This document shows, piece after piece, positions 1 through 64,000 of a stretch of DNA of 64,000 bases (positions are counted from its first letter, which is position 1; each line of letters opens with the position of its first letter). The translations under genes and the position numbers were made by a program. The stretch is taken from IMG/VR virus record IMGVR_UViG_3300040801_001224, positions 248,001 through 312,000 of that record; one strand, 5' to 3'. The notes below the pieces were generated by a model. The model searched no databases. It worked only from the letters and a program-made list of their open reading frames with translations, and was not told where the DNA came from.

Positions 1-2
1 TG

Positions 3-155
3 GCCACAGGTTTCAATGTTGGCATGAATTATGGCGAATCTGCTGGCCAGACTGTTCCATATCCACATATACACTTAATTCCACGTAGAGATGGTGATAC
101 TGAAAACCCACGTGGTGGGATCCGTAACTGTATTCCAGGCAAGGGAGATTATTAA
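3..155 (+). CDS. HIT family hydrolase, C-terminal part (runs off window start)
   Basis: Hand translation ...GQTVPYPHIHLIPRRDGD...*, HIT HxHxHxx-type motif. Confidence 0.85.
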   Translation, partial: ATGFNVGMNYGESAGQTVPYPHIHLIPRRDGDTENPRGGIRNCIPGKGDY

Positions 156-334
156 TGTCAGAACCCAGGACATTTGACCATGAAGGTGGCACTGGTATTA
201 GTGCTTCTCCCATGTTAGCAAAGAAAGTTGCCGTATCTATTACGGAAGAACAAGCAAGGGAGTTGCTTGGGTTAGTTGATAGGGTAGCCGAATTAGAAAG
301 ACGAGTTAAGGAGCTATCTGATGAAAAGAGTTGA
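155..334 (+). CDS. hypothetical protein, 59 aa
   Basis: ATG overlaps HIT stop; open frame MSEPRTF...DEKS*; below ORF-track cutoff. Confidence 0.65.
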   Translation: MSEPRTFDHEGGTGISASPMLAKKVAVSITEEQARELLGLVDRVAELERRVKELSDEKS

Positions 335-560
335 GCGTTGGGCACCGGTATTTCTAATACTGCCTAAGAAAATATTAGGAGAATGGTATTGGCTCAGACG
401 TGTGATGCGTAAGGGTAATGTTTATATGACTGAAAAAGACTATTTGGGTATGGTTGAATCTCAAGAGCCAACTAAAGAGGATATATCAAAATTGTATCCG
501 TACACTGCGGATGACATATTAGAAATGGAGGACGATGATGAGTGTGAACAAAGACAATAG
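321..560 (+). CDS. hypothetical protein
   Basis: ORF track; coupled overlaps with neighbours. Confidence 0.6.
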   Translation: MKRVERWAPVFLILPKKILGEWYWLRRVMRKGNVYMTEKDYLGMVESQEPTKEDISKLYPYTADDILEMEDDDECEQRQ

Positions 561-945
561 TCTTGAAGCTATCAGAAAGAAAATCAAAGATTTCAATAAG
601 AAGTATAGTGAAGAACGTACAACTTGGGCATCAAGCGGAACAAATACTGATCCATTTGGCCTAGGATCTGGCGGTAACGCTGGTTGGCCATATGGTAATG
701 ATCCTTATATAGGATATCCACAGTATCCAGGGAACAGTGGATGGGATAGTTCAGGAACCGGAACTGTTGATATGACTGCCCTTCAACTCACACAGATCAT
801 GGCACGCCTAGACGCTATTGAAAAACGTTTGAGGATTATGGAAGATGCTGATCCAGATCTAGTGGAAGCACTCAAGGAAGCTTATGACCATTATAAATTC
901 ATTGAAAAACTTTGTGAAGATTCCCTGGCGGGGAGGGAAGACTAA
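535..945 (+). CDS. hypothetical protein with Gly/Pro-rich linker and C-terminal coiled coil
   Basis: ORF track; operon context. Confidence 0.65.
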   Translation: MMSVNKDNSLEAIRKKIKDFNKKYSEERTTWASSGTNTDPFGLGSGGNAGWPYGNDPYIGYPQYPGNSGWDSSGTGTVDMTALQLTQIMARLDAIEKRLRIMEDADPDLVEALKEAYDHYKFIEKLCEDSLAGRED

Positions 946-946
946 C

Positions 947-1393
947 ATGTCAGCCAAGCAATCTAGATATACTGTATTGGGACAAAATACTTGGAATAGT
1001 AGCAATAGCGGCACTGTAACAATAAATACAGGAACAACTACACCAGCCGGAACTGTATCTATCGGCACTACTAGTCAAAGACATCTGGCGATAGAGCCAA
1101 AAGATGATGAAGATAAGTTTTTTGAAAAACTGGGTGGCGGAGAATTAGCCTTAGAGATTTTGTCCTTTGATTTTGATCTAGTTAATAAAACAGCTAGGAT
1201 GGTATGTAGCTCAGCTAATAATATCGATATTGAATTATTTGTTGAAAGACTGGAAGGTTACAATGTTATTATGGGTGGGAATGTGATGGGTATTGATAAA
1301 GTGACAAGCGCATCGGCTAGGACAACAACATCAATATACGATGAAATAGAATGGACAATTGAATTTAAATATAACATTGACAAGCCACGTTAA
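947..1393 (+). CDS. hypothetical protein
   Basis: ORF 884..1393; ATG 947 follows upstream stop and GGGAGG. Confidence 0.65.
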   Translation: MSAKQSRYTVLGQNTWNSSNSGTVTINTGTTTPAGTVSIGTTSQRHLAIEPKDDEDKFFEKLGGGELALEILSFDFDLVNKTARMVCSSANNIDIELFVERLEGYNVIMGGNVMGIDKVTSASARTTTSIYDEIEWTIEFKYNIDKPR

Positions 1394-1426
1394 CATATGT
1401 TATAATACGCTATTAATGGAGAAAGT

Positions 1427-2344
1427 ATGAACAAGCATTATTATTCAGAAATATTTAGAAGTCTACAAGGCGAAGGCACATACACTGGTGCTAACAGCTT
1501 GTGGATTCGTTGGTTTCATTGTAACCTACAGTGTGACGGATTTGGACAAGATGATCCCACTAATCCAGACAGTTATGAACTACCCTACAAAGACTATGAT
1601 TTGATCAACACAAAGACAGTTGAAGATTTGCCAGTATTTGACAAAGGCTGTGATAGCTCATACACATGGAGTAAAAAGTACAAGCACTTAATGGCACACG
1701 AAGATGCGGTAACTATTGTTGACAAGCTAGAAGACACACTACGTGGCCCAGGTAATCCAAATGGCACGTTCCTACATCCAGTCAGTCATCAGGAAACCCA
1801 TATGTGTTTTACCGGTGGTGAGCCCATGCTTAAAAAGAATCAATTAGCTATTGTGGAAACAATGGAAGAGTTTGCTAAAAGACGCAATGCTCCACGTTTT
1901 GTGACTGTTGAAACTAATGGTACACAGAAACTTACAGATGATATGCTCAAACTTATAGGCGGGCATAACAGTTTATTTCCTTCAGGCACTACTAGTGAAT
2001 GGTTCTGGAGTGTTAGTCCTAAGTTATTTACAACATCGGGTGAAGAACGGAAGAAAGCAATTAAGCCAGAAGTTTTAGCTCAATATGCGGAGATAAGTAA
2101 TAGAGGACACTTAAAGTACGTTGTTAATGGTAGCAATGCTACGTGGCGTGAAGTGGATGAAGTAACGGCAATGTTTCGTGAAGTTGGCGTAACGTGGCCG
2201 GTATTCATTATGCCTGTTGGCGCAACTAAAGAATCGCAGGAAGGCAAGCATATTGCTGAGATATGTGATGAAGCACTGGCACGTGGGTTTAACGTTAGTG
2301 GTCGTCTCCACGCTTACATATACGGGAACGTTATCGGCACGTAA
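1427..2344 (+). CDS. queE: 7-carboxy-7-deazaguanine synthase-like radical SAM protein
   Basis: YSEIFRSLQGEG, CNLQC..GCDS, FTGGEPML, VETNGTQ, SVSPKL, RLHAYIYGN. Confidence 0.9.
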   Translation: MNKHYYSEIFRSLQGEGTYTGANSLWIRWFHCNLQCDGFGQDDPTNPDSYELPYKDYDLINTKTVEDLPVFDKGCDSSYTWSKKYKHLMAHEDAVTIVDKLEDTLRGPGNPNGTFLHPVSHQETHMCFTGGEPMLKKNQLAIVETMEEFAKRRNAPRFVTVETNGTQKLTDDMLKLIGGHNSLFPSGTTSEWFWSVSPKLFTTSGEERKKAIKPEVLAQYAEISNRGHLKYVVNGSNATWREVDEVTAMFREVGVTWPVFIMPVGATKESQEGKHIAEICDEALARGFNVSGRLHAYIYGNVIGT

Positions 2345-2355
2345 AATAAGGGAAT

Positions 2356-2604
2356 ATGATGGACGTACAAAAAATAAATATAGAGCTAGACGGTAGATTA
2401 GAAACAGGACCAATTAAGATTGGTGATGACTGGACTGGCATACATATACGTGGCGATGACGCTCTAGCAACGGCCATGTATTTACGTGAAGGATTACGTA
2501 ACAGTGAAGTAAGTGACCCAATACTTGAAAATATGATATTATCTCACATCAAGTTATTGGAGTCATGCGTAGAGGGAGAAAATTTTTATGAAGATTCCAT
2601 TTAA
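2356..2604 (+). CDS. hypothetical protein
   Basis: ORF track; AAGGGA SD. Confidence 0.65.
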   Translation: MMDVQKINIELDGRLETGPIKIGDDWTGIHIRGDDALATAMYLREGLRNSEVSDPILENMILSHIKLLESCVEGENFYEDSI

Positions 2605-3199
2605 ATTATTACCTGCGGCATGGGGGCTTAAAGGTAAGTCACGTGAAATAGCAGAAGCAGAATATTACTATACTGGTGAAGAACTGGATCGCAAGTTAGC
2701 TGATATCAATAACAGCGAAGGACAACAACGTGATCTAGCACACCTAGCACTAGACCTAAAGTACGGGAAAATTGATCTATTGGATCATGATGAAAAGTAC
2801 ATTGAACTAACAGCAAGTCCAGAAAGCAAGGCTTATAAGTTGGAAATGGCACGTATAGCTCATGCTCGTGGTAAAACCACTGATAATGAATATGAAAAAG
2901 AAGTAGCGACAATCAATGAAAAAGGCTGGGTCAACACTAAAGTTGATTCTGAAAACTATGCGTTTGAATTCGATTGGAATGAATATTTTATCGCAGAGCT
3001 AGAAGAAGCTGGTTTTGGTCCTGCTCCTAAAGAAGAGCAGATTGTAGAAGAATGGTTTAACGCCCTATGTAAAGATATTGCGCTAGACGCATTCCAGGGT
3101 GACGGTTCTATTGAAGATTTAGAAGATCAAGAAAAGGACCGCAAAGCAAATTTAGTCAACGTCGATGACTTAGGCGACGGAAGGAAGTCAGTAAGTTGA
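2588..3199 (+). CDS. hypothetical acidic phage protein
   Basis: ORF track, 203 aa. Confidence 0.7.
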   Translation: MKIPFKLLPAAWGLKGKSREIAEAEYYYTGEELDRKLADINNSEGQQRDLAHLALDLKYGKIDLLDHDEKYIELTASPESKAYKLEMARIAHARGKTTDNEYEKEVATINEKGWVNTKVDSENYAFEFDWNEYFIAELEEAGFGPAPKEEQIVEEWFNALCKDIALDAFQGDGSIEDLEDQEKDRKANLVNVDDLGDGRKSVS

Positions 3200-3340
3200 G
3201 TTTAAGTTTAATCGCACTTAAGGTCGTTATAGTGGCCTTATGTTGGTATAAATCTAGTAAACTTTTTAGAGAAAACGATTCACGCTGGTCTTGGTTTGCC
3301 TTGGCTGGCTTAGCGACATTAATCATATAAAGGAAAACTA

Positions 3341-4369
3341 ATGAGTAACACATATTTAATAGTAGACGTCCATAATTTGTTTCACAGATCCAAGCATTCG
3401 ACACGTGGTGATGTTGATACTAAAATTGGCATGGCATTTCATATCATGTTCATGTCATTACGTAAGATGTGGAAAAAGTTTGACGCGACACACATTATTT
3501 TCGCTAACGAAGGCAAGAGTTGGCGTTACACTGAAAGTCCAGAGTACAAACTAAATCGTAAGGTGGATCGTGCCGCAAAGACTGAGTTAGAGCAAGAAGA
3601 AGACACAATTATGTTTGAAGCTCTAGACGATTTAATTAATTTCCTGGACACAAAGACAAACGCATCTGTAGTACGTTGCCCTACAGCAGAAGCAGATGAT
3701 GTTATCGCGGTATGGACACAAGCACACCCGGATGACAACCACGTTATCATTAGTAGTGACTCAGACTTTGTCCAATTACTTGCTGATAACGTTAGTATTT
3801 ATGATGGTGTTAACGGACGTCTACTAAAGAAAGATGGCGTTTACAATGACAAGGACAGCAAACTAGAATTTACAATTAAGAGTGATAGCAAGATTAAAGT
3901 TGGTAAAACTAATCCAAATTTTGTCCCTGAACGTCCTGATTGGTATGAGTTCTCACTGTTCATTAAGTGTATACGTGGTGATAAGTCAGATAACGTATTT
4001 CCAGCATATCCAGGCGCAAGACTAAAAGGTACAAAGAATAAAATTGGTATAACAGAAGCATATGAAGACCGCAAAGAGAAAGGCTGGAACTTTAATAATT
4101 TCATGCTACAGAAATGGGTCGATCACAACGGTAATGAAATTCGTGTTAAAGACAAGTTTGAGCAGAACCGAAAGCTAATTGACTTAACGCTACAGCCAGA
4201 CAACGTTAAAGTAGATATTGCTGAAAGTATTGTAGAAAGCACTACAAAGCCGGTAGTGGGCCAAGTGGGTATTCACTTCTTAAAGTTTTGTTCACGTTGG
4301 AATCTAGTGAAGCTTTCCGAGTATCCGGATGACTTTGCTAATATGCTTAATGCCAAGTATGTCGATTAA
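3341..4369 (+). CDS. rnh: T4 RNase H-like 5'-3' exonuclease (FEN-like PIN fold)
   Basis: LIVDVHNLFHR, YKLNR, EADDVIA, ISSDSDFVQL, GDKSDNV motifs. Confidence 0.9.
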   Translation: MSNTYLIVDVHNLFHRSKHSTRGDVDTKIGMAFHIMFMSLRKMWKKFDATHIIFANEGKSWRYTESPEYKLNRKVDRAAKTELEQEEDTIMFEALDDLINFLDTKTNASVVRCPTAEADDVIAVWTQAHPDDNHVIISSDSDFVQLLADNVSIYDGVNGRLLKKDGVYNDKDSKLEFTIKSDSKIKVGKTNPNFVPERPDWYEFSLFIKCIRGDKSDNVFPAYPGARLKGTKNKIGITEAYEDRKEKGWNFNNFMLQKWVDHNGNEIRVKDKFEQNRKLIDLTLQPDNVKVDIAESIVESTTKPVVGQVGIHFLKFCSRWNLVKLSEYPDDFANMLNAKYVD

Positions 4370-4616
4370 GCTCAATACTTTCTACGATGACTTAACCGAA
4401 CAAGATGTAGCTTATCTGTTATTAAGATATGATACGTGTAAATACACAATTGATTATCACGACAGACTGGAAACGCTACTAATAAATTTTGATGAACCTA
4501 AGTCGTGGCCCGCACTATTTAGGTTTGATGATAACGGGCGCATCAGGTATGGTGTGTTTGAATCTAAAAAAGATATACAAATGGGATTTATCGAACGCAA
4601 TACAAGGAGAGATTAA
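4359..4616 (+). CDS. hypothetical protein
   Basis: ORF 4329..4616; ATG 4359 overlaps rnh end. Confidence 0.55.
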   Translation: MSIKLNTFYDDLTEQDVAYLLLRYDTCKYTIDYHDRLETLLINFDEPKSWPALFRFDDNGRIRYGVFESKKDIQMGFIERNTRRD

Positions 4617-5101
4617 TGTTTCGATTGAAGGAAGTAACTGACAATTCATGGTTGGTACAGGGTGACGATAGCAGTTACCTAGGTTTATTGTCTGAGTACA
4701 ACGACCAGTTAACGCTAATCATCCAGGATGCTGATCGCAATAGAGCTACGTTTGCTAGTCGCGAAGAAGCAGAACAGATGTTAGGTGAAGGTATTTTTGA
4801 TAATACCATCACAGTTCAAGAGCGCAACAAGGAAAGTTATGTGAACGGTTATCCGGTAAATTATGGCGAACCTCACCAGATTGATTCCGGTGATACAGAC
4901 TTGCCACTATACACTAAGACACCAACAAGTAAGGTGCCTTATTGTGCTGGACATTACATTATACATTTCCCTAAGAGCCCACTCACAGCATATTGCCCTA
5001 AACTAGCAACATTAGAAGAGCATGGTTTTGACGGCCCTTTTAAGACTGAGATGGAAATGAAGACATTCTTACGCCAATTAAAAATGAACTATCCAAATTA
5101 A
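4616..5101 (+). CDS. hypothetical protein
   Basis: ORF track; AGGAG SD. Confidence 0.7.
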   Translation: MFRLKEVTDNSWLVQGDDSSYLGLLSEYNDQLTLIIQDADRNRATFASREEAEQMLGEGIFDNTITVQERNKESYVNGYPVNYGEPHQIDSGDTDLPLYTKTPTSKVPYCAGHYIIHFPKSPLTAYCPKLATLEEHGFDGPFKTEMEMKTFLRQLKMNYPN

Positions 5102-5163
5102 CGTGTGTTTTAATTTATTTATGATAAATAAATAATATACGTTGTTAATAAAGGCAGACACAC

Positions 5164-5466
5164 ATGGCAAGACCAAAACCGAATATTTTGCTTGAGAATC
5201 TTGATAAGAAGACTTATAAAGCAGAACAAATACTTGAAGCAGATGCTGTATATGCGGTATTCTATCAGGGTAAGGCAATTAACTTGCGATCGCTAAACAA
5301 GTTAGTGAGCTACCCTGGCCCTAAGTATAAGAAGGTAAGTTTTGCCAATAAAGGATCTGCCTTCAACCTTGCTGACAAATTAAACGCAATGTTTCAAACA
5401 GATGAGTTCGAAGTGTTTATGTTAGTCAAGGGGGATAAAATCGTAGAACATGAACAAGATTCGTGA
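5164..5466 (+). CDS. hypothetical basic protein
   Basis: ORF track; GATAAATA upstream. Confidence 0.7.
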   Translation: MARPKPNILLENLDKKTYKAEQILEADAVYAVFYQGKAINLRSLNKLVSYPGPKYKKVSFANKGSAFNLADKLNAMFQTDEFEVFMLVKGDKIVEHEQDS

Positions 5467-5797
5467 AAAAATAGTTGACACTATATACGAGAACAACAAA
5501 GGTAAGTTTGATAGAAAGGACGTAGAAAACTTAGTATTCCTTAGACCGGACACAATACGTTTAAGGTATCATGGATTTATGTTACTGAAACGTTTGTTTG
5601 ATACATACACATTTCCTATAGATCCAGAACATCCAAAGCCGGCATTATATGCTAGAGACCTATTACACTTACACAGAGAGATGAAGTTTCCATATTACAT
5701 TTCTAAAACTGACATCCATTTGTTCAGTGAACAGGATGCTTTCATTATTAAAATATATGGGAACATAAGGACCTGGCTCGATAGTTTCGATAAATAG
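5450..5797 (+). CDS. hypothetical protein
   Basis: ORF track; overlap coupling. Confidence 0.7.
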   Translation: MNKIREKIVDTIYENNKGKFDRKDVENLVFLRPDTIRLRYHGFMLLKRLFDTYTFPIDPEHPKPALYARDLLHLHREMKFPYYISKTDIHLFSEQDAFIIKIYGNIRTWLDSFDK

Positions 5798-5816
5798 GTT
5801 TATGAGGGAGTAACTA

Positions 5817-7694
5817 ATGATTAAAACAGACATAAATGAGGCAGTTAACCTGCACTGTTTATTGAGTGTTACAGATGAGAATGGCATTATTATTGACGCC
5901 AATCGGAAGTTCTGCGAAACCACAGGTTACTCTCTCGAAGAAATCAAAGGCCAGAAGCATTCGATGTTTAAATCGAACCAGCATCCCAAAGCGTTTTACG
6001 AGGATTTATGGAAAACAATATCCACCGGCAACATATGGCAATCTGAGATATGTGACCTAAATAAAGCTGGTGAAGAATGGTGGGCTGAGACTACAATCCT
6101 CCCTCAAATGGATGAGCATGGCAAAATATATCAATATGTGTCAGTTAAAACTCATATAAGAAAACCAACCGCAGAATCTCCTCATCTGCCCAGAAATATC
6201 ATTCGTGATGTTTCAAATGAAATAGTATTATTCAATGAAGATACACTTAGAATCGTTGACGTTAATGCTAAGGTTTGCTGTAACACTGGTTACGTTGAAG
6301 ATGGTGAATTTGAAAAGTTAACACTCCTGGATATCCTTAGCGAGTATGACAACGATGGCATACAAGAAATAGTTTCAAAAGCAAAGTATAGAAATGAAAC
6401 AGTGGAATTTGAGACTGTCGTAGAAAGGAAAGACGGTACATATTATGATGCTCTTGTGAGAGTTCAAAACTACCAAAAAGAAGATAACAATACGTTTGTC
6501 GCTTCTATTAAAGACCTAACACAACAAAAAAAGCATGAAATGGAAATAAGCCAAGCTAAGAAGATGGAAGTACTCAGTGAGGTAACAAGCAACATTGCTC
6601 ATGACTTCAACAATCTTCTTGCCACTATACTTGGTTTTAATAAGCTAATTGAGATGCAGAGTATCAGTGGTGAGTTTGACCGCAATAAAATATTAAATTA
6701 TTCAAAGAATATTGTTGACGCAGGAAATAAATCAAAAGAACTAGTTGCTAGTATGGTTGAGTTCTCTAAGAAAGCTGACAGAGACATGACCAAATACAAA
6801 CTATACGAACTGTCTGGACTAGTTGAAGAATCACTTGATCTGTTGAGTGCTGTACTGCCTAGCGATATCACGCTATCAAAGAAACTTGATTCTAACTTAC
6901 ACGTAAAAACCAATAACATCAAATTACACCAGATTATCATGAATCTATGCTTGAACGCCAAAGACGCTATTGATCAAACTGATGGCACAATTGAAGTTGG
7001 CGTTAGAATATATACTGATGAAATAGACAAATGTACCTCATGTAGAGAAAACTTACAGGGATCTTACATTGAGTTATATGTCAAAGACAACGGCAAGGGG
7101 ATAAGTCAAGAAAAACTAAAAGATATATTCAAGCCATATTATACAACAAAGTCTGATTTGAATGGTACTGGGACAGGCCTTTCTACTGTACATAAAATTA
7201 TGCACGAACATGAAGGACACATAGTAGTTAAGTCTATTCCTCAGGTAGGAAGTGTGTTCAGCATGTTATTCCCGTTTGTCGAACAGCCAGCACATGAAAA
7301 TGATGAAGAGACTGAATATAAACCAATGCCAGGCGGTGGTCGACAACTTCTCATTGTTGATGATCAACCAGCATTAGGACTATTCCTGCAAGATCTCACA
7401 AAGGAACATGGTTATGAGCCAATATATTTTCAGGACGGCAACCAAGCCTATGATTACTATGTTGGCCACCATAACGAAATTTCAGCAGTTATTACTGACA
7501 TGGGTATGCCAGGTATGAATGGCGTCGAGCTCGTAAAGAAAATATTTGAAATTACATCAGACCCGAAGGTTATTGTATGTTCAGGCAATGTTGCTCAGAT
7601 TGACTTCAATGAATTGCCTAAAACCTGTGCTGTGCTACCAAAGCCCATTAACATCAGTGACTTCTTCCAGGAACTTGACAGTTTAATCTATTGA
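5817..7694 (+). CDS. cytoplasmic hybrid sensor histidine kinase (PAS-PAS-HisKA-HATPase-REC)
   Basis: PAS NRKFCETTGYSLEEIKG; H-box AHDFNNLL; N-box QIIMNLCLNAKDA; DNGKGI; YTTK..GTGTGL; receiver IVDDQ, TDMGMPGMNG, PKP. Confidence 0.95.
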   Translation: MIKTDINEAVNLHCLLSVTDENGIIIDANRKFCETTGYSLEEIKGQKHSMFKSNQHPKAFYEDLWKTISTGNIWQSEICDLNKAGEEWWAETTILPQMDEHGKIYQYVSVKTHIRKPTAESPHLPRNIIRDVSNEIVLFNEDTLRIVDVNAKVCCNTGYVEDGEFEKLTLLDILSEYDNDGIQEIVSKAKYRNETVEFETVVERKDGTYYDALVRVQNYQKEDNNTFVASIKDLTQQKKHEMEISQAKKMEVLSEVTSNIAHDFNNLLATILGFNKLIEMQSISGEFDRNKILNYSKNIVDAGNKSKELVASMVEFSKKADRDMTKYKLYELSGLVEESLDLLSAVLPSDITLSKKLDSNLHVKTNNIKLHQIIMNLCLNAKDAIDQTDGTIEVGVRIYTDEIDKCTSCRENLQGSYIELYVKDNGKGISQEKLKDIFKPYYTTKSDLNGTGTGLSTVHKIMHEHEGHIVVKSIPQVGSVFSMLFPFVEQPAHENDEETEYKPMPGGGRQLLIVDDQPALGLFLQDLTKEHGYEPIYFQDGNQAYDYYVGHHNEISAVITDMGMPGMNGVELVKKIFEITSDPKVIVCSGNVAQIDFNELPKTCAVLPKPINISDFFQELDSLIY

Positions 7695-7719
7695 CACCAC
7701 CACTTTTCTTTGTTATAAT
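7691..7719 (+). promoter_or_regulatory. sigma70-type early promoter with CCAC box
   Basis: TTGACA-17-TATAAT. Confidence 0.85.
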
Positions 7720-7725
7720 GTACGT

Positions 7726-7950
7726 ATGAATTATGATACGTTTGTAACAGAAGTTAAGAAGCTTGGTGTTAAAAAACTCCTAAAAGAGGTCACTGAGTAT
7801 GTCGGTATATCCCCCACACAACAACGCTACGCCGAGTACAAAGGACAGCTCGTGGGCGCATACAGTCCAGCACAAGGCGGGGTCATATTTAAAAAGCCAC
7901 CTAACCGTTGGTCAAAGAGTGGCCGCAAATTTGAGGATGTTGATATCTAA
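7726..7950 (+). CDS. hypothetical protein
   Basis: ORF track; directly after promoter. Confidence 0.7.
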   Translation: MNYDTFVTEVKKLGVKKLLKEVTEYVGISPTQQRYAEYKGQLVGAYSPAQGGVIFKKPPNRWSKSGRKFEDVDI

Positions 7951-8300
7951 TGCTAGTCTCTAAAAAAGATACAATGAAAAAAATCACTGCTCGGTGGCCT
8001 AAAGAACCAACCAATAAAATTCGAGCCATCAAAGCCGTGCGGTCTATAGCCGATGTTAACTTAAAGGACGCAAAGAATTGGATTGAAAACAATCGTGTCG
8101 ACTCAGTATCAGGTTGGGTTGAATCACATCGAGTAGAAGACATTAAAAATTTAGTGTTAAGTAGTGGCGGTGATTGCGTATCAAACTCACAATTTGACAA
8201 ATATCGGGACGACATCAAAGAAATAGCTATGGCCGCCATGCTTGCCGACGATACTGAAGTAGCTGAAGAAATACTTAATTTTATAAATAAGTTCAGTTAA
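7950..8300 (+). CDS. protein with ribosomal bL12 C-terminal-domain-like segment
   Basis: NKIRAIKAVRSIADVNLKDAKNWIE resembles the bL12 CTD signature. Confidence 0.6.
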   Translation: MLVSKKDTMKKITARWPKEPTNKIRAIKAVRSIADVNLKDAKNWIENNRVDSVSGWVESHRVEDIKNLVLSSGGDCVSNSQFDKYRDDIKEIAMAAMLADDTEVAEEILNFINKFS

Positions 8301-8759
8301 CTATTGCTTGATAATAGTCTTTACCACGCCTTGGTTAATCTCTGTATTACCTTTGGACTGTACGAAATGTTGCGCTCTAACACGATAGAACTCGCAGTTT
8401 AAAACACCAGCACTAAAACCTTCAATGCTACGTGGACACTGGGTTGCCGGAGAAGTTATTGTAATGTCTATATCAACTGACTCAGCACCATCACGCAATG
8501 ATGCCAATGGATTGGGTTCATCGTCAGGTAATAGATCAAAAGGTTCAGCAACATTCTTTCCGGTGAACGCTTCGTCAATAGTTAGTACTGCGGCCACACC
8601 AGCTTCGGCAGAGTTAAAGCTGATAAAATCATCCTGCATATTACCCGCCATCTTTAATTCTAATGTCGCATTAGTTGCCGCAAATACGCTAATGATTGTT
8701 AAAATAAGTAAGAATAATAGAGCAACTACTAGAGTCGCCCCTTGTTGATTTTGTTTCAT
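8301..8759 (-). CDS. pilX: type IV pilus minor pilin PilX-like protein
   Basis: Prepilin leader QQG|ATLVVALLFLLILTII, LELKMAGNMQD..F..AEAG; GATAAATA box at 8765-8772 on minus strand. Confidence 0.9.
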   Translation of the reverse strand: MKQNQQGATLVVALLFLLILTIISVFAATNATLELKMAGNMQDDFISFNSAEAGVAAVLTIDEAFTGKNVAEPFDLLPDDEPNPLASLRDGAESVDIDITITSPATQCPRSIEGFSAGVLNCEFYRVRAQHFVQSKGNTEINQGVVKTIIKQ

Positions 8760-8780
8760 AGTAGTATTTATCACGCATAC

Positions 8781-8809
8781 TTGACAAGGCCATACTTTTT
8801 TGCTATAAT
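8781..8809 (+). promoter_or_regulatory. sigma70-type early promoter
   Basis: TTGACA-17-TATAAT. Confidence 0.85.
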
Positions 8810-8842
8810 ATATGCTAACAAAAATAAGTGAGTGATTAGTTT

Positions 8843-9469
8843 ATGGATAGAACAGTTATAGGACTCCACGGTTGGGGTAGTACTGGTGAGGGGTCAGCTA
8901 CCCTACAACGTGCGAGAAAATATTTCGATAAAATCGGAGTTGAATTTATCACTCCCACCTACGATTGTACCGATCCAGATGGTACAGCAAAATTACTCTT
9001 GGAAACATTGAAAGACTGTAAGACTATTGATCCATTTATAATGGGTATTAGCTATGGTGGTTTCTGGGCTCGTTGGTTGGCTAACCAAGCCGAAGCGGCT
9101 TCCCTGTTCATGTTGAATCCTGCCCTTGATGCTTATGCTCAAACTAAAAAATATTTAGGCGAGAATAAACATTACGTCACTGGGCTCTCATACTGGTTCA
9201 TCCAGGCACGTAGATTCCAATTAAGAAAATATCAGATAACCGTAGACAAACCATGTATTCCAATGACAGCTATTATTGCGATGGATGATGACATTGTGCC
9301 ACCATTTGTCACAGAAAATATGATAGGTCCGGATCGATGTAACATAGAATACGTTACCGGCGGTCACCGATTAGAAAAACCAGAACTGTGGCTTCCAAAG
9401 TTAGCAGAAGCATTTAACGGATCTAATCCAACAATGAAAAAGTCAGGTGTTTGTCGGAATACAGCTTGA
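8843..9469 (+). CDS. YqiA/YcfP-like alpha/beta hydrolase
   Basis: LHGWGS, GISYGGFWA nucleophile elbow, LNPAL, DDIVP, GGH. Confidence 0.85.
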   Translation: MDRTVIGLHGWGSTGEGSATLQRARKYFDKIGVEFITPTYDCTDPDGTAKLLLETLKDCKTIDPFIMGISYGGFWARWLANQAEAASLFMLNPALDAYAQTKKYLGENKHYVTGLSYWFIQARRFQLRKYQITVDKPCIPMTAIIAMDDDIVPPFVTENMIGPDRCNIEYVTGGHRLEKPELWLPKLAEAFNGSNPTMKKSGVCRNTA

Positions 9470-9494
9470 CAAGACCACATTTTCTTGCTATAAT
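9466..9494 (+). promoter_or_regulatory. sigma70-type early promoter with CCAC box
   Basis: TTGACA-17-TATAAT. Confidence 0.85.
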
Positions 9495-9526
9495 ATGGTT
9501 TTACAACACACTATTGGGAGATAGTT

Positions 9527-9736
9527 ATGGAAGAGTTTAAAACTCTAGTTTTACGTATATTCAGAACTGGCAGTTTAAGTCGTGTATTTAGTGTCACACG
9601 TTTCTTATTCTTGTTAGTTGGTTTTTCAATTGCGGCCGTTTGGTTTGCCTTTGAGAACGTATTCATTTCAATTTTATTCGTATTGGTTGCGTTCGTATTC
9701 TACCGTTATGGACAAATCAAAGGTTACATTAAGTAA
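9527..9736 (+). CDS. small membrane protein
   Basis: two hydrophobic helices; GGGAG SD. Confidence 0.7.
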   Translation: MEEFKTLVLRIFRTGSLSRVFSVTRFLFLLVGFSIAAVWFAFENVFISILFVLVAFVFYRYGQIKGYIK

Positions 9737-9915
9737 TGACCAATTGGAATGGCGTAAGAGTGTATTCAAGAAAAAACCCTGATCAATATTTAGTAAACGC
9801 ACACGATCGCTGGTACTACTATGATTGGGGTTATAAATTGAACGGACCTTACGAATCACAAGAAGAAGCTATTGAAGCACTTCGCAAAGAGTGGGAGTGT
9901 CACAAGGGTGAGTAA
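9736..9915 (+). CDS. hypothetical protein, 59 aa
   Basis: hand translation MTNWNGVR...HKGE*; TAATG coupling. Confidence 0.6.
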   Translation: MTNWNGVRVYSRKNPDQYLVNAHDRWYYYDWGYKLNGPYESQEEAIEALRKEWECHKGE

Positions 9916-10165
9916 GGTTGTACATCACGACATCTTTGGTTATGAAATACCATTGAATGAAACTGTGTTAGTATCAGCACCTAGAATTGCCTTCAGAGAA
10001 ATCACAATATCCTACTTCACAGAAAAGTCTTGTGTTCAAGTTAAAAAGTACAAGACCCGCAAAGACAAAAAGATTTACCACAATCCAGACAGCATCATTG
10101 TTATGAACGATGAGCAACGAGAACGATATCAACAGAAAAAGTTCTGGTCACGTCTGAGTAAATAG
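9908..10165 (+). CDS. hypothetical protein
   Basis: ORF 9872..10165; GTG 9908 after GGGAG. Confidence 0.55.
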   Translation: MSKVVHHDIFGYEIPLNETVLVSAPRIAFREITISYFTEKSCVQVKKYKTRKDKKIYHNPDSIIVMNDEQRERYQQKKFWSRLSK

Positions 10166-10245
10166 CTCAAATTAACAGCCCAGTTATCAAAAATGTCTAA
10201 AACAGATAAATACATACAATAATGTAATAGTTGGGAGACTTTTAA

Positions 10246-11709
10246 ATGATTCGAGCAAATAATTGGTACGTGCCTCAAGGCCAGGTAATAATACGCAATG
10301 TTAGCGATTTTATTACGACATCAGGCGGCACTCTTGGCACTGACGTGAGAACGACACTGTGGACAGATCCAATCACACACGGGATGAACATATCATTTGG
10401 GGGATTGGTTAATGCTCAGGCTTTCTTTACTAACGGTGGGCAGATTCGCTTTAGCGCGGATCGTGTTGGCGGTAGCACCAATGACCAGAATACGTCAATC
10501 ACTAACATGCTTGCTAACATCGGCACAGTTATTCTTGATGCCAACGAAACGACTAAGACCGGTGTCCTGGGTTCCGGAACTACGATTGGCTATAACGACC
10601 TAACTAATACATACCAAACAATTTTTACCGCTAATAGCACAACGTCAAACTACACTCTTGATGAGTACAAAATTGAAGCAAAAATTTTCCCAGCATCAGG
10701 TGTTCTTGACGTACTGATTACGATTACTGATGACAGTGACAATGTTGTAGATGAGTCAGTAGATGGCACACTTACTTCCTACATTGACTATCGACGTAGC
10801 GTAAATGATGCTAATCCATCGTATGCTGTGACTGATCCGTTAGAAGGCCAGGAAGGCGGCGAAGGTGGTGAAGGCGGCCCAACTAGTTTCGACGAGGCAA
10901 TGGTTGCCGCAAGTCCTATTAACTGGTGGAGATTAGACGAAACTACAGGCACAGTGGCAGTTGATAGTCAGGGCAACTCCAACTTATCAACAGTTAATAC
11001 TGATTTCACAGATAGTTTCGACGGTTTCGTTGTTTCAACTTCGAGTACTAGAGCAGATGGTGTGGGTAAATCATTTACTCTTGCTAATGCTGATAATGTT
11101 GACAACGCAAGATTCGATATTGTAGGCACTCAAGTTCCGGTGACTGCGACCACAACATTACAAGATGGTGACTTCACGTTTACGTTAGCGGCAGAGAAAC
11201 ATAACTCTGCTGATTCGGGAGTATCTAACGCATCGCTAATCTCTCTTGTTAATACAACGATAAATGACTACCAATTTAGAATTTACTATCATGGCGGTAC
11301 GGATCAGTTACGAATTGAATCAAGAGCTGATAGTGTTTTAAGAACTGGTGTTCTAGTGTCAAACTGTAGCACGTGGCAGTCTCCAGTTAATTATGATGGC
11401 GATGTAGCAAAATTCATAACTATTGAATGTGATACTACAAATAACCAAATTCAAACATGGTTTGATTCAACACTTGCAGGCACACTAGATATCACTGGTT
11501 GGAGTTCTAATTGGAGATCGGACGATACAAATGAAATTGTGGTAACCGGCTTAAATATAGGTAATGATGACATACTGGGGTCAACCTGGTGGGGAGCAGT
11601 TGACGAAATTGCTTACTTCAACAAGACAATGACAGGCGGTATTGGAACTGGCACTGGCGGTGAATGGGAGTATATATATTCGTACTGGGCATCTAATACA
11701 GCGCCATAG
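10246..11709 (+). CDS. virion structural protein, N-terminal attachment domain plus LamG/concanavalin-like domain
   Basis: PINWWRLDET..A.D..G and GAVDEIAYFN LamG motifs; Thr/Gly/Asn-rich; GATAAATA upstream. Confidence 0.7.
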   Translation: MIRANNWYVPQGQVIIRNVSDFITTSGGTLGTDVRTTLWTDPITHGMNISFGGLVNAQAFFTNGGQIRFSADRVGGSTNDQNTSITNMLANIGTVILDANETTKTGVLGSGTTIGYNDLTNTYQTIFTANSTTSNYTLDEYKIEAKIFPASGVLDVLITITDDSDNVVDESVDGTLTSYIDYRRSVNDANPSYAVTDPLEGQEGGEGGEGGPTSFDEAMVAASPINWWRLDETTGTVAVDSQGNSNLSTVNTDFTDSFDGFVVSTSSTRADGVGKSFTLANADNVDNARFDIVGTQVPVTATTTLQDGDFTFTLAAEKHNSADSGVSNASLISLVNTTINDYQFRIYYHGGTDQLRIESRADSVLRTGVLVSNCSTWQSPVNYDGDVAKFITIECDTTNNQIQTWFDSTLAGTLDITGWSSNWRSDDTNEIVVTGLNIGNDDILGSTWWGAVDEIAYFNKTMTGGIGTGTGGEWEYIYSYWASNTAP

Positions 11710-11731
11710 CTGTTACTACACAGTGTAAGAT

Positions 11732-11759
11732 AAAGAGCCGGCTATAAGTCGGCTTTTTT
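11732..11759 (+). terminator. intrinsic terminator
   Basis: AGCCGGC-tataa-GTCGGCT followed by T6. Confidence 0.85.
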
Positions 11760-11771
11760 ATTGATGAAAGG

Positions 11772-11800
11772 TTGACAGGACCACTTTTTTAGCATATAAT
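11772..11800 (+). promoter_or_regulatory. sigma70-type early promoter with CCAC box
   Basis: TTGACA-17-TATAAT. Confidence 0.8.
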
Positions 11801-11864
11801 ACACGAAATTAACGTTTTTACCGTTATTAGATAGAAAAAAATTCGATAAAGGTAAATAAAAGTG

Positions 11865-11893
11865 TTGACAAGCACTATTTGTGGTGCTATAAT
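11865..11893 (+). promoter_or_regulatory. sigma70-type early promoter (tandem with 11772)
   Basis: TTGACA-17-TATAAT. Confidence 0.8.
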
Positions 11894-11930
11894 ACAACAC
11901 ATAAACTTAATGAAGGAATTGGTAAATTCA

Positions 11931-12089
11931 ATGAAAACTACAGCGATACAACATAACTTATTTAGACATTCGAATCAGGGATGGGCTATCGCTACGGTAC
12001 AACTTCGCGGCTCAGAGTGTGAGATGATTAGTCCGAAGTATGATGATACCAGAGCTTCTTTAATATGTGTGAGGGACATTAGAAAATAA
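11931..12089 (+). CDS. possible small protein
   Basis: part of ORF 11862..12089 downstream of promoters, AAGGA SD, terminator after. Confidence 0.4.
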   Translation: MKTTAIQHNLFRHSNQGWAIATVQLRGSECEMISPKYDDTRASLICVRDIRK

Positions 12090-12122
12090 ACCTCAAAGTC
12101 AACAAGAGAACATATATTAAAG

Positions 12123-12147
12123 AAGCAACCAGAAGGTTGCTTTTTTT
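12123..12147 (+). terminator. intrinsic terminator
   Basis: AAGCAACC-agaa-GGTTGCTT plus T-run. Confidence 0.85.
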
Positions 12148-12372
12148 ATGTCTACAGAAAAGTAGTAAAAATCCAGAGACCTAGGTCTGTAAGCTAGGGA
12201 GCATTAGAAGAGACATCTTCTATTCGGGGAGGGCAACAAGACTCTTGTGTCGGACACCAATCCTGCTATATTTTACATATTATTCTAAAATAGTGATAAA
12301 TAGGAATAAGCGTAAGATAAGGTGCTACCAACACCTTACCCTACTAAACATAACAATAATTGGAGTATTATT

Positions 12373-13242
12373 ATGCCTACTACTATTTATCAAGACTGGA
12401 ATCCACGTCACTATTATATTATAAGAAATAAAACCTCTGGAAAACTATACATTGGCCAAACTATAAGAATAATTTTAGAAGAATATTTAGGATCTGGAGA
12501 ATATTGGAAATCACACTGTGAACGCAATGGTGGCTATAATAAAGAAAATATTGAGGTATTATACAACAAATACTACGAAGATAAAAATAAAGCACAGCAG
12601 TTTTTAGACGAAGTATATGAGAAAGAAGGAAGATATTGGGATAAAGGAAACACTAAATGGGCAAATTTGATGCCTGAAACTACATCTGCATATGACCCAT
12701 TGGTTATGTCTGAGATACAAAAAAGAAGAATTGAAAATGGAACACATCATTTATTGAAAGAAAATCGCAAGGTTCTACATACTTCGACTGAATTAACTCC
12801 CGAGCAAGCAAGAAGTATGGCGTCAAAAAGAATTGAAGGCGGAACACATAACATTGGATGCGGGAAAGTATATTGTGTGACCAGAACTGGAGAAATTGTC
12901 AATATTGATGTAGATGTATACGAAGCACAGCAAGGAGAAATGTGCGATTGGGATTATGTTAGGCCTAACTCTAATGAGGGTAGAAACCGTACTGGAAAGG
13001 TAAAACCAGAAATATCTGATGAAACAAAGAACAAATTAAGGCACGTTCAAATGAAACAAATTGAGTCAGGTAACCACAACTTAAAAGGTAGTGTCACTTG
13101 CCGCAATAAAAAGGGAAAAGTAGTCCAGGTTCCAAAAGAAATATATTATGCCCAAGTTGGGACATATTGTGATAGAGAATATGTCACAATAGGATCTATT
13201 GAGGGTAGAAGAAGAGCAGGAAAACCTCCGCGCTATCAATAA
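12373..13242 (+). mobile_element. free-standing GIY-YIG (Seg-like) homing endonuclease gene
   Basis: YYIIRNKTSGKLYIGQT, YLGSG, WANL; repeated C-terminal G.HN/HL modules. Confidence 0.85.
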
Positions 13243-13343
13243 AAACTCGTGTAGTGATCCTGAAGAGTTGAATGCTGCCTGGTTAGTCAGCCAGGAATAA
13301 GGAGTAGTTGTAAAACTAAATTTAACTTTTTTATTTTATAAAG

Positions 13344-13536
13344 AGTTTATTTAAATATACTAAGTAGCAAACATCGTTTATATTAAAACCTTGGGTAAGA
13401 TGTTGGACATTAGTTTAATTGGCAGAACGCTTGCTGGCTGGATAAGACCTTAGGAGTCATGACCTATCGTTGCTCCGATAGCTGGCTTGAAGTGGGGTTC
13501 GAGTCCCCGTGCCCACTTAGTATATTTAAATAAACT
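13344..13536 (+). ncRNA. tRNA-like RNA with central insertion, enclosed by a 22-bp perfect inverted repeat
   Basis: 13344-13365 is the exact reverse complement of 13515-13536; D arm GTTTAATTGGCAGAAC and T arm GGGGTTCGAGTCCCC inside. Confidence 0.65.
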
Positions 13537-13542
13537 TTTAAT

Positions 13543-13621
13543 GGCGGCTATAGCTTAACAGGTTTAAAGCCCCTCTCTGTGAAAGAGGAAGATGTCGGGT
13601 CGGATCCGACTAGTCGCCCCA
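13543..13621 (+). tRNA. tRNA-His(GTG)
   Basis: G-1, C73, CCTCT-CTGTGAA-AGAGG, CCA; atypical T loop GTCGGAT. Confidence 0.9.
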
Positions 13622-13627
13622 AACAAC

Positions 13628-13703
13628 GGTAATGTAGCTCAGTGGTAGTAGCACATGATTCATACTCATGCGGTCGTTGGTTCAAATCCAACCATTACCA
13701 CCA
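13628..13703 (+). tRNA. tRNA with CAT anticodon (probably elongator Met)
   Basis: cloverleaf, CATGA-TTCATAC-TCATG, CCA. Confidence 0.9.
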
Positions 13704-13710
13704 AATTTAT

Positions 13711-13783
13711 ACTCTGTTGGAGAAACCGGTTATCTCGTCAGACTTTCAATCTGGAATTACGGGTTCGAGCCCCGTACAGAGTG
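13711..13783 (+). tRNA. tRNA-Glu(TTC), no encoded CCA
   Basis: ACTCTGT/ACAGAGT, TCAGA-CTTTCAA-TCTGG. Confidence 0.9.
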
Positions 13784-13794
13784 CAAACTATTAC

Positions 13795-13823
13795 TTGACA
13801 TTACCACTTTTTAATAGTATAAT
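13795..13823 (+). promoter_or_regulatory. sigma70-type early promoter with CCAC box
   Basis: TTGACA-17-TATAAT. Confidence 0.85.
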
Positions 13824-13842
13824 GTCAATATTAAGAAGTAAG

Positions 13843-14003
13843 TGTGTTTACAGGGTGTGAAGGCATGGGAAACGACATGCCGACAAATTCTCGAATGTCA
13901 GAGATAGGCACTGGTGTTTGAGAATGGATAAAGCCTCACCGCCTAAGAGCCATGAGCTCTATTGAGGTTGCTGGTTAGATTCCAGCCGCACCCTGTAAAC
14001 ACA
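13843..14003 (+). ncRNA. structured RNA with 15-bp closing stem and T-arm-like hairpin
   Basis: 13843-13857 pairs perfectly with 13989-14003; GGCATG/CATGCC; GCTGG-TTAGATT-CCAGC; own promoter. Confidence 0.7.
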
Positions 14004-14216
14004 TTAAGATAATGGTCTAAGCTGACCGTCGCGACAACCGATATGCTAAGTAACTGATTTAGCGGTTAGTGAAACACATAGAGGACAATGCTTCAAGGAG
14101 GATTTCCACTGCCTTGTAAAACAAAACGGTGGAGCCAAATTCAATGGGACCTCCCTGGTGATATATTACGCAAACGTCATAGTTTGTTAGCGCAACCATA
14201 GGCCCGCCAAATTTAA

Positions 14217-14293
14217 GGGGATGTAGCATAGTTGGTTAATGCGCCGGCCTGTCACGTCGGAGACCGCGAGTTCAAGTCTCGTCATTCCCGCCA
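14217..14293 (+). tRNA. tRNA-Asp(GTC)
   Basis: cloverleaf, CCGGC-CTGTCAC-GTCGG, CCA. Confidence 0.95.
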
Positions 14294-14300
14294 ATTTTAA

Positions 14301-14391
14301 GGAAGGTACCGCTAAGTGGCTGGCAACCTGGTTTGAACCCAGGGGCGTTGATTGAGAGTCGGCGGGGGTTCGATTCCTCTACCTTCCTCCA
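14301..14391 (+). tRNA. tRNA-Ser(TGA)
   Basis: CCTGG-TTTGAAC-CCAGG, long variable arm, CCA. Confidence 0.92.
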
Positions 14392-14559
14392 AACCGGTAA
14401 CCGTTAGTATCTAGACTATGTGAGGCACCACAGACGTGGCGAACGGTTAGCATAGTTGACCAATAGGTGGTGGAGAATGCCACTGGGACGGTTTAATGCT
14501 GTCGCAAGACCGCTATAGGGGAGCAACGATACTGAGAGTGCGAACCCCACCAATTTTAT

Positions 14560-14650
14560 AGTAGGTTGCCAGAGTTGGTCTATTGGCGCGGACTGCTAAT
14601 CCGTTGGGTTCTAACGAGCCACGTGGGTTCGAATCCCACACCTACTGCCA
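14560..14650 (+). tRNA. tRNA-Ser(GCT)
   Basis: GCGGA-CTGCTAA-TCCGT, long variable arm, GCCA. Confidence 0.92.
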
Positions 14651-14656
14651 AATAAT

Positions 14657-14743
14657 GTATGTGCGTCAGAGTTGGAGAGCTGAAGCGGACTGTAAACCCG
14701 TTGCCAAAGTGCTGAATAGGTTCGATTCCTATCACATACACCA
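14657..14743 (+). tRNA. tRNA-Tyr(GTA)
   Basis: GCGGA-CTGTAAA-CCCGT, long variable arm, CCA. Confidence 0.92.
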
Positions 14744-14820
14744 AATTTCGTTTACGTAGGCTTTCGATATAAGCCCGGGGGGAAGCATGAAACCCCCTCA
14801 AGAACATGCTTATCTTTAAT

Positions 14821-14898
14821 GCGTCTATAGTGTTCAACGGCTCAGCACGTTAGGCTTCCACCCTGAAAGTTTCGGTTCGAATCCGAATAGACGCTCCA
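14821..14898 (+). tRNA. tRNA-Gly(TCC)
   Basis: GCGTCTA/TAGACGC, CTTCCAC loop, TCCA. Confidence 0.92.
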
Positions 14899-14983
14899 AT
14901 TTTTCTTGCCGATGTGGTGTACAACACATCATTAAATAATGCCATACACGTAAAGTCACTGTGGGGGCAAGAACATTTTATAT

Positions 14984-15058
14984 GGGTCACGGTCTGGGTA
15001 ACCGGGTTGGTCTCCAAAACCGACTGTCTGCCAATTTCGATTATTGGGTGGCCCGCCA
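14984..15058 (+). tRNA. tRNA-Trp(CCA), degenerate D and T arms
   Basis: GGGTCAC/GTGGCCC, TTGGT-CTCCAAA-ACCGA, GCCA. Confidence 0.7.
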
Positions 15059-15143
15059 ATTTTAATGAGAGGAAACAAAGGATGAAACCTGGTAAGATCT
15101 AGGCGGACAACATACAGTCCGCCATATAAATTAAATATATGAC

Positions 15144-15220
15144 GGACTCATAGCTCAATTTGGTAGAGCCCCGGTCTTTTAAATCGGTTGTTCCAGGTTC
15201 GAGGCCTGGTGGGTCCACCA
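15144..15220 (+). tRNA. tRNA-Lys(TTT)
   Basis: CCGGT-CTTTTAA-ATCGG, CCA. Confidence 0.93.
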
Positions 15221-15336
15221 ATTTTTATCTTCGCAGACCTGTAACCATATTCTGCCTCCGCCGTCGACGAAAACAGGATGGGCTGTCGGCGCAAGGTTTG
15301 TAGTTATCCTGACCCAAAACTACATCCATTTTCTGT

Positions 15337-15419
15337 CGCAGGCGAGTGGAACGGATATATAAACCATACCGGGCTCATAACCCGTGTGATACTGGGTTCG
15401 ACTCCCAGGTCTGCTACCA
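15337..15419 (+). tRNA. initiator tRNA-fMet(CAT)
   Basis: unpaired C1, GGG/CCC anticodon stem, enlarged D loop. Confidence 0.85.
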
Positions 15420-15421
15420 AT

Positions 15422-15497
15422 GGAGAGTTAGCTTTGTAGGTCAAAGCGTCCGGTTGAAGCCCGGAAGAACCTGGTTCGAATCCTGGACTCTCCACCA
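15422..15497 (+). tRNA. tRNA-Phe(GAA)
   Basis: TCCGG-TTGAAGC-CCGGA, CCA. Confidence 0.9.
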
Positions 15498-15516
15498 AAT
15501 TTAGATAAATAGTGTT

Positions 15517-15993
15517 ATGCGATTAGATGAGATACTAAAAGAAGAAACACAGATACAATTCGGATCAGCATTTATGAATCCAGTGACTAAAGATAAGACG
15601 AAATTATTTTTAGACAGCGAATTGTATATAGACCAGGAAGGCAAAGAATTCAAAAGTTGGTGGAGCAATCCAGAACAACATTTTAAGAATGGCGGTGTTT
15701 TTGCTGTGGCATATGCAGATGGAGAACCAGTAGGCGTTGGTGTCATAAAACTACCTGACGAAGTGCTTAGTGGTGAAGTAGATGGCAAGGAAATCGCGTA
15801 TATAGGAGTAGTCGGATTCTTAGTAAAAGAAGAATTTAGAAACTATGGGTTAGCAACACGGTTGGCTTATCTACTCGAAAACAAAATACTTAGTGTATAC
15901 AATCTTCCAGACAATACTACGCCAATTGTAGTTTGTACTGGCAAAGCCTGTGAAGTAGCACAGAATTTCAAAAGAATACAAATCGAAAAATAA
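15517..15993 (+). CDS. GNAT-family acetyltransferase-like protein with short MRLDEILKE leader
   Basis: FLVKEEFRNYGLATRL resembles GNAT motif A; GATAAATA at 15504. Confidence 0.7.
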   Translation: MRLDEILKEETQIQFGSAFMNPVTKDKTKLFLDSELYIDQEGKEFKSWWSNPEQHFKNGGVFAVAYADGEPVGVGVIKLPDEVLSGEVDGKEIAYIGVVGFLVKEEFRNYGLATRLAYLLENKILSVYNLPDNTTPIVVCTGKACEVAQNFKRIQIEK

Positions 15994-16051
15994 CAATATA
16001 TTGACAACGCCACTTACTTGTGTTATTATAATAATATAAGGAGAAGATGTT

Positions 16052-16249
16052 ATGATATATGAAAGCTCAAAAGACTACGGTACCGGTGAAGTCACCCTAC
16101 TGTTTGATAATCGAACACCATCCTATACGGAAATATCAGAGCATGTTGAGGAGAACTATTCAATGACGTCCTTCTCATACATGATTGAGGAACCTACCGA
16201 ATATAATGGTCTGGTAAATCCTGGTATAGTGAGGGTAATTCAACAATGA
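16052..16249 (+). CDS. hypothetical protein
   Basis: ORF track; promoter TTGACA at 16001; AAGGAG SD. Confidence 0.65.
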   Translation: MIYESSKDYGTGEVTLLFDNRTPSYTEISEHVEENYSMTSFSYMIEEPTEYNGLVNPGIVRVIQQ

Positions 16250-16428
16250 AATTCCAAGTTACTGTAATAGAAAGCGAACGTGGCTGGGGTCAAAAGATTG
16301 ACGAAGTCCGTGAGTTCAACAGTGCTGACAAAGCATGGAAATTTTACGATGAAGTAAACAGCAGAAATACAGAACGTACTGCTCCAGACATATACTGGCA
16401 AGCACAGCCGCCAGTAAGAATAGAATAA
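16246..16428 (+). CDS. hypothetical protein
   Basis: ORF track; ATGA coupling. Confidence 0.65.
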   Translation: MKFQVTVIESERGWGQKIDEVREFNSADKAWKFYDEVNSRNTERTAPDIYWQAQPPVRIE

Positions 16429-16429
16429 T

Positions 16430-16505
16430 AGTCCCGTAGCTCAGTCAGGAGAGCGCAGAGCTGATAACTCTGAGGTCGCAGGAGCAAAGCCTGCCGGGAC
16501 TACCA
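16430..16505 (+). tRNA. tRNA-Ile(GAT), atypical T loop AGCAAAG
   Basis: CAGAG-CTGATAA-CTCTG, CCA. Confidence 0.85.
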
Positions 16506-16512
16506 ATTTAAC

Positions 16513-16587
16513 GCCGAGTGGTCTGGATGTTTAGGTGCTGGTCTGCAAAACCATGTTAACAGGGTTAGATTCCCTGACTCGGCTCCA
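16513..16587 (+). tRNA. tRNA-Cys(GCA)
   Basis: GCCGAGT/ACTCGGC, CTGCAAA loop, TCCA. Confidence 0.88.
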
Positions 16588-16588
16588 A

Positions 16589-16665
16589 GCCCCTATAGCT
16601 TAACTGGTTAAAGCGTCGAGCTCATAACTCGGGGAGTCCTTGTTCGAATCAAGGTGGGGGCACCA
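16589..16665 (+). tRNA. tRNA with CAT anticodon (probably Ile2)
   Basis: GCCCCTA acceptor resembles Ile2; CTCATAA loop. Confidence 0.88.
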
Positions 16666-16672
16666 ATTTTTT

Positions 16673-16830
16673 TAACTTGTGCCGGAACTGGTATACGGGG
16701 GTGTGGTCTCAGTCAATATGAATAGGGTTGTGAATAAAGAATAGCAACTCTTGTACCCAGGGCGAAAACCACCAGGCGGTAAGCAGTACAACGCAAAACG
16801 CCATTGTAGGTTCAAATCCTACCAAGTTAA
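16673..16830 (+). tRNA. class II (Leu/Ser-type) tRNA gene with about 53-nt insertion in the anticodon loop
   Basis: TAACTTG/CAAGTTA acceptor, Leu-type D arm, GTAGG-TTCAAAT-CCTAC, GTGGT/ACCAC stem enclosing 60 nt. Confidence 0.65.
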
Positions 16831-16902
16831 TTATGCGCGGTCCACGTTCCTCGCTGTAACTTTTGTTACATAGGTTGTGATTATGGCGGCGCACCATTTT
16901 AT

Positions 16903-16976
16903 AGGGTCATAGTGTAATGGTAACACCCGAGATTTTGATTCTCGTATTCCAGATTCGAGTTCTGGTGACCCTGCCA
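16903..16976 (+). tRNA. tRNA-Gln(TTG)
   Basis: CGAGA-TTTTGAT-TCTCG, GCCA. Confidence 0.93.
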
Positions 16977-17005
16977 ATTTTACGCAGTTCGTGGTAAATA
17001 CAGTT

Positions 17006-17392
17006 ATGTGTACCCTGACGAACTTTTGTGTATTAGATGACATCGACGGCATCACAATCATATGTTTAACAGACGATATGAGTCAACAAGATGCCATGCT
17101 TCTTATCGATCACTTGAGGGAACACGAACTGTACCATTATCGTCTGTTGGATTTTAATCAGTATCCATGTCAGATGTCTTCAAAAGACATTGAAGCACTT
17201 GCTGAATACGACAAGAAGTTTCCAGAAAAAAACTATGGTGCTCTGATTGCTAAAGACAACCTAACATATGGTTTAATGAGAAAATATGCGGCCCATCGTG
17301 AAATGGATGATCTAGCAACTATACGTGTATTTAGGACCATGCGTGAAGGCATAGCGTGGTTAAAAAAGAAAAGACACGATCAAGATAAATAA
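17006..17392 (+). CDS. STAS/SpoIIAA-like protein, copy 1
   Basis: LLDF...A(L/I)IA....YG..R...RVF....G..WL pattern; paralog of next gene. Confidence 0.65.
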   Translation: MCTLTNFCVLDDIDGITIICLTDDMSQQDAMLLIDHLREHELYHYRLLDFNQYPCQMSSKDIEALAEYDKKFPEKNYGALIAKDNLTYGLMRKYAAHREMDDLATIRVFRTMREGIAWLKKKRHDQDK

Positions 17393-17396
17393 TACT

Positions 17397-17780
17397 ATGC
17401 TAATACATGACTTATACGACTTTAACTATGTCGATGGTATTCTTATGACTACCCTTAAACATAGCCCGACACTTGAGACAATCAGACAATTGGTTGATTA
17501 TCAGATCAAGACAGACCGTTATCGTTATCGTTTATTTGATTTTAATGGTTTTACTCCTGCTGAAATGAGGGCAAGTGAAGTCAGAAGATTAGCAGACTAT
17601 GATCGAGCATATCCAGAAGAAAGTTACTCAGCTATCATAGCTGATGACGCACTATTGTTTGGCATTGAACGCATGTTTGAAACCTACAGAGACCGCAGTG
17701 GTTATTCTCGAGTAAGAGTATTCAACGATAAAGAAAATGGTCTAACCTGGCTTAAATTACTACAAGCCAATAATTCTTAA
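17397..17780 (+). CDS. STAS/SpoIIAA-like protein, copy 2
   Basis: YRYRLFDFN, AIIADDALLFGIERMF, RVFNDKENGLTWL. Confidence 0.65.
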   Translation: MLIHDLYDFNYVDGILMTTLKHSPTLETIRQLVDYQIKTDRYRYRLFDFNGFTPAEMRASEVRRLADYDRAYPEESYSAIIADDALLFGIERMFETYRDRSGYSRVRVFNDKENGLTWLKLLQANNS

Positions 17781-17798
17781 AATCTTTTGAAAAAAAGG

Positions 17799-17827
17799 TT
17801 GACAAACCCATTATACTCTAGTATAAT
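17799..17827 (+). promoter_or_regulatory. sigma70-type promoter of the giant ncRNA
   Basis: TTGACA-17-TATAAT. Confidence 0.85.
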
Positions 17828-17833
17828 ACAATT

Positions 17834-18697
17834 CAAAGTTAAGCAATGTCGCATATCGACGATAAGGCACTGAAAGGTGTCGAAGGATGGGAATCCAACA
17901 GCCCATCACCAGCAATGGTAGAGGTATGCAAGCCGAGACTCCAATAAGATATCAGTCATGCTGGTATTAGGAGACAAAGGCTCTCTTAGGGAAGTACCCC
18001 CAGGCCAACGGTGAGGGGCGAAAGTAACAGGTGAAGCTGACTACCTAGGGTTCAAAGAGCTAAGTTGACAGAGTCAAAGGGTAGTGTTACTTGTACAAGA
18101 CTTAGCGGTCGAGTGCTGTGACGCAGTCTTATAGGTAGTGTCCACAACCAGGGCATAATATCTAGAAAGACAACTGAAAAGTAACCTTAGCGGGTGAAAC
18201 AGTATTCGGTGTAGCGTATTCTGTACTCCAAAAGAGTATGGACCGTTTTAGAGGCGCACATCGAGGTTGGTTTAAGTTAGCTCAATTGGTTAGAGCAACG
18301 GCATTTTGGAGCCGTGGGTTCTTGGTTCAATTCCAAGACTTACATACAAAAACGCAAAGACGCCTCTACGTAGTAGTAACGATTAAATGACTTAATTGTC
18401 CGTACACTCCGGTGAATACGGAATAGGTTGAACTCGCAAGGTGACGCCTAGTTTGTTTGAAGTCGCACATTGGATTTAGCGATCCTTAACTGCTCGCAAG
18501 GCAGATGGAACACTGACAGCAGAAACGACTACTATAAAAGTGTAAACGCCAGCACTATAAAATGGGCAGTCATGCTTGATACCGAAAGACGAGACCACGG
18601 TCTGTCCAAGGGGAGTAGGGCTTAACTAGCAAGGTCGCACTTGTTAGGTACGAGTTCCGAATGATCAAGTGTAATACGTCCTAACTCTCAGACGTAT
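17834..18697 (+). ncRNA. probable GOLLD giant ncRNA with embedded tRNA-like domain
   Basis: about 860 nt with no ORF over 60 aa, GC-richer, many hairpins, two CTCGCAAGG motifs, 3' GTGTAAT..CTAACTCTCAG hairpin, tRNA-cluster context; family assignment from memory. Confidence 0.7.
18271..18344 (+). tRNA. tRNA-like domain (Gln TTG-like, 8-nt loop, no CCA) inside the giant RNA
   Basis: GCTCAATTGGTTAGAGC D arm, ACGGC/GCCGT, CTTGG-TTCAATT-CCAAG. Confidence 0.7.
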
Positions 18698-18783
18698 CTA
18701 ATTTATCATTTAGGCAAAAGTATTCATAAAGTTTTCAGTGTTAAATTTAAGATAGATAAATAACACTGTACTTAATAAGTAAT

Positions 18784-18870
18784 GCCGAGGTGGAGGAACT
18801 GGTAGACTCGCGGTCTTTAGGTGTCCGTTCCATATTTGGAGTGTGGGTTCGACTCCCACCCTCGGCACCA
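18784..18870 (+). tRNA. tRNA-Leu(TAG)
   Basis: GCCGAGG/CCTCGGC, TTTAGGT loop, long variable arm. Confidence 0.9.
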
Positions 18871-18886
18871 ATTGAAAAGTTTTAAT

Positions 18887-18962
18887 GCCACTATAGCTCA
18901 GCTGGTAGAGCGCCACACTTGTAATGTGGATGTCCCGTGTTCGATTCATGGTGGTGGCACCA
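18887..18962 (+). tRNA. tRNA-Thr(TGT)
   Basis: CCACA-CTTGTAA-TGTGG, CCA. Confidence 0.95.
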
Positions 18963-19090
18963 AACATAATGGTCCTGTTCCTATAATAGCAGGTATTGGT
19001 GGTAGAAATGTGTAAACGGTTTAAGGGCACCACCCTTCCTTAAACTCCGGACGATACGTAACCGGCCATAAATTTAAGGAGAATATTAAG

Positions 19091-19167
19091 GGGGCGGTAG
19101 CTCAATTTGGGAGAGCACCTGTTTTGCAGGCAGGCGGTTGCGGATTCAAGTTCCGCCCGCTCCACCA
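19091..19167 (+). tRNA. tRNA-Ala(TGC)
   Basis: G3:U70, CCTGT-TTTGCAG-GCAGG, CCA. Confidence 0.93.
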
Positions 19168-19217
19168 GTCCGACTCAATAAAACTCCACCAAAATTCCTA
19201 TATAGATAAATACTAAT

Positions 19218-20048
19218 ATGATAGGAAAATGCTCATGTGTTATATGTAAAAAACAGTACTCTGGAAAGGGGATACACACCCATGCCGACAGAACTCATGG
19301 TGACGAAGAGACAAAAGCCAAATATAGTTCAGGATATAATGGCAGATACAATGATCCAGAACATATGAAAAACTTAAAAAAGTCATTAAAAAAGTTTTAC
19401 GACAAAGAGTTAGGCCCTAAAAAAACATATAATGTTTCTTGCCATAAGTGTGGTAAAGATTTCGATGTAACCGAAAGAGAAAATCAATTTCCGTCTAAAG
19501 AAAAATATTTCTGTTCTGCAACTTGTAGAAATACTAGGTCGCATACAGAAGCCACAAAACAGAAAATAAAAAAATCACTCAGAAAATATAATGGGCCTGA
19601 AAAAATATATGAAAAGACATGCCCTTGGTGTAGTAAAATTCACACTACTAAGGAAAAAAATAAAAAATTCTGCTCGCGAGATTGTGCCACAAAACATAAA
19701 TCGGCAGAAGCCAGGAAACATCGTTCGGCATATAAGAACTACAGGGCAGATTGCGAATTTAGGTTTAATCTAAAAGATTATCCAGAAGAATTTAATTTCG
19801 CACTTATTGAAGAGCATGGATGGTATAGTGCGGCCAATAGAGGAAATAATCTATATGGTGTGAGCCGAGATCACATAGTAAGTGTGAAATACGGCTTTGA
19901 GAATAATATAGATCCAGCTATTATATCTCATCCAGCAAATTGCCAGTTAATGATACATTCGGACAATGTATCAAAATATACGAATAACGATTTAACAATC
20001 GACCAGCTTTTAGAGAAGATCGAAATCTGGAATAATAAATACATTTAA
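19218..20048 (+). mobile_element. HNH-type homing endonuclease gene with Zn-finger modules
   Basis: CxxC repeats, FCSxxC, SRDHIVSV..HPANCQLMIHSDNVSK. Confidence 0.85.
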
Positions 20049-20163
20049 CAACACCTTCTAAGCCTCTGTTTACATGCTCACCCCGGGAGGTTACTTAAAC
20101 GGCTCTCCAAGCCGCTCACGCTGAACAATTAGAGTTCATATGTCATGCTGTGGAGAGTTATTT

Positions 20164-20237
20164 GCGTCCATAGTTTAGTGGTAAAACGATAGCTTGCCAT
20201 GCTGTAGTCCCGAGTTCGACTCTCGGTGGACGCTCCA
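20164..20237 (+). tRNA. tRNA-Gly(GCC)
   Basis: GCGTCCA/TGGACGC, TTGCCAT loop, TCCA. Confidence 0.93.
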
Positions 20238-20371
20238 AACACGATGGTGGTCCGGGCTGATAAACTGGACGCCACCCAGTGTATTGTGGTGGATAGGCTG
20301 GAACCCTTTTGGAGCATGGTCCCAAAACTCTGAATAGAACGATCCTCTGCTCACATCACATAGTTTATATT

Positions 20372-21397
20372 ATGATAAAATACATTCTATTACTCTTATT
20401 ATTGGTTGGTTGCTCAGGTGATGATAACCCTGAGCCTGTTACTGAATTCGGCTTTACTATGCTTCAGCCCAATTCATACCAATTACAGTGGCCTGAAGAT
20501 CCAGATGCCACATATTACGTCATAGAAACAAACACAACGTCCAATATACTTAACATTGACTTATCAACTGTTGAATTGACTGATAACAAATATGTGTTTG
20601 AGTGGGATGTATTATTCAACGGCTCAGTACATCATAGGATAACGGCATGTACGATGAGTGGCTGTAAGGAGCCTGGAGAATGGTTATTAATATTTGAAGT
20701 GCCCCAATTTCCGGATACGCCATATCAGATAGACGTTCTAGCTGTATATGACAATAGAGCGTTTGATATAGACAACGGTATCGCAACTAAAATAAACAGG
20801 GACTTTGCTAAAATCAACGACATACTGCTCAATAACAATTTAGAGAGCTATGTAAAGTTTAACTTGGTGACAATGCGTCTGGACAGAACGTTTGATTGGC
20901 CACGTGACAACACAAGTGCTAATGAAGCGTTAATAAACGATCCTGAAATACAGGCATTGCGTGATGATGCTGGTGCAGATATAGTTATAGGTATAAACAC
21001 TGATCCGGGTTTCCCTGGTGGTGGTACCGGCAAAATGTATATGGATTCGGATAGAAAACAATTCTTCACGTTTTACACATACACCGAAATAGAACAACAG
21101 GCATACGCCACAGTAGCACAATATACGTTAGGTTCGGAAGATCACGTACTCTTACATGAGATGCTACACACATTTGGGTTACAGCATGACCTACAGACAG
21201 CGTTCATAGACTTCAATGTCAGTGCTGAATATTCTTATGCTCATGGTTTGCAGAGTGAACGGGAATGTACTATTATGGCAAGGGCGTGTCCACGTAATCT
21301 AATACTAGCAGATGAACCCACTAATACCGGTGGTTTTTCATCAAGTAACAAATTGCGTTTTATGGAAACAATTCCTGTTATAGCAGATTTTAGATAA
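20372..21397 (+). CDS. lipoprotein metzincin (reprolysin-like) zinc metallopeptidase
   Basis: lipobox LVG|C; HEMLHTFGLQHD; Met-turn CTIMA. Confidence 0.85.
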   Translation: MIKYILLLLLLVGCSGDDNPEPVTEFGFTMLQPNSYQLQWPEDPDATYYVIETNTTSNILNIDLSTVELTDNKYVFEWDVLFNGSVHHRITACTMSGCKEPGEWLLIFEVPQFPDTPYQIDVLAVYDNRAFDIDNGIATKINRDFAKINDILLNNNLESYVKFNLVTMRLDRTFDWPRDNTSANEALINDPEIQALRDDAGADIVIGINTDPGFPGGGTGKMYMDSDRKQFFTFYTYTEIEQQAYATVAQYTLGSEDHVLLHEMLHTFGLQHDLQTAFIDFNVSAEYSYAHGLQSERECTIMARACPRNLILADEPTNTGGFSSSNKLRFMETIPVIADFR

Positions 21398-21402
21398 AAC
21401 TA

Positions 21403-21431
21403 TTGACAATCCCACTATCCTGTAGTATAAT
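21403..21431 (+). promoter_or_regulatory. sigma70-type early promoter with CCAC box
   Basis: TTGACA-17-TATAAT. Confidence 0.85.
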
Positions 21432-21437
21432 ACCTAT

Positions 21438-21773
21438 ATGAAAGTTACAGGAACGCAAACTAAAGAAGTTAAGATTGAAATTAGTGATTATCAGATTGAA
21501 AAGATCATTAGAAAATCCAACTTACCCATTAAAGAATACGCAAATATATTAGAATCTAAATATATTAGAGAAGTATTCAAGGAAGATGGTTACAGCGAAT
21601 CCAACTACCCAGTATATGATTATGAACGTAAAAAATGGGAAATATGGGTTGAAGCATATCATGGTAGTGATTGGACTAATCCTGTTCGTGATGCAACAGA
21701 GAATGAAATTGCTGTAATGAATGCTATTCAAGAAATTAGAAATGTGTTCCTCGCAGAAGAGTTAATTAAATAA
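21438..21773 (+). CDS. hypothetical protein
   Basis: ORF track, after promoter. Confidence 0.7.
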   Translation: MKVTGTQTKEVKIEISDYQIEKIIRKSNLPIKEYANILESKYIREVFKEDGYSESNYPVYDYERKKWEIWVEAYHGSDWTNPVRDATENEIAVMNAIQEIRNVFLAEELIK

Positions 21774-21976
21774 TGGATAGAATACCAACCATAAATCATA
21801 CGGACCGTCCGGTTGGCCATGATAAATATGATGACATGCTATTCCGTACTCTAGATGAATTTATGGAAATGCATGATCAAGACTATCTCACAATATCTAG
21901 ATTTGATGGTGAGCTAGTTGCTCGTGTAGGTATTGAAGATTTATTTAAGTACATGAAAGAGTACATGGATCGGTAA
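21773..21976 (+). CDS. hypothetical protein
   Basis: TAATG coupling. Confidence 0.65.
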   Translation: MDRIPTINHTDRPVGHDKYDDMLFRTLDEFMEMHDQDYLTISRFDGELVARVGIEDLFKYMKEYMDR

Positions 21977-22161
21977 TGTTCTTTTTAGAGTTACCTAGAC
22001 CATGGTACACCTATACAGTCAAAGATCTAGGAGTGGTTGAAAGTACTGTTAAAAGGAATAGAAAGATTGTTTTTACGGCCATGATGGAGAGTGATAATCC
22101 TGAATGGTTGAGAAAGTTAAAGCAACAGGAAAGGTTGCTTGAAAGATTAAAGGGTGCGTAA
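21976..22161 (+). CDS. hypothetical protein
   Basis: TAATG coupling; stop lies inside tRNA-Asn. Confidence 0.6.
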   Translation: MFFLELPRPWYTYTVKDLGVVESTVKRNRKIVFTAMMESDNPEWLRKLKQQERLLERLKGA

Positions 22162-22226
22162 CTCAGTGGTAGAGTAGTCGGCTGTTAACCGATAGGTCGG
22201 ATGTTCGAATCATCCCGTGCCCGCCA
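22152..22226 (+). tRNA. tRNA-Asn(GTT)
   Basis: GTCGG-CTGTTAA-CCGAT, GCCA. Confidence 0.93.
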
Positions 22227-22230
22227 AATT

Positions 22231-22309
22231 TTGAAGTACCCTAGAAGCAAGGGAAACCAAGTCGGAGACATTTTATATGTTGGTCAGGCGACAGGCGAGG
22301 GTACTTCAA
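22231..22309 (+). ncRNA. small RNA cassette with 12-bp perfect closing stem
   Basis: TTGAAGTACCCT/AGGGTACTTCAA. Confidence 0.55.
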
Positions 22310-22328
22310 TTTTATATTAAGGTAGAAC

Positions 22329-22751
22329 ATGCAGATATTAACATTCATAGAAGACAGGGAAGCGTATGCCATTGACATAATGCAGGTCAAAGAAATTATA
22401 CGTTTAGATGAAAGTGCTGTGCGTCCTGTGCCTGGTGAAGGACCAGAGCATTATGGTTTAATGTATTTGCGTGAGACACCAATCAGTGTATTTAATGCCA
22501 ACATTGTGTTAGGATTAGCCGACACTGAAATAACAGATGAAACCCGTATTATTATATTGGAAGACGACGGACAGTTATATGGATTTTCATGTGACTCAAT
22601 ACGTGAAATATATCGGGTAGATGAAGGGGATATACAGAACCCTGTGGAACGTAGTAGATTTATACGTGGGGTTATATACTGTAAGGAACGTGATGAAACA
22701 GTCGTAATACTGGATCACGAAAACTTATTTGAATCCTTTTCAGAAAGATAA
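22329..22751 (+). CDS. cheW: chemotaxis coupling protein CheW
   Basis: YAIDIMQVKEII, GLMYLRETPISVF, RIIILE, GFSCDSIREI, FIRGVI, VVILDHENL. Confidence 0.9.
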   Translation: MQILTFIEDREAYAIDIMQVKEIIRLDESAVRPVPGEGPEHYGLMYLRETPISVFNANIVLGLADTEITDETRIIILEDDGQLYGFSCDSIREIYRVDEGDIQNPVERSRFIRGVIYCKERDETVVILDHENLFESFSER

Positions 22752-22752
22752 T

Positions 22753-22809
22753 CGGGGTGTAGCTCAGTCTGGTAGTGTTCACTATTTGAGCAAATTTTTA
22801 CTCCGACCA
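22753..22809 (+). pseudogene. internally deleted tRNA-Pro relic
   Basis: CGGGGTG-TAGCTCAGTCTGGTAG 5' part and TACTCCG-ACCA 3' end; anticodon and T arms absent. Confidence 0.7.
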
Positions 22810-22822
22810 GATAAATATATGT

Positions 22823-23422
22823 ATGGATTATAACGAATACATAAATGAAGATGGCACGTATACCTCTCCGAAAAACGGAAAAGTATATAAGTCAAAAAAA
22901 GCGTTAATATCGCATTTAAACTTTAAGAAATCTAAAACTACTGGATTCGCGGTAGTGAATAACACTAAAGTAAAATGTCAATATTGTGAGAAAGAAACTA
23001 CGCCACCGAATATTAAGAAGCATGAAGAATCATGTTATATGAATCCAAAAAATATTCGAGAATGTGTAGTTTGTGGGACGATCATTAAGAACAAGGAAAG
23101 TAAAGGAACTTGTTCACATGCTTGTTCAAACACGTATTACCGCCATGGTAAAGAAGGTGGAACGCAATATAAAACAGATGAAGAGCTTATATCAAGGAAT
23201 AGATATCAAGACCTTTGTTTTAGGCACCATGGTAAAGAATGTATCGTGTGTGGTGAAAAAAAGATTGTAGCGGCACACCATATAAACCACGACCACAATG
23301 ATAATCGTGTAGAAAATTTAGTTCCTCTATGTCCGACGCATCATCAGTACATACACAGTAGGTACGCAGATGAAGTACAACCATACATAGATGAATTTTT
23401 AGAAAAGTTAAACTCTCTGTAG
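22823..23422 (+). mobile_element. HNH homing endonuclease gene
   Basis: CIVCG..VAAHHINHDHNDNRVENLVPLCPTHH. Confidence 0.92.
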
Positions 23423-23488
23423 TGTAGTCTGGTAACACCCATGCTTTGGGAGCATGTATCTCAAGTTCGAATCTTGACAGAGAGACCA
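23413..23488 (+). tRNA. tRNA-Pro(TGG)
   Basis: CTCTCTG/CAGAGAG, CATGC-TTTGGGA-GCATG; overlaps HNH stop. Confidence 0.93.
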
Positions 23489-23495
23489 AAATTTA

Positions 23496-23572
23496 GGAAC
23501 GGTAGTTCAGTTGGTTAGAATACCGGCCTGTCACGCCGGGGGTCGCGGGTTCGAATCCCGTCCGTTCCGCCA
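23496..23572 (+). tRNA. tRNA-Asp(GTC), second copy
   Basis: canonical cloverleaf, GCCA. Confidence 0.96.
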
Positions 23573-23599
23573 AATTTAACAACATAAGGAAATGAAACA

Positions 23600-23932
23600 A
23601 TGAAATAGACTAAACCAACATTACGTTTGTGGAAATGGGGAGAAGATAGATTTTCCCATCTTGGATACAAAATATTCACAGTGTTTTACTGTAAGTACTT
23701 TGACTTTTATATATTTAAATATCAACCAGGTGCCTATATACCAAAACACAAAGATCCAGGAAAATGGCATTACAGATTAAATTTTATATTTGGTGGTGAT
23801 GGCAAGTTTATATGTAAAGGTGCGTTAATAAACACCAAGTACATAACACTGTTTAGAGCGGACAAGTATTACCATAAGACAACACCAACTTCCACGACAC
23901 GTTATGTTGTAAGTTTTGGTCTAAAGTTTTGA
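23600..23932 (+). CDS. 2OG-Fe(II) oxygenase-like protein with in-frame TAG at codon 3 from the best start (or TTG start at 23627)
   Basis: IPKHKDPG (HxD), HYRLNF, distal H and RYVVSFG; AAGGA-9nt-ATG AAA TAG in frame. Confidence 0.65.
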
Positions 23933-23999
23933 GCCATTGAGGCCAGCCTAAGGATTCTAAACCCAGAAGGCGCCGGTTCAAGTCCGGCATGGCTCACCA
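23931..23999 (+). tRNA. aberrant 69-nt tRNA-like gene, possible CTA anticodon
   Basis: GAGCCAT/ATGGCTC-ACCA and GCCGG-TTCAAGT-CCGGC perfect; tiny D arm; weak anticodon stem around TTCTAAA. Confidence 0.5.
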
Positions 24000-24012
24000 A
24001 ATTGTATAAGGA

Positions 24013-24288
24013 ATGATAATGGATAAATCATACGATATTTTAATTTATGGGCGACCGGGTTGTCCTTTTTGTACCCGAGCAGTTCAATTTGCAGAAGGTA
24101 CATCAGAGTCAAATCCAAAGTTTAACTTTGAATACACTGATATCTGGAAAGAAGGCATCACAATGGAACACTTGAGTGAATGTGCAGGCAAAGATGTTAG
24201 AACAGTGCCACAGATATTTGCTAATGAAAAGCATGTTGGTGGCTGTGATGATTTTGAACGTTTCCTTATACAGGAAGATTTAATATAG
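24013..24288 (+). CDS. grxA: glutaredoxin (GrxA-like)
   Basis: YGRPGCPFC, TVPQIF, GGCDDF. Confidence 0.92.
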   Translation: MIMDKSYDILIYGRPGCPFCTRAVQFAEGTSESNPKFNFEYTDIWKEGITMEHLSECAGKDVRTVPQIFANEKHVGGCDDFERFLIQEDLI

Positions 24289-24291
24289 AAT

Positions 24292-24626
24292 ATTTGCTCC
24301 TCGTTAAACACTAAGGTACCTGATGCGAGGCGAAGGGTTCAATTCCCGGGTGAGGACGTTGCACAACTATCCTTGCCTAGTACCAGAGCAAATTTTTTGA
24401 TACTGAGATGTAAAAACATGCGTGACGAGAATCGCCCCTTAAATGGGCTTGGAGAGAGCGATTTCCCTTTCAGTATTAACTTTTTAATGCGTACAGACCT
24501 CAAAGGTGTACCGCTGAAGCTTGGTCCAAGTAGACACGTAGAGCTTCATGTTGACTGGGTGAGAGGCCCTTTGCGTTGTAGGTAGGGATGCGGCCACCGG
24601 CTTTGAGGAAACCTTCTACGCATTAA
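24292..24626 (+). ncRNA. three tandem stem-enclosed RNA cassettes
   Basis: 24292-24393 (8 bp, internal GGGTTCAATTCCC), 24397-24479 (10 bp), 24484-24626 (10 bp plus CCTCAAAG/CTTTGAGG). Confidence 0.65.
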
Positions 24627-24637
24627 TTTATTTTATT

Positions 24638-24901
24638 ATGAAAGAAATATACTTAGTTATAGCAGGCGTTGACCATGGACACTCATTCCTCATGGGTGCC
24701 TTCCCGGACCGGGATGAAGCACAGCGTTTACTCAATGAATTGGAATTTCACCAGAAAGTGGGCGTGGCACCTTCTGACATGCCTTACAGAGCTAAGTATT
24801 TCGATTATGTCTATATACACGAAACAACGTTATATGACAATCGCAAGCAATTGGAAGATTCGGCACAAGAGTTCGAACCAATTCCACCTTTTAGAAAATA
24901 A
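24638..24901 (+). CDS. hypothetical protein
   Basis: ORF track. Confidence 0.65.
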   Translation: MKEIYLVIAGVDHGHSFLMGAFPDRDEAQRLLNELEFHQKVGVAPSDMPYRAKYFDYVYIHETTLYDNRKQLEDSAQEFEPIPPFRK

Positions 24902-24906
24902 TTATT

Positions 24907-24984
24907 ACCCCTGTAGCTCAGTGGAATTAGAGCAAGCGGCTTCTACCCGCTCGGTCGGGAGTTCGAATCTCTCCGGGGGTGCCA
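24907..24984 (+). tRNA. tRNA-Arg(TCT)
   Basis: AGCGG-CTTCTAC-CCGCT, GCCA. Confidence 0.94.
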
Positions 24985-25022
24985 AACATTCAGATAAATA
25001 TTAAAAACACAAGGAGAACGGC

Positions 25023-25928
25023 ATGAAACTAATCGTAATTTTATTCCTATCCTTATTCGTTGTATCCTGTGGGGGTGGAGGGAATAAGAGAGATGATACC
25101 AGACAGCCTCCAGTAATACCACCGCAGAAACCCTTTGTGGAAATATTTCCTGAATACAGGACTTATTTAAAAATGTATGGAACCCAGGATCAAATAAACA
25201 AAAACTCATGGGTATTCACAAGTCATAAAATCGACTATGAAGAATGTGAACGAAACGACACATCTCCCTGTCGGAAGACCAAAAAGCTATATTACTATGA
25301 CGCAAACCATGTTCCTGGTCGTGAAACAAAATGGACTTTTAACTTAACTGTTAATAAGTATAACATAATTGATCCACCTTACTGGATTATCATATTCCAA
25401 GATTGGTTCGATTATGATCCGAATGATTTTACTCCATCAGGCGCACAAGGCGGTAATCCACCATTTCAGACATTGAAGCTAAAAGAGTTTAGGGGTGCCT
25501 TACATTTAGGTGTGTTCAACAACAGGTGGCAATGGAACTATGACTATAACAATCCATATAATCCAACCGACCCAAGTGCCAATGACATTGACAAGCGACC
25601 AGTAAATGAACTAACAGGTTCCATACCGTTAGTCGTTGGAAGAACGTATCCAGTTGAAATAATCATTAGAGATGGCATAACACTTGAGCGTGGCAGTGTA
25701 CAGGTCAAGGTAAACGGTCGTCAGGTGAGCAACCAGTTTTACCGAACAAAGCCAGACAGATCTCCCCGCCCTGGTGCTGTTCAATTTGGACAATACTGGG
25801 ATAGAGAATACAATGGAAGAATTAATGGTTGTGTTGAAGCAACAGGCGAGTTAGAAAAGGACTGTAAGAGCAACACAGTAACTATAGAAAACTTCAGAGT
25901 ATTTGAGCGGAACGCTTTAACACAATAA
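25023..25928 (+). CDS. lipoprotein, possible polysaccharide-lyase-like beta-jelly roll
   Basis: lipobox VVS|CGGGG; WIIIFQDW and QFGQYW resemble lyase-fold strands; function tentative. Confidence 0.5.
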   Translation: MKLIVILFLSLFVVSCGGGGNKRDDTRQPPVIPPQKPFVEIFPEYRTYLKMYGTQDQINKNSWVFTSHKIDYEECERNDTSPCRKTKKLYYYDANHVPGRETKWTFNLTVNKYNIIDPPYWIIIFQDWFDYDPNDFTPSGAQGGNPPFQTLKLKEFRGALHLGVFNNRWQWNYDYNNPYNPTDPSANDIDKRPVNELTGSIPLVVGRTYPVEIIIRDGITLERGSVQVKVNGRQVSNQFYRTKPDRSPRPGAVQFGQYWDREYNGRINGCVEATGELEKDCKSNTVTIENFRVFERNALTQ

Positions 25929-25945
25929 AAAAACATAAGGAGAAC

Positions 25946-26398
25946 GTGATGTTCGACGAAAGCAAATTAGCCGAACTTAAAGAAGCTATTCAAAACTCAA
26001 GTAAGACTACAAAAGTTTATGTCGGTTCAGACAGCAAAAGAAACAAAGCAGGTAGAGTACGTTTCGCAACAATCGCAATTTTACATATAGATGGCAATAA
26101 GGGTGGACAAGTGTTTAGCTTTATTGATCATGAAATGGATTATTCTCCAAATAAAAATCCACGCTTACGTCTTGTTATGGAAGCTTACAGAGCGGCTGAT
26201 TTAGCGGCGGCTATCCTTCCTGAAGTTGGAGATCGTGACTTCGAAATACATCTTGACCTTAACTCTAATCCAGACTATAAGTCAAATACGGCTATACGTG
26301 AAGCGGCTGGTTATGTATTAGGTATGACTGGCATCAAACCAAAAATGAAGCCCCAGGCTTGGGCAGCCAGCCATTGTGCTGACGTATACACCAAATAA
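25946..26398 (+). CDS. YkuK-like ribonuclease H-fold protein
   Basis: VYVGSDS, RLVMEAYR, EIHLDLN, KP.AWAASHCAD. Confidence 0.85.
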   Translation: MMFDESKLAELKEAIQNSSKTTKVYVGSDSKRNKAGRVRFATIAILHIDGNKGGQVFSFIDHEMDYSPNKNPRLRLVMEAYRAADLAAAILPEVGDRDFEIHLDLNSNPDYKSNTAIREAAGYVLGMTGIKPKMKPQAWAASHCADVYTK

Positions 26399-26433
26399 TT
26401 GTTTGTATTGAAGTCTAAGTGATAAATAAAAGT

Positions 26434-27186
26434 ATGGACAAACCATATCACTACGTTTATCGCATCACAAATCTCCTGGAGTCAAAACATTATTATGGCT
26501 CCAGGAGTTCGATAAATAAACCACATGAAGATCTTGGAGTTGTGTATTTTTCGTCAAGTAGTGACGAGCAGTTCAAGAAGCTTCAGGTGTCACAGCCAGA
26601 AATATTTAAATATAAGGTAATAAAATCATTTAGTAGCAGAGAGGATGCGATTTTATTTGAAATAAAGTTACATAAAAGATTCAATGTCAGTAGTGAAGAC
26701 AAGTTCTATAACAAAGCAATTCAGTTGACTTCTGGTTTCAGTAACTACGGAAATAAAGAGATAGGAGACAAAATTTCCGACAAAGCCATCGGCCGTTTTA
26801 AGGGGCAAACTTATGAAGAAATTTACGGTGAAAACAAAGCAACAGAACTAAGGAAATTGCGTTCTGAAAACATGAAAAGTCATTTGAAACAAAATCCAGG
26901 AATCAGAGACGGTGAAAAAAATCCAAATTATGGAAAAAAATGGAATGATGAAAAACGAAAAAAAATGTCTAAAAGACAACAGGGTGAAAACCACACTCAA
27001 TATGGTTACTTTTGGGTTACAGATGGCAAAATAAATAAAAAATTACCGCCGAACTCTGAAATACCCAACGGCTTCACAAAGGGAAGAACTTGGCCTATTA
27101 CACAATGTCCTCACTGTGGTTACGAAGGCCGTGGACCAAATATGAAAAGAATACACTTTGATAGATGTGAAGACAAAAATAAATAA
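26434..27186 (+). mobile_element. GIY-YIG-type homing endonuclease gene with NUMOD3-like repeats
   Basis: YHYVYRITN..KHYYGSR, YFSSS, FYNKA, GEKNPNYGKK. Confidence 0.85.
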
Positions 27187-27196
27187 TTGCCCAATT

Positions 27197-27274
27197 AAGG
27201 GCGGGGGTCGTTTACACCAAACACCTTGAATGGTGACGGCCGGGGCATTGAAGGGGTGTCTGTACAAAGCCCTT
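27197..27274 (+). ncRNA. structured element sharing segments with tRNA-Val
   Basis: AAGGGC/GCCCTT ends; TCGTTTACACC identical to 27312-27322. Confidence 0.4.
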
Positions 27275-27284
27275 CGCACTTTCT

Positions 27285-27359
27285 AGTCCGGTAGCTCAGA
27301 GGCAGAGCACCTCGTTTACACCGAGGGGGTCGGGATCTCGGAATTCCCCCGGACTACCA
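27285..27359 (+). tRNA. tRNA-Val(TAC), atypical T loop
   Basis: CCTCG-TTTACAC-CGAGG, CCA; T loop CTCGGAA. Confidence 0.88.
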
Positions 27360-27374
27360 ATTTTTACGATAAAT

Positions 27375-27977
27375 ATGAGCATGAATACTCCTAACACCAT
27401 ACTGTGTATGTTTTCCGGTGGATTAGATTCCACTGGCATGCTCTACCGTCTATTAACAGATCCAGAGTATGGTGAGTATAATATACATGTTCACCACGTC
27501 AAGATGTGTAATAGAGAAAACCGCCAACAAGCAGAGTCGATTGCTGTTGAAAACATTATTGGATGGTTTCACAATAACGGCATGTCTAATTTTAGATATA
27601 CTGAAAACACCATTGATTTTGAATTCCTTAAACATGGAAACTTTCCCTGGGATTCGGATGTTACTAATTTTGTTGCCGGTAATATCGTTAAGAATAAGAA
27701 AAATACTTATAAGTATATCGCTTTTGGTAGAACTAAAAACGATACAAACAGGACTATTACGTCATTATCAAATGACATATTAGAAGGCGTCCTGAGAGGC
27801 CGTCCTGTTGAAAAAATATATCCTATAACTGACCTAACAAAGGAAGAGTTATGGGATTACCTTCCTGAGGAATTGCGGGAATACACGTGGTCATGCCGAC
27901 GCCCCAAATATATTGACGGTGTCCCTACAGCATGTGGTCGCTGTGTTCCCTGCAAAGATCTAAAACATATCAAATAA
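27375..27977 (+). CDS. queC: QueC-like PP-loop ATPase
   Basis: MFSGGLDST, WSC.......CGRCVPC zinc site. Confidence 0.8.
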   Translation: MSMNTPNTILCMFSGGLDSTGMLYRLLTDPEYGEYNIHVHHVKMCNRENRQQAESIAVENIIGWFHNNGMSNFRYTENTIDFEFLKHGNFPWDSDVTNFVAGNIVKNKKNTYKYIAFGRTKNDTNRTITSLSNDILEGVLRGRPVEKIYPITDLTKEELWDYLPEELREYTWSCRRPKYIDGVPTACGRCVPCKDLKHIK

Positions 27978-27982
27978 ATTAT

Positions 27983-28056
27983 CCCCCGGCCAACTGGATG
28001 GAGCTCTGGCTACGAACTAGATGTGCGTGTAGGTTCGAATCCTACCTGGGGGGCCA
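27983..28056 (+). tRNA. tRNA-Arg(ACG), truncated D arm
   Basis: TCTGG-CTACGAA-CTAGA, GTAGG-TTCGAAT-CCTAC, GCCA. Confidence 0.78.
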
Positions 28057-28062
28057 AACAAT

Positions 28063-28139
28063 GCTGTCGTAGCCCAATTGGCAGAGGCGTGGGATTCAAA
28101 ATCCCAATGTTGTGAGTTCGACTCTCACCGACAGTACCA
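28063..28139 (+). tRNA. tRNA with CAA (Leu) anticodon but short variable loop
   Basis: TGGGA-TTCAAAA-TCCCA, 5-nt variable loop, ACCA. Confidence 0.88.
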
Positions 28140-28145
28140 AACAAT

Positions 28146-28235
28146 GCCTAGGTGGTGGAATTCTGGTATACACATCGGGTTTAAATTTCGACGGCTGTAA
28201 TGGCCATGAGGGTTCGAGTCCCTCCCTAGGCACCA
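28146..28235 (+). tRNA. tRNA-Leu(TAA)
   Basis: GCCTAGG/CCTAGGC, TTTAAAT loop, long variable arm. Confidence 0.9.
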
Positions 28236-28296
28236 ATCTTGACACAACCACTCTTTTCCTGTACAATATAAACACAGTAAAAATATAGGTGAAACT

Positions 28297-28584
28297 ATGA
28301 AACTTAATATCCCACATTGTGGGCAAAAATTAGAATTAATAAACGGGAGGGATGTATTAATGGAAATAATAGAAAAGTCCTGGTTCAAGAGGCGTAAACC
28401 AACACAGGAGCCCAGGCCAGTAGACATAAGATTAGATGAATTTGAACAGGTACACAACCACTTGTGTATGATGTATGTTAAATTTGATAACGGTGCTGAA
28501 GCAGAATTTGTAGCACGAGTCATATACAATGACATGCAGGATGAGTGGATTGTGGATGCTGGGCATGTGGCAGTGAGATTATGA
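28297..28584 (+). CDS. hypothetical protein
   Basis: ORF track; promoter TTGACA..TACAAT at 28239-28267. Confidence 0.7.
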   Translation: MKLNIPHCGQKLELINGRDVLMEIIEKSWFKRRKPTQEPRPVDIRLDEFEQVHNHLCMMYVKFDNGAEAEFVARVIYNDMQDEWIVDAGHVAVRL

Positions 28585-28657
28585 GGACACAAATGAATGA
28601 GACACAAGGAATATGTATTAGGTGCCCTAACCCACGCATTATTAGATAAATAGTATT

Positions 28658-29065
28658 ATGAAAGTCAACGATATAATTAAAGAAGGTACTGAAATATTCA
28701 TCAACGGTGAAGACAATGCGTTTGCCAAGCGTATGTATGGTGGTCCGGAAAAAGGCGCCATTGTTAAAATGTTTGTCACACAGGATGAATGGGAAGATAT
28801 CCGAAAGAAACAAGCCAATGATGAAATTGGTTCTTATGATATTGCCAGTGCTGAAACGATTATATCTGATTTAGAGAATCAGGGCTATGGCATCGAGTGG
28901 CCAACATCAGCAAGCCTAAACCAATCAGCCCGAGACCTAGAACGTCTATCACAGGATCCACGTTACAAAGGCAACCAATATGGCCTTGGCATGGAAGACG
29001 AAGTAGCACAGCTACGTGATAGAGCCCGCAAGTTAGCCCGCCAGTCAATTAAACCGGTTGACTAA
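28658..29065 (+). CDS. late hypothetical protein with MKVNDIIKE leader
   Basis: GATAAATA at 28645. Confidence 0.7.
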   Translation: MKVNDIIKEGTEIFINGEDNAFAKRMYGGPEKGAIVKMFVTQDEWEDIRKKQANDEIGSYDIASAETIISDLENQGYGIEWPTSASLNQSARDLERLSQDPRYKGNQYGLGMEDEVAQLRDRARKLARQSIKPVD

Positions 29066-29117
29066 ACCACCTTTCTTTGTTATAATATACTTAACTTAAA
29101 TTAACTGTGAGTTGAAA

Positions 29118-29345
29118 ATGAAAGTATTTGATGACATGATTCGCAATAAGGTAAACTACCATATCGTTGATCCCTGGGTTAACGGGCAAGATGCTTACTT
29201 TGAAGAATTGGAAAAAAGTGATGTAAGCGGCAAGCTGGAATACGGTGGTGAAGTTTTCCATGTAGAATATCAATCTGGCGGTGGCCGTGGGATGGGAGAA
29301 TACCCAGCCACATACACTATCGCAATGTTACGCAAATTTTACTAA
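29118..29345 (+). CDS. hypothetical protein
   Basis: ORF 29112..29345; promoter 29058-29086. Confidence 0.65.
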   Translation: MKVFDDMIRNKVNYHIVDPWVNGQDAYFEELEKSDVSGKLEYGGEVFHVEYQSGGGRGMGEYPATYTIAMLRKFY

Positions 29346-29378
29346 ATAAGTTTTATTCGCATTTAGGTAAATAATAGC

Positions 29379-29561
29379 ATGATAGTCTGTGTTTGCGCTA
29401 ATAAACGTGAAAGAGAAATAATTGATTTTATTAGAGATGGCTCTACGTTTGAAGATCTACAGAAAGAACTGGGCGTATGCTGTAATTGTTGTTGCTGTAA
29501 AGAAGTACTAACTGAGATGATTGAAAAACATGGAAATATCGTCAACGGGCTACGAAGTTAA
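29379..29561 (+). CDS. bfd: Bfd-like (2Fe-2S)-binding protein
   Basis: MIVCVC...LGV..NC..CK. Confidence 0.85.
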   Translation: MIVCVCANKREREIIDFIRDGSTFEDLQKELGVCCNCCCCKEVLTEMIEKHGNIVNGLRS

Positions 29562-29718
29562 ATTCAACACTGATTGGGGCATTGACAAAGATCAGGCATT
29601 CATCCTCCTTGAAGACTATCAGGATGACATTAAAAGCATAAGAGAATGCTCTGGTAATCTATATGTTAGGTTCAAGGATAACGAAACCAAATTGGCATTC
29701 CTATTAGCACACCTCTAA
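29521..29718 (+). CDS. small protein of the FxxxxDxxxFxL family
   Basis: VRFKDNETKLAFLL. Confidence 0.65.
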   Translation: MKNMEISSTGYEVKFNTDWGIDKDQAFILLEDYQDDIKSIRECSGNLYVRFKDNETKLAFLLAHL

Positions 29719-29760
29719 AATTATCTTGACAGAATTCACAAAATAGCGTATAATAGACAT

Positions 29761-30561
29761 ATGAAAGTAGCAATTGTGGGCTATGGCTTTGTCGGGAGAG
29801 CTGTGGATGCCGCGTACATAAATACCGACGTTGAAATGCTTATTGTGGATCCCCACAGTTCTGACGCCACCCACACATTAGAACAAGCTTGTGCTGAAGC
29901 AGATGTGTTCTTTGTTTGTGTTCCTACCCCACCTAAAGAAGATGGTAGTTGTGATGCTAGTATAGTTGACGGAGTTTTACGCAAATTGAGCGCATGTAAG
30001 TGCCAGAAAAAACTGGTTATCCTAAAAAGCACATTAACGCCTGACTACCTGGAAGTAATGAAAGAGTACAAGCTTAAGCTCGTATATAATCCAGAGTTCT
30101 TGCGTGAAAGCCATTATGTTGAAGATTATTTGAATACAGAAGTACACATAATGGGTGGTCTCAAAGAACATGTTGACGAAGCAAAACAAATACTGGCACT
30201 GTCTAACTGTAGGAGCAACCGGGTATTCTGGTGCCACCAGGGAAACGCAAGTTTAGCAAAGTATGCGATAAACAGTTTTTTAGCTATGAAAACTGTGTTT
30301 ATGAATGAGATGTACGAACTACAAAAAAATATTGAAACAAAAGGTTCTTATGAAGAGTTCATACAACTCATGAGCCTAGATTCCAGAATCGGAGACAGTC
30401 ACATGAATGTGCCGGGACCAGATGGTTATTATGGCTTTGGGGGCAAGTGTTTCCCAAAAGACACGAAGGCATTGATTGAATATGCCAAGAAGTTAGGCTG
30501 TGAAGTACAGACCATTGAGCAAGCATGTATTAAAAACGAAAAAATTAGAAAGAAAGCGTGA
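29761..30561 (+). CDS. ugd: UDP-glucose/GDP-mannose dehydrogenase family protein, lacking C-terminal domain
   Basis: GYGFVG, FVCVPTP, KST, YNPEFLRE, KYAINSFLA, GFGGKCFPKD. Confidence 0.9.
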   Translation: MKVAIVGYGFVGRAVDAAYINTDVEMLIVDPHSSDATHTLEQACAEADVFFVCVPTPPKEDGSCDASIVDGVLRKLSACKCQKKLVILKSTLTPDYLEVMKEYKLKLVYNPEFLRESHYVEDYLNTEVHIMGGLKEHVDEAKQILALSNCRSNRVFWCHQGNASLAKYAINSFLAMKTVFMNEMYELQKNIETKGSYEEFIQLMSLDSRIGDSHMNVPGPDGYYGFGGKCFPKDTKALIEYAKKLGCEVQTIEQACIKNEKIRKKA

Positions 30562-30626
30562 CATAGTTCACATTAAATTACACGGTATTATGGATAAATA
30601 CGGGAAAGGTAACCAGGGAATTGGCA

Positions 30627-33600
30627 ATGAACAAGTTAAAACTACTGTTATTAACAGCATTTCTTACACTATCATTGGGTGCTGATGATACAGAAATATA
30701 TCAATCAAATGTAAATAATAATTCTGGCGAGAAACCAAAGGTCTTAATTATATTTGATAATTCATCAAGTATGGTGACTAACAACGTAACACAGCAAGCA
30801 GTTGCGTATAATCCAAGCATAGATTACAATGGCAGTTTTCGTGATGACCGAATATATTGGTCCACAACAGGGACACCATCTGGCAATAACTATTTTAATG
30901 CTGGCCGTAACCGTTGTGCTGAATCATACGGACCATTAGCGGCTGAAGGCTTCTTTCAGACCAGGGCGCAACGTTGGCGTAGTAGTGGGCGTTTTGGTGG
31001 GTCATGGCGAAACCTAAGTCGCCGGGTAACAACACCGGTTCACGTTGATTGTGAAGCAGATGTGATCGCTGGCAATGTTGGCAATGGCAGTGGACAGAGT
31101 GATGGTCTTCCCTCACCAACTGGTCCTTACGGCGGCACTGGTAACGTCAACTGGGGTGGCAACTCTTATACATTCTATACAGGCAACTACCTAAACTGGT
31201 TCTTTAACGCCAGCACAGTTGAATCGACACGTTTAGCAGTAGCACAAGACGTAATACGTGACCTGGTATCTGCTAATACTGGCATTGATTTTGGCCTGAT
31301 GATATTCAACAATAACTCTGACTCACGTTGGGACGGTGGTCGAATCGTTAACTCCATTGTAGAAGGTGACGACGGAACACAGAGACAGTCCATATTAAAC
31401 AACATTGGACTGATAAATCCAAAAACCGGATCGCCATCTACCTTCACCCCACTATGTGAAACAACGTATGAAGCGTATCGTTATATGAGTGGACAGAGTG
31501 TTGTATTTGCCAATGAGATAAGATTAGGTGAAGACACTATACCCAAGGACCCTAAGGCTGAAAGCCCACTAGGTGTATACGATTCACCTGCTACGGACTG
31601 TGCTTTTACGTATATCATTCTAATGACAGACGGACAGCCAACTCGCGATGAGTCAGCAAATCAGTTCATACGTGATCTGACAGGCAAGGATTGTCTAACA
31701 TATGGTAATACCACAAGTTGTCTACCAATAATCGCAGAATACATGGCTAATACTGATCTAGACAATGACACAACTAATGGTAACCAGTATGCTATTACGT
31801 ATACCATTGGATTTACTACTGACCAGGAACTTTTACAGGATACAGCACGTTTGGGCAAGGGACAATACTTTACTGCTAATGATACAGCAAGTCTAACGGC
31901 GGCTTTCCAGGGTGCTATTACAGCCATCCTATCCACTAATTCAGCATTCACTTCACCAGCAGTAGCAGTGGACACGTTCAGCCGAACAGAGTCACGTGAC
32001 GATATATTCTTTGCTATGTTTGAGCCAAGTGACACAACTAACTGGCCAGGCAACATCAAACGTCTACGATTAGCAGATAGTTCTGGTGATAAAATACTAG
32101 TGGATGTCAATGGAGATCCTGCCCTCGATCCTTCTACCGGACGTATCAGAGACACGGCACAGACGTACTGGTCACCAAACATAGATGGCAATCAGGTAAC
32201 TGAGGGTGGTGTGGGTGAGCTATTAGCTAGGCGTGATCCTGATACTCGTGAGATTTACACTAACACTGGAACCGGTGGTTCATTAGAAGACTTTGATGAT
32301 GTTGCGTTCGATGTTGGTGCGTTTGGTGTCACAGATATAAATCAAGTGTATGATGAATTTAACGTAACTAACGCCATACAACTAACAGATTTGATCCTTT
32401 GGTCAGCTGGTTATGATGTTGATGACGAAAATAACAATGGTGACCGAACTGATGCGAGACCCTGGATACTTGCCGACATGCTACACTCAAAGCCTCTAGC
32501 TATCAACTATGGCGCAACAGGCGGTGTGTACGATAAAGACAACCCAAATATCAAGCTAGTAGTAGGCACTAATGGCGGTTTCTTCCACATGTTCAGCACT
32601 GACACCGGTGTAGAAGATTGGGCATTCTTCCCTAAAGAACTCAGCAGTATGTTGTTGGAAAGACGTGCTGAACGTGTGACTGCTGATAACGTATATGGCA
32701 TTGATGCTTCACCAGTTGTTTATATACTGGACAAAGAGCTTGACGGCACTATTGACGCCAGTGACGGTGACCGAGTTTATGTGTACTTTGGGTTACGTAG
32801 AGGAGGTAGCATACTATACGCTTTAGATATCACTGACCCAGGTAGCCCAGAGTTCTTATTTAAAATCGACAGGAACACAACTGGTTTTAGTCTATTAGGA
32901 CAAACTTGGAGTGAGCCATTGGTGACTACAATATCAGGACACGATGGTCCAGTGCTAATCTTTGGTGCTGGCTACGACACAAATAAGGACGCAACTGGCG
33001 TTGGTACGCCAGACAGTGTGGGCTTGGGTGTCTATGTCGTTGACGCAATCACCGGTCAACTGTTACGCAGTGTGACGCCAGCCGCTACAACTAACACCAA
33101 CCTACAAGCACCTATACAGCACAGTGTACCAAGTAATATTGCTGGCATAGATTCAAATGGTGGTGGTAATACCGACAGACTATACTTTGGTGACACTGGC
33201 GGTAACTTATGGCGTGTGGATATGCTTGGTGACCTTGACGAACAGAAATGGCGTGTCACTAAACTGGCTGATGTTAATGACGGAACGACGGCTGGTGATA
33301 GACGTTTCTTCAACGAACCGGATGTTGTTAGAACTAAGAGTACGCTATGTTTAGACGACGAGTGTACCCAAGTCGCTAATGTAAACTATGATGCGGTATT
33401 GATCGGTAGTGGTGACAGGACAAATCCTAACGCCACTGATGTAGCCAACGAGTTCTATATGTTCCGTGACTTCCAAACTGGAGCTTACAGTACTGACATA
33501 GCGGATTGCGATGATGACACAATCGTTGAATACAGATGCGACCTACCAATCACACCTGATGATTTGTATGACGCAACCACTGACATTGTTGGCACTGACG

Positions 33601-34013
33601 AAATAGCAGAAAAGAAACTACGTAAGTCTATGGGATGGCGTATTGGATTGAATGCTGTTGGTGAAAAAGCATTGTCCGAAAGTATAACGTTAGGCGGCAC
33701 AGTGTTCTTCACAACGTTCTCACCAGACCCACAGTTAGTGAGTGTTTGTGTGCCATTGCCAGGACAGGGTCGCTTATATGCTGTTCGGGTTTCCGATGCA
33801 TCTGCAACCAAAGACTTCAACAATGACGGTAACTTGGATAGAGAGTCATTACTGGGTAGCTTAATACCAGATGCACCCAGCTTACACTTTGGTGATGATG
33901 GGTTTATCCGTTTATTATTCCCGAGTGGCGGTGGTTTATCAGACACCAACCCTGTTAACAGTGGGGAGAGTTTGCCTGGCTTATATAGCATATACTGGTG
34001 GAGAGCTGAATGA
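30627..34013 (+). CDS. pilY1: type IV pilus adhesin PilY1/PilC (vWA-like plus beta-propeller)
   Basis: signal peptide then DDTEIY; IIFDNSSSM; MTDGQP; LADMLHSKP; GTNGGFFH; GQTWSEP; DRLYFGDTGGNLWRVD; GSGDRTNP; FTTFSP. Confidence 0.93.
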   Translation: MNKLKLLLLTAFLTLSLGADDTEIYQSNVNNNSGEKPKVLIIFDNSSSMVTNNVTQQAVAYNPSIDYNGSFRDDRIYWSTTGTPSGNNYFNAGRNRCAESYGPLAAEGFFQTRAQRWRSSGRFGGSWRNLSRRVTTPVHVDCEADVIAGNVGNGSGQSDGLPSPTGPYGGTGNVNWGGNSYTFYTGNYLNWFFNASTVESTRLAVAQDVIRDLVSANTGIDFGLMIFNNNSDSRWDGGRIVNSIVEGDDGTQRQSILNNIGLINPKTGSPSTFTPLCETTYEAYRYMSGQSVVFANEIRLGEDTIPKDPKAESPLGVYDSPATDCAFTYIILMTDGQPTRDESANQFIRDLTGKDCLTYGNTTSCLPIIAEYMANTDLDNDTTNGNQYAITYTIGFTTDQELLQDTARLGKGQYFTANDTASLTAAFQGAITAILSTNSAFTSPAVAVDTFSRTESRDDIFFAMFEPSDTTNWPGNIKRLRLADSSGDKILVDVNGDPALDPSTGRIRDTAQTYWSPNIDGNQVTEGGVGELLARRDPDTREIYTNTGTGGSLEDFDDVAFDVGAFGVTDINQVYDEFNVTNAIQLTDLILWSAGYDVDDENNNGDRTDARPWILADMLHSKPLAINYGATGGVYDKDNPNIKLVVGTNGGFFHMFSTDTGVEDWAFFPKELSSMLLERRAERVTADNVYGIDASPVVYILDKELDGTIDASDGDRVYVYFGLRRGGSILYALDITDPGSPEFLFKIDRNTTGFSLLGQTWSEPLVTTISGHDGPVLIFGAGYDTNKDATGVGTPDSVGLGVYVVDAITGQLLRSVTPAATTNTNLQAPIQHSVPSNIAGIDSNGGGNTDRLYFGDTGGNLWRVDMLGDLDEQKWRVTKLADVNDGTTAGDRRFFNEPDVVRTKSTLCLDDECTQVANVNYDAVLIGSGDRTNPNATDVANEFYMFRDFQTGAYSTDIADCDDDTIVEYRCDLPITPDDLYDATTDIVGTDEIAEKKLRKSMGWRIGLNAVGEKALSESITLGGTVFFTTFSPDPQLVSVCVPLPGQGRLYAVRVSDASATKDFNNDGNLDRESLLGSLIPDAPSLHFGDDGFIRLLFPSGGGLSDTNPVNSGESLPGLYSIYWWRAE

Positions 34014-34210
34014 TAACACTTAAATTCTGTAAAAATGTAGATATGTGTTTTTCTGAATATACTGCTTTTGTCAAACATTACAATATAGATGAGACATGTG
34101 GCATTGACGAGGATGACCAGTATATACTCGTCACTGTTGATAAAGAATTCGCAGACGAAGATCTACTGGCTATGGCTCTAGTTCATGGAGTCATAGCTAC
34201 AAGGGATTGA
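34010..34210 (+). CDS. hypothetical protein
   Basis: ATGA coupling to pilY1. Confidence 0.6.
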   Translation: MITLKFCKNVDMCFSEYTAFVKHYNIDETCGIDEDDQYILVTVDKEFADEDLLAMALVHGVIATRD

Positions 34211-34235
34211 CACAACCACTATAATGCTGTATAAT
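34207..34235 (+). promoter_or_regulatory. sigma70-type early promoter with CCAC box
   Basis: TTGACA-17-TATAAT. Confidence 0.85.
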
Positions 34236-34264
34236 GTACTTATTGTATATTATGGAGTATTATA

Positions 34265-35299
34265 TTGACAACTAAACGTATCGGCTTTGCTTGTAAGTAT
34301 ATGGTTGAAGACCAGACGCAAACAAAGAAACTATTAGAAGAACAGCAACGTCCACTCAACACTCGCTCTACGACCAACACGTGGTTACAGAAGCAATCAT
34401 ATGGTGATGCTATAGAACGTTTATACAGCATTGTTAACCATAACTTAGACAGTGTTAAACGCCAGTTAGAATACGTTGATTCTCTGGGCAACGATAACCT
34501 ACGCATGATGCGTATTAGCAGTGACTTACTGCCATTCTATACACACGCTGATTGGCGTGATTTGTACAAGAATCGCACTTTTTTAGACGTTATTGAGCGC
34601 AAATTTGCCGACATTGGTAAATATTCACGTGACAAAGACATACGCCTCAGTTTCCACCCAGGACAATTCACATGCCTTGCCAGTGACAGACCCGAAGTTG
34701 TTGAACGCTCTATTGAAGAGTTTGAATACCATGTTGACATGGTGCGCTGGATGGGTTATGGTCAACGATTCCAAGACTTTAAGTGTAACGTACATATCGG
34801 CGGCCGTTTAGGTCCTGACGGTATTCGTGCCGTTTACCCACGTTTGAGTACAGAGGCTAAGAATGTCATCACGCTCGAGAATGACGAGATGTCATGGGGC
34901 TTAAACAGTGTCCTGTCACTGAGCGATATTATACCGGTGGTTATGGATCTACATCATCATTGGGTACGCAATGGTGAATATATACAGCCAGACGATGACC
35001 GGGTAAAGCAGGTTATAGATTCGTGGCGTGGTGTACGTCCTACGATGCACTATAGTTATAGTAGAGACGAAGCATTGCCCGAAGGTTTTGACCATACCAC
35101 ACTACCGGACATGGCCCAGTTACTTGAGCAAGGACATAAGAAGCAGAAGCTTAGAGCTCACAGTGATTTTTATCCGAACGAGTTGGCTAACCGGTGGGCG
35201 TTGAGCTTCTGGCCTTACTTTGACATTATGTGTGAGTCAAAGTGTAAGAACTTAGCAAGCATTAAATTGTATGAGTTCTGGGAAAATAACATAAAATAA
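34265..35299 (+). CDS. uvsE: UV damage endonuclease (UVDE)
   Basis: RIGFACK, RISSD, RLSFHPGQF, LENDE, DLHHHW, MHYS, HSDF, MCESKCKNLA. Confidence 0.95.
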   Translation: MTTKRIGFACKYMVEDQTQTKKLLEEQQRPLNTRSTTNTWLQKQSYGDAIERLYSIVNHNLDSVKRQLEYVDSLGNDNLRMMRISSDLLPFYTHADWRDLYKNRTFLDVIERKFADIGKYSRDKDIRLSFHPGQFTCLASDRPEVVERSIEEFEYHVDMVRWMGYGQRFQDFKCNVHIGGRLGPDGIRAVYPRLSTEAKNVITLENDEMSWGLNSVLSLSDIIPVVMDLHHHWVRNGEYIQPDDDRVKQVIDSWRGVRPTMHYSYSRDEALPEGFDHTTLPDMAQLLEQGHKKQKLRAHSDFYPNELANRWALSFWPYFDIMCESKCKNLASIKLYEFWENNIK

Positions 35300-35356
35300 G
35301 TATTGACAAAACGTTATACTTGTAGTATAATAGAATATAGAATTAAGGAGTGATAA

Positions 35357-35914
35357 ATGAAGATATCATTACGTAAGGCGAATGCCCTTCAGCATTCAAT
35401 TAACGAGGTCATCCGTGACCTAGATTTTAACGCTGGTGTCAGCATTAACGAGTTCGAAGATTTTCGTACTCAAATTAACACTGCTAATGAGCAGTATTCC
35501 ACGAACTTTGATCGTCGTGAATCACTGTTAAATGTTTTATTTGGCATTCGCAAGCTGGTTGCGAGAGCAAACGTTGAAGCTGGAATTTCAGACAAGCTGG
35601 CGGATGTCGCTCTATTGGAGAAGCGCATCCAGAACAGCAATGAAGTCGCTACAAAGAACGCACGTTTAAGTGATGCTGTAATCGAGGGTAAAGTTGAAAA
35701 ACTAAAGGCCAGTGAAGATCGTTACAGCTTCCGTGAAGGGGTTGACACCACTGTCTTTACAGACATTAACATATCGGATGCTCGTGACCGTGTGCGTAAG
35801 TTCAAGCGTCAGAAGCAACGATTACAGGACGAGCTATTAGAGCTCAATGTCCGAACTGAGATCGTTTTAGACGATGATTCAGTCAAAGTTTTAGAAGGCG
35901 AAAGCTTAATCTAA
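35357..35914 (+). CDS. coiled-coil phage protein (MKISLRKANALQ...)
   Basis: ORF track; promoter 35303-35331; AAGGAG. Confidence 0.8.
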   Translation: MKISLRKANALQHSINEVIRDLDFNAGVSINEFEDFRTQINTANEQYSTNFDRRESLLNVLFGIRKLVARANVEAGISDKLADVALLEKRIQNSNEVATKNARLSDAVIEGKVEKLKASEDRYSFREGVDTTVFTDINISDARDRVRKFKRQKQRLQDELLELNVRTEIVLDDDSVKVLEGESLI

Positions 35915-35936
35915 AAACGGCTCTGCGGAGCCACCC

Positions 35937-36189
35937 GAGTCAGGCAAGAAACGAGGATAGACAACCGTGTAGTTACGGAGAGTGTTTACACTCTATTAAC
36001 TAATACATATGATGAGATCGAGCCTGTATGTATGTGTGCTTAGATGAATGAAGACTTGCACATTGCTACACACGAATAGGCAGGCCCCTGCACATTGCGT
36101 TTTGTGTATTGCGCGAACAGTTTTTGAAGCCGAGTGCCTTAAACTGCCGATTGCACCTTGCTTTGTCTATTACTCACTTGCCTTGACTC
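35937..36189 (+). ncRNA. structured 3' RNA with three TGCAC(A/C)TTGC repeats
   Basis: GAGTCAGGCAAG/CTTGCCTTGACTC and ATAGACAA/TTGTCTAT long-range stems; repeats at 36056, 36088, 36151. Confidence 0.7.
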
Positions 36190-36207
36190 TTTTTATTATG
36201 GTGTTGT

Positions 36208-36477
36208 ATGTTATACGTTTATGAATGGCAGTTTATTTTTGATGATCCCTTACATCTATTTAAACCAGGATATATCGAAGAACTAAGCAAAACTGCCAGC
36301 AAATATCATGGTCAGTTAGTTCTCGCAAGAGACGAAGACTATGCCCTTGTGGAATTTGAGACTAAACAAGATGTTATGGCATTTATAATGTCTACTGACG
36401 CAAAAGGGACGGCTGAACGTAATCCACATTACGACACAATACTTGAATATCAGAAAACACATAGGGTAGTTAAATGA
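36208..36477 (+). CDS. small protein of the FxxxxDxxxFxL family
   Basis: VEFETKQDVMAFIM. Confidence 0.65.
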   Translation: MLYVYEWQFIFDDPLHLFKPGYIEELSKTASKYHGQLVLARDEDYALVEFETKQDVMAFIMSTDAKGTAERNPHYDTILEYQKTHRVVK

Positions 36478-36800
36478 GTGATTGGACACCAGATAGTTGG
36501 GTAGTAGTCAAACTACCAGATAGTATTGCGCCAGGAGCTTTCAAAGTAATAGGCGGTTGGTCTGGTGGCTATTTATATGGTGATAGTTGGCGTGTAAACA
36601 GTGGCATCAGCAAAGTTAAGCATGAAGGTGATTACTGGCTGTTTGAAGGATTTAGCGGTTCCACATATCGTTGCCACAAAGGCGCTTGCCGGGTGACAAT
36701 GGCAATGGGTGAACCAATTGCTACCTTTGAAAAACATGGTTCAGAAATAATGGAAGACCGGGATAATTGGTTAAGCCTTAATAAAGAAATTATAGCATGA
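36474..36800 (+). CDS. hypothetical phage protein
   Basis: PDSWVVV..GGWSGGYL.GDSWR.NSGI. Confidence 0.75.
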   Translation: MSDWTPDSWVVVKLPDSIAPGAFKVIGGWSGGYLYGDSWRVNSGISKVKHEGDYWLFEGFSGSTYRCHKGACRVTMAMGEPIATFEKHGSEIMEDRDNWLSLNKEIIA

Positions 36801-36885
36801 GCAAACATGGCACAGAATTTTATAAACTTGCGACTAAGATATTAGTTGTGTTTATTGTCTGTGTCGTTATTATGGAGAGCTTGTT

Positions 36886-37086
36886 TTGAACGTAAAAGAC
36901 GCCATTAAAATACTTGAAAAGTTAGATCCAGAATCCCAGTTACGCATAAAGACAAACGAGCCATCACTTGGTAGGCTATCTTCAACAGAAGTGTGTGGGA
37001 TTGTCAATGGCATAGATTGGGATGCTGGCAAAGTTTTCTTTTATCCTGCCACACCATTGTATAAGGAGAAACCAGAATGCGAGTAA
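36886..37086 (+). CDS. hypothetical protein
   Basis: ORF track. Confidence 0.55.
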   Translation: MNVKDAIKILEKLDPESQLRIKTNEPSLGRLSSTEVCGIVNGIDWDAGKVFFYPATPLYKEKPECE

Positions 37087-37289
37087 GGAGCTCAATTGGA
37101 GAGGCTGAGAACCCCACAGTTACAAAATACAAGAAGATGTTAGAAGCGATGCATTCTGAAAATAAGTTACTGAAAGCTAAACTTGCTATTGCTGAGGATT
37201 TATGTCGTGGTGAAGGTGGCGATCTACATAAGAGATTCCGCTCACGCACTAGCAATAAACATTTCATTAAAAAACACCTTAAGGGATGA
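37077..37289 (+). CDS. hypothetical protein
   Basis: ORF track; AAGGAG. Confidence 0.6.
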   Translation: MRVRSSIGEAENPTVTKYKKMLEAMHSENKLLKAKLAIAEDLCRGEGGDLHKRFRSRTSNKHFIKKHLKG

Positions 37290-37759
37290 TTATGAGAGTA
37301 ATAGACGAGGATGCCCGAACATTAGAAGATATTTTCACAAACTACACATCAGTGCCACTGCCCAATCAGATGACGCTTGGTGACATGATTAGAAAGTGTT
37401 ACTATATTGGCGAAAAGCTAATGGAGAAAAAGTTGTCTGGTGAACCTTTCTGGGATAAGGTCAGCTTTGATTTCGGAAACTATTCTCCTTCCGGTCTATG
37501 TAGTTGGCGAGGTTCTTACGAAGAACTGTCAATTGAACATTCAAATGATAGAATCACTTTTATTGAATTTCAGAAGATGATTGAAAACGCCAAGGGGCAA
37601 TCGTTCGAAGGATGGAAGGGCGGTGAGTATACAATGGATGAAAATACTCCGGTCTGGGTCGCTGAAGCAGGAACAATGGGACATACTGTGGTACATGATA
37701 TCATTCTAACTGAAAACAATGGTGTTATCATTGAGACTCGGTTTGGAGAATACTCATAG
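37286..37759 (+). CDS. hypothetical protein
   Basis: ORF track. Confidence 0.7.
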   Translation: MIMRVIDEDARTLEDIFTNYTSVPLPNQMTLGDMIRKCYYIGEKLMEKKLSGEPFWDKVSFDFGNYSPSGLCSWRGSYEELSIEHSNDRITFIEFQKMIENAKGQSFEGWKGGEYTMDENTPVWVAEAGTMGHTVVHDIILTENNGVIIETRFGEYS

Positions 37760-37874
37760 GTTTTGCCTATAGTCGCAATAGGAACAAACAGTTAAAAAAC
37801 CCCTTTTAATAGGTTTTATTTATTATAAATATGTGTTATAATACACACATAATTTATTAAAGGAGAAACTTATT

Positions 37875-38135
37875 ATGATCAGCCATAATTTAGACTTTAA
37901 CCGAGGAACATATGTGATAGGACACTACAAGTATCCTAAATGCCCGAGCTGTGATGACGCTAAACAATTATTATTGGATAACGATATCCAATACACTTTT
38001 GTTCAAGCAGACAAGCAATTGTTTGGTAAAGTGATAGGCGCAACAAAGTCACAAACAGTTCCGCAAATCTTCATGGACGGCGAGTTCATTGGAGGGTATG
38101 AAAACTTACAAGCTAAAATAGGAGAAAAGCAATGA
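37875..38135 (+). CDS. glutaredoxin
   Basis: CPSC, TVPQIFMDGEFIGGY. Confidence 0.9.
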   Translation: MISHNLDFNRGTYVIGHYKYPKCPSCDDAKQLLLDNDIQYTFVQADKQLFGKVIGATKSQTVPQIFMDGEFIGGYENLQAKIGEKQ

Positions 38136-38644
38136 AACAAGTACCATCAGTAACATTTAAAACTCGTGTTCGTGACGAGTCAATTGGGGGTGATAACCCA
38201 TTCCGTTGGCAGGACGTAACTTCAGAAGACTACTTCGCAGGTAAGCGTTCTATTGTATTCGCACTACCAGGTGCTTATACTCCGACGTGTAGCAATTTTC
38301 AATTGCCTAACTTTGAAAAGCTATATGAAGACTTTAAGGCTAAGGGCATTGACGAGATCTACTGCCTATCAGTCAATGACGCTTTCGTCATGTATCAGTG
38401 GGGTAAACAGCAGGGTGTTGAAAACATTAAACTAATCCCGGACGGCAACGGTGAATTCACTCGCAAGATGGGCATGTTAGTAGACAAGTCTAACCTAGGC
38501 TTTGGTATGCGCTCATGGCGTTATGCTATGGTTGTTAACGATATGGAAATTGAAAAGATCTTCTGTGAAGAAGGCTTTTGTGATCTAGCGCAAGACGATC
38601 CATATGAGTTAAGCTCACCGGAAAATATCTTAGAAAACTTATAA
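38132..38644 (+). CDS. peroxiredoxin (Prx5-like)
   Basis: LPGAYTPTCS, SVNDAFVM, DGNGEFT, GMRSWRYAM. Confidence 0.95.
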   Translation: MKQVPSVTFKTRVRDESIGGDNPFRWQDVTSEDYFAGKRSIVFALPGAYTPTCSNFQLPNFEKLYEDFKAKGIDEIYCLSVNDAFVMYQWGKQQGVENIKLIPDGNGEFTRKMGMLVDKSNLGFGMRSWRYAMVVNDMEIEKIFCEEGFCDLAQDDPYELSSPENILENL

Positions 38645-38730
38645 AAAAGTGGTCTAAAAGGTTGACATAGTGGTCAACATTGTGTATAATGTATTTATAA
38701 ATTAATAAAACAGTACACGAAGGAACCACT

Positions 38731-39474
38731 ATGTCACTTAACTGGTATAACGAAGACGACAAAGACATCTTCATGTCCCTCAAGGGCCTTGTTAATAACA
38801 ACAACGGCTTCTGGAAATCTATTAAGCAACGTTCCTTCCTCATCGAAAAGAAAATGGGTGGCAAAATCCGAGAGCCACACTCATTCATCAAAGAAAACTT
38901 TGGCATGGATTATCGTGATGGTCACCGTTATGTGATTGTTGACGCCATTGCTCAATGGTCCACGTATGGTTCACGTGGTCAAGTGCCAGTGTACTGGGGT
39001 TTCGAACTTGACGACTATGGTATCACTCGTCATTATAAGATTGGCAACAAGGGTAACCTACGTCAGGGGGCTCGTCCAGATGCTGGCAAAACAAAATTGT
39101 TATGGGAACGTCCTGAAGAAGCCGTTTCAGAACTTAAAACTGAAATCGACGAAGCTGTTGAAGAGGCTCGTCTAGCAGAATTCAATCACCTAATGGGCAT
39201 TCGTTATGGTGATCACATTGGTAACATTGGTGATAAGAAATACGAGTTCGGAACAGTAACACTTGTTGCTAAAAGCCAGACAACTAACTTCCGCGGTGAA
39301 TACGTTACTTGGCAACGTTTCAAGGATTCTGACGGCAACCTTATCGACTACACAGGCAAAAGTCTGGGTCTTGAACGTGGTGACCAGGCCAACCTCATTG
39401 GTAACATCAAAGCACATTTCGAATCAAAGAAAGACGAGTGTATCACACGCATTATCTATCCTAAAGTAGCGTAA
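38731..39474 (+). CDS. hypothetical protein, possible C-terminal OB fold
   Basis: ORF track; promoter 38662-38690. Confidence 0.7.
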   Translation: MSLNWYNEDDKDIFMSLKGLVNNNNGFWKSIKQRSFLIEKKMGGKIREPHSFIKENFGMDYRDGHRYVIVDAIAQWSTYGSRGQVPVYWGFELDDYGITRHYKIGNKGNLRQGARPDAGKTKLLWERPEEAVSELKTEIDEAVEEARLAEFNHLMGIRYGDHIGNIGDKKYEFGTVTLVAKSQTTNFRGEYVTWQRFKDSDGNLIDYTGKSLGLERGDQANLIGNIKAHFESKKDECITRIIYPKVA

Positions 39475-39526
39475 CTTTCGCAGTAACATAGATAAATACA
39501 ACTATAATAACTATAGGGTATTTACT

Positions 39527-39784
39527 ATGAATGACATGAGAAAATTAATGGAAGCAGTAGAATTAGACGAAGTCTATCACAAATCTATTGGCTACGAACA
39601 AGTTGAAAATTCAATCTACAAATTAAGAAAGGCTCTACGTCCCGACAGTGTTCTGTGTAGAAAAATTTCAGAAAATGCTGATAACGTTGAAGCTGAATTT
39701 GCCGAAATGAGTCAAGCGATTGAACGAATCGCTGAGATATGGGATGAAGTAGATTATATCATTGGCATAAATGGAGAAGAGTGA
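39527..39784 (+). CDS. late acidic protein with MNDMRKLMEAVEL leader
   Basis: GATAAATA at 39491. Confidence 0.75.
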   Translation: MNDMRKLMEAVELDEVYHKSIGYEQVENSIYKLRKALRPDSVLCRKISENADNVEAEFAEMSQAIERIAEIWDEVDYIIGINGEE

Positions 39785-39785
39785 T

Positions 39786-40091
39786 ATGTCTGACATGAGA
39801 AAACTAATGGAAGCAGTTGAACTTAATGAGTTCGATATGGAAGCTTCAGAAGCCGTACATGAGCTTGAAGACATCAAGCAACAAATCGCAAATCTACTAG
39901 ACGAAGCAAAGCAGGTTCTACGCAGTGTGGGTAACGAAGGTGTTTCAGAACGTGCGAGACGTACCTGGTTAGCGCATATGACTACCGCATTATCTAATGA
40001 TCATGAATGGATGGGTAGGGATATGAACACAATGCAGGATACTATCGAAGAACTCTACCAGATGAACGATGAGTCAGGTGAGGAATACTAG
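39786..40091 (+). CDS. late acidic protein with MSDMRKLMEAVEL leader
   Basis: N-terminus near-identical to previous gene. Confidence 0.75.
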   Translation: MSDMRKLMEAVELNEFDMEASEAVHELEDIKQQIANLLDEAKQVLRSVGNEGVSERARRTWLAHMTTALSNDHEWMGRDMNTMQDTIEELYQMNDESGEEY

Positions 40092-40523
40092 ATGCGTATA
40101 TTTGAAATGACAGACTATGAGTTGGTTGAGGTAACACTAACTGAGTCAGCAGTTGTAGAAGACATCCCGGAGCCAGATGACCCGAATGCTATGGGCAAAC
40201 ATGAATTCTTCATTAAGCGTCCAAGTGGTGAGTCATCATATTACACAACAAAGGGTGACATGCCCTTCGCCAAAGCCAAAGAACTTGCCAAAAAATTATC
40301 ACAGGGTGGCGAAGTACAATACAGCTCAATGAATGCTGGCGGCTATGCTGATCCAATGGCTGATCAGTTCAGCATGAACCCACGTGATATAGAACCAGAA
40401 TTTGAGAATCCAAAACCATCTGGCATGTTAGACCGAACTGGCATAAAGACTAAGAAAGTCCCAGCATCAACTAAAGCAGGACTGTTAGATCGTTTACGTG
40501 CCGCAAAAAAGGAGATTGAATGA
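40092..40523 (+). CDS. hypothetical protein
   Basis: ORF track; GAGGA SD. Confidence 0.7.
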   Translation: MRIFEMTDYELVEVTLTESAVVEDIPEPDDPNAMGKHEFFIKRPSGESSYYTTKGDMPFAKAKELAKKLSQGGEVQYSSMNAGGYADPMADQFSMNPRDIEPEFENPKPSGMLDRTGIKTKKVPASTKAGLLDRLRAAKKEIE

Positions 40524-40756
40524 TGAGTGAACTACCAGGAAAAGATTTATCCGAAAAAGAATATAGCATTTGGAAAAAACTACAATCAAGACGATTCACA
40601 ATGGCAATGCTTGTTATCATCGTTTCATCTCTAATGCTATACAAGGGACTTATACAGCCAGAAAACTATGAAACACTAATGATATGGATTAGTGGCATCT
40701 ACATTATTGGCAAACCATTCGGTGATATGATTGGTGAAATATTAGCAAAGAAATAA
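40520..40756 (+). CDS. small two-helix membrane protein
   Basis: SRRF..hydrophobic helices, possible holin-like. Confidence 0.65.
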   Translation: MMSELPGKDLSEKEYSIWKKLQSRRFTMAMLVIIVSSLMLYKGLIQPENYETLMIWISGIYIIGKPFGDMIGEILAKK

Positions 40757-40757
40757 C

Positions 40758-42788
40758 ATGCGCCTAAACGACATCCTATTAGAACTAAACTTTAACAAGA
40801 GTGATGTTCGCCAACTAGCACTTAACAGTAAAGTTGATTGCGGCTTTGAAGCTGAGTTAGTCTGGCCTATAGACGATGGCGGCATGGATTCATCAACTAT
40901 TCAAGATATGGACTGGGATGATCTGCAAAACGCCATATATAACCAGGAAGGGCAACGGGGTGTTGATTCAGTCAGACAAGTGTATGACCAATGGGTCATG
41001 GACTATGCGTATGATGAAGTATACTCTAGTCACCTTGAATCTATAATAGAGAATAATACCGAAAGCTGGCACTGGACCGAGTTCGTAGAAGAAGACGAGG
41101 ACAAGTTCAGGGACTGGTGCGAAGATAACGATAAAGAGTTTGACGTACAGGATCAGGCAACTATCGAAGAGTGGATAGAAGATGATGTCGTAGCAAATGA
41201 TGAATGGCGTGAATGGATTCGTGAAAAGCTAGACTATGATGGCACGTTATCGGATGCCATATTTGAAATCGTAAATGAAGAATACGATATAGACTACTGG
41301 CTATCAAGAAATAATGTATATGATATTTTAAGCGATGCTGAAGTTTATGTGGACGAGTTTGATGAAGATGTTTATATAGAACAAATAGCAGAAGAAATAG
41401 GCCCTATACTAGAACGCTATAGTCAGTTTGACAGTTACGTGTATGGTGGTTACCACAGCAACACGGGCTCAACAGCTATGTGGCGTATTGAAACTGATAG
41501 CTCAATTGAATCGAACACGTATAGTGACGGTGAATTTGTCGGTGTAGAAATAATTAGTCCTGTATTTGAAACGCCTGGCGACATGTTGGAGGAAATGGAA
41601 ATGCTATTCAACAATCTGCCAGCCACAGTTGGAACAAATTCAAGCACAGGTTTACACGTTACAATGAGTATGCCACGTAAGACAGACTCTAAACCAAATA
41701 AACTAAAGATGGCCTTACTGTTGGGTGAGAAGTTTATCCTAGATATATTCAGCCGTCGTGGCAATTCATACACACTACCACATGGTGACAAAATCTTACA
41801 AAAACTACTACAAATGGATCCAGCTGAAATTAATGACTTGCGCTTTGAAAAGCTAGAAAAATTAGTTACAAGCCAAATGGAACAAGCCAAGTATAGCACT
41901 ATTAACTTCAAGAGTGAAGAGAACGAATATGGCAATCAGCTTATTGAATTCCGTGTTGCGGGCGGAACAGACTACGAAGTATACATGGATAAAATTGAAA
42001 AGACTGTGGTGCGTTATGCGACTGTTATGCGAGCTGGCTATTCGGACTTTTACAAAGAAGATTACGCAAAGGCACTCACACGTTTTGTACACAAGATATC
42101 AAAAGTTACCAAACAAGCTACTGGTGACGATCCTATCCTAAAGGCATTCGTTGCCATGGGCAGTCCAAATAATGCTAAATCTATTGACCAACAGTATAAA
42201 GATGCTAAGGCAAACGAAATGGAAGGCTTCATGACTGAAGCTGAAGAAAGGCTGTATAACATGGTACGTGTGGCCCTGGAAAATGTTGATGTGCAGAAGT
42301 TTAAAAAGGACGTTAACCCTAGTGTGTCACGTGGTGTGAAAATGGCGTTTAAGCGTTTCAACGGCCATCCAAAGAGATTTTTAGAAAGGCACCCCAGAGC
42401 TCTAAAAGAATACTATGCCCTACAACGTGTATTCAGACAGCCAGATCAGATAGAAGCTTTCGTTGATAAGCCCTGGGAAAAAGTATTCATACTAACTAAC
42501 AATGCCCTGGAAAACTTAAAGCAGGGCAAGCCTGTTGGTTATGATCAGATCCATGTGGGACACAAGTCACTCATGTATTCCTGGGATGATGCCGTTAAGT
42601 TTAGACAGCACAATTCAGAAGACAAGGTAGAAAAATCTAAAAAAGAACTCACAGATAAATTCAATGTAGACTATGATTGGGATTTAACCGGTGAACCGAA
42701 CAAATGGGTAGTCATTGACGGTGGCCGTATAGACTCGAAGTTCATGCAGGCACTATTCATGATGAAAATATTAGTACTGAGTACTTGA
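40758..42788 (+). CDS. putative amidoligase (COOH-NH2 ligase fold) with acidic insertion
   Basis: GFEAE, WRIETDSSI, EIISP, STGLHVTMS, KYSTINF, IEFRVAGG. Confidence 0.85.
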   Translation: MRLNDILLELNFNKSDVRQLALNSKVDCGFEAELVWPIDDGGMDSSTIQDMDWDDLQNAIYNQEGQRGVDSVRQVYDQWVMDYAYDEVYSSHLESIIENNTESWHWTEFVEEDEDKFRDWCEDNDKEFDVQDQATIEEWIEDDVVANDEWREWIREKLDYDGTLSDAIFEIVNEEYDIDYWLSRNNVYDILSDAEVYVDEFDEDVYIEQIAEEIGPILERYSQFDSYVYGGYHSNTGSTAMWRIETDSSIESNTYSDGEFVGVEIISPVFETPGDMLEEMEMLFNNLPATVGTNSSTGLHVTMSMPRKTDSKPNKLKMALLLGEKFILDIFSRRGNSYTLPHGDKILQKLLQMDPAEINDLRFEKLEKLVTSQMEQAKYSTINFKSEENEYGNQLIEFRVAGGTDYEVYMDKIEKTVVRYATVMRAGYSDFYKEDYAKALTRFVHKISKVTKQATGDDPILKAFVAMGSPNNAKSIDQQYKDAKANEMEGFMTEAEERLYNMVRVALENVDVQKFKKDVNPSVSRGVKMAFKRFNGHPKRFLERHPRALKEYYALQRVFRQPDQIEAFVDKPWEKVFILTNNALENLKQGKPVGYDQIHVGHKSLMYSWDDAVKFRQHNSEDKVEKSKKELTDKFNVDYDWDLTGEPNKWVVIDGGRIDSKFMQALFMMKILVLST

Positions 42789-42813
42789 CAAACCACTTCT
42801 ACTATAGTATAAT
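42785..42813 (+). promoter_or_regulatory. sigma70-type early promoter with CCAC box
   Basis: TTGACA-17-TATAAT. Confidence 0.85.
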
Positions 42814-42838
42814 ACTTCTATTAAATAAATAAACGTAT

Positions 42839-42925
42839 GCCGTCATGGAGAAATTGGTAGACTCAGGAGACTTAAAATCTCCCGCTGTTAAAGGCGTCCT
42901 GGTTCGAGTCCAGGTGGCGGCACCA
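42839..42925 (+). tRNA. tRNA-Leu(TAA), second copy
   Basis: GGAGA-CTTAAAA-TCTCC, long variable arm, ACCA. Confidence 0.95.
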
Positions 42926-42929
42926 AGAA

Positions 42930-43692
42930 TTTAACAATGCGTCACAATTAGGACCAGGTAAGACTGGCGAGGAGCCGAACCCTTAATCTAGTAATAGGCA
43001 AGGCACACAAATCATAGGAACTTGACAGGTTCCCGTTGTTAAACAATTTAGCAGGGTTACATCAGTCGACGGGTGGCCTTTCGGTGGAGGAGATTTACCT
43101 TTATGGGGAAAAACCGAACCTGCTAAAACTTATTTAAGTCCACATCCTTTAAATAGGACACGTCCGGCTGGTAGCGTTGAGAGTGGCATAAGTCTGTAAG
43201 GACAAGCCCGGTCGCTTTTTATTTTTGCTTATGTTGAGGTAGTTTAAGTGCGTAGTAACTGACTACGTATGTCGACTACAAAGTAGGTAAGGCAGGGAGG
43301 ACCGTATCCTATATGTATCCAAAGGCCACGGAATACGCTAGGACTAATCTTGCTCATCAGAGTCGAAAAGTGAGCCAGAAGTAACATAGCAGTATGTTGC
43401 GAATATAAGCAAATATTTTTTTATTGAGTAGTAGTCGTGCTATGATCCGCCGGTCTTAAAGACGTGTAGATGGGGAGTATGTTAAATGGTTCATGGTAGC
43501 CAACGAGTTGACTTAGAGTCACCAGAAGCTAACCTATTAGTGGTTTAGAAGGTTACACGCCCGCTGAACATACTATTCAATAACTTATACTACAATGGCG
43601 GTAGACCGCTGGGTTCACCAGAGCCGACTACAATGCTGGTACCGAAAGGGAAGATGCCATGATCAAATAAAATCGCCGGACTAGTTCCGGCG
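42930..43692 (+). ncRNA. array of about six stem-enclosed structured RNA cassettes
   Basis: closing stems 42930/43043, 43047/43127, 43224/43413 (12 bp), 43421/43583 (13 bp), 43595/43660; no ORF of 60 aa or more. Confidence 0.7.
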
Positions 43693-43714
43693 TCATCTTT
43701 CGATAAATATAGCT

Positions 43715-43975
43715 ATGGCTATGAGAAACAATCACTGGTTAAATAAAATAAGCATGGAGCTGATGCACAAGCTTGATGAGATCCCGTATTCAGAGGATAT
43801 GGATCAAATTAAGTCCGAGCTTATTAAAGAATATATGACTAAGGTTCCAGAATATATATTAGGCGGAGCATACGAGAATATTAAATTTCCGGAACCCGAG
43901 CCTGAACCAGAAAAACCCAAACCTTTTGATATATCCAAATTAAGTAGCAGTATCCTACGTCCAGTCAAAGATTGA
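43715..43975 (+). CDS. hypothetical protein
   Basis: ORF track; GATAAATA upstream. Confidence 0.65.
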   Translation: MAMRNNHWLNKISMELMHKLDEIPYSEDMDQIKSELIKEYMTKVPEYILGGAYENIKFPEPEPEPEKPKPFDISKLSSSILRPVKD

Positions 43976-44006
43976 CTCAACCACTTATTCATAGTATAAT
44001 GTCACT

Positions 44007-44342
44007 ATGATTTTAAAAATACACAAAGACGAAAACACTTTGCTGATAGACCAGGAAAGACGTATTCTGATTACTAAGAACGACCGTCCGCCGCCTTACA
44101 ATGGGCGTGGCTTACTTTCTTTTCATTCTAAGTCAGTTGCTAACATTATACTTGAATATAAGACGGGTGATTTGGCAAACTATTTTCAAGTACTCAAGAA
44201 CAGAGACGAATACCCGCAGTACTTAATTGATTCCATATTTAATGCTTTTGGTTTTAAATTAAAGTGTAGTGCTGGTCCAAGTGAGAAATACTTTTTTGAA
44301 TCCAAAGAAGATGAATTACTATTTAATTTAATGAAAGGTTGA
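44007..44342 (+). CDS. protein with C-terminal FxxxxDxxxFxL motif
   Basis: FFESKEDELLFNL; promoter 43972-44000. Confidence 0.65.
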   Translation: MILKIHKDENTLLIDQERRILITKNDRPPPYNGRGLLSFHSKSVANIILEYKTGDLANYFQVLKNRDEYPQYLIDSIFNAFGFKLKCSAGPSEKYFFESKEDELLFNLMKG

Positions 44343-44414
44343 CAGGACCACTTTTTTATAATATAATACATACACTAACTAAACAAACAGACATTAACAA
44401 AGAGGACAAAAACT

Positions 44415-45575
44415 ATGTCAGAACGAGAACGTTTCGTAAGACCTTCAGTAGCAAAGACACTTATATCTGTTGCTATGCGAGCCCGCCGCCCAGTTTTCCT
44501 ATGGGGACCTCCTGGTATCGGTAAGTCAGACCTAATCGAACAGATTGGTCGTTCATTCCAACGCTTCAACGAGAATGGTGATGAGATTTCTAAGCCACGT
44601 CCAATCGTTGACATGCGCTTACTCCTAATGGATCCTACAGACATCAAGGGTATTCCTTATTACAACCCTGAGTCTAAGACTATGATCTGGGCACAGCCTG
44701 GTGAACTTCCTACTGAGGAAAATGGCTTAGAGAACGCTATCTTGTTCCTGGACGAGATGAATGCGGCTCCACCAAGTGTACAGGCCGCGGCTTACCAGCT
44801 GATCCTGAACCGTCGTGTTGGTGAGTACGTTCTGCCAGAAGGCGTTGACATTGTTGCCGCTGGTAACCGTGAGTCGGATCGTGGTGTTACTTACCGTATG
44901 CCTAGCCCACTGGCTAACCGTTTTGTTCACTTAGATATGGAATCTAACTTTGAAGATTGGCAGTTATGGGCAATTGAAAACGGTGTTCATGAGGACGTTG
45001 TTGGTTTCTTGAGTAAGCATACACAGAAACTGTTTACGTTTGACGCCAAGTCACCTGACAAGGCATTTGCTACTCCACGTTCATGGGTATTCGCAAGTGA
45101 ACTGTTATTCGAAGCTATTGAAAGTGGCTTAGGTAATCAGGAGCAGACTACCCTGGTAGCCGGTACTGTTGGTGAAGGCTTAGCTATTGAGTTTAACCAA
45201 CACCGTAAGTTTGCGGCGCAACTGCCTGACCCAATCGACGTATTGGAAGGCAAGGTTAAGAACCTTAACGTTGAGGAAGTATCTGCACACTACTCACTGG
45301 TTATTAGCTTATGCTACCGTTTGAAAGAGCTGGCTGGTATTGCTGGTGAGACTGAGGAAAACCGTCCGGAGAACCGTAAGGACCTGGATATGGACAAGTG
45401 GCATGAACTGGTTGACAACTTCCTGAAGTATATGTTGGACAACCTACAGCCAGAAATGGTTATCCTGGGTGCTCGTACAGCACTGAAAGACTTCAAACTT
45501 CCGGTCAAGCACCGTAAGCTGAAGCACTTCACAACCCTGTTTAAAGAATATGGTGACATGGTCCTCGGTCACTAG
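44415..45575 (+). CDS. MoxR-like AAA+ ATPase
   Basis: WGPPGIGKS Walker A, LFLDEMNAA Walker B, VAAGNR, PLANRFVH; promoter 44339-44367. Confidence 0.93.
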   Translation: MSERERFVRPSVAKTLISVAMRARRPVFLWGPPGIGKSDLIEQIGRSFQRFNENGDEISKPRPIVDMRLLLMDPTDIKGIPYYNPESKTMIWAQPGELPTEENGLENAILFLDEMNAAPPSVQAAAYQLILNRRVGEYVLPEGVDIVAAGNRESDRGVTYRMPSPLANRFVHLDMESNFEDWQLWAIENGVHEDVVGFLSKHTQKLFTFDAKSPDKAFATPRSWVFASELLFEAIESGLGNQEQTTLVAGTVGEGLAIEFNQHRKFAAQLPDPIDVLEGKVKNLNVEEVSAHYSLVISLCYRLKELAGIAGETEENRPENRKDLDMDKWHELVDNFLKYMLDNLQPEMVILGARTALKDFKLPVKHRKLKHFTTLFKEYGDMVLGH

Positions 45576-45589
45576 TAGGGGGAGACAGA

Positions 45590-45614
45590 AAAGCCCGGGC
45601 AACCGGGCTTTTTT
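45590..45614. terminator. bidirectional intrinsic terminator
   Basis: AAAGCCCGG-gcaa-CCGGGCTTT between convergent genes. Confidence 0.9.
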
Positions 45615-45630
45615 GTGGTTATCGGAAAGA

Positions 45631-46023
45631 TTAGTCTTTATCAATCATGTACCAGGGTTCACCGGACTCATAACCTGAAACAGCTACGAACTCATAACCC
45701 TCATCTGTAAGCCAATCGTTACTAACAACTTGCTCATATCTATTATCTAATATCCAGCCTTCCACTTCTAATACAGCGTGGCCTTCACCTTCTTCTGTAT
45801 AACAAAATACTAGGCGTGAATCCAAACCGGCGTCACGTACTAATTTACGACAAGCTAGAGCAAAGTCTTCGCAGTCACCAACAATACGTGATGATCCGTC
45901 ATAATCAGCGTCTGGCATTACCCAATACTCATCCATGCCATATTGCTTCTCATCAAGCTTGTATGTAAATCTACGAAATACTTTGCGGTGTATTTTATCC
46001 AGGGTGTCCAATAAGTCGCTCAT
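45631..46023 (-). CDS. transglutaminase-like cysteine proteinase (BTLCP/LapG-like) catalytic domain
   Basis: GDCEDFAL, HAVL, ILDNR Cys-His-Asp triad. Confidence 0.88.
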   Translation of the reverse strand: MSDLLDTLDKIHRKVFRRFTYKLDEKQYGMDEYWVMPDADYDGSSRIVGDCEDFALACRKLVRDAGLDSRLVFCYTEEGEGHAVLEVEGWILDNRYEQVVSNDWLTDEGYEFVAVSGYESGEPWYMIDKD

Positions 46024-46032
46024 ATGATTCCC

Positions 46033-46560
46033 TTATAAAGTAACAACTACGTCTTCAAAGGCACTGGCTGGAGTTAATGGACCGATGTCAGTCCAGGATA
46101 CTCCGTCATCTGAGTATTGTACTTGCCAACCTGATCCAGCAGGTTTGTCTGCCGGCCAACCTGGTGGTCTCCAACCATTAATTAAGTTCACACGTTTAAT
46201 GTTTTTCTCATTACCAGCACCAAAATCTTGACCAACCCAACCTTGACCATCATTTCTTAATGAACTCCAGCGATTGCCACTTGCAACGACATTGCTTTTA
46301 TCGATTACATCATTAAACGCATTTTCTTTTAAGAATCTACTATCTAATTCACTGTCAGCAATAGCAAATGAAGTGCCAGTTACATCTGAGCCACCCGTAG
46401 TCTGTTCAAACATCTCAATCTCAATGATATCTAAGTCATTACTGCCTGCGTCAGGTATCCCATTAATTCTCCAATAACGGTGAGCACCACCTGATGATCC
46501 CTCTGCTATTGACTTTGTTTGGCCGCTCTGTTTAATCTGCCCTGCTATTTTTATACTCAT
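46033..46560 (-). CDS. discoidin/F5-8-like carbohydrate-binding virion protein
   Basis: HRYWRI, GWVGQDFG, WQVQYSDDGVSWTD. Confidence 0.7.
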   Translation of the reverse strand: MSIKIAGQIKQSGQTKSIAEGSSGGAHRYWRINGIPDAGSNDLDIIEIEMFEQTTGGSDVTGTSFAIADSELDSRFLKENAFNDVIDKSNVVASGNRWSSLRNDGQGWVGQDFGAGNEKNIKRVNLINGWRPPGWPADKPAGSGWQVQYSDDGVSWTDIGPLTPASAFEDVVVTL

Positions 46561-46573
46561 ATTTTATTTTTCC

Positions 46574-46774
46574 TTAGCAATCAGCTACCTTTGGTTTCTT
46601 ATCTGGATTCTTTTCATTCCATTCTTTTACACGTTTCTTTAGATCTTCACAACCCTGAAGCTTAATTGTTTCTTCTGTAGTCTGAAATTGTGTGGGTGTG
46701 GTTCGCTTCTTGCTCGGGTTAGTACCACAAGCTACGAGCGTGAATATTAATAATAGTGTAACCAGTATTTTCAT
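46574..46774 (-). CDS. small lipoprotein with a Cys pair
   Basis: lipobox LVA|C; GCEDLKKR...ADC*. Confidence 0.75.
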   Translation of the reverse strand: MKILVTLLLIFTLVACGTNPSKKRTTPTQFQTTEETIKLQGCEDLKKRVKEWNEKNPDKKPKVADC

Positions 46775-46787
46775 TATTTATTTTGTT

Positions 46788-47462
46788 CTAACTTGCAGGC
46801 CAACCCGCTGTAAAGCCTGATGGCACAGTATAAACAAAAGGCGAATCCCCAAAGTTTATAGTCTGTGTAAAACCGAGTGAGTTTGACGAAGTGTCTGACA
46901 GAGCAATATGATATGGAACATCCGCTACTGGGTTTGTCGTTGTTGTTTTGTTGGCAGTATTACCTGCTTCAATTTCAGATATAGTTGCGCCTTCCAAATA
47001 AACACCATTGCGTGATAGCCATATAGCATTATTGTCTAAGTCGATCGCCAATCCGAATACATCTCCTGCAACTGCCTGCAAGATAGAGTCGATATCTCTA
47101 CCCACGCCAGTGCCTAGGTCATGTATGCCAAAGGATGCCCAATTACTCTGTGTGCCTGAATACAGATACCCTGTGGTACGTACAAGACCAAACCACAGAC
47201 TGTTATCTGGGTTAGTGTCCAGCGTGAGCTCCACATAGTATTTGCCAGTTTCGTAAGTTGACACTGACCGAACTCCGCCGCGGCCGCCACCCACTTTGCT
47301 TGCCTGTAATCCTGACACAGACCAGTAGTCTGTTGGGCTGGGGAATGCTCCGGCTGGAGCTGGATAATCCCATGAATCTCCTGATGGTGGTGGTGGTGGC
47401 TGATCACCTGCTTTAAAGCTTCCCGATGGTACCTTGAAGCTTCCTGATAATTTTAAAGTCAT
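46788..47462 (-). CDS. SPRY/B30.2-like domain protein
   Basis: GKYYVELT, GDVFGLAIDLD..IW..RNG, INFG.SPF...PSGF. Confidence 0.8.
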   Translation of the reverse strand: MTLKLSGSFKVPSGSFKAGDQPPPPPSGDSWDYPAPAGAFPSPTDYWSVSGLQASKVGGGRGGVRSVSTYETGKYYVELTLDTNPDNSLWFGLVRTTGYLYSGTQSNWASFGIHDLGTGVGRDIDSILQAVAGDVFGLAIDLDNNAIWLSRNGVYLEGATISEIEAGNTANKTTTTNPVADVPYHIALSDTSSNSLGFTQTINFGDSPFVYTVPSGFTAGWPAS

Positions 47463-47578
47463 AGTTTGTTCCTCTTGGTTATGTTACACTTATTTATCAT
47501 AAAAACGCATAACCCATCAGGAAAGCTATATTACAAGACTTTAGATAAATACTACTATTATTAACGGGTTTTATTTAT

Positions 47579-48181
47579 ATGTTTAGATTTACTGGCCGTA
47601 ACAATGTTACAGGCGGACAAGTATTTGTCAAGTCACAACAATTTATAACTACATTCGATGGTGAGGTGCTGACATTCTCAACACCCAGCAACTGGACTGA
47701 ACCGGACGTGGTTGAATTTACTGTGTCATTTCCTGACGCAGTGGCCAGATCAGACTTCTATTCACTAGGCGGTCAAACTCGTGTCAGCTTATCGCAGACT
47801 GACGCCACGCCTAACCAACAAAACGCATCTATCGAATCGATGCTGGACTCAATTGGCCTAATTATATTTGGTGATGATGATACCATCAACTCTGGCGTAA
47901 ACGGTGTGAGTGCCGGGTTAGGGTTCATTGACTTAACGACAGCTTACCAGACTATCTTTAGCGCAACATCAATTGTTGGTGGTAACTATGTGAACGACAG
48001 CATCACAATTGACGCAAGACTCGACAATGACAACTTTGCTGTCGTATTCAGAATCACAATCGTTGATGGCTTTGATGGTGTTATTGACGAGCCAGTTGAC
48101 GGCACCTTAAACGTATTTGTTGATGAGCGTAGATTCTACGCACAGCCAAGCCCAACATATACTATTGGTCTACTCCCATAG
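47579..48181 (+). CDS. virion protein, paralog of the 10246 N-terminal domain
   Basis: shared GGQ.R, QN.SI..ML..IG, YQTIF, DE.VDGTL motifs. Confidence 0.75.
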   Translation: MFRFTGRNNVTGGQVFVKSQQFITTFDGEVLTFSTPSNWTEPDVVEFTVSFPDAVARSDFYSLGGQTRVSLSQTDATPNQQNASIESMLDSIGLIIFGDDDTINSGVNGVSAGLGFIDLTTAYQTIFSATSIVGGNYVNDSITIDARLDNDNFAVVFRITIVDGFDGVIDEPVDGTLNVFVDERRFYAQPSPTYTIGLLP

Positions 48182-48228
48182 ACACTCCTTGATTCCTATT
48201 TGACATAACCACTTTATCGTGCTATAAT

Positions 48229-48630
48229 ATGGCTATGAGTATGATACATGGTGACAATAAATATCGTCCTAGGCGCAAGTCTAAAAAGATGAAAGCTAAA
48301 GAGCAAGAGCTTAAGGCCATACAGCGTCAACGAGCTCGTGAGCGTAAGGACGATATCAAGAATATGAAAACATGGACGCCATCTGCCGGCAACTATCGCC
48401 GTGATGCTGGAGTACATATCCCCTCGCACCAGAGGCGTGAAACAGCACAGCAGGATAAGCTAAAAACGGCACAACACAATACACTGGAAATGAGTCCGGA
48501 AATGATTGAACGTGAAGAAGCCGCGCAGGCTGAGATAGAACGTAAAAAGAAATGTGTTGCTCCGCTATATAACAAAGGAACATACCAACCTGTATGGACT
48601 GAAGATCAAGCTAAGGACGTAGGCCGGTGA
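48229..48630 (+). CDS. basic hypothetical protein
   Basis: ORF track; promoter 48200-48228. Confidence 0.7.
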   Translation: MAMSMIHGDNKYRPRRKSKKMKAKEQELKAIQRQRARERKDDIKNMKTWTPSAGNYRRDAGVHIPSHQRRETAQQDKLKTAQHNTLEMSPEMIEREEAAQAEIERKKKCVAPLYNKGTYQPVWTEDQAKDVGR

Positions 48631-48836
48631 TTGACGATTACACAATATACTACAAGCCAGCACCAATAGGCTCGTCAACACATACGATACGAGACGGCTA
48701 CCTGGGTATGTTGGATTGGAGAGATGACAACAAGGTTGATATGAAAATATTCGCTCCAAACAAGCGCAAGGGTTATAGGTTAGTATTTAAGAATAAAGAA
48801 GACCTACTAGCATTCAAATTGACATTTAGTGTGTGA
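48627..48836 (+). CDS. small protein of the FxxxxDxxxFxL family
   Basis: LVFKNKEDLLAFKLTF. Confidence 0.65.
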   Translation: MIDDYTIYYKPAPIGSSTHTIRDGYLGMLDWRDDNKVDMKIFAPNKRKGYRLVFKNKEDLLAFKLTFSV

Positions 48837-48856
48837 AATAAATTAAAAGGTGAATA

Positions 48857-49939
48857 ATGGAAACTATATTACTGTTAGTATTTATACCAATCACTATTGC
48901 CATCATAGCAAAGGTGTGGCTTAAAGCTACTATTACATGGCAAGAGTTTGCTATACAAGCAGTGGCTTGTTTTGTGATTATTGCTGTCGTGTACGGCTTA
49001 GGACGTTTCGGACAAACGATGGACACACAATTAATTACAGGTGAAGTAGTGGATAAAGTGAGGCATCACGACTCCTATGTCCGATCTTATCGATGTAATT
49101 GTTATACGACATGCTCTGGCAGTGGTAATAACAGGACTTGTACTGAGACATGTAGCACTTGCTATGAAGACCGGTACACGGTGGACTGGTATTTGAAGAC
49201 TACCATTGGACGTATTAATATTGACTCACTTGATAGATCCAGCAGAAGCGTTTATAATAGGCCAGACCCATCAGCGTATACCAATGCTGTCATTGGTGAA
49301 GCGTGTTCAAAGACTGATATGTATACAAACTATATTAAGGCAGTGCCTGAAAGCTTGTTTAGTAAGGAATCTGCTATCGATGACTCACAGTTTTCACTAC
49401 CGGAATACCCACGGGTGCATTCAATCTATAAGGTAAATCGTGTTATTGGAGCTGGTTCAACTAAAGAGTTACGTGATCGCTTGGATGAACATATGAAAAC
49501 CATTGGCCCTAACAAGCAGGCCAACATAATTTTTGTGGGTACCAATAGTCCCGACCCAAGTTACCGATATGCTCTAGAGCGCAAGTGGGTTGGTGGTAAG
49601 AAAAATGACCTCATTGTTGTCGTTGGCTTAGATGATAAAAAAATAACCTGGGCAGATGTCATTACACTAGGCGGCAACGCGGGTAACGAATTAACCACTG
49701 TTAAAATACGTGATATCCTAACAGGCACAAACTATAGCACAAAATCTATTGACGATGTCGCTGATATCGTCACAAAGCATTTCGATAGGAAGCCAATGGC
49801 TGACTACGAATACCTAAAGGATGAGATTGAACCACCAACATGGGTATTGGTCTTAGCCTTTATATTAGGAACAATTGTTAGCATAGGCCTAACATATGTT
49901 TTCCATGTAAATGATATCAGAAACTACAGGAGATACTGA
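48857..49939 (+). CDS. membrane protein with Cys-rich periplasmic region, possibly TPM-like
   Basis: two N-terminal TM helices, CNCYTTC..CTETCSTC, GGKKNDLIVVVG, C-terminal TM. Confidence 0.75.
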   Translation: METILLLVFIPITIAIIAKVWLKATITWQEFAIQAVACFVIIAVVYGLGRFGQTMDTQLITGEVVDKVRHHDSYVRSYRCNCYTTCSGSGNNRTCTETCSTCYEDRYTVDWYLKTTIGRINIDSLDRSSRSVYNRPDPSAYTNAVIGEACSKTDMYTNYIKAVPESLFSKESAIDDSQFSLPEYPRVHSIYKVNRVIGAGSTKELRDRLDEHMKTIGPNKQANIIFVGTNSPDPSYRYALERKWVGGKKNDLIVVVGLDDKKITWADVITLGGNAGNELTTVKIRDILTGTNYSTKSIDDVADIVTKHFDRKPMADYEYLKDEIEPPTWVLVLAFILGTIVSIGLTYVFHVNDIRNYRRY

Positions 49940-50496
49940 TGAAAACCGCACTATTTGGAGTTATTGGATTTATTGTATTACTTATTGGCGTTGTTGTGAC
50001 AAGCTACATTAGCAACTATAACTATGGTAATCGAATTGAAAAGCAAATTGAAGCTGAGTACGAGAATACACAGAACATCTTGTCACAGTATTCAAACAAA
50101 ATTGCTGAGATTGCCCAGGTACCAGGCATGGCACGTGACGACCTTAAAGAAGTTTACACTGAGGTAATGGGTGGACGTTATGGCGACAATGGTTCTAAGG
50201 CTATGATGCAATGGATCACTGAGCAGAACCCACAACTAGATGCGTCACTGTACACAAACATCCAGCAAGCTATGGAAGCTGGACGTACCAAATTTGAGAA
50301 CGCACAGACTAAATTGATTGATCACAAACGACAGTATGAAACTAACCTGGGTTACTTGTGGAAAGGTACTTGGTTACGTATTGCCGGTTATCCTAAACTT
50401 GATTTAGATGAGATTAAGATCATTAAGAGTGATTACTCAAACGAAGCATACGAGTCTGGTGTTGAAAACGGCATCCAGTTACGCAAGGAGCAGTAA
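49939..50496 (+). CDS. LemA-like membrane-anchored protein
   Basis: N-terminal TM, YN....., helical body, LRIAGYP tail. Confidence 0.6.
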   Translation: MKTALFGVIGFIVLLIGVVVTSYISNYNYGNRIEKQIEAEYENTQNILSQYSNKIAEIAQVPGMARDDLKEVYTEVMGGRYGDNGSKAMMQWITEQNPQLDASLYTNIQQAMEAGRTKFENAQTKLIDHKRQYETNLGYLWKGTWLRIAGYPKLDLDEIKIIKSDYSNEAYESGVENGIQLRKEQ

Positions 50497-50861
50497 TGGA
50501 CTTTGAGTCTGTCGGCGATGATATGCTGGACACCATATTAATTTTTATTGTGTATGGGTATCATCCTGGCAGTTGCGCTGAAGCTCTATTGCGTGAAGAT
50601 TTAGAAGGCGCCATGGCCAAGGCACATCCCTGGCTTAAGCATAGAGCAGACAAACACGATACTTATGTAGAATACTACCTTGATATTGTGAAAAGTTGTG
50701 TTCCAGACTATTGTAAGAAGGAAAACTTTGATACATGGCGTGGTTTTGATGGAAACAAATCTAAGGCGTTAGAAGAAGAAGTATTCGTTGAAATGTTAAA
50801 TGGTATGAGTAAATCAGAAGCAGTATTACACGTATTAATTGAAGAGGGTAGAATAGAATGA
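50496..50861 (+). CDS. hypothetical protein
   Basis: ORF track; coupling. Confidence 0.65.
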   Translation: MDFESVGDDMLDTILIFIVYGYHPGSCAEALLREDLEGAMAKAHPWLKHRADKHDTYVEYYLDIVKSCVPDYCKKENFDTWRGFDGNKSKALEEEVFVEMLNGMSKSEAVLHVLIEEGRIE

Positions 50862-51307
50862 GATGTTATCATTTTGGTAATATGTATATGTCAAGTATAC
50901 AACAGGGCATACAAGCGGCCCACGCACAAATGGAGTTATTTGTGAAGTATAATCCTTGTGGTCAGTCTGAAGATCCGCATTTTGACCAGGCACTAAGTTC
51001 ATTGTATGATTGGGCTGAGAGCTACAAGACAATGATCTGTCTGAATGGTGGCATGGATTTGAATCTAAAGGAGATTAAGGAATATTTTGAACTTCCGGAA
51101 AATCCTTATCCTTGGGCATACTTTAATGAAAGCCACGACGCAATGGATGGCATGCTAACAAATGTTGCCATTGTTTTGCCTGAAGAGATTTATGAAGCCG
51201 CAAAAGAAGCCAAAAAGAATGGTGACGGTACGTTACTGTATAAGGGATTGAAATCTTATGATCTGGGGATCATAAGATTACTCAATGGTTGTGGGCTGGC
51301 TCGATAA
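50858..51307 (+). CDS. peptidyl-tRNA hydrolase 2-like protein
   Basis: IQQGIQAAHA, KTMICLNG, F.E..D....TNVAIV resemble Pth2 fold. Confidence 0.55.
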   Translation: MRCYHFGNMYMSSIQQGIQAAHAQMELFVKYNPCGQSEDPHFDQALSSLYDWAESYKTMICLNGGMDLNLKEIKEYFELPENPYPWAYFNESHDAMDGMLTNVAIVLPEEIYEAAKEAKKNGDGTLLYKGLKSYDLGIIRLLNGCGLAR

Positions 51308-51319
51308 GCTTGGCTTTAA

Positions 51320-51970
51320 GTGAATATAGGAGATATCATGAGACGTTTTAGAATAGATGGCGGGAAATATGGTGGCGAGATAGTGTTAGGCACTGTGTCT
51401 GCTGAGTTTGTGGAGTATTGGCAAGGTCGTGACCCAGAAGAATTAGTTGAGTACATCCAAACTGAGGGTGAATCAGATCCTGACAGCCCTGAACTAGATG
51501 GCTACATCTGGGACTGTGACGATTACGAGCATGTCAGCACAGTGTACGCAGATGGTGAATTGTTCGTCACTGAGGTTCCAGCAGATGGTTCAGACGATTG
51601 GGATTACGGTGAAGTACTAACCCGCTCAAATATGTTTGAATCACACTACTCACGTGAAGCATACCATTATGAAGAACCAGTGAACGACAGCGATGATCCA
51701 ATCGTGGCTTATCATAGTTCAGAAAAAGGTGACCACGTATCCTGGTTCCTAGACGCCGAGGATTTCGATCCAGAGTTGATCACGTTAGGTGTTGTCGAAA
51801 CTGAGTTTGGTGAATTCATCGAAGCATTATATTATGATGGCATAGAACTTGACATGAACTTGGATAATGCGGGAACTCACACCAACTATGTTGTTGCAGG
51901 TGTTGGTTACATGAATCGCGAAGATCATGAGTCACAAGAAGATGCGCTGGAGTGGTTGGAAGATGAGTGA
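51320..51970 (+). CDS. very acidic hypothetical protein
   Basis: ORF track. Confidence 0.7.
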   Translation: MNIGDIMRRFRIDGGKYGGEIVLGTVSAEFVEYWQGRDPEELVEYIQTEGESDPDSPELDGYIWDCDDYEHVSTVYADGELFVTEVPADGSDDWDYGEVLTRSNMFESHYSREAYHYEEPVNDSDDPIVAYHSSEKGDHVSWFLDAEDFDPELITLGVVETEFGEFIEALYYDGIELDMNLDNAGTHTNYVVAGVGYMNREDHESQEDALEWLEDE

Positions 51971-52199
51971 AACATTAATGAAGGCCAAGTTAGAAGGCGT
52001 CCGGCTCTGCGAAATTGTTATTGATGGCGACCTCATGACTATTGAAGAATATGATGACTGTTTGCGAGATGGGTGCATCATACCAAGTGATGGTGTCGGC
52101 ACTTATGTAATTGATAATATGGAATCCGATGTCTGGGCTTCATTTACTGTAGGTGACCATCCTGACTGGGCAACACATGTGTTATGGTTTAACACATAA
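51963..52199 (+). CDS. hypothetical protein
   Basis: ORF 51927..52199; DGVGTY, W.FN. Confidence 0.6.
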   Translation: MSETLMKAKLEGVRLCEIVIDGDLMTIEEYDDCLRDGCIIPSDGVGTYVIDNMESDVWASFTVGDHPDWATHVLWFNT

Positions 52200-52519
52200 T
52201 GGTAGCATCTGATTGTAATCCAGCAGTTATTGAAACGATAACTCAGAACGTAGAAAAGCTCAAAAGGTTTCAGGTATATGAGCAGACCTTTGAATTTGAA
52301 AGATCAGATACCCTGGAAAAATATGTAACACTTGTGACACCGGGGTTGTATTGTGTAACAACTCACATGGATATCCTTCCACTTGTAACATTTTTACATG
52401 AATCGGCCATAAGCTTGTGGGCAGTAGGTGCTTATAAGGACTCAGATCCCTTGACGGCTGTATTCACTAATCCGGAAGATACGTTCTTATTTAAGATACT
52501 GGGGGGTGGCATTAAATGA
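52199..52519 (+). CDS. protein of the FxxxxDxxxFxL family
   Basis: VFTNPEDTFLFKI. Confidence 0.6.
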   Translation: MVASDCNPAVIETITQNVEKLKRFQVYEQTFEFERSDTLEKYVTLVTPGLYCVTTHMDILPLVTFLHESAISLWAVGAYKDSDPLTAVFTNPEDTFLFKILGGGIK

Positions 52520-52719
52520 AACGCATTGTGTTTAACAGTAAATCACAAAAAGAATGTATGGGAGTAATAGAACATCTTGAAGAAGCAGGAATAGACTTTG
52601 CCCCCTACAACATGGATTATGTCGCAACGGGCAAGTGGGCATTAAAGCTTACATTTAGAACTAAAGAAGATGAATTCTTATTTAAGATGATGTATAAGTC
52701 TAAGTCACTCTTACCTTGA
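52516..52719 (+). CDS. small protein of the FxxxxDxxxFxL family
   Basis: LTFRTKEDEFLFKM. Confidence 0.65.
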   Translation: MKRIVFNSKSQKECMGVIEHLEEAGIDFAPYNMDYVATGKWALKLTFRTKEDEFLFKMMYKSKSLLP

Positions 52720-52744
52720 CAAGATCACTTTTCTATTGTATAAT
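52716..52744 (+). promoter_or_regulatory. sigma70-type early promoter of NAD operon
   Basis: TTGACA-17-TATAAT. Confidence 0.85.
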
Positions 52745-52820
52745 GTATACATTAGATAAATAATATTAGTAAAGGGATAGACCCATTACTAATCAAAACA
52801 TTAATTATAGGGAGTCTATA

Positions 52821-53867
52821 ATGTCTAAACAATACGATCTAATCGTCTTTATAGGGCGATGTGAGCCTAACCATATAGGTCACAATAAAATTATCCGCAA
52901 AGCTACAGAAATGTCCAACAGTGTTCTAGTACTGTTGGGAAGCGCAAATCGACCACGTTCAATTAAAAACCCATTTACTTTTGAAGAAAGAAAGAAGTTC
53001 ATCCAAAGAATATTTGGTTCTGCTAAAGTTGAAGGTATCATTGATTACGACTACCAGGATACACTGTGGACTGAGCAAGTCTACCAAGCAGTAGACAACA
53101 ACCTTAAGGACCGTGGGTTAAATCCACGTGATGCTAAAATTGCTGTCCTTGGTCATGAGAAAGATGAATCATCATACTACTTACAATTATTTCCTACCTG
53201 GAAGTTCTTAGACTTTGGAAAGTTTACTGGAGATGGTAATCAATTAATCGACGCCACCAAAATACGTGAACTTTACTTTGAAGGTCATTTAGAATATTTG
53301 CGTGGTGTACTTGATCGCACTACTTATAACGAAATGTCTGCTTTTATGATTACCAAAGAGTATAAGCAGTTGGTTAAAGAGTATGAGTTCATTAAAAAGT
53401 ATAAAGAGCAATGGGCCGATAGTCCTTATCCACCAACATTTATGACTGTGGATGCCATTGTTATTCAAGGCAGTCACGTACTACTCATCAAGCGTAAGTC
53501 AGAACCAGGCAAAGGGCTGTGGGCCATGCCAGGTGGTTTCATACAGCCTTATGAAGTATGTAAGGATGCTATGTTGCGTGAGCTTAAGGAAGAAACAAAG
53601 CTAAAAGTACCTACTCCAATATTAGAAAAGAGCATTGTACACCAGCAATTGTTTGATGATCCAGGCCGTTCAACGCGGGGGAGAACATTCACACAGGCGT
53701 TCTTAATTCATCTAACAGGCGGTAACGGTGAGTTACCAAAAGTCAAAGGTGCTGACGATGCTGAAGAAGCACGTTGGGTTCCACTACACGAATTTGAGAA
53801 CATGAGTGCAGAAATGTATGAGGATCATTACTCAATTGTACACTTAATGAAAGGTTTTATAAACTAA
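52821..53867 (+). CDS. nadM: bifunctional NMN adenylyltransferase / ADP-ribose pyrophosphatase
   Basis: FIGRCEPNHIGH, LGSAN, KNPFTFEER, DAT.IR; Nudix GG......A..REL.EET. Confidence 0.95.
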   Translation: MSKQYDLIVFIGRCEPNHIGHNKIIRKATEMSNSVLVLLGSANRPRSIKNPFTFEERKKFIQRIFGSAKVEGIIDYDYQDTLWTEQVYQAVDNNLKDRGLNPRDAKIAVLGHEKDESSYYLQLFPTWKFLDFGKFTGDGNQLIDATKIRELYFEGHLEYLRGVLDRTTYNEMSAFMITKEYKQLVKEYEFIKKYKEQWADSPYPPTFMTVDAIVIQGSHVLLIKRKSEPGKGLWAMPGGFIQPYEVCKDAMLRELKEETKLKVPTPILEKSIVHQQLFDDPGRSTRGRTFTQAFLIHLTGGNGELPKVKGADDAEEARWVPLHEFENMSAEMYEDHYSIVHLMKGFIN

Positions 53868-53916
53868 AGTCCTAAGAATAGACTTGGGCAATCAACCAAT
53901 AAAGGGAGACTTTATT

Positions 53917-55413
53917 ATGAAAAACTTCGAAAACGGCCTACTGAGCCAAATCAGAAACACATATGGTATCGCAAGCGATACTGACTCTTACAAACTATCT
54001 CACCACGTCCAATACAAGTTGGGTGCTGACATGATGATTTCATATATTGAATCACGTGGCGGTGAGTTTGATGAAACTGTATGGTTTGGCCTACAGTTAA
54101 TCATTAAAGAATACTTGATGCAACCTATTACCAGCGAACAAGTTGATAACATGATTGCGTTTGAAAAAACACACCTTGGCGGTAACGTTACTGGTGACTT
54201 GGAAATTGCTCTACGCACTGTAGTCGAAGATTATGATGGCATGTTGCCAATTCGCATACGTGCTGTGGAAGAAGGTTCAATCATCCCAGTTAAAAATGTG
54301 CTGGCAACCATTGAAACCAGTGTTCCAGACCCACGCATCTTTAGCTTAGTTTCTTACTTTGAGACTAAGATCCTACGTGTTTGGGCACCAACTACTGTAG
54401 CCACTATGAGCTACAATATCCGCAAGCATATCCTTGCTGGCTTAGAACTAACGAGTGAAGATCCACAAGGACAAATTCCATTCAAGTTACACGACTTCGG
54501 TGCTCGAGGTGTGAGCTCATTGGAGACTGCGGCATTTGCTGGTGCTGGACACTTAGTTTCATTCCTGGGTAGTGATACAACCATTGCTATCATGGCCGCT
54601 AACTTGGGGTACAATGAAGAAATGAGTGCTTTTAGCATCCCAGCTTCAGAACACAGCACAACCACAATGTGGGGTCCTGATGGTGAGCAAGCGTTCGTAG
54701 ACAACATGTTTAAGAACTACGCTAAAGAAGGAGCTATCTTTGCTACAGTAGCAGACAGCTTTGATATTCTTAACTTCGTAGATCGGATTGCGCCTAAGAT
54801 GAAAGACCGTTTGATTGAGTCTGGTGCTACATGGGTTATACGCCCTGACAGTGGTGATCCAGTACTCACTCCGATTAACGTTGTTGAAAAGCTCGCCGAA
54901 CACTTTGGTTACGAAGTCAATGCTAAGGGCTTTAAAGTTCTTAACAATGTACGTGTTATCCAGGGTGACGGCATCAATATTGATGATGTACGTGACATTG
55001 TTGATATCATGATCCAGAAGGGTTGGAGTATTGACAACATTGCGTTTGGTATGGGCGGTGGCCTGTTACAAAAGAACAACCGTGATACACAGAAGTTCGC
55101 AATGAAATGCTGTGCCGCACGTATTGATGGCGAATGGGTTGATGTGTACAAAGACCCTAAGATCTACGATCCAAACACTTGGGGCGTAATCAACAAGCAG
55201 GGTGACAACGGCTTTAAAACATCCAAGAAAGGACGCTTAGAGCTTATGTACAACTCACAGACTGACACTTGGGAGACTATGCCTAAGAGTATTGCCAACG
55301 ATTACAATGGCAAGTTTGGGTGGACTAAGAAGCTGGAAACAGTATATGAAAACGGCAGATTAGTCAAAGACCTAACCCTGGCGCAGGTCCGTGCCAACGC
55401 CGGAACATTCTAA
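53917..55413 (+). CDS. nadV: nicotinamide phosphoribosyltransferase
   Basis: DTDSYK.SH, LHDFGARG, PASEHS, VADSFD, IRPDSGDP, IQGDG, GMGGGLLQ. Confidence 0.95.
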   Translation: MKNFENGLLSQIRNTYGIASDTDSYKLSHHVQYKLGADMMISYIESRGGEFDETVWFGLQLIIKEYLMQPITSEQVDNMIAFEKTHLGGNVTGDLEIALRTVVEDYDGMLPIRIRAVEEGSIIPVKNVLATIETSVPDPRIFSLVSYFETKILRVWAPTTVATMSYNIRKHILAGLELTSEDPQGQIPFKLHDFGARGVSSLETAAFAGAGHLVSFLGSDTTIAIMAANLGYNEEMSAFSIPASEHSTTTMWGPDGEQAFVDNMFKNYAKEGAIFATVADSFDILNFVDRIAPKMKDRLIESGATWVIRPDSGDPVLTPINVVEKLAEHFGYEVNAKGFKVLNNVRVIQGDGINIDDVRDIVDIMIQKGWSIDNIAFGMGGGLLQKNNRDTQKFAMKCCAARIDGEWVDVYKDPKIYDPNTWGVINKQGDNGFKTSKKGRLELMYNSQTDTWETMPKSIANDYNGKFGWTKKLETVYENGRLVKDLTLAQVRANAGTF

Positions 55414-55462
55414 ATCTCCGGTAACCACTCGAAATGGGAGGGTAATTTATCCTCCCATTCCC

Positions 55463-55491
55463 TTGACATAACCACTTTTCTGTAGTATAAT
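55463..55491 (+). promoter_or_regulatory. sigma70-type early promoter with CCAC box
   Basis: TTGACA-17-TATAAT. Confidence 0.85.
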
Positions 55492-55524
55492 ATGTATAAA
55501 TAATATTAAAGAGGACTTTATTAT

Positions 55525-56754
55525 ATGGCAACTTACGGCAAATCAGGACTATCACCAGAGATGGAACGTACCATCATATCAGCTCGTGTACGTATGCTGA
55601 TTAGTGCTCCTTTCTTTGGTACCCTTGCCACACGCCTAATCATCAAGAAAGCTGGTGATTGGTGCCCTACATTTGCTACTGATGGCAAATATCTGTATGT
55701 TAATCCAGAGTTTATGAAAGAGCTCGACAAGCATGAATTAGAGTTTGTTGTTGGTCATGAGGTGATGCACTGTGTTTATGACCACATGGGCCGACGTGGT
55801 GGACGTGATCCCAAGCTATGGAATGCGGCCGCAGACTTTGTTATTAACCTTGAGCTTGTAGATCAGAACGTTGGCAAAATGCCCAAGATGGGTCTGCTGG
55901 ACGAGAAGTATCGTGGCTTAAGTTCAGACGAGGTTTACGAACTGCTTGAAGAAGAGCAAGACAAGAACGGCGACCAGGGTTATGAAACACTGGACGTTCA
56001 CATGGAGCCTAACAGTGGTGGTGGTGATGGTGATGGTGATGGTGATGCTACCAACGGTCCTATCTCAATCTCAGAAGAAGAGCGTAAAGCTTTAAGCGAT
56101 GAAATTAAACAGGCTGTGATGGAAGCCGCTAAGGCCGCCGGTGCTGGCAATGTTCCAGGTGGTGTCAAGCGTATGATTAAAGATTTGGTTGAGCCTGAAA
56201 TGGACTGGCGTGAGCTATTACAAGCTGAACTGCCAAGCATGTTTAAAGATGACTTTACTTTCTCACGTCCTTCACGTAAGAATAGTTCTTTAGGTGGTAT
56301 CTACTTGCCTGGACAGGACCAAGCTAATCGTGTAGAATGTGCTATTGCTATTGACACATCAGGTTCCATTGGTGAGTCAATGCTACGTGACTTTATTTCA
56401 GAAATTAAAGGCATCATGGACCAGTTCGATGACTTTGTTATCACCATGTGGTTCTTTGATACGCAGACATACACCGTACACAAGTTCAATCCAGATAACT
56501 TACATGACATTCTGGAAGTTGAAATTGAAGGTGGCGGTGGTACTGACTTCGTCTGTAACTTTGACTTAATGAAAGAAATGGATTTAGTTCCTGAGAAGTA
56601 TATTTGCTTTACAGATGGATTTCCGTGGGACAGTTGGGGTGATCCGGATTATTGCTCCACAATCTTTGTAGTACATGGGAGTCCAGATATCACTGCTCCT
56701 TTCGGACAGACCGTTTACTACGATCACAAGAAAGAAGGAACAACTAAGGGTTAA
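55525..56754 (+). CDS. metallopeptidase-like plus vWA domain protein (DUF2201-type MoxR partner)
   Basis: ATDG, HEVMH, WN.A.DFVIN, DTSGS MIDAS, GGGGTDF, FTDG. Confidence 0.92.
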   Translation: MATYGKSGLSPEMERTIISARVRMLISAPFFGTLATRLIIKKAGDWCPTFATDGKYLYVNPEFMKELDKHELEFVVGHEVMHCVYDHMGRRGGRDPKLWNAAADFVINLELVDQNVGKMPKMGLLDEKYRGLSSDEVYELLEEEQDKNGDQGYETLDVHMEPNSGGGDGDGDGDATNGPISISEEERKALSDEIKQAVMEAAKAAGAGNVPGGVKRMIKDLVEPEMDWRELLQAELPSMFKDDFTFSRPSRKNSSLGGIYLPGQDQANRVECAIAIDTSGSIGESMLRDFISEIKGIMDQFDDFVITMWFFDTQTYTVHKFNPDNLHDILEVEIEGGGGTDFVCNFDLMKEMDLVPEKYICFTDGFPWDSWGDPDYCSTIFVVHGSPDITAPFGQTVYYDHKKEGTTKG

Positions 56755-56767
56755 AACCAAAGGGCCG

Positions 56768-57763
56768 TCAGGCCCTTTTCCATCCTTTGTAATATTCTTG
56801 TTTTCCATTCCACACCAAACCTAATCCATTTGGTTTTAACTCGGGAAACTCACGTACTATATCTTTAATCATTCTGCCATATATCATATCGCCGTCATCA
56901 TTTATAAACTTGTATTTACTGTAACTACATTCTTCATAAGGGATACCGATCAACCTTTCGTCATATTTTCTCCAGCCTTTATATTCTAATCGGGCACCGG
57001 TATTAATTGAACTCAAAACGCTGAGACTCATAGGAAGTTTATTGGACAACTCAGTTAGATTGGCCACCACAACTACATTGCCTTCAGGATCAATGAACTT
57101 ATACTCATTGGTTTCTATACGACCAGGAACACATTTAGGTGGGCATGAAAATTCAATATAGTTCCTTTCGCCATCATTATACCATTTCTTGCCACTGTTT
57201 AGATCTCCTCCCGACCCATTTTCTTTGGATCGTATGCTACAGGCCTTTCTAAATTCTTCTGATCGCTTCAAATCCTTGTTTGCTTTGGAAATCTTTTGTT
57301 TGGTTTCTTCGGTGTGAGACCTTTTTGGATTTGATTCATTGTGTTTTTTAACTTTTTCAGATATCAAAGTCCTTGTTTCCTGACTATGTGACTTGCCATA
57401 CATTGGATTTCCTTTCCCTGAGAGTGTCTTAGAGCATTGCTCCCTAATGTAATCATATGTTCTACTGTTGGGAACATAACGGTTACCATTGTGTGTAATA
57501 CTACTTGATAGCATTTTAGAGATAGCCAATACCATTTTACTTCGGGCTTTTCCTTTTGTCATTTTAGTTAAAAGTCTATGACATATAAAATGTTCCCTGG
57601 CCGTTAGCAGGATCATGTTATCTTTAACATCCTCACCACCCAGTGATTTAGGTATAATATGGTGTCCCTCATAGTATCTTTCACCACGGGTACGGTTTTC
57701 TTGTTGAGCTTTTTGAATAATCGAATAATATGTTCGAGTGTATTTGTTTTGTATAAATAACAT
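56768..57763 (-). mobile_element. HNH homing endonuclease gene with NUMOD3-like repeats
   Basis: EGHHIIPKSLGG.D...LTAREHFICHRLL; SGKGNPMYGKSHS, HTEETKQKIS. Confidence 0.92.
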
Positions 57764-57898
57764 TGCTGATACTCCTGTTTAGTATTAGAGTAGTCGGAAC
57801 TGCCATTCGCGGACTACACTTCTATTTACCACTTCTACTTGACATAACCACTATTTCCTGCTATAATATACATAATATAAATTAACAGTGAGTATTCA

Positions 57899-58192
57899 AT
57901 GAGAACTCAATTCCAAATACAGAAAGACATTAATGCCGTTTCAAGACAGATCGGAGAGCTTGAAGCTGAACTTGAATCCCTAATGGATGAAATGAATCAG
58001 GTAAAATTAGCACAGCCATCGGCACCATTGAATGAATCAGAACAGCATTTATTCGATTGGCTTGAAGTAGAAGATAGTGAATTACTATTAGCATGTATGG
58101 CGATGCGAAAGCAACGAGATGGCTGGGATCTAATGGACTGCTGTGACGATCTTGACTCCCGAACTTATCATGAATACTGCGAGGGATGGTAG
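57899..58192 (+). CDS. hypothetical protein
   Basis: ORF track; promoter 57839-57867. Confidence 0.7.
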   Translation: MRTQFQIQKDINAVSRQIGELEAELESLMDEMNQVKLAQPSAPLNESEQHLFDWLEVEDSELLLACMAMRKQRDGWDLMDCCDDLDSRTYHEYCEGW

Positions 58193-58710
58193 AGACCATG
58201 GATTATCTTAGGAACCATTGCTGGTGCAGTAGTTCACACTGGGATAACAAAATGTTTGATTGCCAGATTATGGTCTCACTTTTTTCTTACAAACACGGGT
58301 ATAAAGAAGATTGGAATAACCTAACACGTGAAGTTGAGGCGTTTAGTCAGGATAGAGCAGACCTACATGCCCGAGCAGTAGAAGCTATGAGGGAACAAGG
58401 GTTTGATTGTCCAGATGATCCTAAAGCAGGATACGTTAGAATAAGAAAGCTCAAGCCTGAAGTGATCGAATGGTTAGAGAACAATGTTGAAGACTACGAG
58501 GGTGGCAAGGGTTGGTGTGTTGGTAGTGATGAATATATCGTAGGTGATTCCAGTACAAGCTTGTCAGTGTTCCTACAACGCAGGAAAGATGCTATGAACT
58601 TCATTAAAACGTGGAGCAAGTATAAGAAGCCTATTAACTACTGTCAGTATTTCACAGACGTTCGTAAGCGACTTAACTTGGAAACTCTAAAGTATGAGAT
58701 AATACAATGA
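58186..58710 (+). CDS. hypothetical protein
   Basis: ORF track. Confidence 0.7.
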   Translation: MVETMDYLRNHCWCSSSHWDNKMFDCQIMVSLFSYKHGYKEDWNNLTREVEAFSQDRADLHARAVEAMREQGFDCPDDPKAGYVRIRKLKPEVIEWLENNVEDYEGGKGWCVGSDEYIVGDSSTSLSVFLQRRKDAMNFIKTWSKYKKPINYCQYFTDVRKRLNLETLKYEIIQ

Positions 58711-58916
58711 CCGAATTGGATATTGATAAAGTTAAAGACTACATGGATAAGCAACCTACCATTGATGAAATGGCGGCTGACTTTGCTGATGAGAGCAAGT
58801 GTTCTAATTGTGGTAGAGAGATTAAAGATCCAAGACAAGCACATAAGATTATGGGTGGTTTAGTTGTTATATGTAATCACCGTAAAGGTGCATTCAACAG
58901 AATGACAGGAGTTTAA
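58707..58916 (+). CDS. small Cys-containing protein
   Basis: CSNC...C.H. Confidence 0.6.
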   Translation: MTELDIDKVKDYMDKQPTIDEMAADFADESKCSNCGREIKDPRQAHKIMGGLVVICNHRKGAFNRMTGV

Positions 58917-58918
58917 CA

Positions 58919-59089
58919 ATGAAAGAACTTATTGAAAGAATTAATACTCTCAAAGAAAATAGAGAGAATGGTGAACGAGGTTTGGATCCAGCGATTGAAT
59001 TTTATGAGCGTATCGCTACAGAGATTGCTGGTTTAGAATCTGAAATTGAAAGACTTAGAAATACATGCGAGGGTAGAGACAAAGAATGA
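58919..59089 (+). CDS. hypothetical protein, 56 aa
   Basis: hand translation; AGGAG SD; ATGA coupling to next gene. Confidence 0.6.
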   Translation: MKELIERINTLKENRENGERGLDPAIEFYERIATEIAGLESEIERLRNTCEGRDKE

Positions 59090-59301
59090 TTACTATTACG
59101 CTATTTGAAGGCATTAAGCAATTTGAATGTGACCTTCCTGAATTGCCGGAAGCCGGTATTCCTATTCGGGTAAAAGCATATAGGCCTGGTGACGACGACA
59201 ATCCTGTGGTTATTGATGCGATAATCGAAACCTACCTTGGTGTAGACTATGTTGAAAACACAGCTATGGCCAAGTGTGGATTAATTAAAGCAGTGGGATA
59301 A
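59086..59301 (+). CDS. hypothetical protein
   Basis: ORF track. Confidence 0.6.
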   Translation: MITITLFEGIKQFECDLPELPEAGIPIRVKAYRPGDDDNPVVIDAIIETYLGVDYVENTAMAKCGLIKAVG

Positions 59302-59310
59302 TAACTTACA

Positions 59311-59487
59311 ATGAATGAATATCAAAAAATTGCTGGCAAGGTCGCCACTGTAAACAAGCCTGGAGCTGTTACTCACGGAAAGCAATGTGTTGTTGAAGCA
59401 TATGACAAAGAAGCAAAGAAATACAGGGTGGGATTTGATGAGTCGTGGCAGGGCTGGTACAAGAGAAGTGAGTTGGAGATAGAGTAA
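59311..59487 (+). CDS. hypothetical protein, 58 aa, SH3-like size
   Basis: hand translation MNEYQK...LEIE*; TAATG coupling. Confidence 0.6.
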   Translation: MNEYQKIAGKVATVNKPGAVTHGKQCVVEAYDKEAKKYRVGFDESWQGWYKRSELEIE

Positions 59488-59759
59488 TGAGTTTTCAACC
59501 TGTAGGCTATACGCCTGAAGTTAAAGAAGCCATTAAAAAGGCTCACGACCGTATCGCATCACTCAGAGGCGAGAGAAATACATTTCGTGGTCAGTGTAAG
59601 TCACTTGAAGCACAGCTTAAAGAAGCTAATGATCGCATTCAAATATTAAACTTAGCACTGGGTGAAGCAGTTAAAGATATGCCTTATGAAAGTGATACTT
59701 ATTGTGTATCACTTGATTGCAAGTATAGTGATATATTAATTAATGATGAAGACAAATGA
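59487..59759 (+). CDS. coiled-coil hypothetical protein
   Basis: ORF track. Confidence 0.65.
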   Translation: MSFQPVGYTPEVKEAIKKAHDRIASLRGERNTFRGQCKSLEAQLKEANDRIQILNLALGEAVKDMPYESDTYCVSLDCKYSDILINDEDK

Positions 59760-59956
59760 ACGAACCTCTAAAAATTGTTATTAGTGTAGACGAATATGAA
59801 CATTTCAAAAATCTTTTGAATGGGCACGGTATTGAGTTCAAAGCATACCAGGGTCCTAAGATTTCATTGATGGTGATAGAGATTGAAGATGAGCAGGATG
59901 CCGCATTTGTTAAACTTAAATATTTTGGAAAGAGTGACGGATTTTATGGTGGATGA
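59756..59956 (+). CDS. small protein of the FxxxxDxxxFxL family
   Basis: IEDEQDAAFVKLKYFG. Confidence 0.65.
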   Translation: MNEPLKIVISVDEYEHFKNLLNGHGIEFKAYQGPKISLMVIEIEDEQDAAFVKLKYFGKSDGFYGG

Positions 59957-60176
59957 AGAATTATTATATAAAACGTTGGCTGGGTTCACAGCCATCGAAG
60001 ACGACGGTTACTTACTTGACAACGGTTATTTAAAACATATATCAAGTGATAACTTTTTTAGTGCCGGCAATTTCATAGAATACAAAGCCCTTAAAGACTT
60101 TACGTTTAATGGCATAACTGTATTGGAAGGTAACCGGGTCAACATATATTCAGATGGATCAATATTAGTAAAATGA
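59883..60176 (+). CDS. hypothetical protein (true start probably internal)
   Basis: ORF track. Confidence 0.5.
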   Translation: MKMSRMPHLLNLNILERVTDFMVDEELLYKTLAGFTAIEDDGYLLDNGYLKHISSDNFFSAGNFIEYKALKDFTFNGITVLEGNRVNIYSDGSILVK

Positions 60177-60400
60177 GAATGACAATAACAGTTGACGGAC
60201 ATAGAGTCCCAGCAATCTTAGACCAAATGCCATGTGGCGGGACACCAATATTTGACCATGAGTCAGGTACATATTCCTACAGATGTGATTCATGCTTTGC
60301 GGTGATCGGTAGCATAGGCCAGCCACAGTCCTGTAAAGACATAAATGAGTTTGCAGAGAAAATGGGTTTTGAAAATGCTAACAGTACCGCATGTGATTAG
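60173..60400 (+). CDS. small Cys-rich protein
   Basis: PCGG...YRCDSCFAVIGSIGQP..C. Confidence 0.65.
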   Translation: MRMTITVDGHRVPAILDQMPCGGTPIFDHESGTYSYRCDSCFAVIGSIGQPQSCKDINEFAEKMGFENANSTACD

Positions 60401-60460
60401 ATACCACATACACTTTGGTGATCAGTTGCCACTGTTTAGTATTTATGATTGGGAGTTTGA

Positions 60461-60682
60461 TTGATGGCAGTGATAATGGCCACAATACCAAGTGACCGAA
60501 GTCCCGGTTGCTGGGCTAGAGTTAAAGAAGCTCTTAAGGAGCAAGGGTATAATGTAGATCGATACTTCATTAACCACAGAAACATGATGGTATTCGATAC
60601 AGATCCTGAATCAGCACTGGCGTTTAAATTAACATACGGCAGTAACAGCACAGTTAACGCCGATGATATACTAGATAAATAG
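60461..60682 (+). CDS. small protein of the FxxxxDxxxFxL family
   Basis: VFDTDPESALAFKLTYG. Confidence 0.6.
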   Translation: MMAVIMATIPSDRSPGCWARVKEALKEQGYNVDRYFINHRNMMVFDTDPESALAFKLTYGSNSTVNADDILDK

Positions 60683-60686
60683 AGTT

Positions 60687-60866
60687 ATGGAAGTACAACA
60701 AACTAATTCAACAGCTAATACTCCACCGCCAACAGCGTCGACTGACAATGTCCAGAAAGAAGCTGAGATTGCGGTCGATGTTCAGCGCAAGCGTGAACAG
60801 GTAGAAGAAGTGACTGAAGCCAGTTCTGACAGCCAACTCGGCACAAACATTGACGTATACGCCTAA
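60687..60866 (+). CDS. 59-aa protein with YjfB-like (putative motility) C-terminus
   Basis: hand translation ending QLGTNIDVYA*; GATAAATA at 60674. Confidence 0.6.
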   Translation: MEVQQTNSTANTPPPTASTDNVQKEAEIAVDVQRKREQVEEVTEASSDSQLGTNIDVYA

Positions 60867-60908
60867 TAATCTTCTTGACAATCCGTCCTTTGTATAGTAT
60901 AATAACGT

Positions 60909-61589
60909 ATGACTTATTGGAATCATAGAGAACTGACAACCGAACAGCCCTGGGCCAACAATAGACGGGCATGGGTTCAGGCCATTTATGATGGTAACAC
61001 AACAATACTTGACTTGCTCCCAGAAGCTCTCCCAAAAATGAAAGTTTCATATTTAAACTTCATTATGGAATATGGGATTAATCGTAGACAATGGGCTCAA
61101 AGGAAACAGGAAATCTGCGATAAAGTCAAAATATTAATCTTTGACGAATATAAAAGACGTGACCATAGAGTGCCAGTTGTCTCTCAGGACCAAGCAGAAC
61201 TTATCATAACTCGAGGACTCAAGTGGGATCATTTCACAAACGTCAGTGGCATTGTTAATCTCTATTATAAGTTTAAGCAACTAGGGTTCAAGGACCAGGC
61301 TGATGAAGCGTTTAATATGATTATGAACTTTAAGCCTGGGCAGGTTAAGAAACTATTGAAAACGTGGCCAGACTTTGTACAGTATGCTGAAGAAGGCAAG
61401 TTCCATGAGAAGATGGATAACATTAAAATACTCAGCGTATACTATAGAAACCCAGAGTTACGCAAACATCTAAACAAAGAATACTACGAGCTACTCAAAT
61501 CAGGCACATTTGCTGAGGCTTTAACTGCTGATAAGAAACGAACATATAGAGAAATAAAGTTCTTTGATAAGGAGTTTGGTTGTGAGTGA
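60909..61589 (+). CDS. helical hypothetical protein
   Basis: ORF track; promoter 60875-60903. Confidence 0.7.
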   Translation: MTYWNHRELTTEQPWANNRRAWVQAIYDGNTTILDLLPEALPKMKVSYLNFIMEYGINRRQWAQRKQEICDKVKILIFDEYKRRDHRVPVVSQDQAELIITRGLKWDHFTNVSGIVNLYYKFKQLGFKDQADEAFNMIMNFKPGQVKKLLKTWPDFVQYAEEGKFHEKMDNIKILSVYYRNPELRKHLNKEYYELLKSGTFAEALTADKKRTYREIKFFDKEFGCE

Positions 61590-61842
61590 TAACTTTATTA
61601 AAATTACGAAGCGTAACGCAATACACAGAAGCGACTTCCTGGGGCTCATAGAAGACCCGGCCACCCACGTCAGGTTCCTACGCTTCAGGATACTGATTGA
61701 GACTAACACTGATATACAGGACGTCTTAGAAGAGATTGAAGAGCTTTCAACAGATATATATTATGTAGACATGGTTAACGCAAACACTACTGCCTACGTT
61801 TATTTTTACAGCGAAAAAGACTTCGCACAATTCAGGAGATAA
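61564..61842 (+). CDS. hypothetical protein
   Basis: ORF track; YFYSEKDFAQF. Confidence 0.6.
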   Translation: MIRSLVVSDNFIKITKRNAIHRSDFLGLIEDPATHVRFLRFRILIETNTDIQDVLEEIEELSTDIYYVDMVNANTTAYVYFYSEKDFAQFRR

Positions 61843-61843
61843 T

Positions 61844-62197
61844 ATGGATACCCTACAGAAATATGAGTTCTTTGCTATTATGGCCTTCACCAATGGCGTC
61901 ATGGGAATGCTTAACTTACTAGGCCAAGGCTTTAACGCTGAAGGGCTCATGGTCATATGTATTGCTATTGCGTGTCAGTTAGTGGCAGGCACAATGAAAG
62001 ACAAAGCCATGTTAATCCGTATCATCAAACGTGCTGGCAAAGTAGCAGAAAAATCCTGTGAACCAGGATTTACTAAAGCACAATACAGACAAGCATATCA
62101 AAATGAACTGGAAATTCTCCTAGAAGAGAAAGGTTATGAGAATCCCCGCCAATTGGCTAGGGAGTTAGTTCAAGGATCCAGCGAATCATCCGAATAA
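61844..62197 (+). CDS. membrane protein
   Basis: two hydrophobic helices; AGGAG. Confidence 0.65.
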   Translation: MDTLQKYEFFAIMAFTNGVMGMLNLLGQGFNAEGLMVICIAIACQLVAGTMKDKAMLIRIIKRAGKVAEKSCEPGFTKAQYRQAYQNELEILLEEKGYENPRQLARELVQGSSESSE

Positions 62198-62299
62198 TTT
62201 ACTCAGTTTTATCAGGCTTTCGTACAGGTATCTGGTAAATAATATTGAATCGGAGCAGAAATGCTCTGGAATGCCAACATACTACACAAGGAGAAGGAA

Positions 62300-62614
62300 A
62301 TGGCAAAGGAAAAAGCAAAAGTTGAAGAAACAGAAGTTGACGCAACTGAAACGGTAGAAGTAACTGACGCACCAGAAGTTGGCGCAGATGCTACTCTAGA
62401 GCCAGTTCAATTACAGATCGCAGACCTACAGGGTCTTGGTCAGATTATTGATCTAGCATTTAAGCGTGGCGCATTCGCGGCTAATGAAGCGGCAGTGATC
62501 GGTACAGCTTACAATAAACTAAATGCTTTCTTAGGCTACGTTGCGTCTCAGCAGTCACTTGCTAAAGGTGAAGAGAACGCTGACGGTGAAGAAGCAACTA
62601 CAGAGTCTGAGTAA
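62300..62614 (+). CDS. hypothetical phage protein
   Basis: LQIADL....IID.A..RGAF.A.E...IG..YNKL; AAGGA SD. Confidence 0.75.
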   Translation: MAKEKAKVEETEVDATETVEVTDAPEVGADATLEPVQLQIADLQGLGQIIDLAFKRGAFAANEAAVIGTAYNKLNAFLGYVASQQSLAKGEENADGEEATTESE

Positions 62615-62639
62615 GGGAAAATTCATAAGGAGGTGACTT

Positions 62640-63413
62640 ATGGCTAAGTTAACCAGACATGTAGGAAGATTAAGTAATAGTGGTGTACGCTGTGCGGTTG
62701 TATTTCGTTCACTACCTGACGAGCCAGATAACTGTTTAGTTATTGAGACTGACGCATTATCAGATATGCTACAGGACGATTTAATGAAGATAGTTGAAGG
62801 CAAAGTATCACAAGAAGAAGTTGATTTATATAAGGCTTTAGAGCGTTCACAATTAACAGGTGGCGCAAATGCTCTAACTTATATGCACCAGGCTGGACAC
62901 ATTAAGAAAGTGCCAATCTCTAACGTTGAGATGATACCTTTCCCAAATCGTCCAGTACCTTTAGCGGACATCAACGCACAGATTGATGGCACTACGCCAG
63001 TAGAAGAAGTGGTAACTGCTTCTACTCAAACTGAAGCTGATGTAACTGCCCAGGAAGCTCCGGCTAACGCTGGAACTGACGAAGGCAAGGCCCAAGCGGC
63101 AAGTCTTATTAGACAAGCTGAAATGATGGAAGATGATGCGGCTAAGAAGCGTGAAGCGGCTTACCAATTGGATCCTTCATTGAAGCCTACTAAGACTAAG
63201 ACTAAAGCTAAGACTAAAGCAGAAACTAAGACAACTCAAAAAAAAGATAAGCGTGTAAAAAGCGAAGCTGAAAAGCAAGCCACACGTGAAGCTCGTAATG
63301 AGCGTAGACGTCAAGCATATGCGGCTAAGAAAGCCTCAGAAACAGATGCTAAGATTGAAGCGCAAATTGCTGAAAAAGTTGTTCGTGATGCAGAGAGAGT
63401 AGACGCGGAATAA
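62640..63413 (+). CDS. hypothetical phage protein with Lys/Thr-rich tail
   Basis: ORF track; AAGGAGG SD. Confidence 0.8.
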   Translation: MAKLTRHVGRLSNSGVRCAVVFRSLPDEPDNCLVIETDALSDMLQDDLMKIVEGKVSQEEVDLYKALERSQLTGGANALTYMHQAGHIKKVPISNVEMIPFPNRPVPLADINAQIDGTTPVEEVVTASTQTEADVTAQEAPANAGTDEGKAQAASLIRQAEMMEDDAAKKREAAYQLDPSLKPTKTKTKAKTKAETKTTQKKDKRVKSEAEKQATREARNERRRQAYAAKKASETDAKIEAQIAEKVVRDAERVDAE

Positions 63414-63434
63414 CATCCGTTTACTATTATATTG

Positions 63435-63462
63435 AAAAAACCCACTTCATGTGGGTTTTTTT
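63435..63462 (+). terminator. intrinsic terminator
   Basis: AAAAAACCCAC-ttcat-GTGGGTTTTTT. Confidence 0.85.
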
Positions 63463-63495
63463 ATGATAAATATTAATAGCAGTTAGGAGGAATGT

Positions 63496-63825
63496 ATGTC
63501 CGAAAAAGGTCGCGTTGATCGTATGATGAAAAACATTGGCAAGCCTAACATATACAATGAGCTTATAAAGCAGATAACACCCACACAAATACCAGCAGAG
63601 CTTGTCCAATCCGTCATTATTTTTTATAAGAATGGCACAACATTTGAATTGAGTGGCACAGACTTAACGGAGCCTGTACCAGTTAAACACAAGCAGTCGC
63701 CTGAAGAAAGGGGACAGACACGTGAAAACATAGATGATATTAAAATATACGTTAATACAGAAATGTTAGCAGAAAAAATTGATCCTGTAATTAATGAATT
63801 ATTTGATGAATTAAATCTTCTTTAA
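63496..63825 (+). CDS. hypothetical phage protein
   Basis: ORF track; GATAAATA and AGGAGG upstream. Confidence 0.75.
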   Translation: MSEKGRVDRMMKNIGKPNIYNELIKQITPTQIPAELVQSVIIFYKNGTTFELSGTDLTEPVPVKHKQSPEERGQTRENIDDIKIYVNTEMLAEKIDPVINELFDELNLL

Positions 63826-64000
63826 AACATAGACATTCTGCCCAAAGGTATCCCTATACCAATCACTGACTATTTCAAATCCAAACTTTAGATAGGCATA
63901 GTGTGAACCTTTACGTGGGTAAGACCATATTCTATCACAGCCTTCTTCTCGAGCTTGCTCCTCTAATGCTTTGAATAATAGTTGAGCAATGCCTTGCTTG
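63811..64000 (-). CDS. GNAT acetyltransferase, C-terminal part (runs off window end)
   Basis: hand translation KQGIAQLLFKALEEQA..GC..IW......Y.KFGFE. Confidence 0.75.
   Translation of the reverse strand, partial: KQGIAQLLFKALEEQAREEGCDRIWSYPRKGSHYAYLKFGFEIVSDWYRDTFGQNVYVLKKI

Follow-up and report, generated by a model that had tools for sequence, protein, structure and literature searches.

The DNA analysed here (the window) is a stretch of 64,000 bp, corresponding to bases 248001-312000 of a 328,096-bp IMG/VR virus record. This record has terminal repeats and is 100% complete according to CheckV. The phage is uncultured, has a genome of 328 kb, and originates from a microbial mat. Our interest was in a gene for a hybrid sensor histidine kinase. 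A sequence-only reading had described this gene as embedded among phage genes, and this agrees with both the nature of the record and the neighbouring genes, which encode a 5'-3' exonuclease, a virion protein, QueE, NadV, and HNH endonucleases. The same reading gave a span of 5789-7694. The motif GATAAATA does occur at the start of this span, at 5789-5796; the gene itself begins at 5817. The features of the locus are as follows.

5123-5130, plus strand: upstream GATAAATA late-type element, before a 100-aa ORF (5164-5466)
5789-5796, plus strand: predicted GATAAATA late-type promoter element of the kinase, from enrichment, context, conservation, and a gp55-like sigma factor
5802, plus strand: predicted transcription start, an A at motif start +13 with T before it
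5804-5810, plus strand: Shine-Dalgarno sequence GAGGGAG, 6 nt 5' of the ATG, read from the sequence
5817-7694, plus strand: hybrid sensor histidine kinase gene (P0001), 625 aa, from the ORF call and profile searches
5856-6161, plus strand: PAS1 (aa 14-115), homolog of the MmoS/Aer/NifL-type flavin PAS, from PDB matches, alignment, and model
6204-6521, plus strand: PAS2 (aa 130-235), a second PAS_9 stretch with a PAS fold in the model
6573-6773, plus strand: DHp/HisKA domain (aa 253-319), with the predicted phospho-accepting His262 in AHDFNNLL, from Pfam and a CckA match
6915-7277, plus strand: catalytic ATP-binding (CA) domain (aa 367-487), carrying the N, G1, F, and G2 boxes as well as a conserved C406-x-x-C409
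7350-7670, plus strand: fused receiver (REC) domain (aa 512-618), with D515/D516, D561, S589, and K609
7691-7719, plus strand: perfect sigma70-type promoter (TTGACA-17-TATAAT with TG), which overlaps the stop codon of the kinase

The encoded protein has the domain order PAS-PAS-DHp-CA-REC, as expected from the earlier description of a full-length PAS-PAS hybrid kinase. All of the domains are recognised by Pfam (PAS, aa 18-109; PAS, aa ~130-235; HisKA, aa 253-319; HATPase_c, aa 367-487; Response_reg, aa 512-618). The HisKA match scores 29.1 bits, above the cut-off, in a six-frame search, and 24.6 bits in the protein-level Pfam search; HATPase_c has an E-value of 9.8e-19. The catalytic motifs, also described previously, can be read directly from the translation. 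These are the H box (SNIAH262DFNNLL), the N box (MN376LCLN380AKDA), the G1 box (D424NGKG428), the F box (IF438KPYYTTK), the G2 box (G450TGTG454LS), and the receiver aspartate. His262 is invariant in all four phage orthologs, as are N376/N380, D424xGxG428, F438, and G450xGxG454. In the receiver, S589 is replaced by threonine in the P0002 ortholog. Judged from these intact motifs, the kinase looks catalytically competent; the prospect of a dead protein, raised alongside the original claim, is not borne out at the sequence level. As predicted, the protein lacks a transmembrane helix (over 19 residues, the Kyte-Doolittle mean peaks at 1.39).

The best-matching NCBIfam models for the kinase are PRK13557, VirA-like, and CckA. 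Similarity to the CckA/PRK13557 type includes the H box AHDFNNLL, and the best solved match to the core is the DHp-CA structure of CckA (5IDJ, E 3.1e-24). None of these scores comes near its family cut-off (225 against 631 and, for CckA, 200 bits against 1000), and assignment as a CckA equivalog was rejected. By profile score, the phage kinase is orthologous to no named kinase. A predicted structure, built on an alignment of 3 sequences, was good only for PAS1, PAS2, and REC (pLDDT about 75-89). Since the DHp/CA core was poorly modelled (mean pLDDT 62, pTM 0.30), we used the model for PAS comparison only.

Three other phage lineages have orthologs of equal length, with 60%, 43%, and 40% identity. 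These are on contigs from other samples, with the gene order shared: exonuclease, small ORFs, kinase, small ORFs, and an L12-like gene. A phylogeny against bacterial kinases had been suggested as a check. In our tree, the four phage orthologs group together as a single clade (SH-aLRT 100), whose stem is 1.08 substitutions per site long; this long-branched clade is placed among bacterial kinases. No cellular homolog above about 35% identity was found in 5.8 billion proteins or 185,579 species genomes. The closest cellular matches have 26-35% identity and belong to Desulfobacterota, Gammaproteobacteria, Burkholderiales, and others. The GC3 of the kinase gene is 0.347, compared with a genome mean of 0.345, and its codon-usage distance is at the 11th percentile among the large genes of the phage. 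Between orthologs, the catalytic residues are invariant and dN/dS is about 0.1-0.2; note that dS is saturated, so these values are rough. The kinase is best read, from these comparisons, as belonging to the phage and being vertically inherited. Searches elsewhere were less productive. No match to the region turned up when 50,697 phage records were searched by megablast, and tblastn with the kinase gave partial matches only, at no more than 28% identity. Many of the records matched by tblastn are actually bacterial contigs with glnL, atoS, or TorS. The RNA sequencing runs searched for the kinase region had no match.

The sequence-only reading had placed the kinase under a phage late-type promoter, and the wider genome supports this. 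The GATAAATA motif, which overlaps the TAG stop codon (5795-5797) of the ORF upstream of the kinase, is the top over-represented 8-mer in the 328-kb genome. It occurs 78 times on the plus strand and 21 times on the minus strand, where 11.7 copies per strand are expected (z 18.7 for the plus strand). The 99 motif copies have the extended consensus GATAAATA-N4-TA and carry no information 5' of position -1; a -35 element is absent. Distances to start codons are 5 nt or 18-35 nt. Genes behind the motif include those for the tail sheath, a tail fibre, two virion structural proteins, and a minor tail protein. Upstream of the kinase, the motif is kept in the P0002 and P0003 lineages. The phage also has a gene for a gp55-type sigma factor (G000 65476-66384; phrog_12791 3.7e-73, phrog_234 9e-22, T4 gp55 E 3.9e-6). 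The arrangement resembles the late promoters of T4, with an 8-bp element similar to a -10 sequence, no conserved -35 element, a position before virion genes, and a sigma factor of the gp55 family. The T4 late element, TATAAATA, differs by one base (the first position is G here and T in T4) and is unenriched in the phage genome, with 14 and 18 copies. The sigma factor has 302 aa, compared with 185 aa for T4 gp55. A T4 gp45 query found no clamp in the phage genome, though a divergent clamp could escape such a search. We conclude that GATAAATA, going by its distribution and context, behaves as a phage late-type promoter.

The likely site of initiation is also apparent. The base at motif start +13 is A in 76 of 99 copies, and the preceding base is T in 57 of 99. 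T4 late promoters have the same spacing between motif and start. In about 10-12 genes the ATG is located exactly at motif start +13, and some late genes are apparently leaderless. Directly upstream of the kinase, neither a sigma70-type promoter nor a terminator was found. The second GATAAATA element, at 5123-5130, is at the equivalent place in three relatives (L006 2307, L002 1888, and L028 9123), and could provide read-through into the kinase. In L028, which has the most distant ortholog, the kinase is preceded by a sigma70-like promoter instead. Hence, late timing is not universal in the clade. Downstream, the sigma70-type promoter at 7691-7719 opens the next, early-type unit and is the 3' border of the late unit. 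Genome-wide, we mapped about 70 sigma70-type early promoters and about 100 GATAAATA late promoters.

We turn now to the sensory domains. PAS1 had been likened to the FAD-binding PAS domains of Aer and NifL, and comparison with solved structures upholds this. The best solved match is MmoS of Methylococcus capsulatus, an FAD-binding redox sensor with tandem PAS domains (3EWK, E 4e-33, about 50% identity over 101 residues). Matches to Aer (8DIK, E 2.5e-19, 36% identity to the Aer PAS) and NifL (2GJ3, E about 4e-11, precisely 4.2e-11) follow. The modelled PAS1 fold superimposes on the Aer PAS domain (8DIK) with an rmsd of 1.1 A (Foldseek), the best overall fold match to the model is NifL, and both PAS domains align to the MmoS tandem. 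PAS2 gave only weak matches to the PDB, none informative, and no cofactor can be inferred for it. Residues T19, G23, H48, and W65 are retained in PAS1, and include the equivalents of MmoS T103, G107, and H132; H48 and G23, the latter matching the glycine at Aer position 28, are invariant across the phage kinase clade. In the known structures, the histidine (Aer H53, MmoS H132) is stacked on the isoalloxazine ring, an asparagine (Aer N85, MmoS N164) hydrogen bonds to flavin N3/O4, and a basic residue (Aer R115, MmoS R195) is located over flavin N5 (PMC9668731). At the asparagine position, the kinase has Asp80; the residue is N in P0002 and P0003, H in L028, and N in 26 of 29 close PAS relatives. 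The basic position is Lys111 here and Arg in the three orthologs; of the 29 relatives, 19 have K there and 8 have R. We conclude that PAS1 is, by sequence and modelled fold, a true homolog of FAD-binding PAS domains. Flavin binding is plausible, and is less certain because the flavin-contact asparagine is Asp80. Note that the sensor domains are the least conserved part of the protein. Between orthologs, PAS1 is 38-44% identical, compared with 51-80% for the CA domain.

A receiver is fused to the kinase in both MmoS and the phage protein, making each a hybrid kinase. MmoS, a far larger protein, has additional GAF, receiver, and Hpt modules; the phage-encoded protein is a minimal version of 625 aa. 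Aer and NifL have the FAD-type PAS fold and sequence family in common with PAS1, and NifL also has a layout of the PAS-PAS-kinase-like kind, but their output modules are unlike that of the phage kinase. Aer signals through HAMP to CheA, while NifL binds to NifA, without being a phosphorylating kinase.

As had been noted, the kinase has no response regulator next to it. That observation missed a stand-alone receiver of 122 aa, encoded 18.6 kb upstream of the kinase and outside the window (G000 234873-235241). Its motifs are intact (D9/D10, D58, T85, and K107), and its promoter is of the sigma70 type, a different class from that of the kinase. In every case, orthologs of the receiver are flanked by a 90-aa ORF on one side and the DNA polymerase gene on the other. 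Relatives of the receiver were recovered by a protein-database search; scanning IMG/VR with only the receiver as query gave none. Sequencing runs that contain the P0002 kinase (SRR23998794, SRR23998787, and SRR23998770) also contain the receiver, as does metagenome 3300002231, the source of the L028 kinase. Hence, receiver and kinase co-occur in two related lineages besides this phage. The pairing is a candidate one, based on this co-occurrence, of genes that are 18.6 kb apart and differ in promoter class. A hybrid kinase usually requires an Hpt protein. In the whole genome, there was no match to Hpt (PF01627) or to a ChpT-like HPTransfase (PF10090), a difference from CckA-type systems, and a scan for the HxxKG motif produced no convincing small helical protein. 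Since the phage has no Hpt, a host Hpt is a possible link. Since the phage has its own receiver, co-conserved with the kinase, the pathway may be at least partly internal to the phage.

Histidine kinases are carried by other viruses. PHROG families 5982 and 10912 contain phage kinases, and further carriers of HK or HK-REC genes include the 735-kb uncultured phage LR756501, Microcystis phage MaAM05 (sasA), and about 50 IMG/VR contigs, among them phages of 290-500 kb. Some of the other HK-bearing virus contigs also have small stand-alone receivers. The algal virus EsV-1 encodes hybrid kinases. These other virus kinases are at most 34% identical to the one described here and located elsewhere in the tree, so they represent independent captures. 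To our knowledge, none of the other virus-borne histidine kinases has been characterised, and a search of the open literature for phage-encoded histidine kinases returned no paper using such terms.

The kinase-bearing clade consists of uncultured jumbo phages that are distant kin of Pseudomonas phage PA5oct. With its own matching receiver, the kinase seems part of a small phage signalling pathway, not stray host DNA, and the pair is best read as a phage-owned two-component module for redox or energy sensing. In full, the explanation that we favour, and consider slightly better than evenly balanced, is as follows. A working, cytoplasmic hybrid kinase, captured long ago from bacteria and since inherited vertically in uncultured jumbo phages, would act with the receiver in late redox or energy signalling. 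Transcription would be from the T4-like late promoter GATAAATA, by host RNA polymerase with the phage gp55-type sigma factor; this timing is predicted from the motif. PAS1 would most likely report the redox or energy state of the infected cell, although the case for its cofactor is weakened by Asp80. This signal would govern autophosphorylation of His262, followed by transfer to Asp561, assuming activity as the motifs predict. The phosphoryl group may then pass onward, or be drained back, via a partner, for which the co-conserved 122-aa receiver (G000 234873-235241) is the best candidate. Because the phage has no Hpt, such transfer could be direct or through a host Hpt. Candidate outputs are the timing of lysis or of the late programme, and the phage's own c-di-GMP enzymes. 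A bolder version of this explanation, which we hold only tentatively, is that kinase and receiver form a phage-autonomous switch, in which the flavin-type PAS reads redox or energy state and decides how infection is finished or started, the kinase perhaps being packaged in the virion. Example uses of such a switch are timing of lysis, delay in starved hosts, and control of the phage's own c-di-GMP enzymes.

Other explanations merit consideration. The sequence-only reading had proposed that a soluble kinase could rewire a host phosphorelay. In the strict form of this idea, the kinase phosphorylates or drains host Hpt proteins or response regulators late in infection, and the phage receiver is unrelated. 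Any multistep relay must indeed borrow the Hpt of the host, the HDFNN-type core, similar to CckA/PRK13557, is widespread and frequent in hybrid relays, and the unlinked genes for kinase and receiver have different types of promoter. However, rewiring found no direct support, and the phage encodes a receiver that at least three lineages have kept along with the kinase. Furthermore, no host target can be named, and a distance of about 1 substitution per site from any cellular kinase argues against tight mimicry of one host kinase. We regard host take-over alone as doubtful. It is unlikely, too, that the sensor is degenerate or re-purposed. PAS1 would then lack flavin, owing to Asp80, leaving a constitutive kinase or phosphatase that serves as a source or sink of phosphate, or a protein that responds to another signal. 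The change from Asn to Asp at the flavin N3/O4 contact, with His in L028, is as this predicts, and the catalytic core changes more slowly than the PAS domains. Against this, H48, G23, T19, W65, and a basic residue at 111 are kept as in MmoS and Aer, PAS1 retains its identity to the Aer PAS and close superposition upon it, and both PAS domains are open and foldable in all four lineages.

Two further possibilities concern the virion and the assembly. T4 Alt is packaged and injected with the DNA. By analogy, the kinase might be made late, packaged, and injected, and so act in the next infection together with the early-expressed receiver. A late-type promoter before a non-structural regulator would suit this, as would the sigma70-type, early-type promoter of the receiver. 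We consider it improbable. The kinase has no recognisable packaging signal, and an early-made receiver would persist until late infection, so that nothing special need be invoked for the difference in timing. In addition, no homolog of the kinase was found in PA5oct, for which the virion proteome is known (PMC7318152). Chimeric host DNA, whether from assembly or contamination of the viral contig, was named at the outset as a threat to the whole interpretation. Nothing in its favour was found, although the source reads are only about 3x deep. Opposing it, the same gene order recurs in four diverged lineages from different samples, codon usage is phage-like, and the region upstream of the kinase has kept the phage promoter motif. 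Moreover, Logan contigs are 100% identical, without joints, and one of them crosses the 3' junction (7344-7981). On the basis of synteny, these contigs, and codon usage, we rejected a chimera, which is scarcely credible.

The favoured explanation, a phage-owned kinase that signals with its own receiver, would have consequences for how large phages perceive their hosts. Phages are known to sense peptides or host quorum signals. A sensor kinase with its own receiver, in jumbo phages of the lytic type, would, if true, be a new route, namely direct sensing of the redox or energy state of the host. Should the phage-autonomous switch be correct, a lytic jumbo phage would make sensory decisions with classical parts of bacterial signalling. 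The kinase, being soluble, 625 aa long, and free of a membrane anchor, should be easy to express and assay together with its candidate partner. The promoter analysis, meanwhile, provides a usable transcription map for an uncultured group of phages. By the pattern of sequence conservation, the kinase is retained under purifying selection in this jumbo-phage lineage. Even if it were a plain captured kinase with no special role, it would still be a clean case of the long-term retention, by huge phages, of a part of host signalling.

The phage encodes an intact hybrid sensor histidine kinase (P0001), behind a late-type promoter; its first PAS domain is homologous to flavin-type PAS domains, and a receiver protein of the phage is co-conserved with the kinase. 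The source is a 328,096 bp IMG/VR virus record (G000), from a microbial-mat metagenome, that has terminal repeats and is classed as complete by CheckV; the window covers its positions 248001-312000. Pfam identifies two PAS domains, HisKA, HATPase_c and a receiver in the kinase.

Kinase features, from the translation unless stated (window coordinates)
5789-5796, + strand: octamer GATAAATA, overlapping the stop codon of the ORF before the kinase
5817-7694, + strand: kinase ORF, 625 aa
aa 14-115: PAS1, matching FAD-binding PAS structures
AH262DFNNLL: H box
N376, N380: N box
D424xGxG428: G1 box
F438: F box
G450xGxG454: G2 box
D515/D516, D561, S589, K609: receiver residues

As the sequence-only reading had proposed, the H, N and G1/F/G2 boxes, and the receiver Asp, are intact in the translation. 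Mean hydropathy over 19-residue stretches peaks at 1.39. Hence, the protein has no membrane helix, as also claimed. Its placement among phage genes holds too; the kinase has QueE, a virion protein and a 5'-3' exonuclease as neighbours, with NadV/NatV, HNH endonucleases and 26 tRNAs more distant. Note that the tRNA genes are at 13544-28235 and 42839-42925; one (18270-18347) has a four-base anticodon (tttg) according to ARAGORN. The QueE-like radical SAM gene (1427-2344) and a NAD salvage pair, consisting of a cytidyltransferase/Nudix-type protein and a nicotinamide phosphoribosyltransferase (52821-55413), are also present. Two genes past the kinase, and in related phage contigs, is a gene (7950-8300, +) whose 116-aa product carries the C-terminal domain of ribosomal L7/L12 (Pfam 30.7 bits, cut-off 25.9). 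The 157-aa ORF at 8301-8774 (-), on the strand opposite to neighbouring genes, encodes a PilX N-terminal domain (47.9 bits) of the kind found in minor pilins of type IV pili.

Among 5.8 billion proteins, the best matches were same-length orthologs from two other phage lineages, P0002 (60% identity) and P0003 (43%); bacterial kinases ranked below, at no more than ~35%. An IMG/VR scan found a third ortholog, L028 (40%). All three contigs come from other samples and share the window's gene order: exonuclease, 93-aa ORF, ~161-aa ORF, ~100-aa ORF, ~110-aa ORF, kinase, small ORFs, and the ribosomal L12 C-terminal-domain gene. The octamer GATAAATA is conserved 5' of the kinase in the P0002 lineage and, with a 55-aa ORF between, in the P0003 lineage. 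The L028 kinase is instead preceded by a sigma70-like site and CATAAATA. The four phage kinases group as one clade (SH-aLRT 100, stem 1.08 substitutions/site) in an 81-sequence tree, nested among a large number of hybrid kinases from bacteria. Those of other huge phages are elsewhere in the tree and are, therefore, independent captures. Across the genomes of 185,579 species, no homolog exceeded 34% identity, with the best matches scattered across several phyla.

The sequence-only reading had named chimeric host DNA, or a catalytically dead protein, as possible failings. Logan contigs from the source sample, at a depth of only ~3x, are 100% identical and without joints, and one crosses the 3' junction. 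GC3 of the kinase gene, 0.347, is no different from the genome average of 0.345, and few of the large phage genes are more typical in codon usage. Given these joint-free contigs, the synteny in other lineages, and phage-like codon usage, assembly chimerism and host contamination are rejected. Catalytic residues are invariant in all four lineages and, judged by sequence, the protein is not dead. The CA domain is best conserved (80, 51 and 54% identity) and the PAS domains least (32-44%). A rough dN/dS, with dS saturated, is ~0.1-0.2.

Genome-wide, GATAAATA is the most over-represented 8-mer, with 78 (+) and 21 (-) copies where a second-order model predicts 11.7 (z 18.7). Counts of the T4 late consensus TATAAATA show no enrichment across the genome. 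The consensus of all 99 copies is longer, (not G)GATAAATA-N4-T-A, with A at motif start +13 in 76 of them. Nothing upstream is conserved across these copies. Hence, there is no -35 element. Start codons follow after 18-35 nt, or an ATG after exactly 5 nt. The kinase copy fits: T5801-A5802, then GAGGGAG, then ATG 5817. Other genes behind GATAAATA encode the tail sheath, tail fibre, two virion structural proteins and a minor tail protein. The phage also has a gp55-family late sigma gene (G000 65476-66384; phrog_12791 3.7e-73, phrog_234 9e-22, T4 gp55 E 3.9e-6). The proposal that GATAAATA is a late-type promoter, and that it precedes the kinase at 5789-5796, is thus well supported; late timing of kinase transcription is inferred, as none of the RNA runs contained this sequence.

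A second promoter class comprises ~70 sigma70-type sites, several with perfect TTGACA-17-TATAAT, clustered 5' of small ORFs at 2.5-24 kb. Three perfect examples, with TG, are just 3' of the kinase (7691-7719, 8781-8809 and 9466-9494). Late-type promoters of that strand lie between them, so that early and late units are interleaved. Directly 5' of the kinase there is neither a sigma70-type site nor a terminator. In ~10-12 genes, GATAAATA is followed at exactly 5 nt by the ATG, where transcription is predicted to begin; the late mRNAs of these genes may therefore be leaderless. Seven sites in the window are listed; the genome has others.

GATAAATA with ATG at 5 nt
15504-15519, 17384-17399, 19205-19220, 22810-22825, 28645-28660, 43702-43717, 60674-60689

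PAS1 matches MmoS PAS-A (3EWK, E 4e-33), Aer PAS (8DIK, 2.5e-19) and NifL PAS1 (2GJ3, 4.2e-11), with LOV domains ranked behind. The PAS1 model fits Aer PAS at 1.1 A rmsd, and the folds closest overall are those of NifL, a LOV-PAS-kinase and MmoS. Flavin contacts in Aer are H53, N85, R115 and G28; the MmoS counterparts are H132, N164, R195, G107 and T103 (PMC9668731). P0001 has T19, G23, H48 and Lys111 but, at one residue defining the MmoS/Aer/NifL FAD-PAS group, the contact Asn is replaced by Asp80. This position is Asn in P0002, P0003 and 26 of 29 close PAS relatives, where Lys at 111 is common, and His in L028. Hence, by sequence, the proposed Aer/NifL-type homology is right, while flavin binding by P0001 is plausible. 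Structure-database comparison gave no ligand clue for PAS2. For the kinase core, the best structural match is CckA (5IDJ, 3.1e-24); P0001 belongs to no named equivalog, all family scores being far under cut-offs. A C-x-x-C motif in the ATP-lid region of the catalytic domain (aa 406-409, window 7032-7043) is invariant in the four phage orthologs, and present in the nearest bacterial homolog, P0004. This pair could be a second redox-sensitive site.

The sequence-only reading correctly noted no adjacent response regulator. A whole-genome Response_reg search found a second receiver 18.6 kb 5' of the kinase, beyond the window.

Stand-alone receiver
G000 C1:234873-235241 (L025:1489-1857, + strand in L025): 122 aa; D9/D10, D58, T85, K107

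The gene is between a 90-aa ORF, with a sigma70-type promoter, and the DNA polymerase gene. Orthologs (84%, 65% and 49% identity) keep this position. The 65% ortholog shares runs SRR23998794, SRR23998787 and SRR23998770 with the P0002 kinase, and the 49% ortholog shares metagenome 3300002231 with the L028 kinase. Thus, the pair travels together in at least three lineages. A whole-genome search found no encoded Hpt, ChpT-like protein or second kinase. Two c-di-GMP-type proteins are encoded outside the window: GGDEF-EAL (658 aa, G000 C1:112033-114009) and GGDEF (218 aa, 244152-244808). The latter gene has GATAAATA exactly 5 nt 5' of its ATG and, in relative L091, a GGDEF gene is near the receiver gene. 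Small lone receivers (129-162 aa) are likewise encoded by three further huge phages whose hybrid kinases are unrelated (L029, L052 and L078, from IMG/VR records G002, G004 and G005 of 189-500 kb). The combination of a kinase with a lone receiver may recur among huge phages.

We propose that, late in infection, a gp55-type holoenzyme would transcribe the kinase from A5802. PAS1 of the soluble, presumably dimeric protein would read redox or energy state, H262 would be phosphorylated, and phosphate handed to D561. The signal might then pass to the phage receiver, directly or via a host Hpt, or to host regulators. The Asp80 replacement speaks for one rival, a sensor that has lost flavin; the conserved T19, G23 and H48 speak against it. 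Another rival is a kinase or phosphatase acting on the host alone, in which the co-conserved receiver would play no part. A third rival is an effector delivered by the virion. On our preferred reading, a redox-sensing kinase paired with a phage receiver, the protein would function as a pared-down counterpart of the MmoS/NifL-type redox sensor kinases.

Judged by tail sheath, the nearest cultured relative is Pseudomonas phage PA5oct (41.7% identity), which lacks the kinase gene. Databases already list phage-borne kinases, in PHROG families 5982 and 10912, in a 735-kb uncultured phage and in Microcystis phage MaAM05. In the literature searched, phrases such as 'phage-encoded histidine kinase' returned no paper, and histidine kinases receive no more than a passing mention in a large survey of jumbo-phage genomics (PMC7824862). 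The chief value of the finding is a conserved kinase-plus-receiver pair that is easily tested at the bench.

What the first reader, a model, noticed from the sequence alone, without database searches (positions are those of the whole stretch)
5817..60866. Dispersed host motility, surface and signalling kit
Seen as separate insertions among phage genes: hybrid kinase (5817), PilX, two STAS-like proteins (17006, 17397), metzincin lipoprotein (20372), CheW (22329), lyase-like lipoprotein (25023), PilY1, LapG-like protease (45631) and YjfB-like peptide (60687). Several follow GATAAATA boxes. Inference: a coordinated late programme altering motility or biofilm state of the infected cell, beyond typical metabolic auxiliary genes.
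Basis: inference. Interest (0 to 1): 0.75.

Follow-up and report, generated by a model that had tools for sequence, protein, structure and literature searches.

The report
Jumbo phage carrying host pilus-tip and signalling genes
A complete 328-kb phage from a microbial mat carries intact, phage-adapted copies of bacterial pilus-tip, chemotaxis, kinase and c-di-GMP genes, most behind its own late-type promoter, so it probably rewires its host's surface, though what that achieves is untested.

Summary
The window is the tRNA-rich accessory arm of a complete 328-kb T4-superfamily jumbo phage.

**Confirmed calls**
- PAS-HisKA-HATPase-REC hybrid kinase, PilX, CheW and a metzincin lipoprotein.
- Full-length PilY1, about 50% identical to bacterial PilY1.
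- A protease with the LapG fold.

**Weaker calls**
- The two STAS-like proteins and the lyase lipoprotein are supported only as leads.
- The YjfB call fails.

**Further findings**
- The genome also encodes a GGDEF-EAL protein, a degenerate GGDEF and a CheY-like receiver outside the window.
- GATAAATA is real: 25 sites against 4.2 expected. It is a genome-wide T4-like late promoter that also precedes the tail tube and virion genes, and a gp55-like sigma factor is present. Nine of 13 kit genes carry it or its GGTAAATA variant.
- PilX and PilY1 derive from one low-GC gammaproteobacterial lineage and are predicted to bind each other.
- PilY1, PilX and CheW were found in no other genuine phage record searched.
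- The "LapG" lacks a signal peptide and belongs to a conserved jumbo-phage family, so it is not a host insertion.

Timing, coordination and phenotype remain inferred: no relatives or transcripts were available to test them. Interest is moderate to high.

The parts
5817..7694 (+). Cytoplasmic hybrid histidine kinase (2 PAS, HisKA, HATPase_c, receiver), 625 aa
   Evidence: Pfam. Motifs read: H-box AHDFNNLL, DNGKGI, GTGTGL, receiver DD...D...KP, no TM segment. GATAAATA lies 20 nt upstream at 5789-5796. No Hpt was found in the genome.
8301..8759 (-). PilX minor pilin, 152 aa. The real start is the ATG at 8759, not the GTG at 8774.
   Evidence: PilX_N, E 1.3e-12. 47% identical (E 1e-41) to the PilX next to the best bacterial PilY1 hit. 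GATAAATA-N5-ATG at 8765-8772 on the minus strand. Predicted to bind the phage PilY1.
17006..17392 (+). STAS/SpoIIAA-like protein 1, 128 aa (lead only)
   Evidence: No Pfam hit. Atlas structure TM 0.80-0.82 to STAS/SEC14 and SpoIIAA-like clusters. The variant box GGTAAATA-N5-ATG lies at 16993-17000.
17397..17780 (+). STAS/SpoIIAA-like protein 2, 127 aa (lead only); the protein sequences suggest a paralogue of the first
   Evidence: No Pfam hit. Atlas TM 0.77-0.81. GATAAATA-N5-ATG at 17384-17391.
20372..21397 (+). Secreted metzincin (reprolysin-like M12) lipoprotein, 341 aa
   Evidence: Reprolysin_5 and Reprolysin_3 above cut-off. Lipobox LLVGC, HEMLHTFGLQHD and a Met-turn read. No late box; it follows tRNA-Gly.
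22329..22751 (+). Single-domain CheW, 140 aa
   Evidence: PF01584, E 8.7e-25. PDB 2QDL, E 3e-8. Only about 30% identical to cellular CheW domains. One 89% homologue on a 967-bp contig, giving dN/dS 0.17. No late box.
25023..25928 (+). Lipoprotein, probable polysaccharide lyase (PF14099-like), 301 aa (lead)
   Evidence: No Pfam hit. Atlas feature score 0.96 with 191 shared features to heparin-lyase-I/Polysacc_lyase clusters. Lipobox VVSC. GATAAATA lies 22 nt upstream at 24993-25000.
30627..34013 (+). Full-length PilY1 (signal peptide, vWA with MIDAS, beta-propeller), 1128 aa
   Evidence: PF05567. PDB 3HX6, E 7e-11. 45-53% identical over its full length to more than 100 bacterial PilY1 proteins. 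Sister to the PilY1 of a 43% GC bacterial contig. The signal peptide and DNSSS are kept, but the Ca loop reads DSNGGGNTD. GATAAATA at 30593-30600.
45631..46023 (-). Minimal LapG-fold cysteine protease (BTLCP), 130 aa, no signal peptide
   Evidence: Peptidase_C93, E 2.5e-15. C51/H82/D93 are conserved in the family. The family profile hits LapG 4U65/4FGO. The AF2 model (pLDDT 92) matches LapG at TMq 0.74. Homologues lie on jumbo-phage-like contigs, some next to a MoxR-type AAA gene.
46033..47462 (-). Three genes upstream of the BTLCP in one minus-strand operon: a 224-aa protein, a 66-aa lipoprotein and a 175-aa F5/8-type-C-like protein
   Evidence: Weak F5_F8_type_C hits. PHROG hits to domains of tail and virion proteins. 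GATAAATA at 47491-47498 (minus strand), 28 nt before the first ATG.
60687..60866 (+). 59-aa ORF behind GATAAATA-N5-ATG; the YjfB likeness is not supported
   Evidence: YjfB_motility E 0.035, 14.6 bits against a cut-off of 27. Box at 60674-60681.
44415..45575 (+). MoxR-type AAA ATPase, convergent with the BTLCP; this neighbourhood recurs in a related contig
   Evidence: AAA_5. The same neighbourhood is seen in L112.

Best explanation
**Setting.** The window is the tRNA-rich accessory arm of a complete jumbo phage: 328,096 bp, direct terminal repeats, about 40% GC, from a microbial mat. It belongs to the T4 superfamily, near the PA5oct, Atu_ph07 and Rak2-like phages. Over a long period it has taken up host-type envelope and signalling genes and placed them under its own control.

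**Core unit.** The best-supported unit is a cognate PilX-PilY1 pair, the tip and priming subcomplex of the type IV pilus. Both genes trace to one low-GC gammaproteobacterial lineage, where they are neighbours in fimU-pilVWXY1E. Both keep their export signals. They are predicted to bind each other.

**Inferred mechanism for the pair.**
- I infer that the host's Sec and prepilin pathways export them, and that they enter the host pilus machine in place of the host's own PilX and PilY1.
- I infer that this changes the pilus tip late in infection. One Ca-loop ligand that is nearly invariant in bacteria is Gly in the phage copy.
- The most likely benefit is altering or withdrawing a phage receptor, which would exclude competing phages or protect progeny. 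This resembles prophage P-FimU.

**The other genes.**
- CheW, the CheY-like receiver, the Hpt-less hybrid kinase, the GGDEF-EAL protein, the degenerate GGDEF and the two STAS-like proteins have no partners in the phage genome. They can therefore only act by plugging into host circuits.
- The metzincin and lyase lipoproteins would act on the envelope or matrix.

**Expression.** Nine of 13 of these genes sit behind G[AG]TAAATA. This T4-like late box also drives the tail tube and virion genes and is presumably read by the gp55-like sigma factor.

**Shown:** presence, integrity, origin, composition, purifying selection on CheW, the promoter association, and the predicted PilX-PilY1 interface.

**Inferred:** timing, incorporation into host machines, the benefit, and any coordination.
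For: **Phage identity**
- IMG/VR rates the record 100% complete with direct terminal repeats.
- The tail sheath is 52% identical to that of PA5oct. Structural gene families appear.

**Gene identities**
-.

**PilX and PilY1**
- PilY1 aligns at 45-53% identity over its full length with bacterial PilY1.
- The best hit lies in a fimU-pilVWXY1E operon on a bacterial contig.
- The phage PilY1 is sister to that copy with support 100.
- The phage PilX is 47% identical to the adjacent PilX on that contig.
- The PilY1 C-terminal domain plus PilX scored 0.75 against a best control of 0.03. That mark was reached by 58 of 80 solved complexes and 2 of 110 mismatched pairs.
- The signal peptide and MIDAS motif are kept. 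Ca-loop position 5 is Gly in the phage, against Asp in 113 of the 115 pattern matches among database homologues (one of the two exceptions is the phage's own entry, matched at another site).

**Adaptation to the phage**
- GC, GC3 and codon adaptation of 12 of the 13 kit genes lie within about 1.5 sd of the phage's genes; the unconfirmed 59-aa YjfB-like ORF is the exception (GC +2.3 sd).
- CheW gives dN/dS 0.17 against its 89% homologue.

**Promoter**
- 25 sites in the window against 4.2 expected.
- The box precedes the tail tube, three virion proteins and a tail-fibre-like gene.
- The extended form is GATAAATA-N4-TA.
- A gp55-like gene lies at genome 65476-66384.
- Seven of 13 kit genes carry exact GATAAATA against 68 of 502 genes overall (Fisher p 5e-4). 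Nine of 13 carry it when the GGTAAATA variant is counted.

**Missing partners**
- No Hpt, MCP, prepilin N_methyl, PilZ, T2SSE, SpoIIE or HATPase_c_2 family was found in the genome.

**Precedent**
- Prophage FimU replaces host FimU at the pilus tip and blocks tip-binding phages (PMC12952977).
Against: - **No expression data.** Same-sample metatranscriptome contigs do not hold the stretch, so 'late' rests on motif analogy alone.
- **The box is common.** It precedes 16% of all called ORFs, and the kit list is a subjective selection. The enrichment p-value is therefore soft.
- **Four kit genes lack the box:** CheW, the metzincin, the receiver and the GGDEF-EAL protein.
- **Co-occurrence cannot be tested.**
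  - No close relative holds these genes.
  - Twelve distant relatives, three of them complete, lack CheW and PilY1.
- **Only two pilus parts are present.** Only PilX and PilY1 are found, and whether they fit the host's PilV, PilW, FimU and PilE is unknown.
- **Host and receptor are unknown.** The host has not been identified, and nothing shows that this phage or its competitors use pili as a receptor.
- **The timing is odd for exclusion.** Exclusion functions are usually made early or by prophages rather than late.
- **The complex score may partly reflect family likeness** rather than binding by this particular copy.
Confidence: 0.4

Rival explanations
1. The genes form one coordinated late programme that changes the motility or biofilm state of the infected cell. 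PilX and PilY1 would feed surface sensing and c-di-GMP. CheW and the CheY-like receiver would jam chemosensory arrays. The kinase and the GGDEF-EAL protein would reset c-di-GMP. The protease, metzincin and lyase would release the cell or the progeny from the mat matrix.
For: - All the parts belong to surface-behaviour circuits.
- The shared late-type box precedes 9 of 13 of them.
- The GGDEF-EAL protein keeps GGDEF and EVL. The second GGDEF is degenerate but keeps RxxD, as a receptor would.
- The phage comes from a microbial mat.
- From established knowledge, not tested here:
  - In Pseudomonas aeruginosa, PilW, PilX and PilY1 raise c-di-GMP and repress swarming.
  - Excess CheW disrupts receptor arrays in E. 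coli.
Against: - The LapG-fold protease has no signal peptide and no LapD-like partner, and it is a conserved jumbo-phage gene. The adhesin-release step therefore fails.
- YjfB is not supported.
- The box is a general promoter.
- There are no co-occurrence, timing or phenotype data.
- A behavioural change late in a lytic cycle has little time to take effect.
Confidence: 0.25
2. These are unrelated morons. Each gene was captured and kept for its own small benefit, or is in transit, and they share nothing beyond lying in the phage's plastic, tRNA-rich arm. Any new gene in that arm needs its own short promoter.
For: - The region also holds 26 tRNAs, homing endonucleases, and NAD, queuosine and redox genes.
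- The box also precedes homing endonucleases.
- The genes have different histories:
  - CheW is only about 30% identical to any cellular copy.
  - PilY1 is about 50% identical to bacterial copies.
  - The BTLCP family is widespread in jumbo-phage-like contigs.
- Distant relatives lack CheW and PilY1.
Against: - PilX and PilY1 share a donor lineage and a predicted interface, yet they lie 22 kb apart. They have therefore been kept as a pair.
- The theme recurs 13 times in one genome, including three genes outside the window.
- No PilY1, PilX or CheW turned up in 50,697 phage records. The only PilY1 matches are two records labelled Acinetobacter phage MD-2021a, and these look bacterial to me (my reading of the annotations).
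Confidence: 0.28
3. This is an assembly artefact: bacterial DNA was stitched into a phage contig.
For: The record is a metagenome assembly covered only about 3-4x in the runs laid. Those runs come from the same sample as the assembly.
Against: - Each gene stands alone between phage ORFs and tRNAs.
- Composition and codon use match the phage.
- The phage's own box lies 5-28 nt before nine of the genes.
- Small contigs bridge both PilY1 junctions with no discordant joints.
- A second sample holds a 90% identical CheW.
Confidence: 0.02
4. PilY1 and PilX are virion parts, for example a tail adhesin borrowed from the pilus.
For: They share the late box with the structural genes.
Against: PilY1 keeps a Sec signal peptide, and PilX keeps a prepilin-type leader and hydrophobic helix. 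Both would therefore leave the cytoplasm, where tailed virions assemble. Neither matches any PHROG family (for PilX).
Confidence: 0.03

Closest known systems
Prophage-encoded FimU (P-FimU) of F10-like Pseudomonas phages (Sztanko et al., Cell Rep 2026, PMC12952977)
   Same: A phage copy of a pilus-tip component that is built into the host pilus in place of the host protein and changes what binds to the tip.
   Different: - Here the parts are PilX plus the large adhesin PilY1, not FimU.
- The carrier is a 328-kb, apparently lytic T4-like phage rather than a temperate siphovirus.
- The genes sit behind a late-type box rather than being expressed from a prophage.
- Identity to bacterial copies is about 50% rather than about 30%.
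- Function is untested.
Bacterial fimU-pilVWXY1E minor-pilin/PilY1 operon
   Same: Full-length homology, export signals and the vWA MIDAS motif are kept, and a PilX-PilY1 interface is predicted.
   Different: - Only two of the six genes are present.
- They lie 22 kb apart on opposite strands.
- Each has a phage promoter.
- The PilY1 Ca loop lacks the Asp found in nearly all bacterial homologues.
T4 late transcription (gp55 sigma factor, TATAAATA box)
   Same: An 8-bp AT-rich box with no -35 element precedes the structural genes, a gp55 homologue is present, and gene order 55-47-46 is conserved.
   Different: - The first base is G, giving G[AG]TAAATA.
- A frequent class places the ATG exactly 5 nt after the box, which implies leaderless mRNAs.
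- No transcripts have been mapped.
LapG/LapD adhesin-release system (Pseudomonas fluorescens, Legionella)
   Same: The BTLCP fold and the Cys-His-Asp triad are shared, and the top structural matches are LapG.
   Different: - It has 130 aa against about 180 in mature LapG.
- It has no signal peptide.
- There is no LapD: the phage GGDEF-EAL protein has two adjacent TM helices with no periplasmic domain, and its catalytic motifs are intact.
- It belongs to a short family that is widespread on jumbo-phage-like contigs.
Phage T5 Llp lipoprotein (receptor masking that protects progeny); recalled from general knowledge, not tested here
   Same: A phage-made envelope protein that alters the receptor during lytic growth.
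   Different: Llp blocks FhuA directly. Here pilus parts would be replaced, and it is not known whether the pilus is a receptor.

Membership tests
PilY1 (type IV pilus tip adhesin / biogenesis factor) | C-terminal PilY1 beta-propeller domain | tested here: met
   PF05567 scores 31.7 bits against a cut-off of 28.1. PDB 3HX6, E 7e-11. Full-length alignment to bacterial PilY1.
PilY1 (type IV pilus tip adhesin / biogenesis factor) | Sec signal peptide and N-terminal vWA domain with a MIDAS DxSxS motif | tested here: met
   The signal sequence ends in LSLGA, followed by the conserved DDTEIY. DNSSS sits at the MIDAS position.
PilY1 (type IV pilus tip adhesin / biogenesis factor) | EF-hand-like Ca loop (D-x-N-x-D-x-x-x-D) that governs extension and retraction | tested here: inconclusive
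   The loop is present but reads DSNGGGNTD. Position 5 is Gly in the phage and Asp in 113 of the 115 pattern matches among database homologues (one exception is the phage's own entry, matched at another site). The effect on Ca binding is unknown.
PilY1 (type IV pilus tip adhesin / biogenesis factor) | Encoded in a minor-pilin operon (fimU-pilVWXY1E) | tested here: not met
   It stands alone between a truncated UDP-glucose dehydrogenase-like gene and small phage ORFs. No N_methyl prepilins were found in the genome.
PilX minor pilin | PilX_N domain with a short leader and a hydrophobic N-terminal helix | tested here: met
   PF14341, E 1.3e-12. The sequence was read. It is 47% identical to a bacterial PilX.
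PilX minor pilin | Binds PilY1 in the tip subcomplex | tested here: inconclusive
   The model supports binding (0.75 against a best control of 0.03; 58 of 80 solved complexes and 2 of 110 mismatched pairs reach the mark). It is a prediction only.
CheW coupling protein | Single CheW domain spanning the whole protein | tested here: met
   PF01584 positions 1-136 of 138, E 8.7e-25. PDB 2QDL.
CheW coupling protein | Cognate CheA and MCP to couple | tested here: not met
   No MCPsignal hit above cut-off and no Hpt in the phage genome. It would have to use the host's.
Hybrid histidine kinase phosphorelay | HisKA H-box, HATPase N/G boxes and a receiver with the acceptor Asp | tested here: met
   Pfam; motifs read.
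Hybrid histidine kinase phosphorelay | Hpt domain and a terminal response regulator | tested here: not met
   No Hpt. The only other receiver is a 122-aa stand-alone protein at genome 234873-235241.
LapG (periplasmic adhesin-release protease) | BTLCP fold with a Cys-His-Asp triad | tested here: met
LapG (periplasmic adhesin-release protease) | Signal peptide and periplasmic location | tested here: not met
   The N-terminus is hydrophilic with no hydrophobic segment. Homologues are equally short, 119-139 aa.
LapG (periplasmic adhesin-release protease) | LapD-type partner (TM-periplasmic domain-TM-HAMP with degenerate GGDEF-EAL) | tested here: not met
   The only GGDEF-EAL protein has adjacent TM helices, no periplasmic domain, and intact GGDEF and EVL motifs. 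It lies 180 kb away.
Metzincin (M12 reprolysin-like) | HEXXHXXGXXH zinc site and a Met-turn | tested here: met
   Reprolysin_5 scores 36.5 bits against a cut-off of 27. HEMLHTFGLQHD and CTIM were read.
Polysaccharide lyase (PF14099) | Match to the family model | tested here: inconclusive
   No Pfam hit at E 0.01. Atlas feature score 0.96 and structure TM 0.57.
STAS / anti-sigma-antagonist | STAS fold plus a partner-switching kinase or phosphatase | tested here: inconclusive
   The fold is supported only by Atlas models (TM about 0.8). No Pfam hit. No SpoIIE or HATPase_c_2 in the genome.
YjfB_motility | Match to PF14070 above cut-off | tested here: not met
   14.6 bits against a cut-off of 27, E 0.035, over the C-terminal 17 positions only.
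T4-type late promoter | Conserved -10-like box before structural genes, plus a gp55-type sigma factor | tested here: met
T4-type late promoter | Late transcripts starting just after the box | not testable with these tools
   None of the RNA runs listed holds the stretch.

The most novel reading that the evidence does not exclude
A lytic jumbo phage makes its own matched PilX-PilY1 tip complex with an altered calcium switch. Together with a surrogate CheW, a CheY-like receiver, a kinase and c-di-GMP enzymes, it takes over the host's pilus and surface-sensing circuits late in infection. This would be a viral takeover of bacterial surface behaviour in a mat, not just receptor masking by a single protein.
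Probability: 0.2. Interest if true: 0.85.

Novelty: new variant of a known kind. Interest (0 to 1): 0.62.

Why it matters
Phages are known to disable or disguise type IV pili with small inhibitors, and prophages do so with a FimU copy.

**What would be new**
- A phage-encoded PilY1, the 1,100-residue tip adhesin and mechanosensor, together with its matching PilX.
- These two in the same genome as CheW, a CheY-like receiver, a hybrid kinase and c-di-GMP enzymes.

**How rare it appears**
- None of PilY1, PilX or CheW was found in any other genuine record among 50,697 deposited phage records.
- PilY1 and CheW were also absent from 2.9 million IMG/VR contigs, within the reach of the pattern search; PilX was not searched there.
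- A survey of 224 jumbo phages contains none of the words chemotaxis, pilus or transglutaminase.

**What it would offer if functional**
- A natural set of dominant pilus-tip and chemosensory variants for studying pilus priming and the PilY1 calcium switch.
- A case of a virus steering host surface behaviour in a biofilm-like habitat.

**By-products**
- A clear late-promoter consensus for this little-studied jumbo-phage clade, including a likely class of leaderless late mRNAs.
- Evidence that a minimal LapG-fold protease is a conserved jumbo-phage gene.

Tried and rejected
**Searches for relatives and co-occurrence**
- Megablast and blastn of the window against 50,697 phage records found only a tRNA and scattered NAMPT or hydrolase fragments.
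- IMG/VR scans with the tail sheath found only fragments at 59-70% identity or distant complete genomes at 45-50%.
- IMG/VR scans with PilY1 (single sequence and alignment), CheW and the kinase found nothing. The scan with GGDEF-EAL found one unrelated 30% hit.
- CheW and PilY1 family searches in 12 related virus records found nothing. The PilY1 control rang in no control genome, so that null result is weak.

**Expression**
- The metatranscriptomes listed from the same sample do not hold the stretch, and none of their contigs laid on it. This is no proof of silence.

**Host naming**
- The IleRS of the bacterial contig that carries the nearest PilX and PilY1 is at most 63% identical to 401 sampled Gammaproteobacteria, and the output gave no taxon names.
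- That sample included the unpublished genome G054. No claim here rests on it.

**Families sought in the phage genome and not found**
- Hpt, MCPsignal (16 bits only), N_methyl, PilZ, T2SSE (sub-threshold P-loop hits only), SpoIIE and HATPase_c_2.

**Rejected readings**
- The BTLCP as a host-derived LapG.
- The 60687 ORF as YjfB.
- The contig as a chimera.
- PilX and PilY1 as virion proteins.

**Other**
- Most INPHARED 'hits' for the kinase, GGDEF-EAL and PilY1 fall in records that look mislabelled and bacterial, such as Acinetobacter phage MD-2021a and Salmonella WGS contigs. This is my reading of their annotations.

Full report
**What the window is.**
- The 64-kb window is bases 248,001-312,000 of a single 328,096-bp contig. 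IMG/VR lists it as a virus record with direct terminal repeats, 100% complete. It was assembled from a microbial-mat metagenome.
- GC is about 40% throughout.
- The genome encodes a tail sheath (52% identical to Pseudomonas phage PA5oct and 47-50% to Atu_ph07, Phosso and the Rak2-like phages), a tail tube, virion proteins, long-tail-fibre-like proteins, an SbcC-like nuclease and a Lon-type protease. It is therefore a T4-superfamily jumbo phage with no close sequenced relative.
- The window itself is an accessory arm. It holds 26 tRNA genes, GIY-YIG, NUMOD and HNH endonucleases, NAD-salvage, queuosine, redox and UV-repair genes, a MoxR ATPase with a DUF2201 VWA/metallopeptidase, and many small ORFs of unknown function.

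**Checking the listed genes.** Eight of the eleven calls hold up as stated or nearly so.
- **Kinase.** The 625-aa protein at 5817 is a soluble PAS-PAS-HisKA-HATPase-receiver hybrid kinase with all catalytic motifs.
- **PilX.** It lies on the minus strand at 8301-8759 (PilX_N, E 1e-12).
- **CheW.** It is a clean single-domain protein (E 9e-25).
- **Metzincin.** It has a lipobox, the HEXXHXXGXXHD zinc site and a Met-turn.
- **PilY1.**
  - It is full length. It has a Sec signal peptide and a vWA domain with an intact MIDAS motif. Its C-terminal propeller matches Pfam PF05567 and the solved P. aeruginosa domain.
  - It aligns end to end at 45-53% identity with more than a hundred bacterial PilY1 proteins, mostly from Halieaceae.
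- **STAS-like pair and lyase lipoprotein.** They have no Pfam match.
  - STAS/SpoIIAA-like folds at TM about 0.8.
  - Polysacc_lyase features at 0.96.
- **YjfB-like ORF.** It scores 14.6 bits against a cut-off of 27 and only over its last 17 residues, so this call is not supported.

- It has the LapG fold. The family profile hits LapG structures at E 9e-12. An AlphaFold model (pLDDT 92) matches LapG at TMq 0.74. The Cys-His-Asp triad is conserved.
- It is only 130 residues long and has no signal peptide.
- Its homologues are equally short proteins. Two of them lie on jumbo-phage-like contigs of 322 kb and 216 kb, in quite different neighbourhoods. In a closer relative the gene lies convergent with a MoxR-type AAA gene, exactly as in the window.
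- The only GGDEF-EAL protein in the genome has no periplasmic domain and keeps intact catalytic motifs, so it is not a LapD.
- The protease is therefore a conserved jumbo-phage gene of unknown substrate, probably cytoplasmic. It is not a captured adhesin-release enzyme.

**The kit is larger than the window.** Searching the whole genome for signalling families found three more members:
- A 658-aa membrane GGDEF-EAL protein with GGDEF and EVL intact, at genome 112,033-114,009, among the tail genes.
- A 122-aa stand-alone receiver with the acceptor Asp, at genome 234,873-235,241.
- A 218-aa membrane protein with a degenerate GGDEF (SDNAF) that keeps the RxxD site, at genome 244,152-244,808.

Conversely, the genome holds no Hpt, MCP, CheA-type partner, further prepilins, PilZ, pilus ATPases, or partner-switching kinases or phosphatases. 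Every one of these phage proteins is an orphan part that could act only through host machinery.

**Origin and adaptation.**
- In a tree of 36 PilY1 proteins, the phage copy is sister (support 100, 56% identity) to the PilY1 of a 43% GC bacterial contig. That gene sits in a canonical fimU-pilVWXY1E operon next to pilSR.
- The phage PilX is 47% identical (E 1e-41) to the PilX immediately upstream of that same gene. The two phage genes therefore come from one lineage, where they are neighbours. In the phage they are 22 kb apart on opposite strands, each with its own promoter.
- A complex prediction of the PilY1 C-terminal domain with PilX scored 0.75 against a best control of 0.03. That mark is reached by 58 of 80 solved complexes and 2 of 110 mismatched pairs. 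The interface uses the PilY1 C-terminal strand and the calcium-loop region. This supports the two still being a matched pair, but it does not prove it.
- GC, GC3 and codon adaptation of 12 of the 13 kit genes lie within about 1.5 standard deviations of the phage's own genes; the unconfirmed 59-aa YjfB-like ORF is the outlier (GC +2.3 sd). Named Halieaceae loci are about 60% GC.
- CheW is only about 30% identical to any cellular CheW domain. It has one 89% homologue on a 967-bp contig from another sample, and the pair gives dN/dS 0.17.
- These are old, maintained phage genes, not fresh contamination.
- Small same-sample contigs bridge both PilY1 junctions without discordant joints.

**An oddity in PilY1.**
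- The EF-hand-like calcium loop of the propeller reads DSNGGGNTD in the phage. In P. aeruginosa this loop governs pilus extension against retraction; that is general knowledge and was not tested here.
- The fifth position is Asp in 113 of the 115 pattern matches among database homologues; one of the two exceptions is the phage's own entry, matched at another site.
- In the predicted complex this loop touches PilX. Whether the change weakens calcium binding is unknown.

**The GATAAATA box.**
- **Frequency.** It occurs 25 times in the window against 4.2 expected (maximum 9 in 100 shuffles). Genome-wide there are 78 on the + strand against 21 on the - strand, while the other NATAAATA words occur 12-19 times per strand.
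- **Position.** Fifty-three of the 78 plus-strand sites lie within 60 nt of a gene start.
- **Extended form.** The consensus is GATAAATA-N4-T-A, with A at 77% six bases after the box. GGTAAATA shows the same strand bias, 23 to 3.
- **Genes it precedes.**
  - It sits before the tail tube, three virion structural proteins, a 962-aa tail-fibre-like protein and a minor-tail-like protein.
  - It also sits before homing endonucleases.
- **Where it is rare.** It is almost absent from the densely packed first 30 kb, with three sites.
- **Sigma factor.** The genome has a gp55-like gene (genome 65,476-66,384; E 4e-6 to 7e-8 against T4 gp55), followed by gp47- and gp46-like genes as in T4.
- **Reading.** By analogy with T4's TATAAATA, this is most likely the late promoter.
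- **Leaderless class.** Sixteen sites place an ATG exactly five bases after the box. The conserved A would then be both the transcription start and the first base of the start codon, which implies leaderless late mRNAs.

**Which kit genes have the box.**
- The kinase, the lyase, PilY1 and the minus-strand operon that ends in the BTLCP have it 20-28 nt upstream, with a Shine-Dalgarno sequence in between.
- PilX, STAS-2, the 60687 ORF and the degenerate GGDEF have the leaderless arrangement. STAS-1 has GGTAAATA-N5-ATG.
- CheW and the metzincin follow tRNA genes and have no box. The receiver and GGDEF-EAL genes have none either.
- Seven of 13 kit genes carry exact GATAAATA against 68 of 502 ORFs overall (Fisher p 5e-4). 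This figure is soft: the kit list was chosen by eye, and the ORF set comes from a simple caller.
- The box shows that these genes are wired into the phage's own, probably late, transcription. It does not single them out as a separate programme.

**Rarity.**
- tblastn against 50,697 deposited phage records found no CheW and no PilX. PilY1 matched only two records labelled Acinetobacter phage MD-2021a, and these look bacterial from their annotations.
- IMG/VR scans with PilY1 (single sequence and a 12-sequence alignment) and with CheW found nothing.
- Twelve related virus records, three of them complete, lack CheW and PilY1.
- PHROGs holds a weakly matching CheW-like family and several kinase families. 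Such signalling genes are therefore not unheard of in phages.
- A survey of 224 jumbo phages contains none of the words chemotaxis, pilus or transglutaminase.
- The nearest published precedent is prophage FimU, which replaces host FimU at the pilus tip and blocks tip-binding phages (PMC12952977).

**Interpretation.**
- I rank first (0.40) a model in which the PilX-PilY1 pair is exported and displaces the host's copies in the pilus priming and tip complex during late infection. This would alter or withdraw a receptor or adhesin.
  - The orphan signalling parts would perturb host pilus, chemosensory and c-di-GMP circuits.
  - The two lipoprotein enzymes would act on the envelope or matrix.
It loses its LapG and YjfB steps and has no timing or phenotype support.
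- Independent morons (0.28) cannot be excluded while no relatives are available.
- Chimerism (0.02) and a virion role (0.03) are unlikely.
- Only presence, integrity, ancestry, adaptation and promoter association are shown. Timing, incorporation, benefit and coordination are inferred.

**Verdict.** This is a real and unusual gene set in a novel jumbo phage. It is a new variant of a known kind, namely phage-encoded host surface components and signalling auxiliary genes. A phage PilX-PilY1 pair is the most striking element. Interest is 0.62.

Noticed in passing
window 8765-8772(-), 15504, 17384, 19205, 22810, 28645, 43702, 60674 (+); 16 sites genome-wide: GATAAATA is followed by exactly 5 nt and then ATG. 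The generally conserved A six bases after the box coincides with the A of the start codon, which implies leaderless late mRNAs with no Shine-Dalgarno sequence.
   Followed up: partly
window 18270-18347 (+): ARAGORN calls a tRNA of unknown identity with a four-base anticodon, tttg, inside the 26-tRNA array. It could be a frameshift-suppressor-like tRNA or a prediction artefact.
   Followed up: no
window 33150-33180 (PilY1 residues 844-852): The PilY1 calcium loop reads DSNGGGNTD. Ligand position 5 is Gly, against Asp in 113 of the 115 pattern matches among database homologues. In the predicted complex the loop lies at the PilX interface.
   Followed up: partly
genome 65476-70007 (outside the window; loci L002/L019): A gp55-like late sigma gene (302 aa, longer than T4's 185) is followed by a GIY-YIG homing endonuclease with its own GATAAATA box, and then by gp47- and gp46-like genes in T4 order.
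   Followed up: partly
genome 213150-216485 and 235301-237670 (outside the window; L008, L009): The Lon-type protease carries a large insert that matches terminase, primase or helicase-loader PHROGs, which is intein-like. The family-B DNA polymerase ORF ends in an intein splicing domain.
   Followed up: no
window 7950-8300 (+): A 116-aa protein with a ribosomal L7/L12 C-terminal domain (E 4e-7) lies between the kinase and PilX.
   Followed up: no
window 44415-45575 (+), 55525-56754 (+), 52821-55413 (+): A MoxR-type AAA ATPase, a DUF2201 metallopeptidase/VWA protein, and a gene pair read as NMN-adenylyltransferase-like (by eye only) plus NAMPT. The short BTLCP sits next to the AAA gene here and in a related contig.
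   Followed up: partly
window 29761-30561 (+): A 266-aa UDP-glucose/GDP-mannose dehydrogenase-like protein lacks the first ~64 positions of the N-terminal NAD-binding-domain profile and has no match to the family's C-terminal domain. It lies directly upstream of PilY1.
   Followed up: no
window 1427-2344, 27375-27977, 34265-35299, 40758-42788: A QueE-like N-terminus (no Pfham hit; read by eye), a weak QueC/PP-loop match, a UvdE UV endonuclease and an amidoligase-domain protein. These are further host-type metabolic and repair genes in the same arm.
   Followed up: no
window 22230-22747 versus L109: A relative from another sample shares 91% nucleotide identity across CheW and about 100 nt upstream. 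The homology stops right at the CheW stop codon, so the downstream neighbour differs.
   Followed up: partly

What the first reader, a model, noticed from the sequence alone, without database searches (positions are those of the whole stretch)
8301..34013. Phage-encoded type IV pilus tip module: PilX and full-length PilY1, both late-expressed and 22 kb apart
Seen: pilX (8301-8759, minus strand, own GATAAATA box at 8765) and a 1128-aa pilY1 with signal peptide (30627-34013, GATAAATA at 30593). No pilV, pilW, pilE or assembly ATPase is in the window. Known: PilY1 and PilX cooperate in the pilus priming complex, adhesion and surface sensing. Inference: the phage swaps the host pilus tip to block pilus-binding competitors, or to make infected cells attach or aggregate before lysis. 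I do not recall this pair as a described lytic-phage module.
Basis: partly seen in the sequence, partly recalled or inferred. Interest (0 to 1): 0.85.

Follow-up and report, generated by a model that had tools for sequence, protein, structure and literature searches.

The report
Jumbo phage carries pilus-tip cap genes
An uncultured 328-kb phage carries its own intact copies of the two proteins that cap a bacterial type IV pilus (PilX and the tip adhesin PilY1), taken from its probable host lineage, kept under selection, and changed at the calcium switch that controls pilus extension and retraction, which suggests the phage re-tips or disables the pili of infected cells.

Summary
ORF 8301-8759(-) is a PilX-type minor pilin. 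ORF 30627-34013(+) is a full-length PilY1 with a signal peptide, a vWA domain with an intact MIDAS motif, and a beta-propeller whose best fold match is P. aeruginosa PilY1 (3HX6). Both lie in a 328-kb IMG/VR jumbo-phage contig with 26 tRNAs and phage-specific promoters.

Both genes are nearest to the adjacent pilX-pilY1 of one uncultured low-GC gammaproteobacterium (L001), a sister lineage to Halieaceae, so host capture is the likely origin. A sister phage fragment keeps pilX in the same slot (dN/dS 0.05). PilY1 keeps 85 of 88 columns invariant in 85 bacterial homologs. The one radical change is Asp to Gly at position 5 of the Ca2+ motif that acts as the extension/retraction switch in P. aeruginosa.

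PilX and PilY1 are the two top, interlocking parts of the tip complex. No pilV, pilW or pilE was detected on the contig or elsewhere in IMG/VR.

"Late-expressed" is only partly supported. Both genes have the enriched GATAAATA box, but pilY1 also lies downstream of a consensus sigma70-type promoter. No deposited phage and no paper shows a phage PilY1/PilX. The closest precedent is prophage FimU replacing the host's at the pilus tip. Function is inferred, not shown.

The parts
8301..8759 (-). pilX: a 152-aa PilX/GspK-type minor pilin with a short leader ending in Gly7, no Glu at mature position 5, a roughly 57-residue N-terminal helix, a 3-stranded sheet and a conserved Cys108/Cys122 pair.
   Evidence: dN/dS is 0.054 against the sister phage L007.
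8765..8772 (-). GATAAATA late-type promoter box for pilX. The ATG starts exactly 5 nt downstream, giving a leaderless-type arrangement.
   Evidence: The box is conserved in sister phage L007, where a 20-nt leader with an AGGAG follows it.
8781..8809 (+). Perfect sigma70-consensus promoter, divergent from the pilX promoter, driving the neighbouring plus-strand gene (context).
29726..29754 (+). Perfect sigma70-consensus (probable early) promoter at the head of the unit UDP-glucose-dehydrogenase-like gene, pilY1 and a 66-aa ORF. It could read through into pilY1.
   Evidence: No plus-strand terminator-like site lies between it and pilY1.
30593..30600 (+). GATAAATA late-type promoter box 26 nt upstream of the pilY1 ATG.
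30627..34013 (+). pilY1: a 1128-aa full-length type IV pilus tip adhesin and biogenesis factor.
30627..30683 (+). Sec-type signal peptide (aa 1-19: Lys-rich start, 13-residue hydrophobic core, Gly-Ala end). The mature N-terminus ADDTEIY is nearly invariant in the family.
   Evidence: Sequence; alignment.
30756..30770 (+). MIDAS DxSxS motif of the vWA domain (D44, S46, S48). The partner residues T274 and D335 are also intact.
32424..33926 (+). C-terminal PilY1 beta-propeller domain (about aa 600-1100).
33150..33176 (+). Ca2+-binding loop, aa 842-850 (DSNGGGNTD), aligned to P. aeruginosa D851-D859. Gly846 replaces an Asp present in 85 of 85 bacterial homologs, and Asn848 replaces Leu/Ile/Val in 76 of 85.
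34010..34210 (+). 66-aa acidic ORF whose start overlaps the pilY1 stop (ATGA). It has no family match and its role is unknown.

Best explanation
The phage captured the adjacent pilX-pilY1 pair from the minor-pilin operon of its host lineage, an uncultured low-GC gammaproteobacterium related to Halieaceae. It has kept both genes functional. During infection they are transcribed from phage promoters. PilY1 is exported through Sec and PilX inserts into the inner membrane as a prepilin. The two then lock together and sit on the host's own FimU-PilW-PilV base in the pilus priming complex, so new pili carry a phage-made cap or fail to be maintained. The phage PilY1 has lost an invariant Asp in the Ca2+ switch loop, so the re-capped machine probably no longer obeys the normal calcium-dependent balance between extension and retraction. 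The most likely benefit is receptor masking or disabling: pilus-dependent competitor phages, and possibly the phage's own progeny, can no longer use the pili of an infected cell.

Shown here: gene identity, integrity, origin, purifying selection, promoter motifs and the loop substitution. Inferred: export, incorporation into the tip, the effect on pilus dynamics and the fitness benefit.
For: - Identity and integrity.
- Conservation: PilY1 keeps 85 of 88 columns that are invariant in 85 bacterial homologs, and its divergence is uniform over both halves.
- Selection: pilX dN/dS is 0.054 at dS 1.15 against a sister phage with the same synteny, as low as or lower than its neighbours.
- Origin: both genes have the same nearest bacterial neighbour, L001, where they are adjacent in fimU-pilV-pilW-pilX-pilY1-pilE. 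The PilY1 tree supports the phage+L001 pairing at 100. L001 has 43% GC, close to the phage's 41%, whereas the Halieaceae loci sampled have 55-63%.
- Compatibility: the PilX N-terminal helix, which packs in the pilus core, is almost identical to L001's.
- Why this pair: published models place PilX and PilY1 as the two top parts, joined by beta-strand complementation, and PilX stabilises PilY1 (PMC13190605). Some bacteria also carry orphan pilX-pilY1 pairs.
- Ca motif: motif 1 is Dx(D/N)xDGxxD; D859A abolishes pili and D859K gives non-retractile pili (PMC3248442). The phage has Gly at position 5.
- Precedent: prophage FimU replaces host FimU at the tip and blocks tip-binding phages (PMC12952977).
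- Promoters.
Against: - There are no expression, localisation or phenotype data.
- Only one phage PilY1 sequence exists, so Gly846 could in principle be an assembly or strain-level variant. The second change in the same loop (Asn848) needs two or more base changes, which argues against an error.
- No single-mutant data exist for the equivalent P. aeruginosa residue (D855), so the direction and size of the effect on calcium binding are unknown.
- Exclusion functions are usually early, whereas pilX has only the late-type promoter.
- A cap meant only to mask or disable pili would not obviously need the intact vWA/MIDAS domain.
Confidence: 0.42

Rival explanations
1. Dominant-negative off switch. 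The phage cap is a poison subunit: a calcium-blind PilY1 with its cognate PilX occupies priming complexes and cannot oppose retraction, like P. aeruginosa D859A. Infected cells therefore lose surface pili altogether rather than displaying re-tipped ones.
For: All 85 bacterial homologs have Asp at loop position 5 and only the phage has Gly. Loss of calcium binding at this motif abolishes pili in P. aeruginosa.
Against: The whole 1128-aa protein, including the tip-exposed vWA/MIDAS half, is as conserved as the propeller, which a mere blocker would not need. The terminal Asp (D850, equivalent to D859) is kept. The effect of the position-5 change is untested.
Confidence: 0.2
2. Behavioural takeover. 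The pair keeps or boosts adhesive pili so that infected cells stick to particles or to neighbouring hosts, or it feeds PilY1-dependent surface signalling. It would act together with other host-like sensory genes of the phage and raise local transmission.
For: The vWA/MIDAS adhesin domain is intact. The same genome region encodes a PAS-histidine-kinase-receiver hybrid, a CheW and a GGDEF-domain protein. Late-type promoters fit a role near lysis.
Against: The GGDEF domain is degenerate, with SDNAF in place of GGDEF. These genes are scattered, not clustered with pilX or pilY1. The link between PilY1 and c-di-GMP or cAMP signalling is known only from P. aeruginosa. There are no data on host lifestyle.
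Confidence: 0.2
3. Passenger DNA or artefact. The genes are recently picked-up host DNA of no use to the phage, or a chimeric assembly.
For: Jumbo phages accumulate host-like genes. Only one full contig is known.
Against: Identity to any bacterial copy is 56% or less. Phage promoters abut both genes. pilX is conserved in a second phage from another sample with dN/dS 0.05. PilY1 retains 85 of 88 invariant columns.
Confidence: 0.04
4. Virion adhesin. PilY1, with PilX as an adaptor, is a structural part of the phage particle used to bind hosts or surfaces, as its late-type promoter might suggest.
For: The late-type promoter class usually drives structural genes in T4-like phages. vWA and beta-propeller domains are adhesive.
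Against: PilY1 has a Sec signal peptide and PilX a membrane-inserting prepilin helix, which would send both out of the cytoplasm where virions assemble. There are no neighbouring structural genes. In this window the motif also precedes many non-structural genes.
Confidence: 0.03

Closest known systems
Prophage-encoded FimU (P-FimU) of F10-like Pseudomonas aeruginosa phages (Sztanko et al., Cell Rep 2026, PMC12952977)
   Same: A phage-encoded homolog of a type IV pilus tip-complex component that takes the place of the host's part. It is the only published case of a phage replacing a pilus part with its own functional version, and there it excludes tip-binding phages.
   Different: That case involves one small adaptor pilin (FimU, at the base of the tip complex) expressed from ~40-kb temperate prophages. 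This case involves the two top parts (PilX plus the 1128-aa adhesin PilY1) in a 328-kb genome that looks virulent, behind phage lytic-cycle promoters, with a changed Ca2+ switch. The function here is untested.
Cellular PilX-PilY1 of fimU-pilVWXY1E operons (P. aeruginosa PilY1, PDB 3HX6; Halieaceae and L001 homologs)
   Same: The domain plan is the same: signal peptide, vWA with MIDAS, beta-propeller. PilX has the same fold and Cys pair. Identity is 45-56% over the full length.
   Different: The genes are encoded by a phage, 22 kb apart on opposite strands, instead of adjacent. They have no accompanying pilV, pilW or pilE. Calcium motif 1 is broken at position 5. PilX is the shortest in its family at 152 aa, with a loop deletion.
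Phage inhibitors of type IV pili (Aqs1 of DMS3, Tip of D3112, PfsE of Pf); the roles of Tip and PfsE are cited from my own knowledge, Aqs1 from the abstract of PMC13436744
   Same: The likely outcome is the same: the phage alters host pili so that pilus-dependent competitors cannot infect.
   Different: Those are small novel proteins that target pilus-machinery components (PilB or PilC, from my own knowledge). Here the phage supplies homologs of the pilus's own structural cap.
Orphan bacterial pilX-pilY1 pairs and multiple tip clusters (M. xanthus clusters 1-3; L003/L038 here)
   Same: They show that PilX+PilY1 is an exchangeable unit that can change tip properties on a shared machine.
   Different: Those are chromosomal paralogs of the same cell, not virus-borne genes.

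Membership tests
PilY1/PilC type IV pilus tip adhesin (PF05567) | C-terminal PilY1-type beta-propeller | tested here: met
   Pfam scores 31.7 bits against a cut-off of 28.1. The family profile hits 3HX6 at E=9e-17. Foldseek's top hit is 3HX6 at E=2e-20, TM 0.61, with the next fold at E=5e-8.
PilY1/PilC type IV pilus tip adhesin (PF05567) | Ca2+-binding motif 1, Dx(D/N)xDGxxD, in the propeller | tested here: not met
   The phage loop is DSNGGGNTD. Position 5 is Gly where 85 of 85 bacterial homologs have Asp. Positions 1, 3, 6 and 9 are kept.
PilY1/PilC type IV pilus tip adhesin (PF05567) | N-terminal vWA domain with a complete MIDAS (in the vWA-type subfamily) | tested here: met
   D44, S46, S48, T274 and D335 are all present.
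PilY1/PilC type IV pilus tip adhesin (PF05567) | Sec signal peptide for export | tested here: met
   Judged by inspection only, because no dedicated predictor was available. The N-terminus has basic residues, a 13-residue hydrophobic core and a Gly-Ala end, and the mature start ADDTEIY aligns with the family.
PilY1/PilC type IV pilus tip adhesin (PF05567) | Encoded next to minor pilin genes (pilX directly upstream) | tested here: not met
   pilX is 22 kb away on the other strand. In most bacterial loci examined that carry a full-length copy, a pilX-like ORF lies directly upstream of pilY1.
PilY1/PilC type IV pilus tip adhesin (PF05567) | Locates to the pilus tip and primes assembly | not testable with these tools
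   This needs expression and microscopy or fractionation.
PilX (GspK-like) core minor pilin (PF14341) | PilX_N N-terminal domain, with a leader ending in Gly and no Glu5 | tested here: met
   Pfam scores 48 bits against a cut-off of 25.5. G7 is invariant and the mature start is ATLVV.
PilX (GspK-like) core minor pilin (PF14341) | Pilin fold (long N-terminal helix on a beta-sheet) with a conserved Cys pair | tested here: met
   The AlphaFold model has pLDDT 83, with helix 3-59 and three strands. C108 and C122 are invariant. Foldseek against the PDB gave no significant match.
PilX (GspK-like) core minor pilin (PF14341) | Beta-strand complementation with the cognate PilY1 | not testable with these tools
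   No multimer prediction was available. The feature is known from published models.
Phage-encoded pilus-tip replacement defence (P-FimU type) | The phage encodes a homolog of a host tip-complex protein | tested here: met
Phage-encoded pilus-tip replacement defence (P-FimU type) | Expressed from a prophage in lysogens | tested here: inconclusive
   No integrase or repressor appears in the 82 kb examined, and the genome has virulent jumbo-phage traits: 26 tRNAs, a family B DNA polymerase and T4-type promoters. About 246 kb was not read.
Phage-encoded pilus-tip replacement defence (P-FimU type) | Incorporated into pili and blocks tip-binding phages | not testable with these tools
   This is an experimental question.
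T4-type late promoter (NATAAATA, gp55-dependent) | Motif enriched, co-oriented with genes and at a fixed short distance from the start sites | tested here: met
   There are 25 sites against 4.2 expected. An A is conserved 6 nt downstream at 22 of 25 sites. The ATG falls at that position 11 times against 0.11 expected.
T4-type late promoter (NATAAATA, gp55-dependent) | gp55/gp33 homologs in the genome and late timing | not tested

The most novel reading that the evidence does not exclude
A virulent jumbo phage re-caps its host's type IV pili with its own PilX-PilY1 pair. The pair's Ca2+ switch has been deliberately altered, making it a calcium-independent cap. This forms part of a wider takeover of the host's surface-sensing and motility circuitry (phage CheW, PAS-kinase-receiver hybrid, degenerate GGDEF) that changes how the infected cell attaches, moves and is seen by other phages before lysis.
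Probability: 0.2. Interest if true: 0.85.

Novelty: new variant of a known kind. Interest (0 to 1): 0.66.

Why it matters
Until the prophage-FimU work, phages were known only to block pili with small inhibitors. This case would extend "replace the host's part with your own" in three directions: to the pilus adhesin itself, to a large virulent-type phage, and to marine uncultured hosts.

It also offers a natural experiment on two open questions in pilus biology. First, is PilX+PilY1 an exchangeable cap on a common base? Second, what does the conserved calcium loop do? Here a natural, otherwise intact protein differs at one invariant ligand.

For phage ecology, it points to competition for pilus receptors, or control of infected-cell attachment, in particle-associated marine Gammaproteobacteria.

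Tried and rejected
- **Deposited phages, DNA level.** Megablast of both regions against 50,697 phages found nothing.
- **Deposited phages, protein level.** tblastn of PilY1 found only 'Acinetobacter phage MD-2021a'. Its locus is flanked by spoT, rpoZ, rpsP and a full pil operon, so it is mislabelled bacterial chromosome and was rejected as a precedent. tblastn of PilX found nothing.
- **PHROGs.** No family matched either protein.
- **IMG/VR.** Scans with single proteins and with alignments for PilY1 and PilX found only the contig itself.
- **Metagenome scan for a sister-phage pilY1.** It returned only bacterial copies at 53% identity or less. The scanned collection did not return the window's own contig either, so absence there is weak evidence.
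- **Other minor pilins in IMG/VR.** Scans for PilW, PilV and PilE found none.
- **Naming the L001 organism.** Its cluster has no named members. The IleRS search gives unnamed relatives at 72-83% and named ones (Halieaceae) only at about 63%.
- **Foldseek of the PilX model against the PDB.** No significant match.
- **Gene look-up.** One look-up failed because of a different start codon.
- **GGDEF protein.** I considered it as an active cyclase supporting c-di-GMP manipulation and rejected that, because the active-site motif is degenerate.
- **pilX promoter spacing.** I first read the 5-nt box-to-ATG spacing as a defect, then rejected that on finding it is a recurrent class.
- **Orans et al. 2010.** The paper is not held. 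Its results are cited through PMC13190605 and PMC3248442.


Full report

Yes. The minus-strand ORF 8301-8759 (152 aa from ATG 8759) and the plus-strand ORF 30627-34013 (1128 aa) are intact. They match the public gene calls for this contig.

The short protein matches Pfam PilX_N (48 bits, cut-off 25.5). The long one matches T4P_PilY1 (31.7 bits, cut-off 28.1). NCBIfam gave only weak sub-threshold hits (GspK, PilC) and PHROGs gave none.

The motif occurs 25 times against 4.2 expected, 22 times on the coding (+) strand. TATAAATA is not enriched. A motif scan found no other prepilin-type ORF in the window.

**2. What genome is this?**

The window is bases 248001-312000 of a 328,096-bp contig from JGI metagenome 3300040801, listed in IMG/VR as UViG_3300040801_001224.

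- It has no nucleotide relative among 50,697 deposited phages.
- The window carries 26 tRNA genes.
- It also carries NAMPT, an NMNAT-NUDIX fusion, a MoxR-type ATPase, a DUF2201 VWA-like protein, UvdE and homing endonucleases.
- A family B DNA polymerase lies just to the left.
- One conserved phage protein finds jumbo and T4-like myoviruses at 35-39% identity.

This is therefore an uncultured jumbo phage, remote from cultured ones. It is probably virulent, though about 246 kb was not read.

**3. The proteins in detail**

PilY1:
- It has full-length homologs (about 100% coverage, 45-53% identity) that sources name PilY1, mostly from Halieaceae.
- A profile of the family hits the solved P. aeruginosa PilY1 C-terminal domain (3HX6) at E=9e-17.
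- An AlphaFold model (pLDDT 71) finds 3HX6 first (E=2e-20, TM 0.61), far ahead of generic propellers.
- The N-terminus looks like a Sec signal peptide, and the mature start ADDTEIY is nearly invariant in the family.
- The vWA MIDAS residues (D44, S46, S48, T274, D335) are all present.
- Against 85 bacterial homologs, the phage protein keeps 85 of 88 invariant columns and 101 of 105 columns that are at least 95% conserved.
- Divergence from its nearest relative is even along the chain, at 53% identity in the N half and 58% in the C half.

PilX:
- It has the leader-Gly, lacks Glu5 (like GspK-type pilins), and has an invariant Cys pair.
- It models confidently (pLDDT 83) as a pilin: a 57-residue helix on a three-stranded sheet.
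- It is the shortest member found, with a deletion in the variable loop.

**4. The one radical change**

The loop that aligns to the P. aeruginosa calcium site D851-D859 reads DSNGGGNTD in the phage.

- Position 5 (Gly846) is Asp in all 85 bacterial homologs.
- Position 7 (Asn848) is Leu/Ile/Val in 76 of 85.
- The other two changes at invariant columns are conservative (Arg to Lys, Trp to Phe).

The published motif is Dx(D/N)xDGxxD. In P. aeruginosa, loss of calcium binding there (D859A) abolishes pili, and a calcium-bound mimic (D859K) gives pili that cannot retract (PMC13190605; PMC3248442).

The phage copy is therefore an otherwise well-kept PilY1 with an altered switch. The direction of the effect cannot be told from sequence. 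Only one phage sequence exists, but two changes in one loop, one of which needs at least two base substitutions, argue against an assembly error.

**5. Origin**

- In most bacterial loci examined that carry a full-length copy, a pilX-like ORF lies directly upstream of pilY1, usually within fimU-pilV-pilW-pilX-pilY1-pilE. A few genomes have an orphan pilX-pilY1 pair.
- In a maximum-likelihood tree, the phage PilY1 is sister to the copy in locus L001 (support 100). That pair lies just outside the Halieaceae radiation.
- The phage PilX is also nearest to L001's PilX, after the sister phage. It is 47% identical overall, with an almost identical N-terminal helix.
- L001 is a normal bacterial locus (murJ, ileS, lspA, ispH, the pil operon, pilSR, clpB) with 43% GC. 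The phage has 41% GC, and the Halieaceae loci sampled have 55-63%.
- L001's IleRS has unnamed relatives at 72-83% identity and named ones (Halieaceae) only at about 63%.

The simplest reading is capture of an adjacent pilX-pilY1 pair from the host lineage, followed by separation within the phage genome. Two separate captures from the same lineage cannot be excluded.

**6. Is it maintained in phages?**

A 1.9-kb contig from another metagenome (L007) carries an 89%-identical 152-aa PilX in the same slot. It sits antisense between the same small phage genes.

- dN/dS for pilX is 0.054 at dS 1.15. That is as low as or lower than the four neighbouring genes, which range from 0.056 to 0.25.
- No sister-phage pilY1 could be found. 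The protein search excludes short fragments, and the metagenome scan returned only bacterial copies.
- Conservation of pilY1 within phages therefore rests on its retained invariant residues alone.

**7. Expression signals**

The window has two sharply defined promoter classes.

- The first is 20 perfect TTGACA-N16-18-TATAAT sites (19 of them with a 17-nt spacer), all on the + strand, against 0.12 expected. Many share a spacer core, and they are probably early promoters read by host sigma70.
- The second is the 25 GATAAATA boxes, which fit the NATAAATA late-promoter type of T4-like phages (PMC2984593).
- An A is conserved 6 nt after the box at 22 of 25 sites. In 11 cases the ATG starts exactly there, against 0.11 expected.

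The 5-nt spacing at pilX is therefore not a defect. It belongs to a recurrent class that looks like leaderless transcripts. The sister phage keeps the box but has a 20-nt leader with AGGAG.

pilX has only this late-type promoter. It sits back-to-back with a sigma70-type promoter that drives the neighbouring gene. pilY1 has its own box 26 nt upstream. It also lies downstream of the sigma70-type promoter at 29726, with no terminator-like site between them. "Late-expressed" is thus a fair inference for pilX and incomplete for pilY1. Neither has been measured.

**8. Are other tip parts present?**

- None appears among the Pfam-annotated genes of record 239-321 kb.
- Alignment-based scans of IMG/VR, which holds the whole contig, found no PilW, PilV or PilE relative anywhere.
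- The FimU scan found 69 other viral contigs, many of about 40 kb, which fits the published prophage FimU class.
- These scans depend on conserved peptide patterns, so they are good but not exhaustive.

**9. Mechanism**

Published models order the tip complex as PilA, FimU, PilW, PilV, PilX, PilY1. PilX and PilY1 are joined by beta-strand complementation, and PilX stabilises PilY1. The phage therefore carries exactly the self-compatible top pair. It keeps the PilX helix that must pack against host pilins.

I infer the following steps:
1. The pair is exported.
2. It caps host FimU-PilW-PilV in the priming complex.
3. It changes tip identity and, through the altered calcium loop, pilus dynamics.

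The most likely pay-off is to deny pilus receptors to competing phages, or to the phage's own progeny. This is analogous to prophage FimU, which replaces host FimU and blocks tip-binding phages.

Rival readings are scored in the report sections:
- A pure off switch that removes pili.
- Control of attachment or surface signalling, alongside the phage's CheW, PAS-kinase-receiver hybrid and a GGDEF protein. That GGDEF domain is degenerate (SDNAF), so I do not count it as a cyclase.
- Passenger DNA.
- A virion role.

**10. Novelty**

No genuine deposited phage, no other IMG/VR contig and no paper found shows a phage-borne PilY1 or PilX. The single database "phage" with PilY1 is mislabelled bacterial chromosome.

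The principle that a phage supplies its own pilus tip part has been published for FimU. I therefore rate this a new variant of a known kind. It involves different and larger parts (the adhesin and its partner), a different phage lifestyle, and a switch-loop change not seen in any cellular homolog examined.

Noticed in passing
window 15504, 17384, 19205, 22810, 26421, 27368, 28645, 43702, 60674 (+) and 8772 (-): GATAAATA is followed by exactly 5 nt and then ATG 11 times (0.11 expected). An A is conserved 6 nt after the box at 22 of 25 sites. This looks like a whole class of leaderless late-type transcripts in a T4-like jumbo phage.
   Followed up: partly
window, 20 sites on the + strand (for example 7691, 8781, 9466, 29726, 34207, 55463): There are perfect sigma70-consensus promoters TTGACA-N16-18-TATAAT (20 found, 0.12 expected; 19 with a 17-nt spacer). 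Many share the spacer core ACCACTTTT, and they are probably the phage's early promoter class.
   Followed up: partly
window 13544-28235 and 42839-42925: There are 26 tRNA genes. ARAGORN reads one, at 18270-18347, with a four-base anticodon (tttg), which might be a frameshift-suppressor-like tRNA or a mis-call.
   Followed up: no
window 5817-7694, 22329-22751; L189:4726-5382 (about 3 kb left of the window): The phage encodes host-like sensory proteins: a PAS-histidine-kinase-receiver hybrid, a CheW (87 bits), and a two-TM GGDEF-domain protein whose active-site motif is degenerate (SDNAF).
   Followed up: partly
window 8781-9496: The 208-aa UPF0227 (alpha/beta hydrolase-like) gene at 8843-9469 is absent from sister phage L007. 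It is bounded by two copies of the roughly 30-bp promoter element (8781-8812 and 9466-9496), which suggests gain or loss by recombination between promoter repeats.
   Followed up: partly
window 7950-8300: A 116-aa phage protein carries a ribosomal L7/L12 C-terminal domain (30.7 bits, cut-off 25.9). It is conserved in the sister phage.
   Followed up: no
L006 (GenBank CAKLQH020000003.1, 'Acinetobacter phage MD-2021a'): This 240-kb record in the phage collection is bacterial chromosome (spoT, rpoZ, gmk, rpsP, trmD, a full pil operon) labelled as a phage. It creates a false 'phage PilY1' hit.
   Followed up: yes
L003/L004/L038 (Pseudomonadales MAG HK-STAS-PROT-146): This is a bacterial orphan pilX-pilY1 pair with no pilV or pilW nearby. 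It lies next to a type I secretion ABC transporter and a large RTX-like protein, and the same genome also has a full operon copy (L063).
   Followed up: partly
window 20309-21397; L188:14036-14875 and 19823-20774: Other probably exported or surface-active host-like genes are present: a reprolysin-type metalloprotease, a glycoside hydrolase family 6 protein and a Laminin_G_3 protein.
   Followed up: no
window 34010-34210: A 66-aa acidic ORF has a start that overlaps the pilY1 stop codon (ATGA), so the two may be translationally coupled. It has no family match.
   Followed up: no
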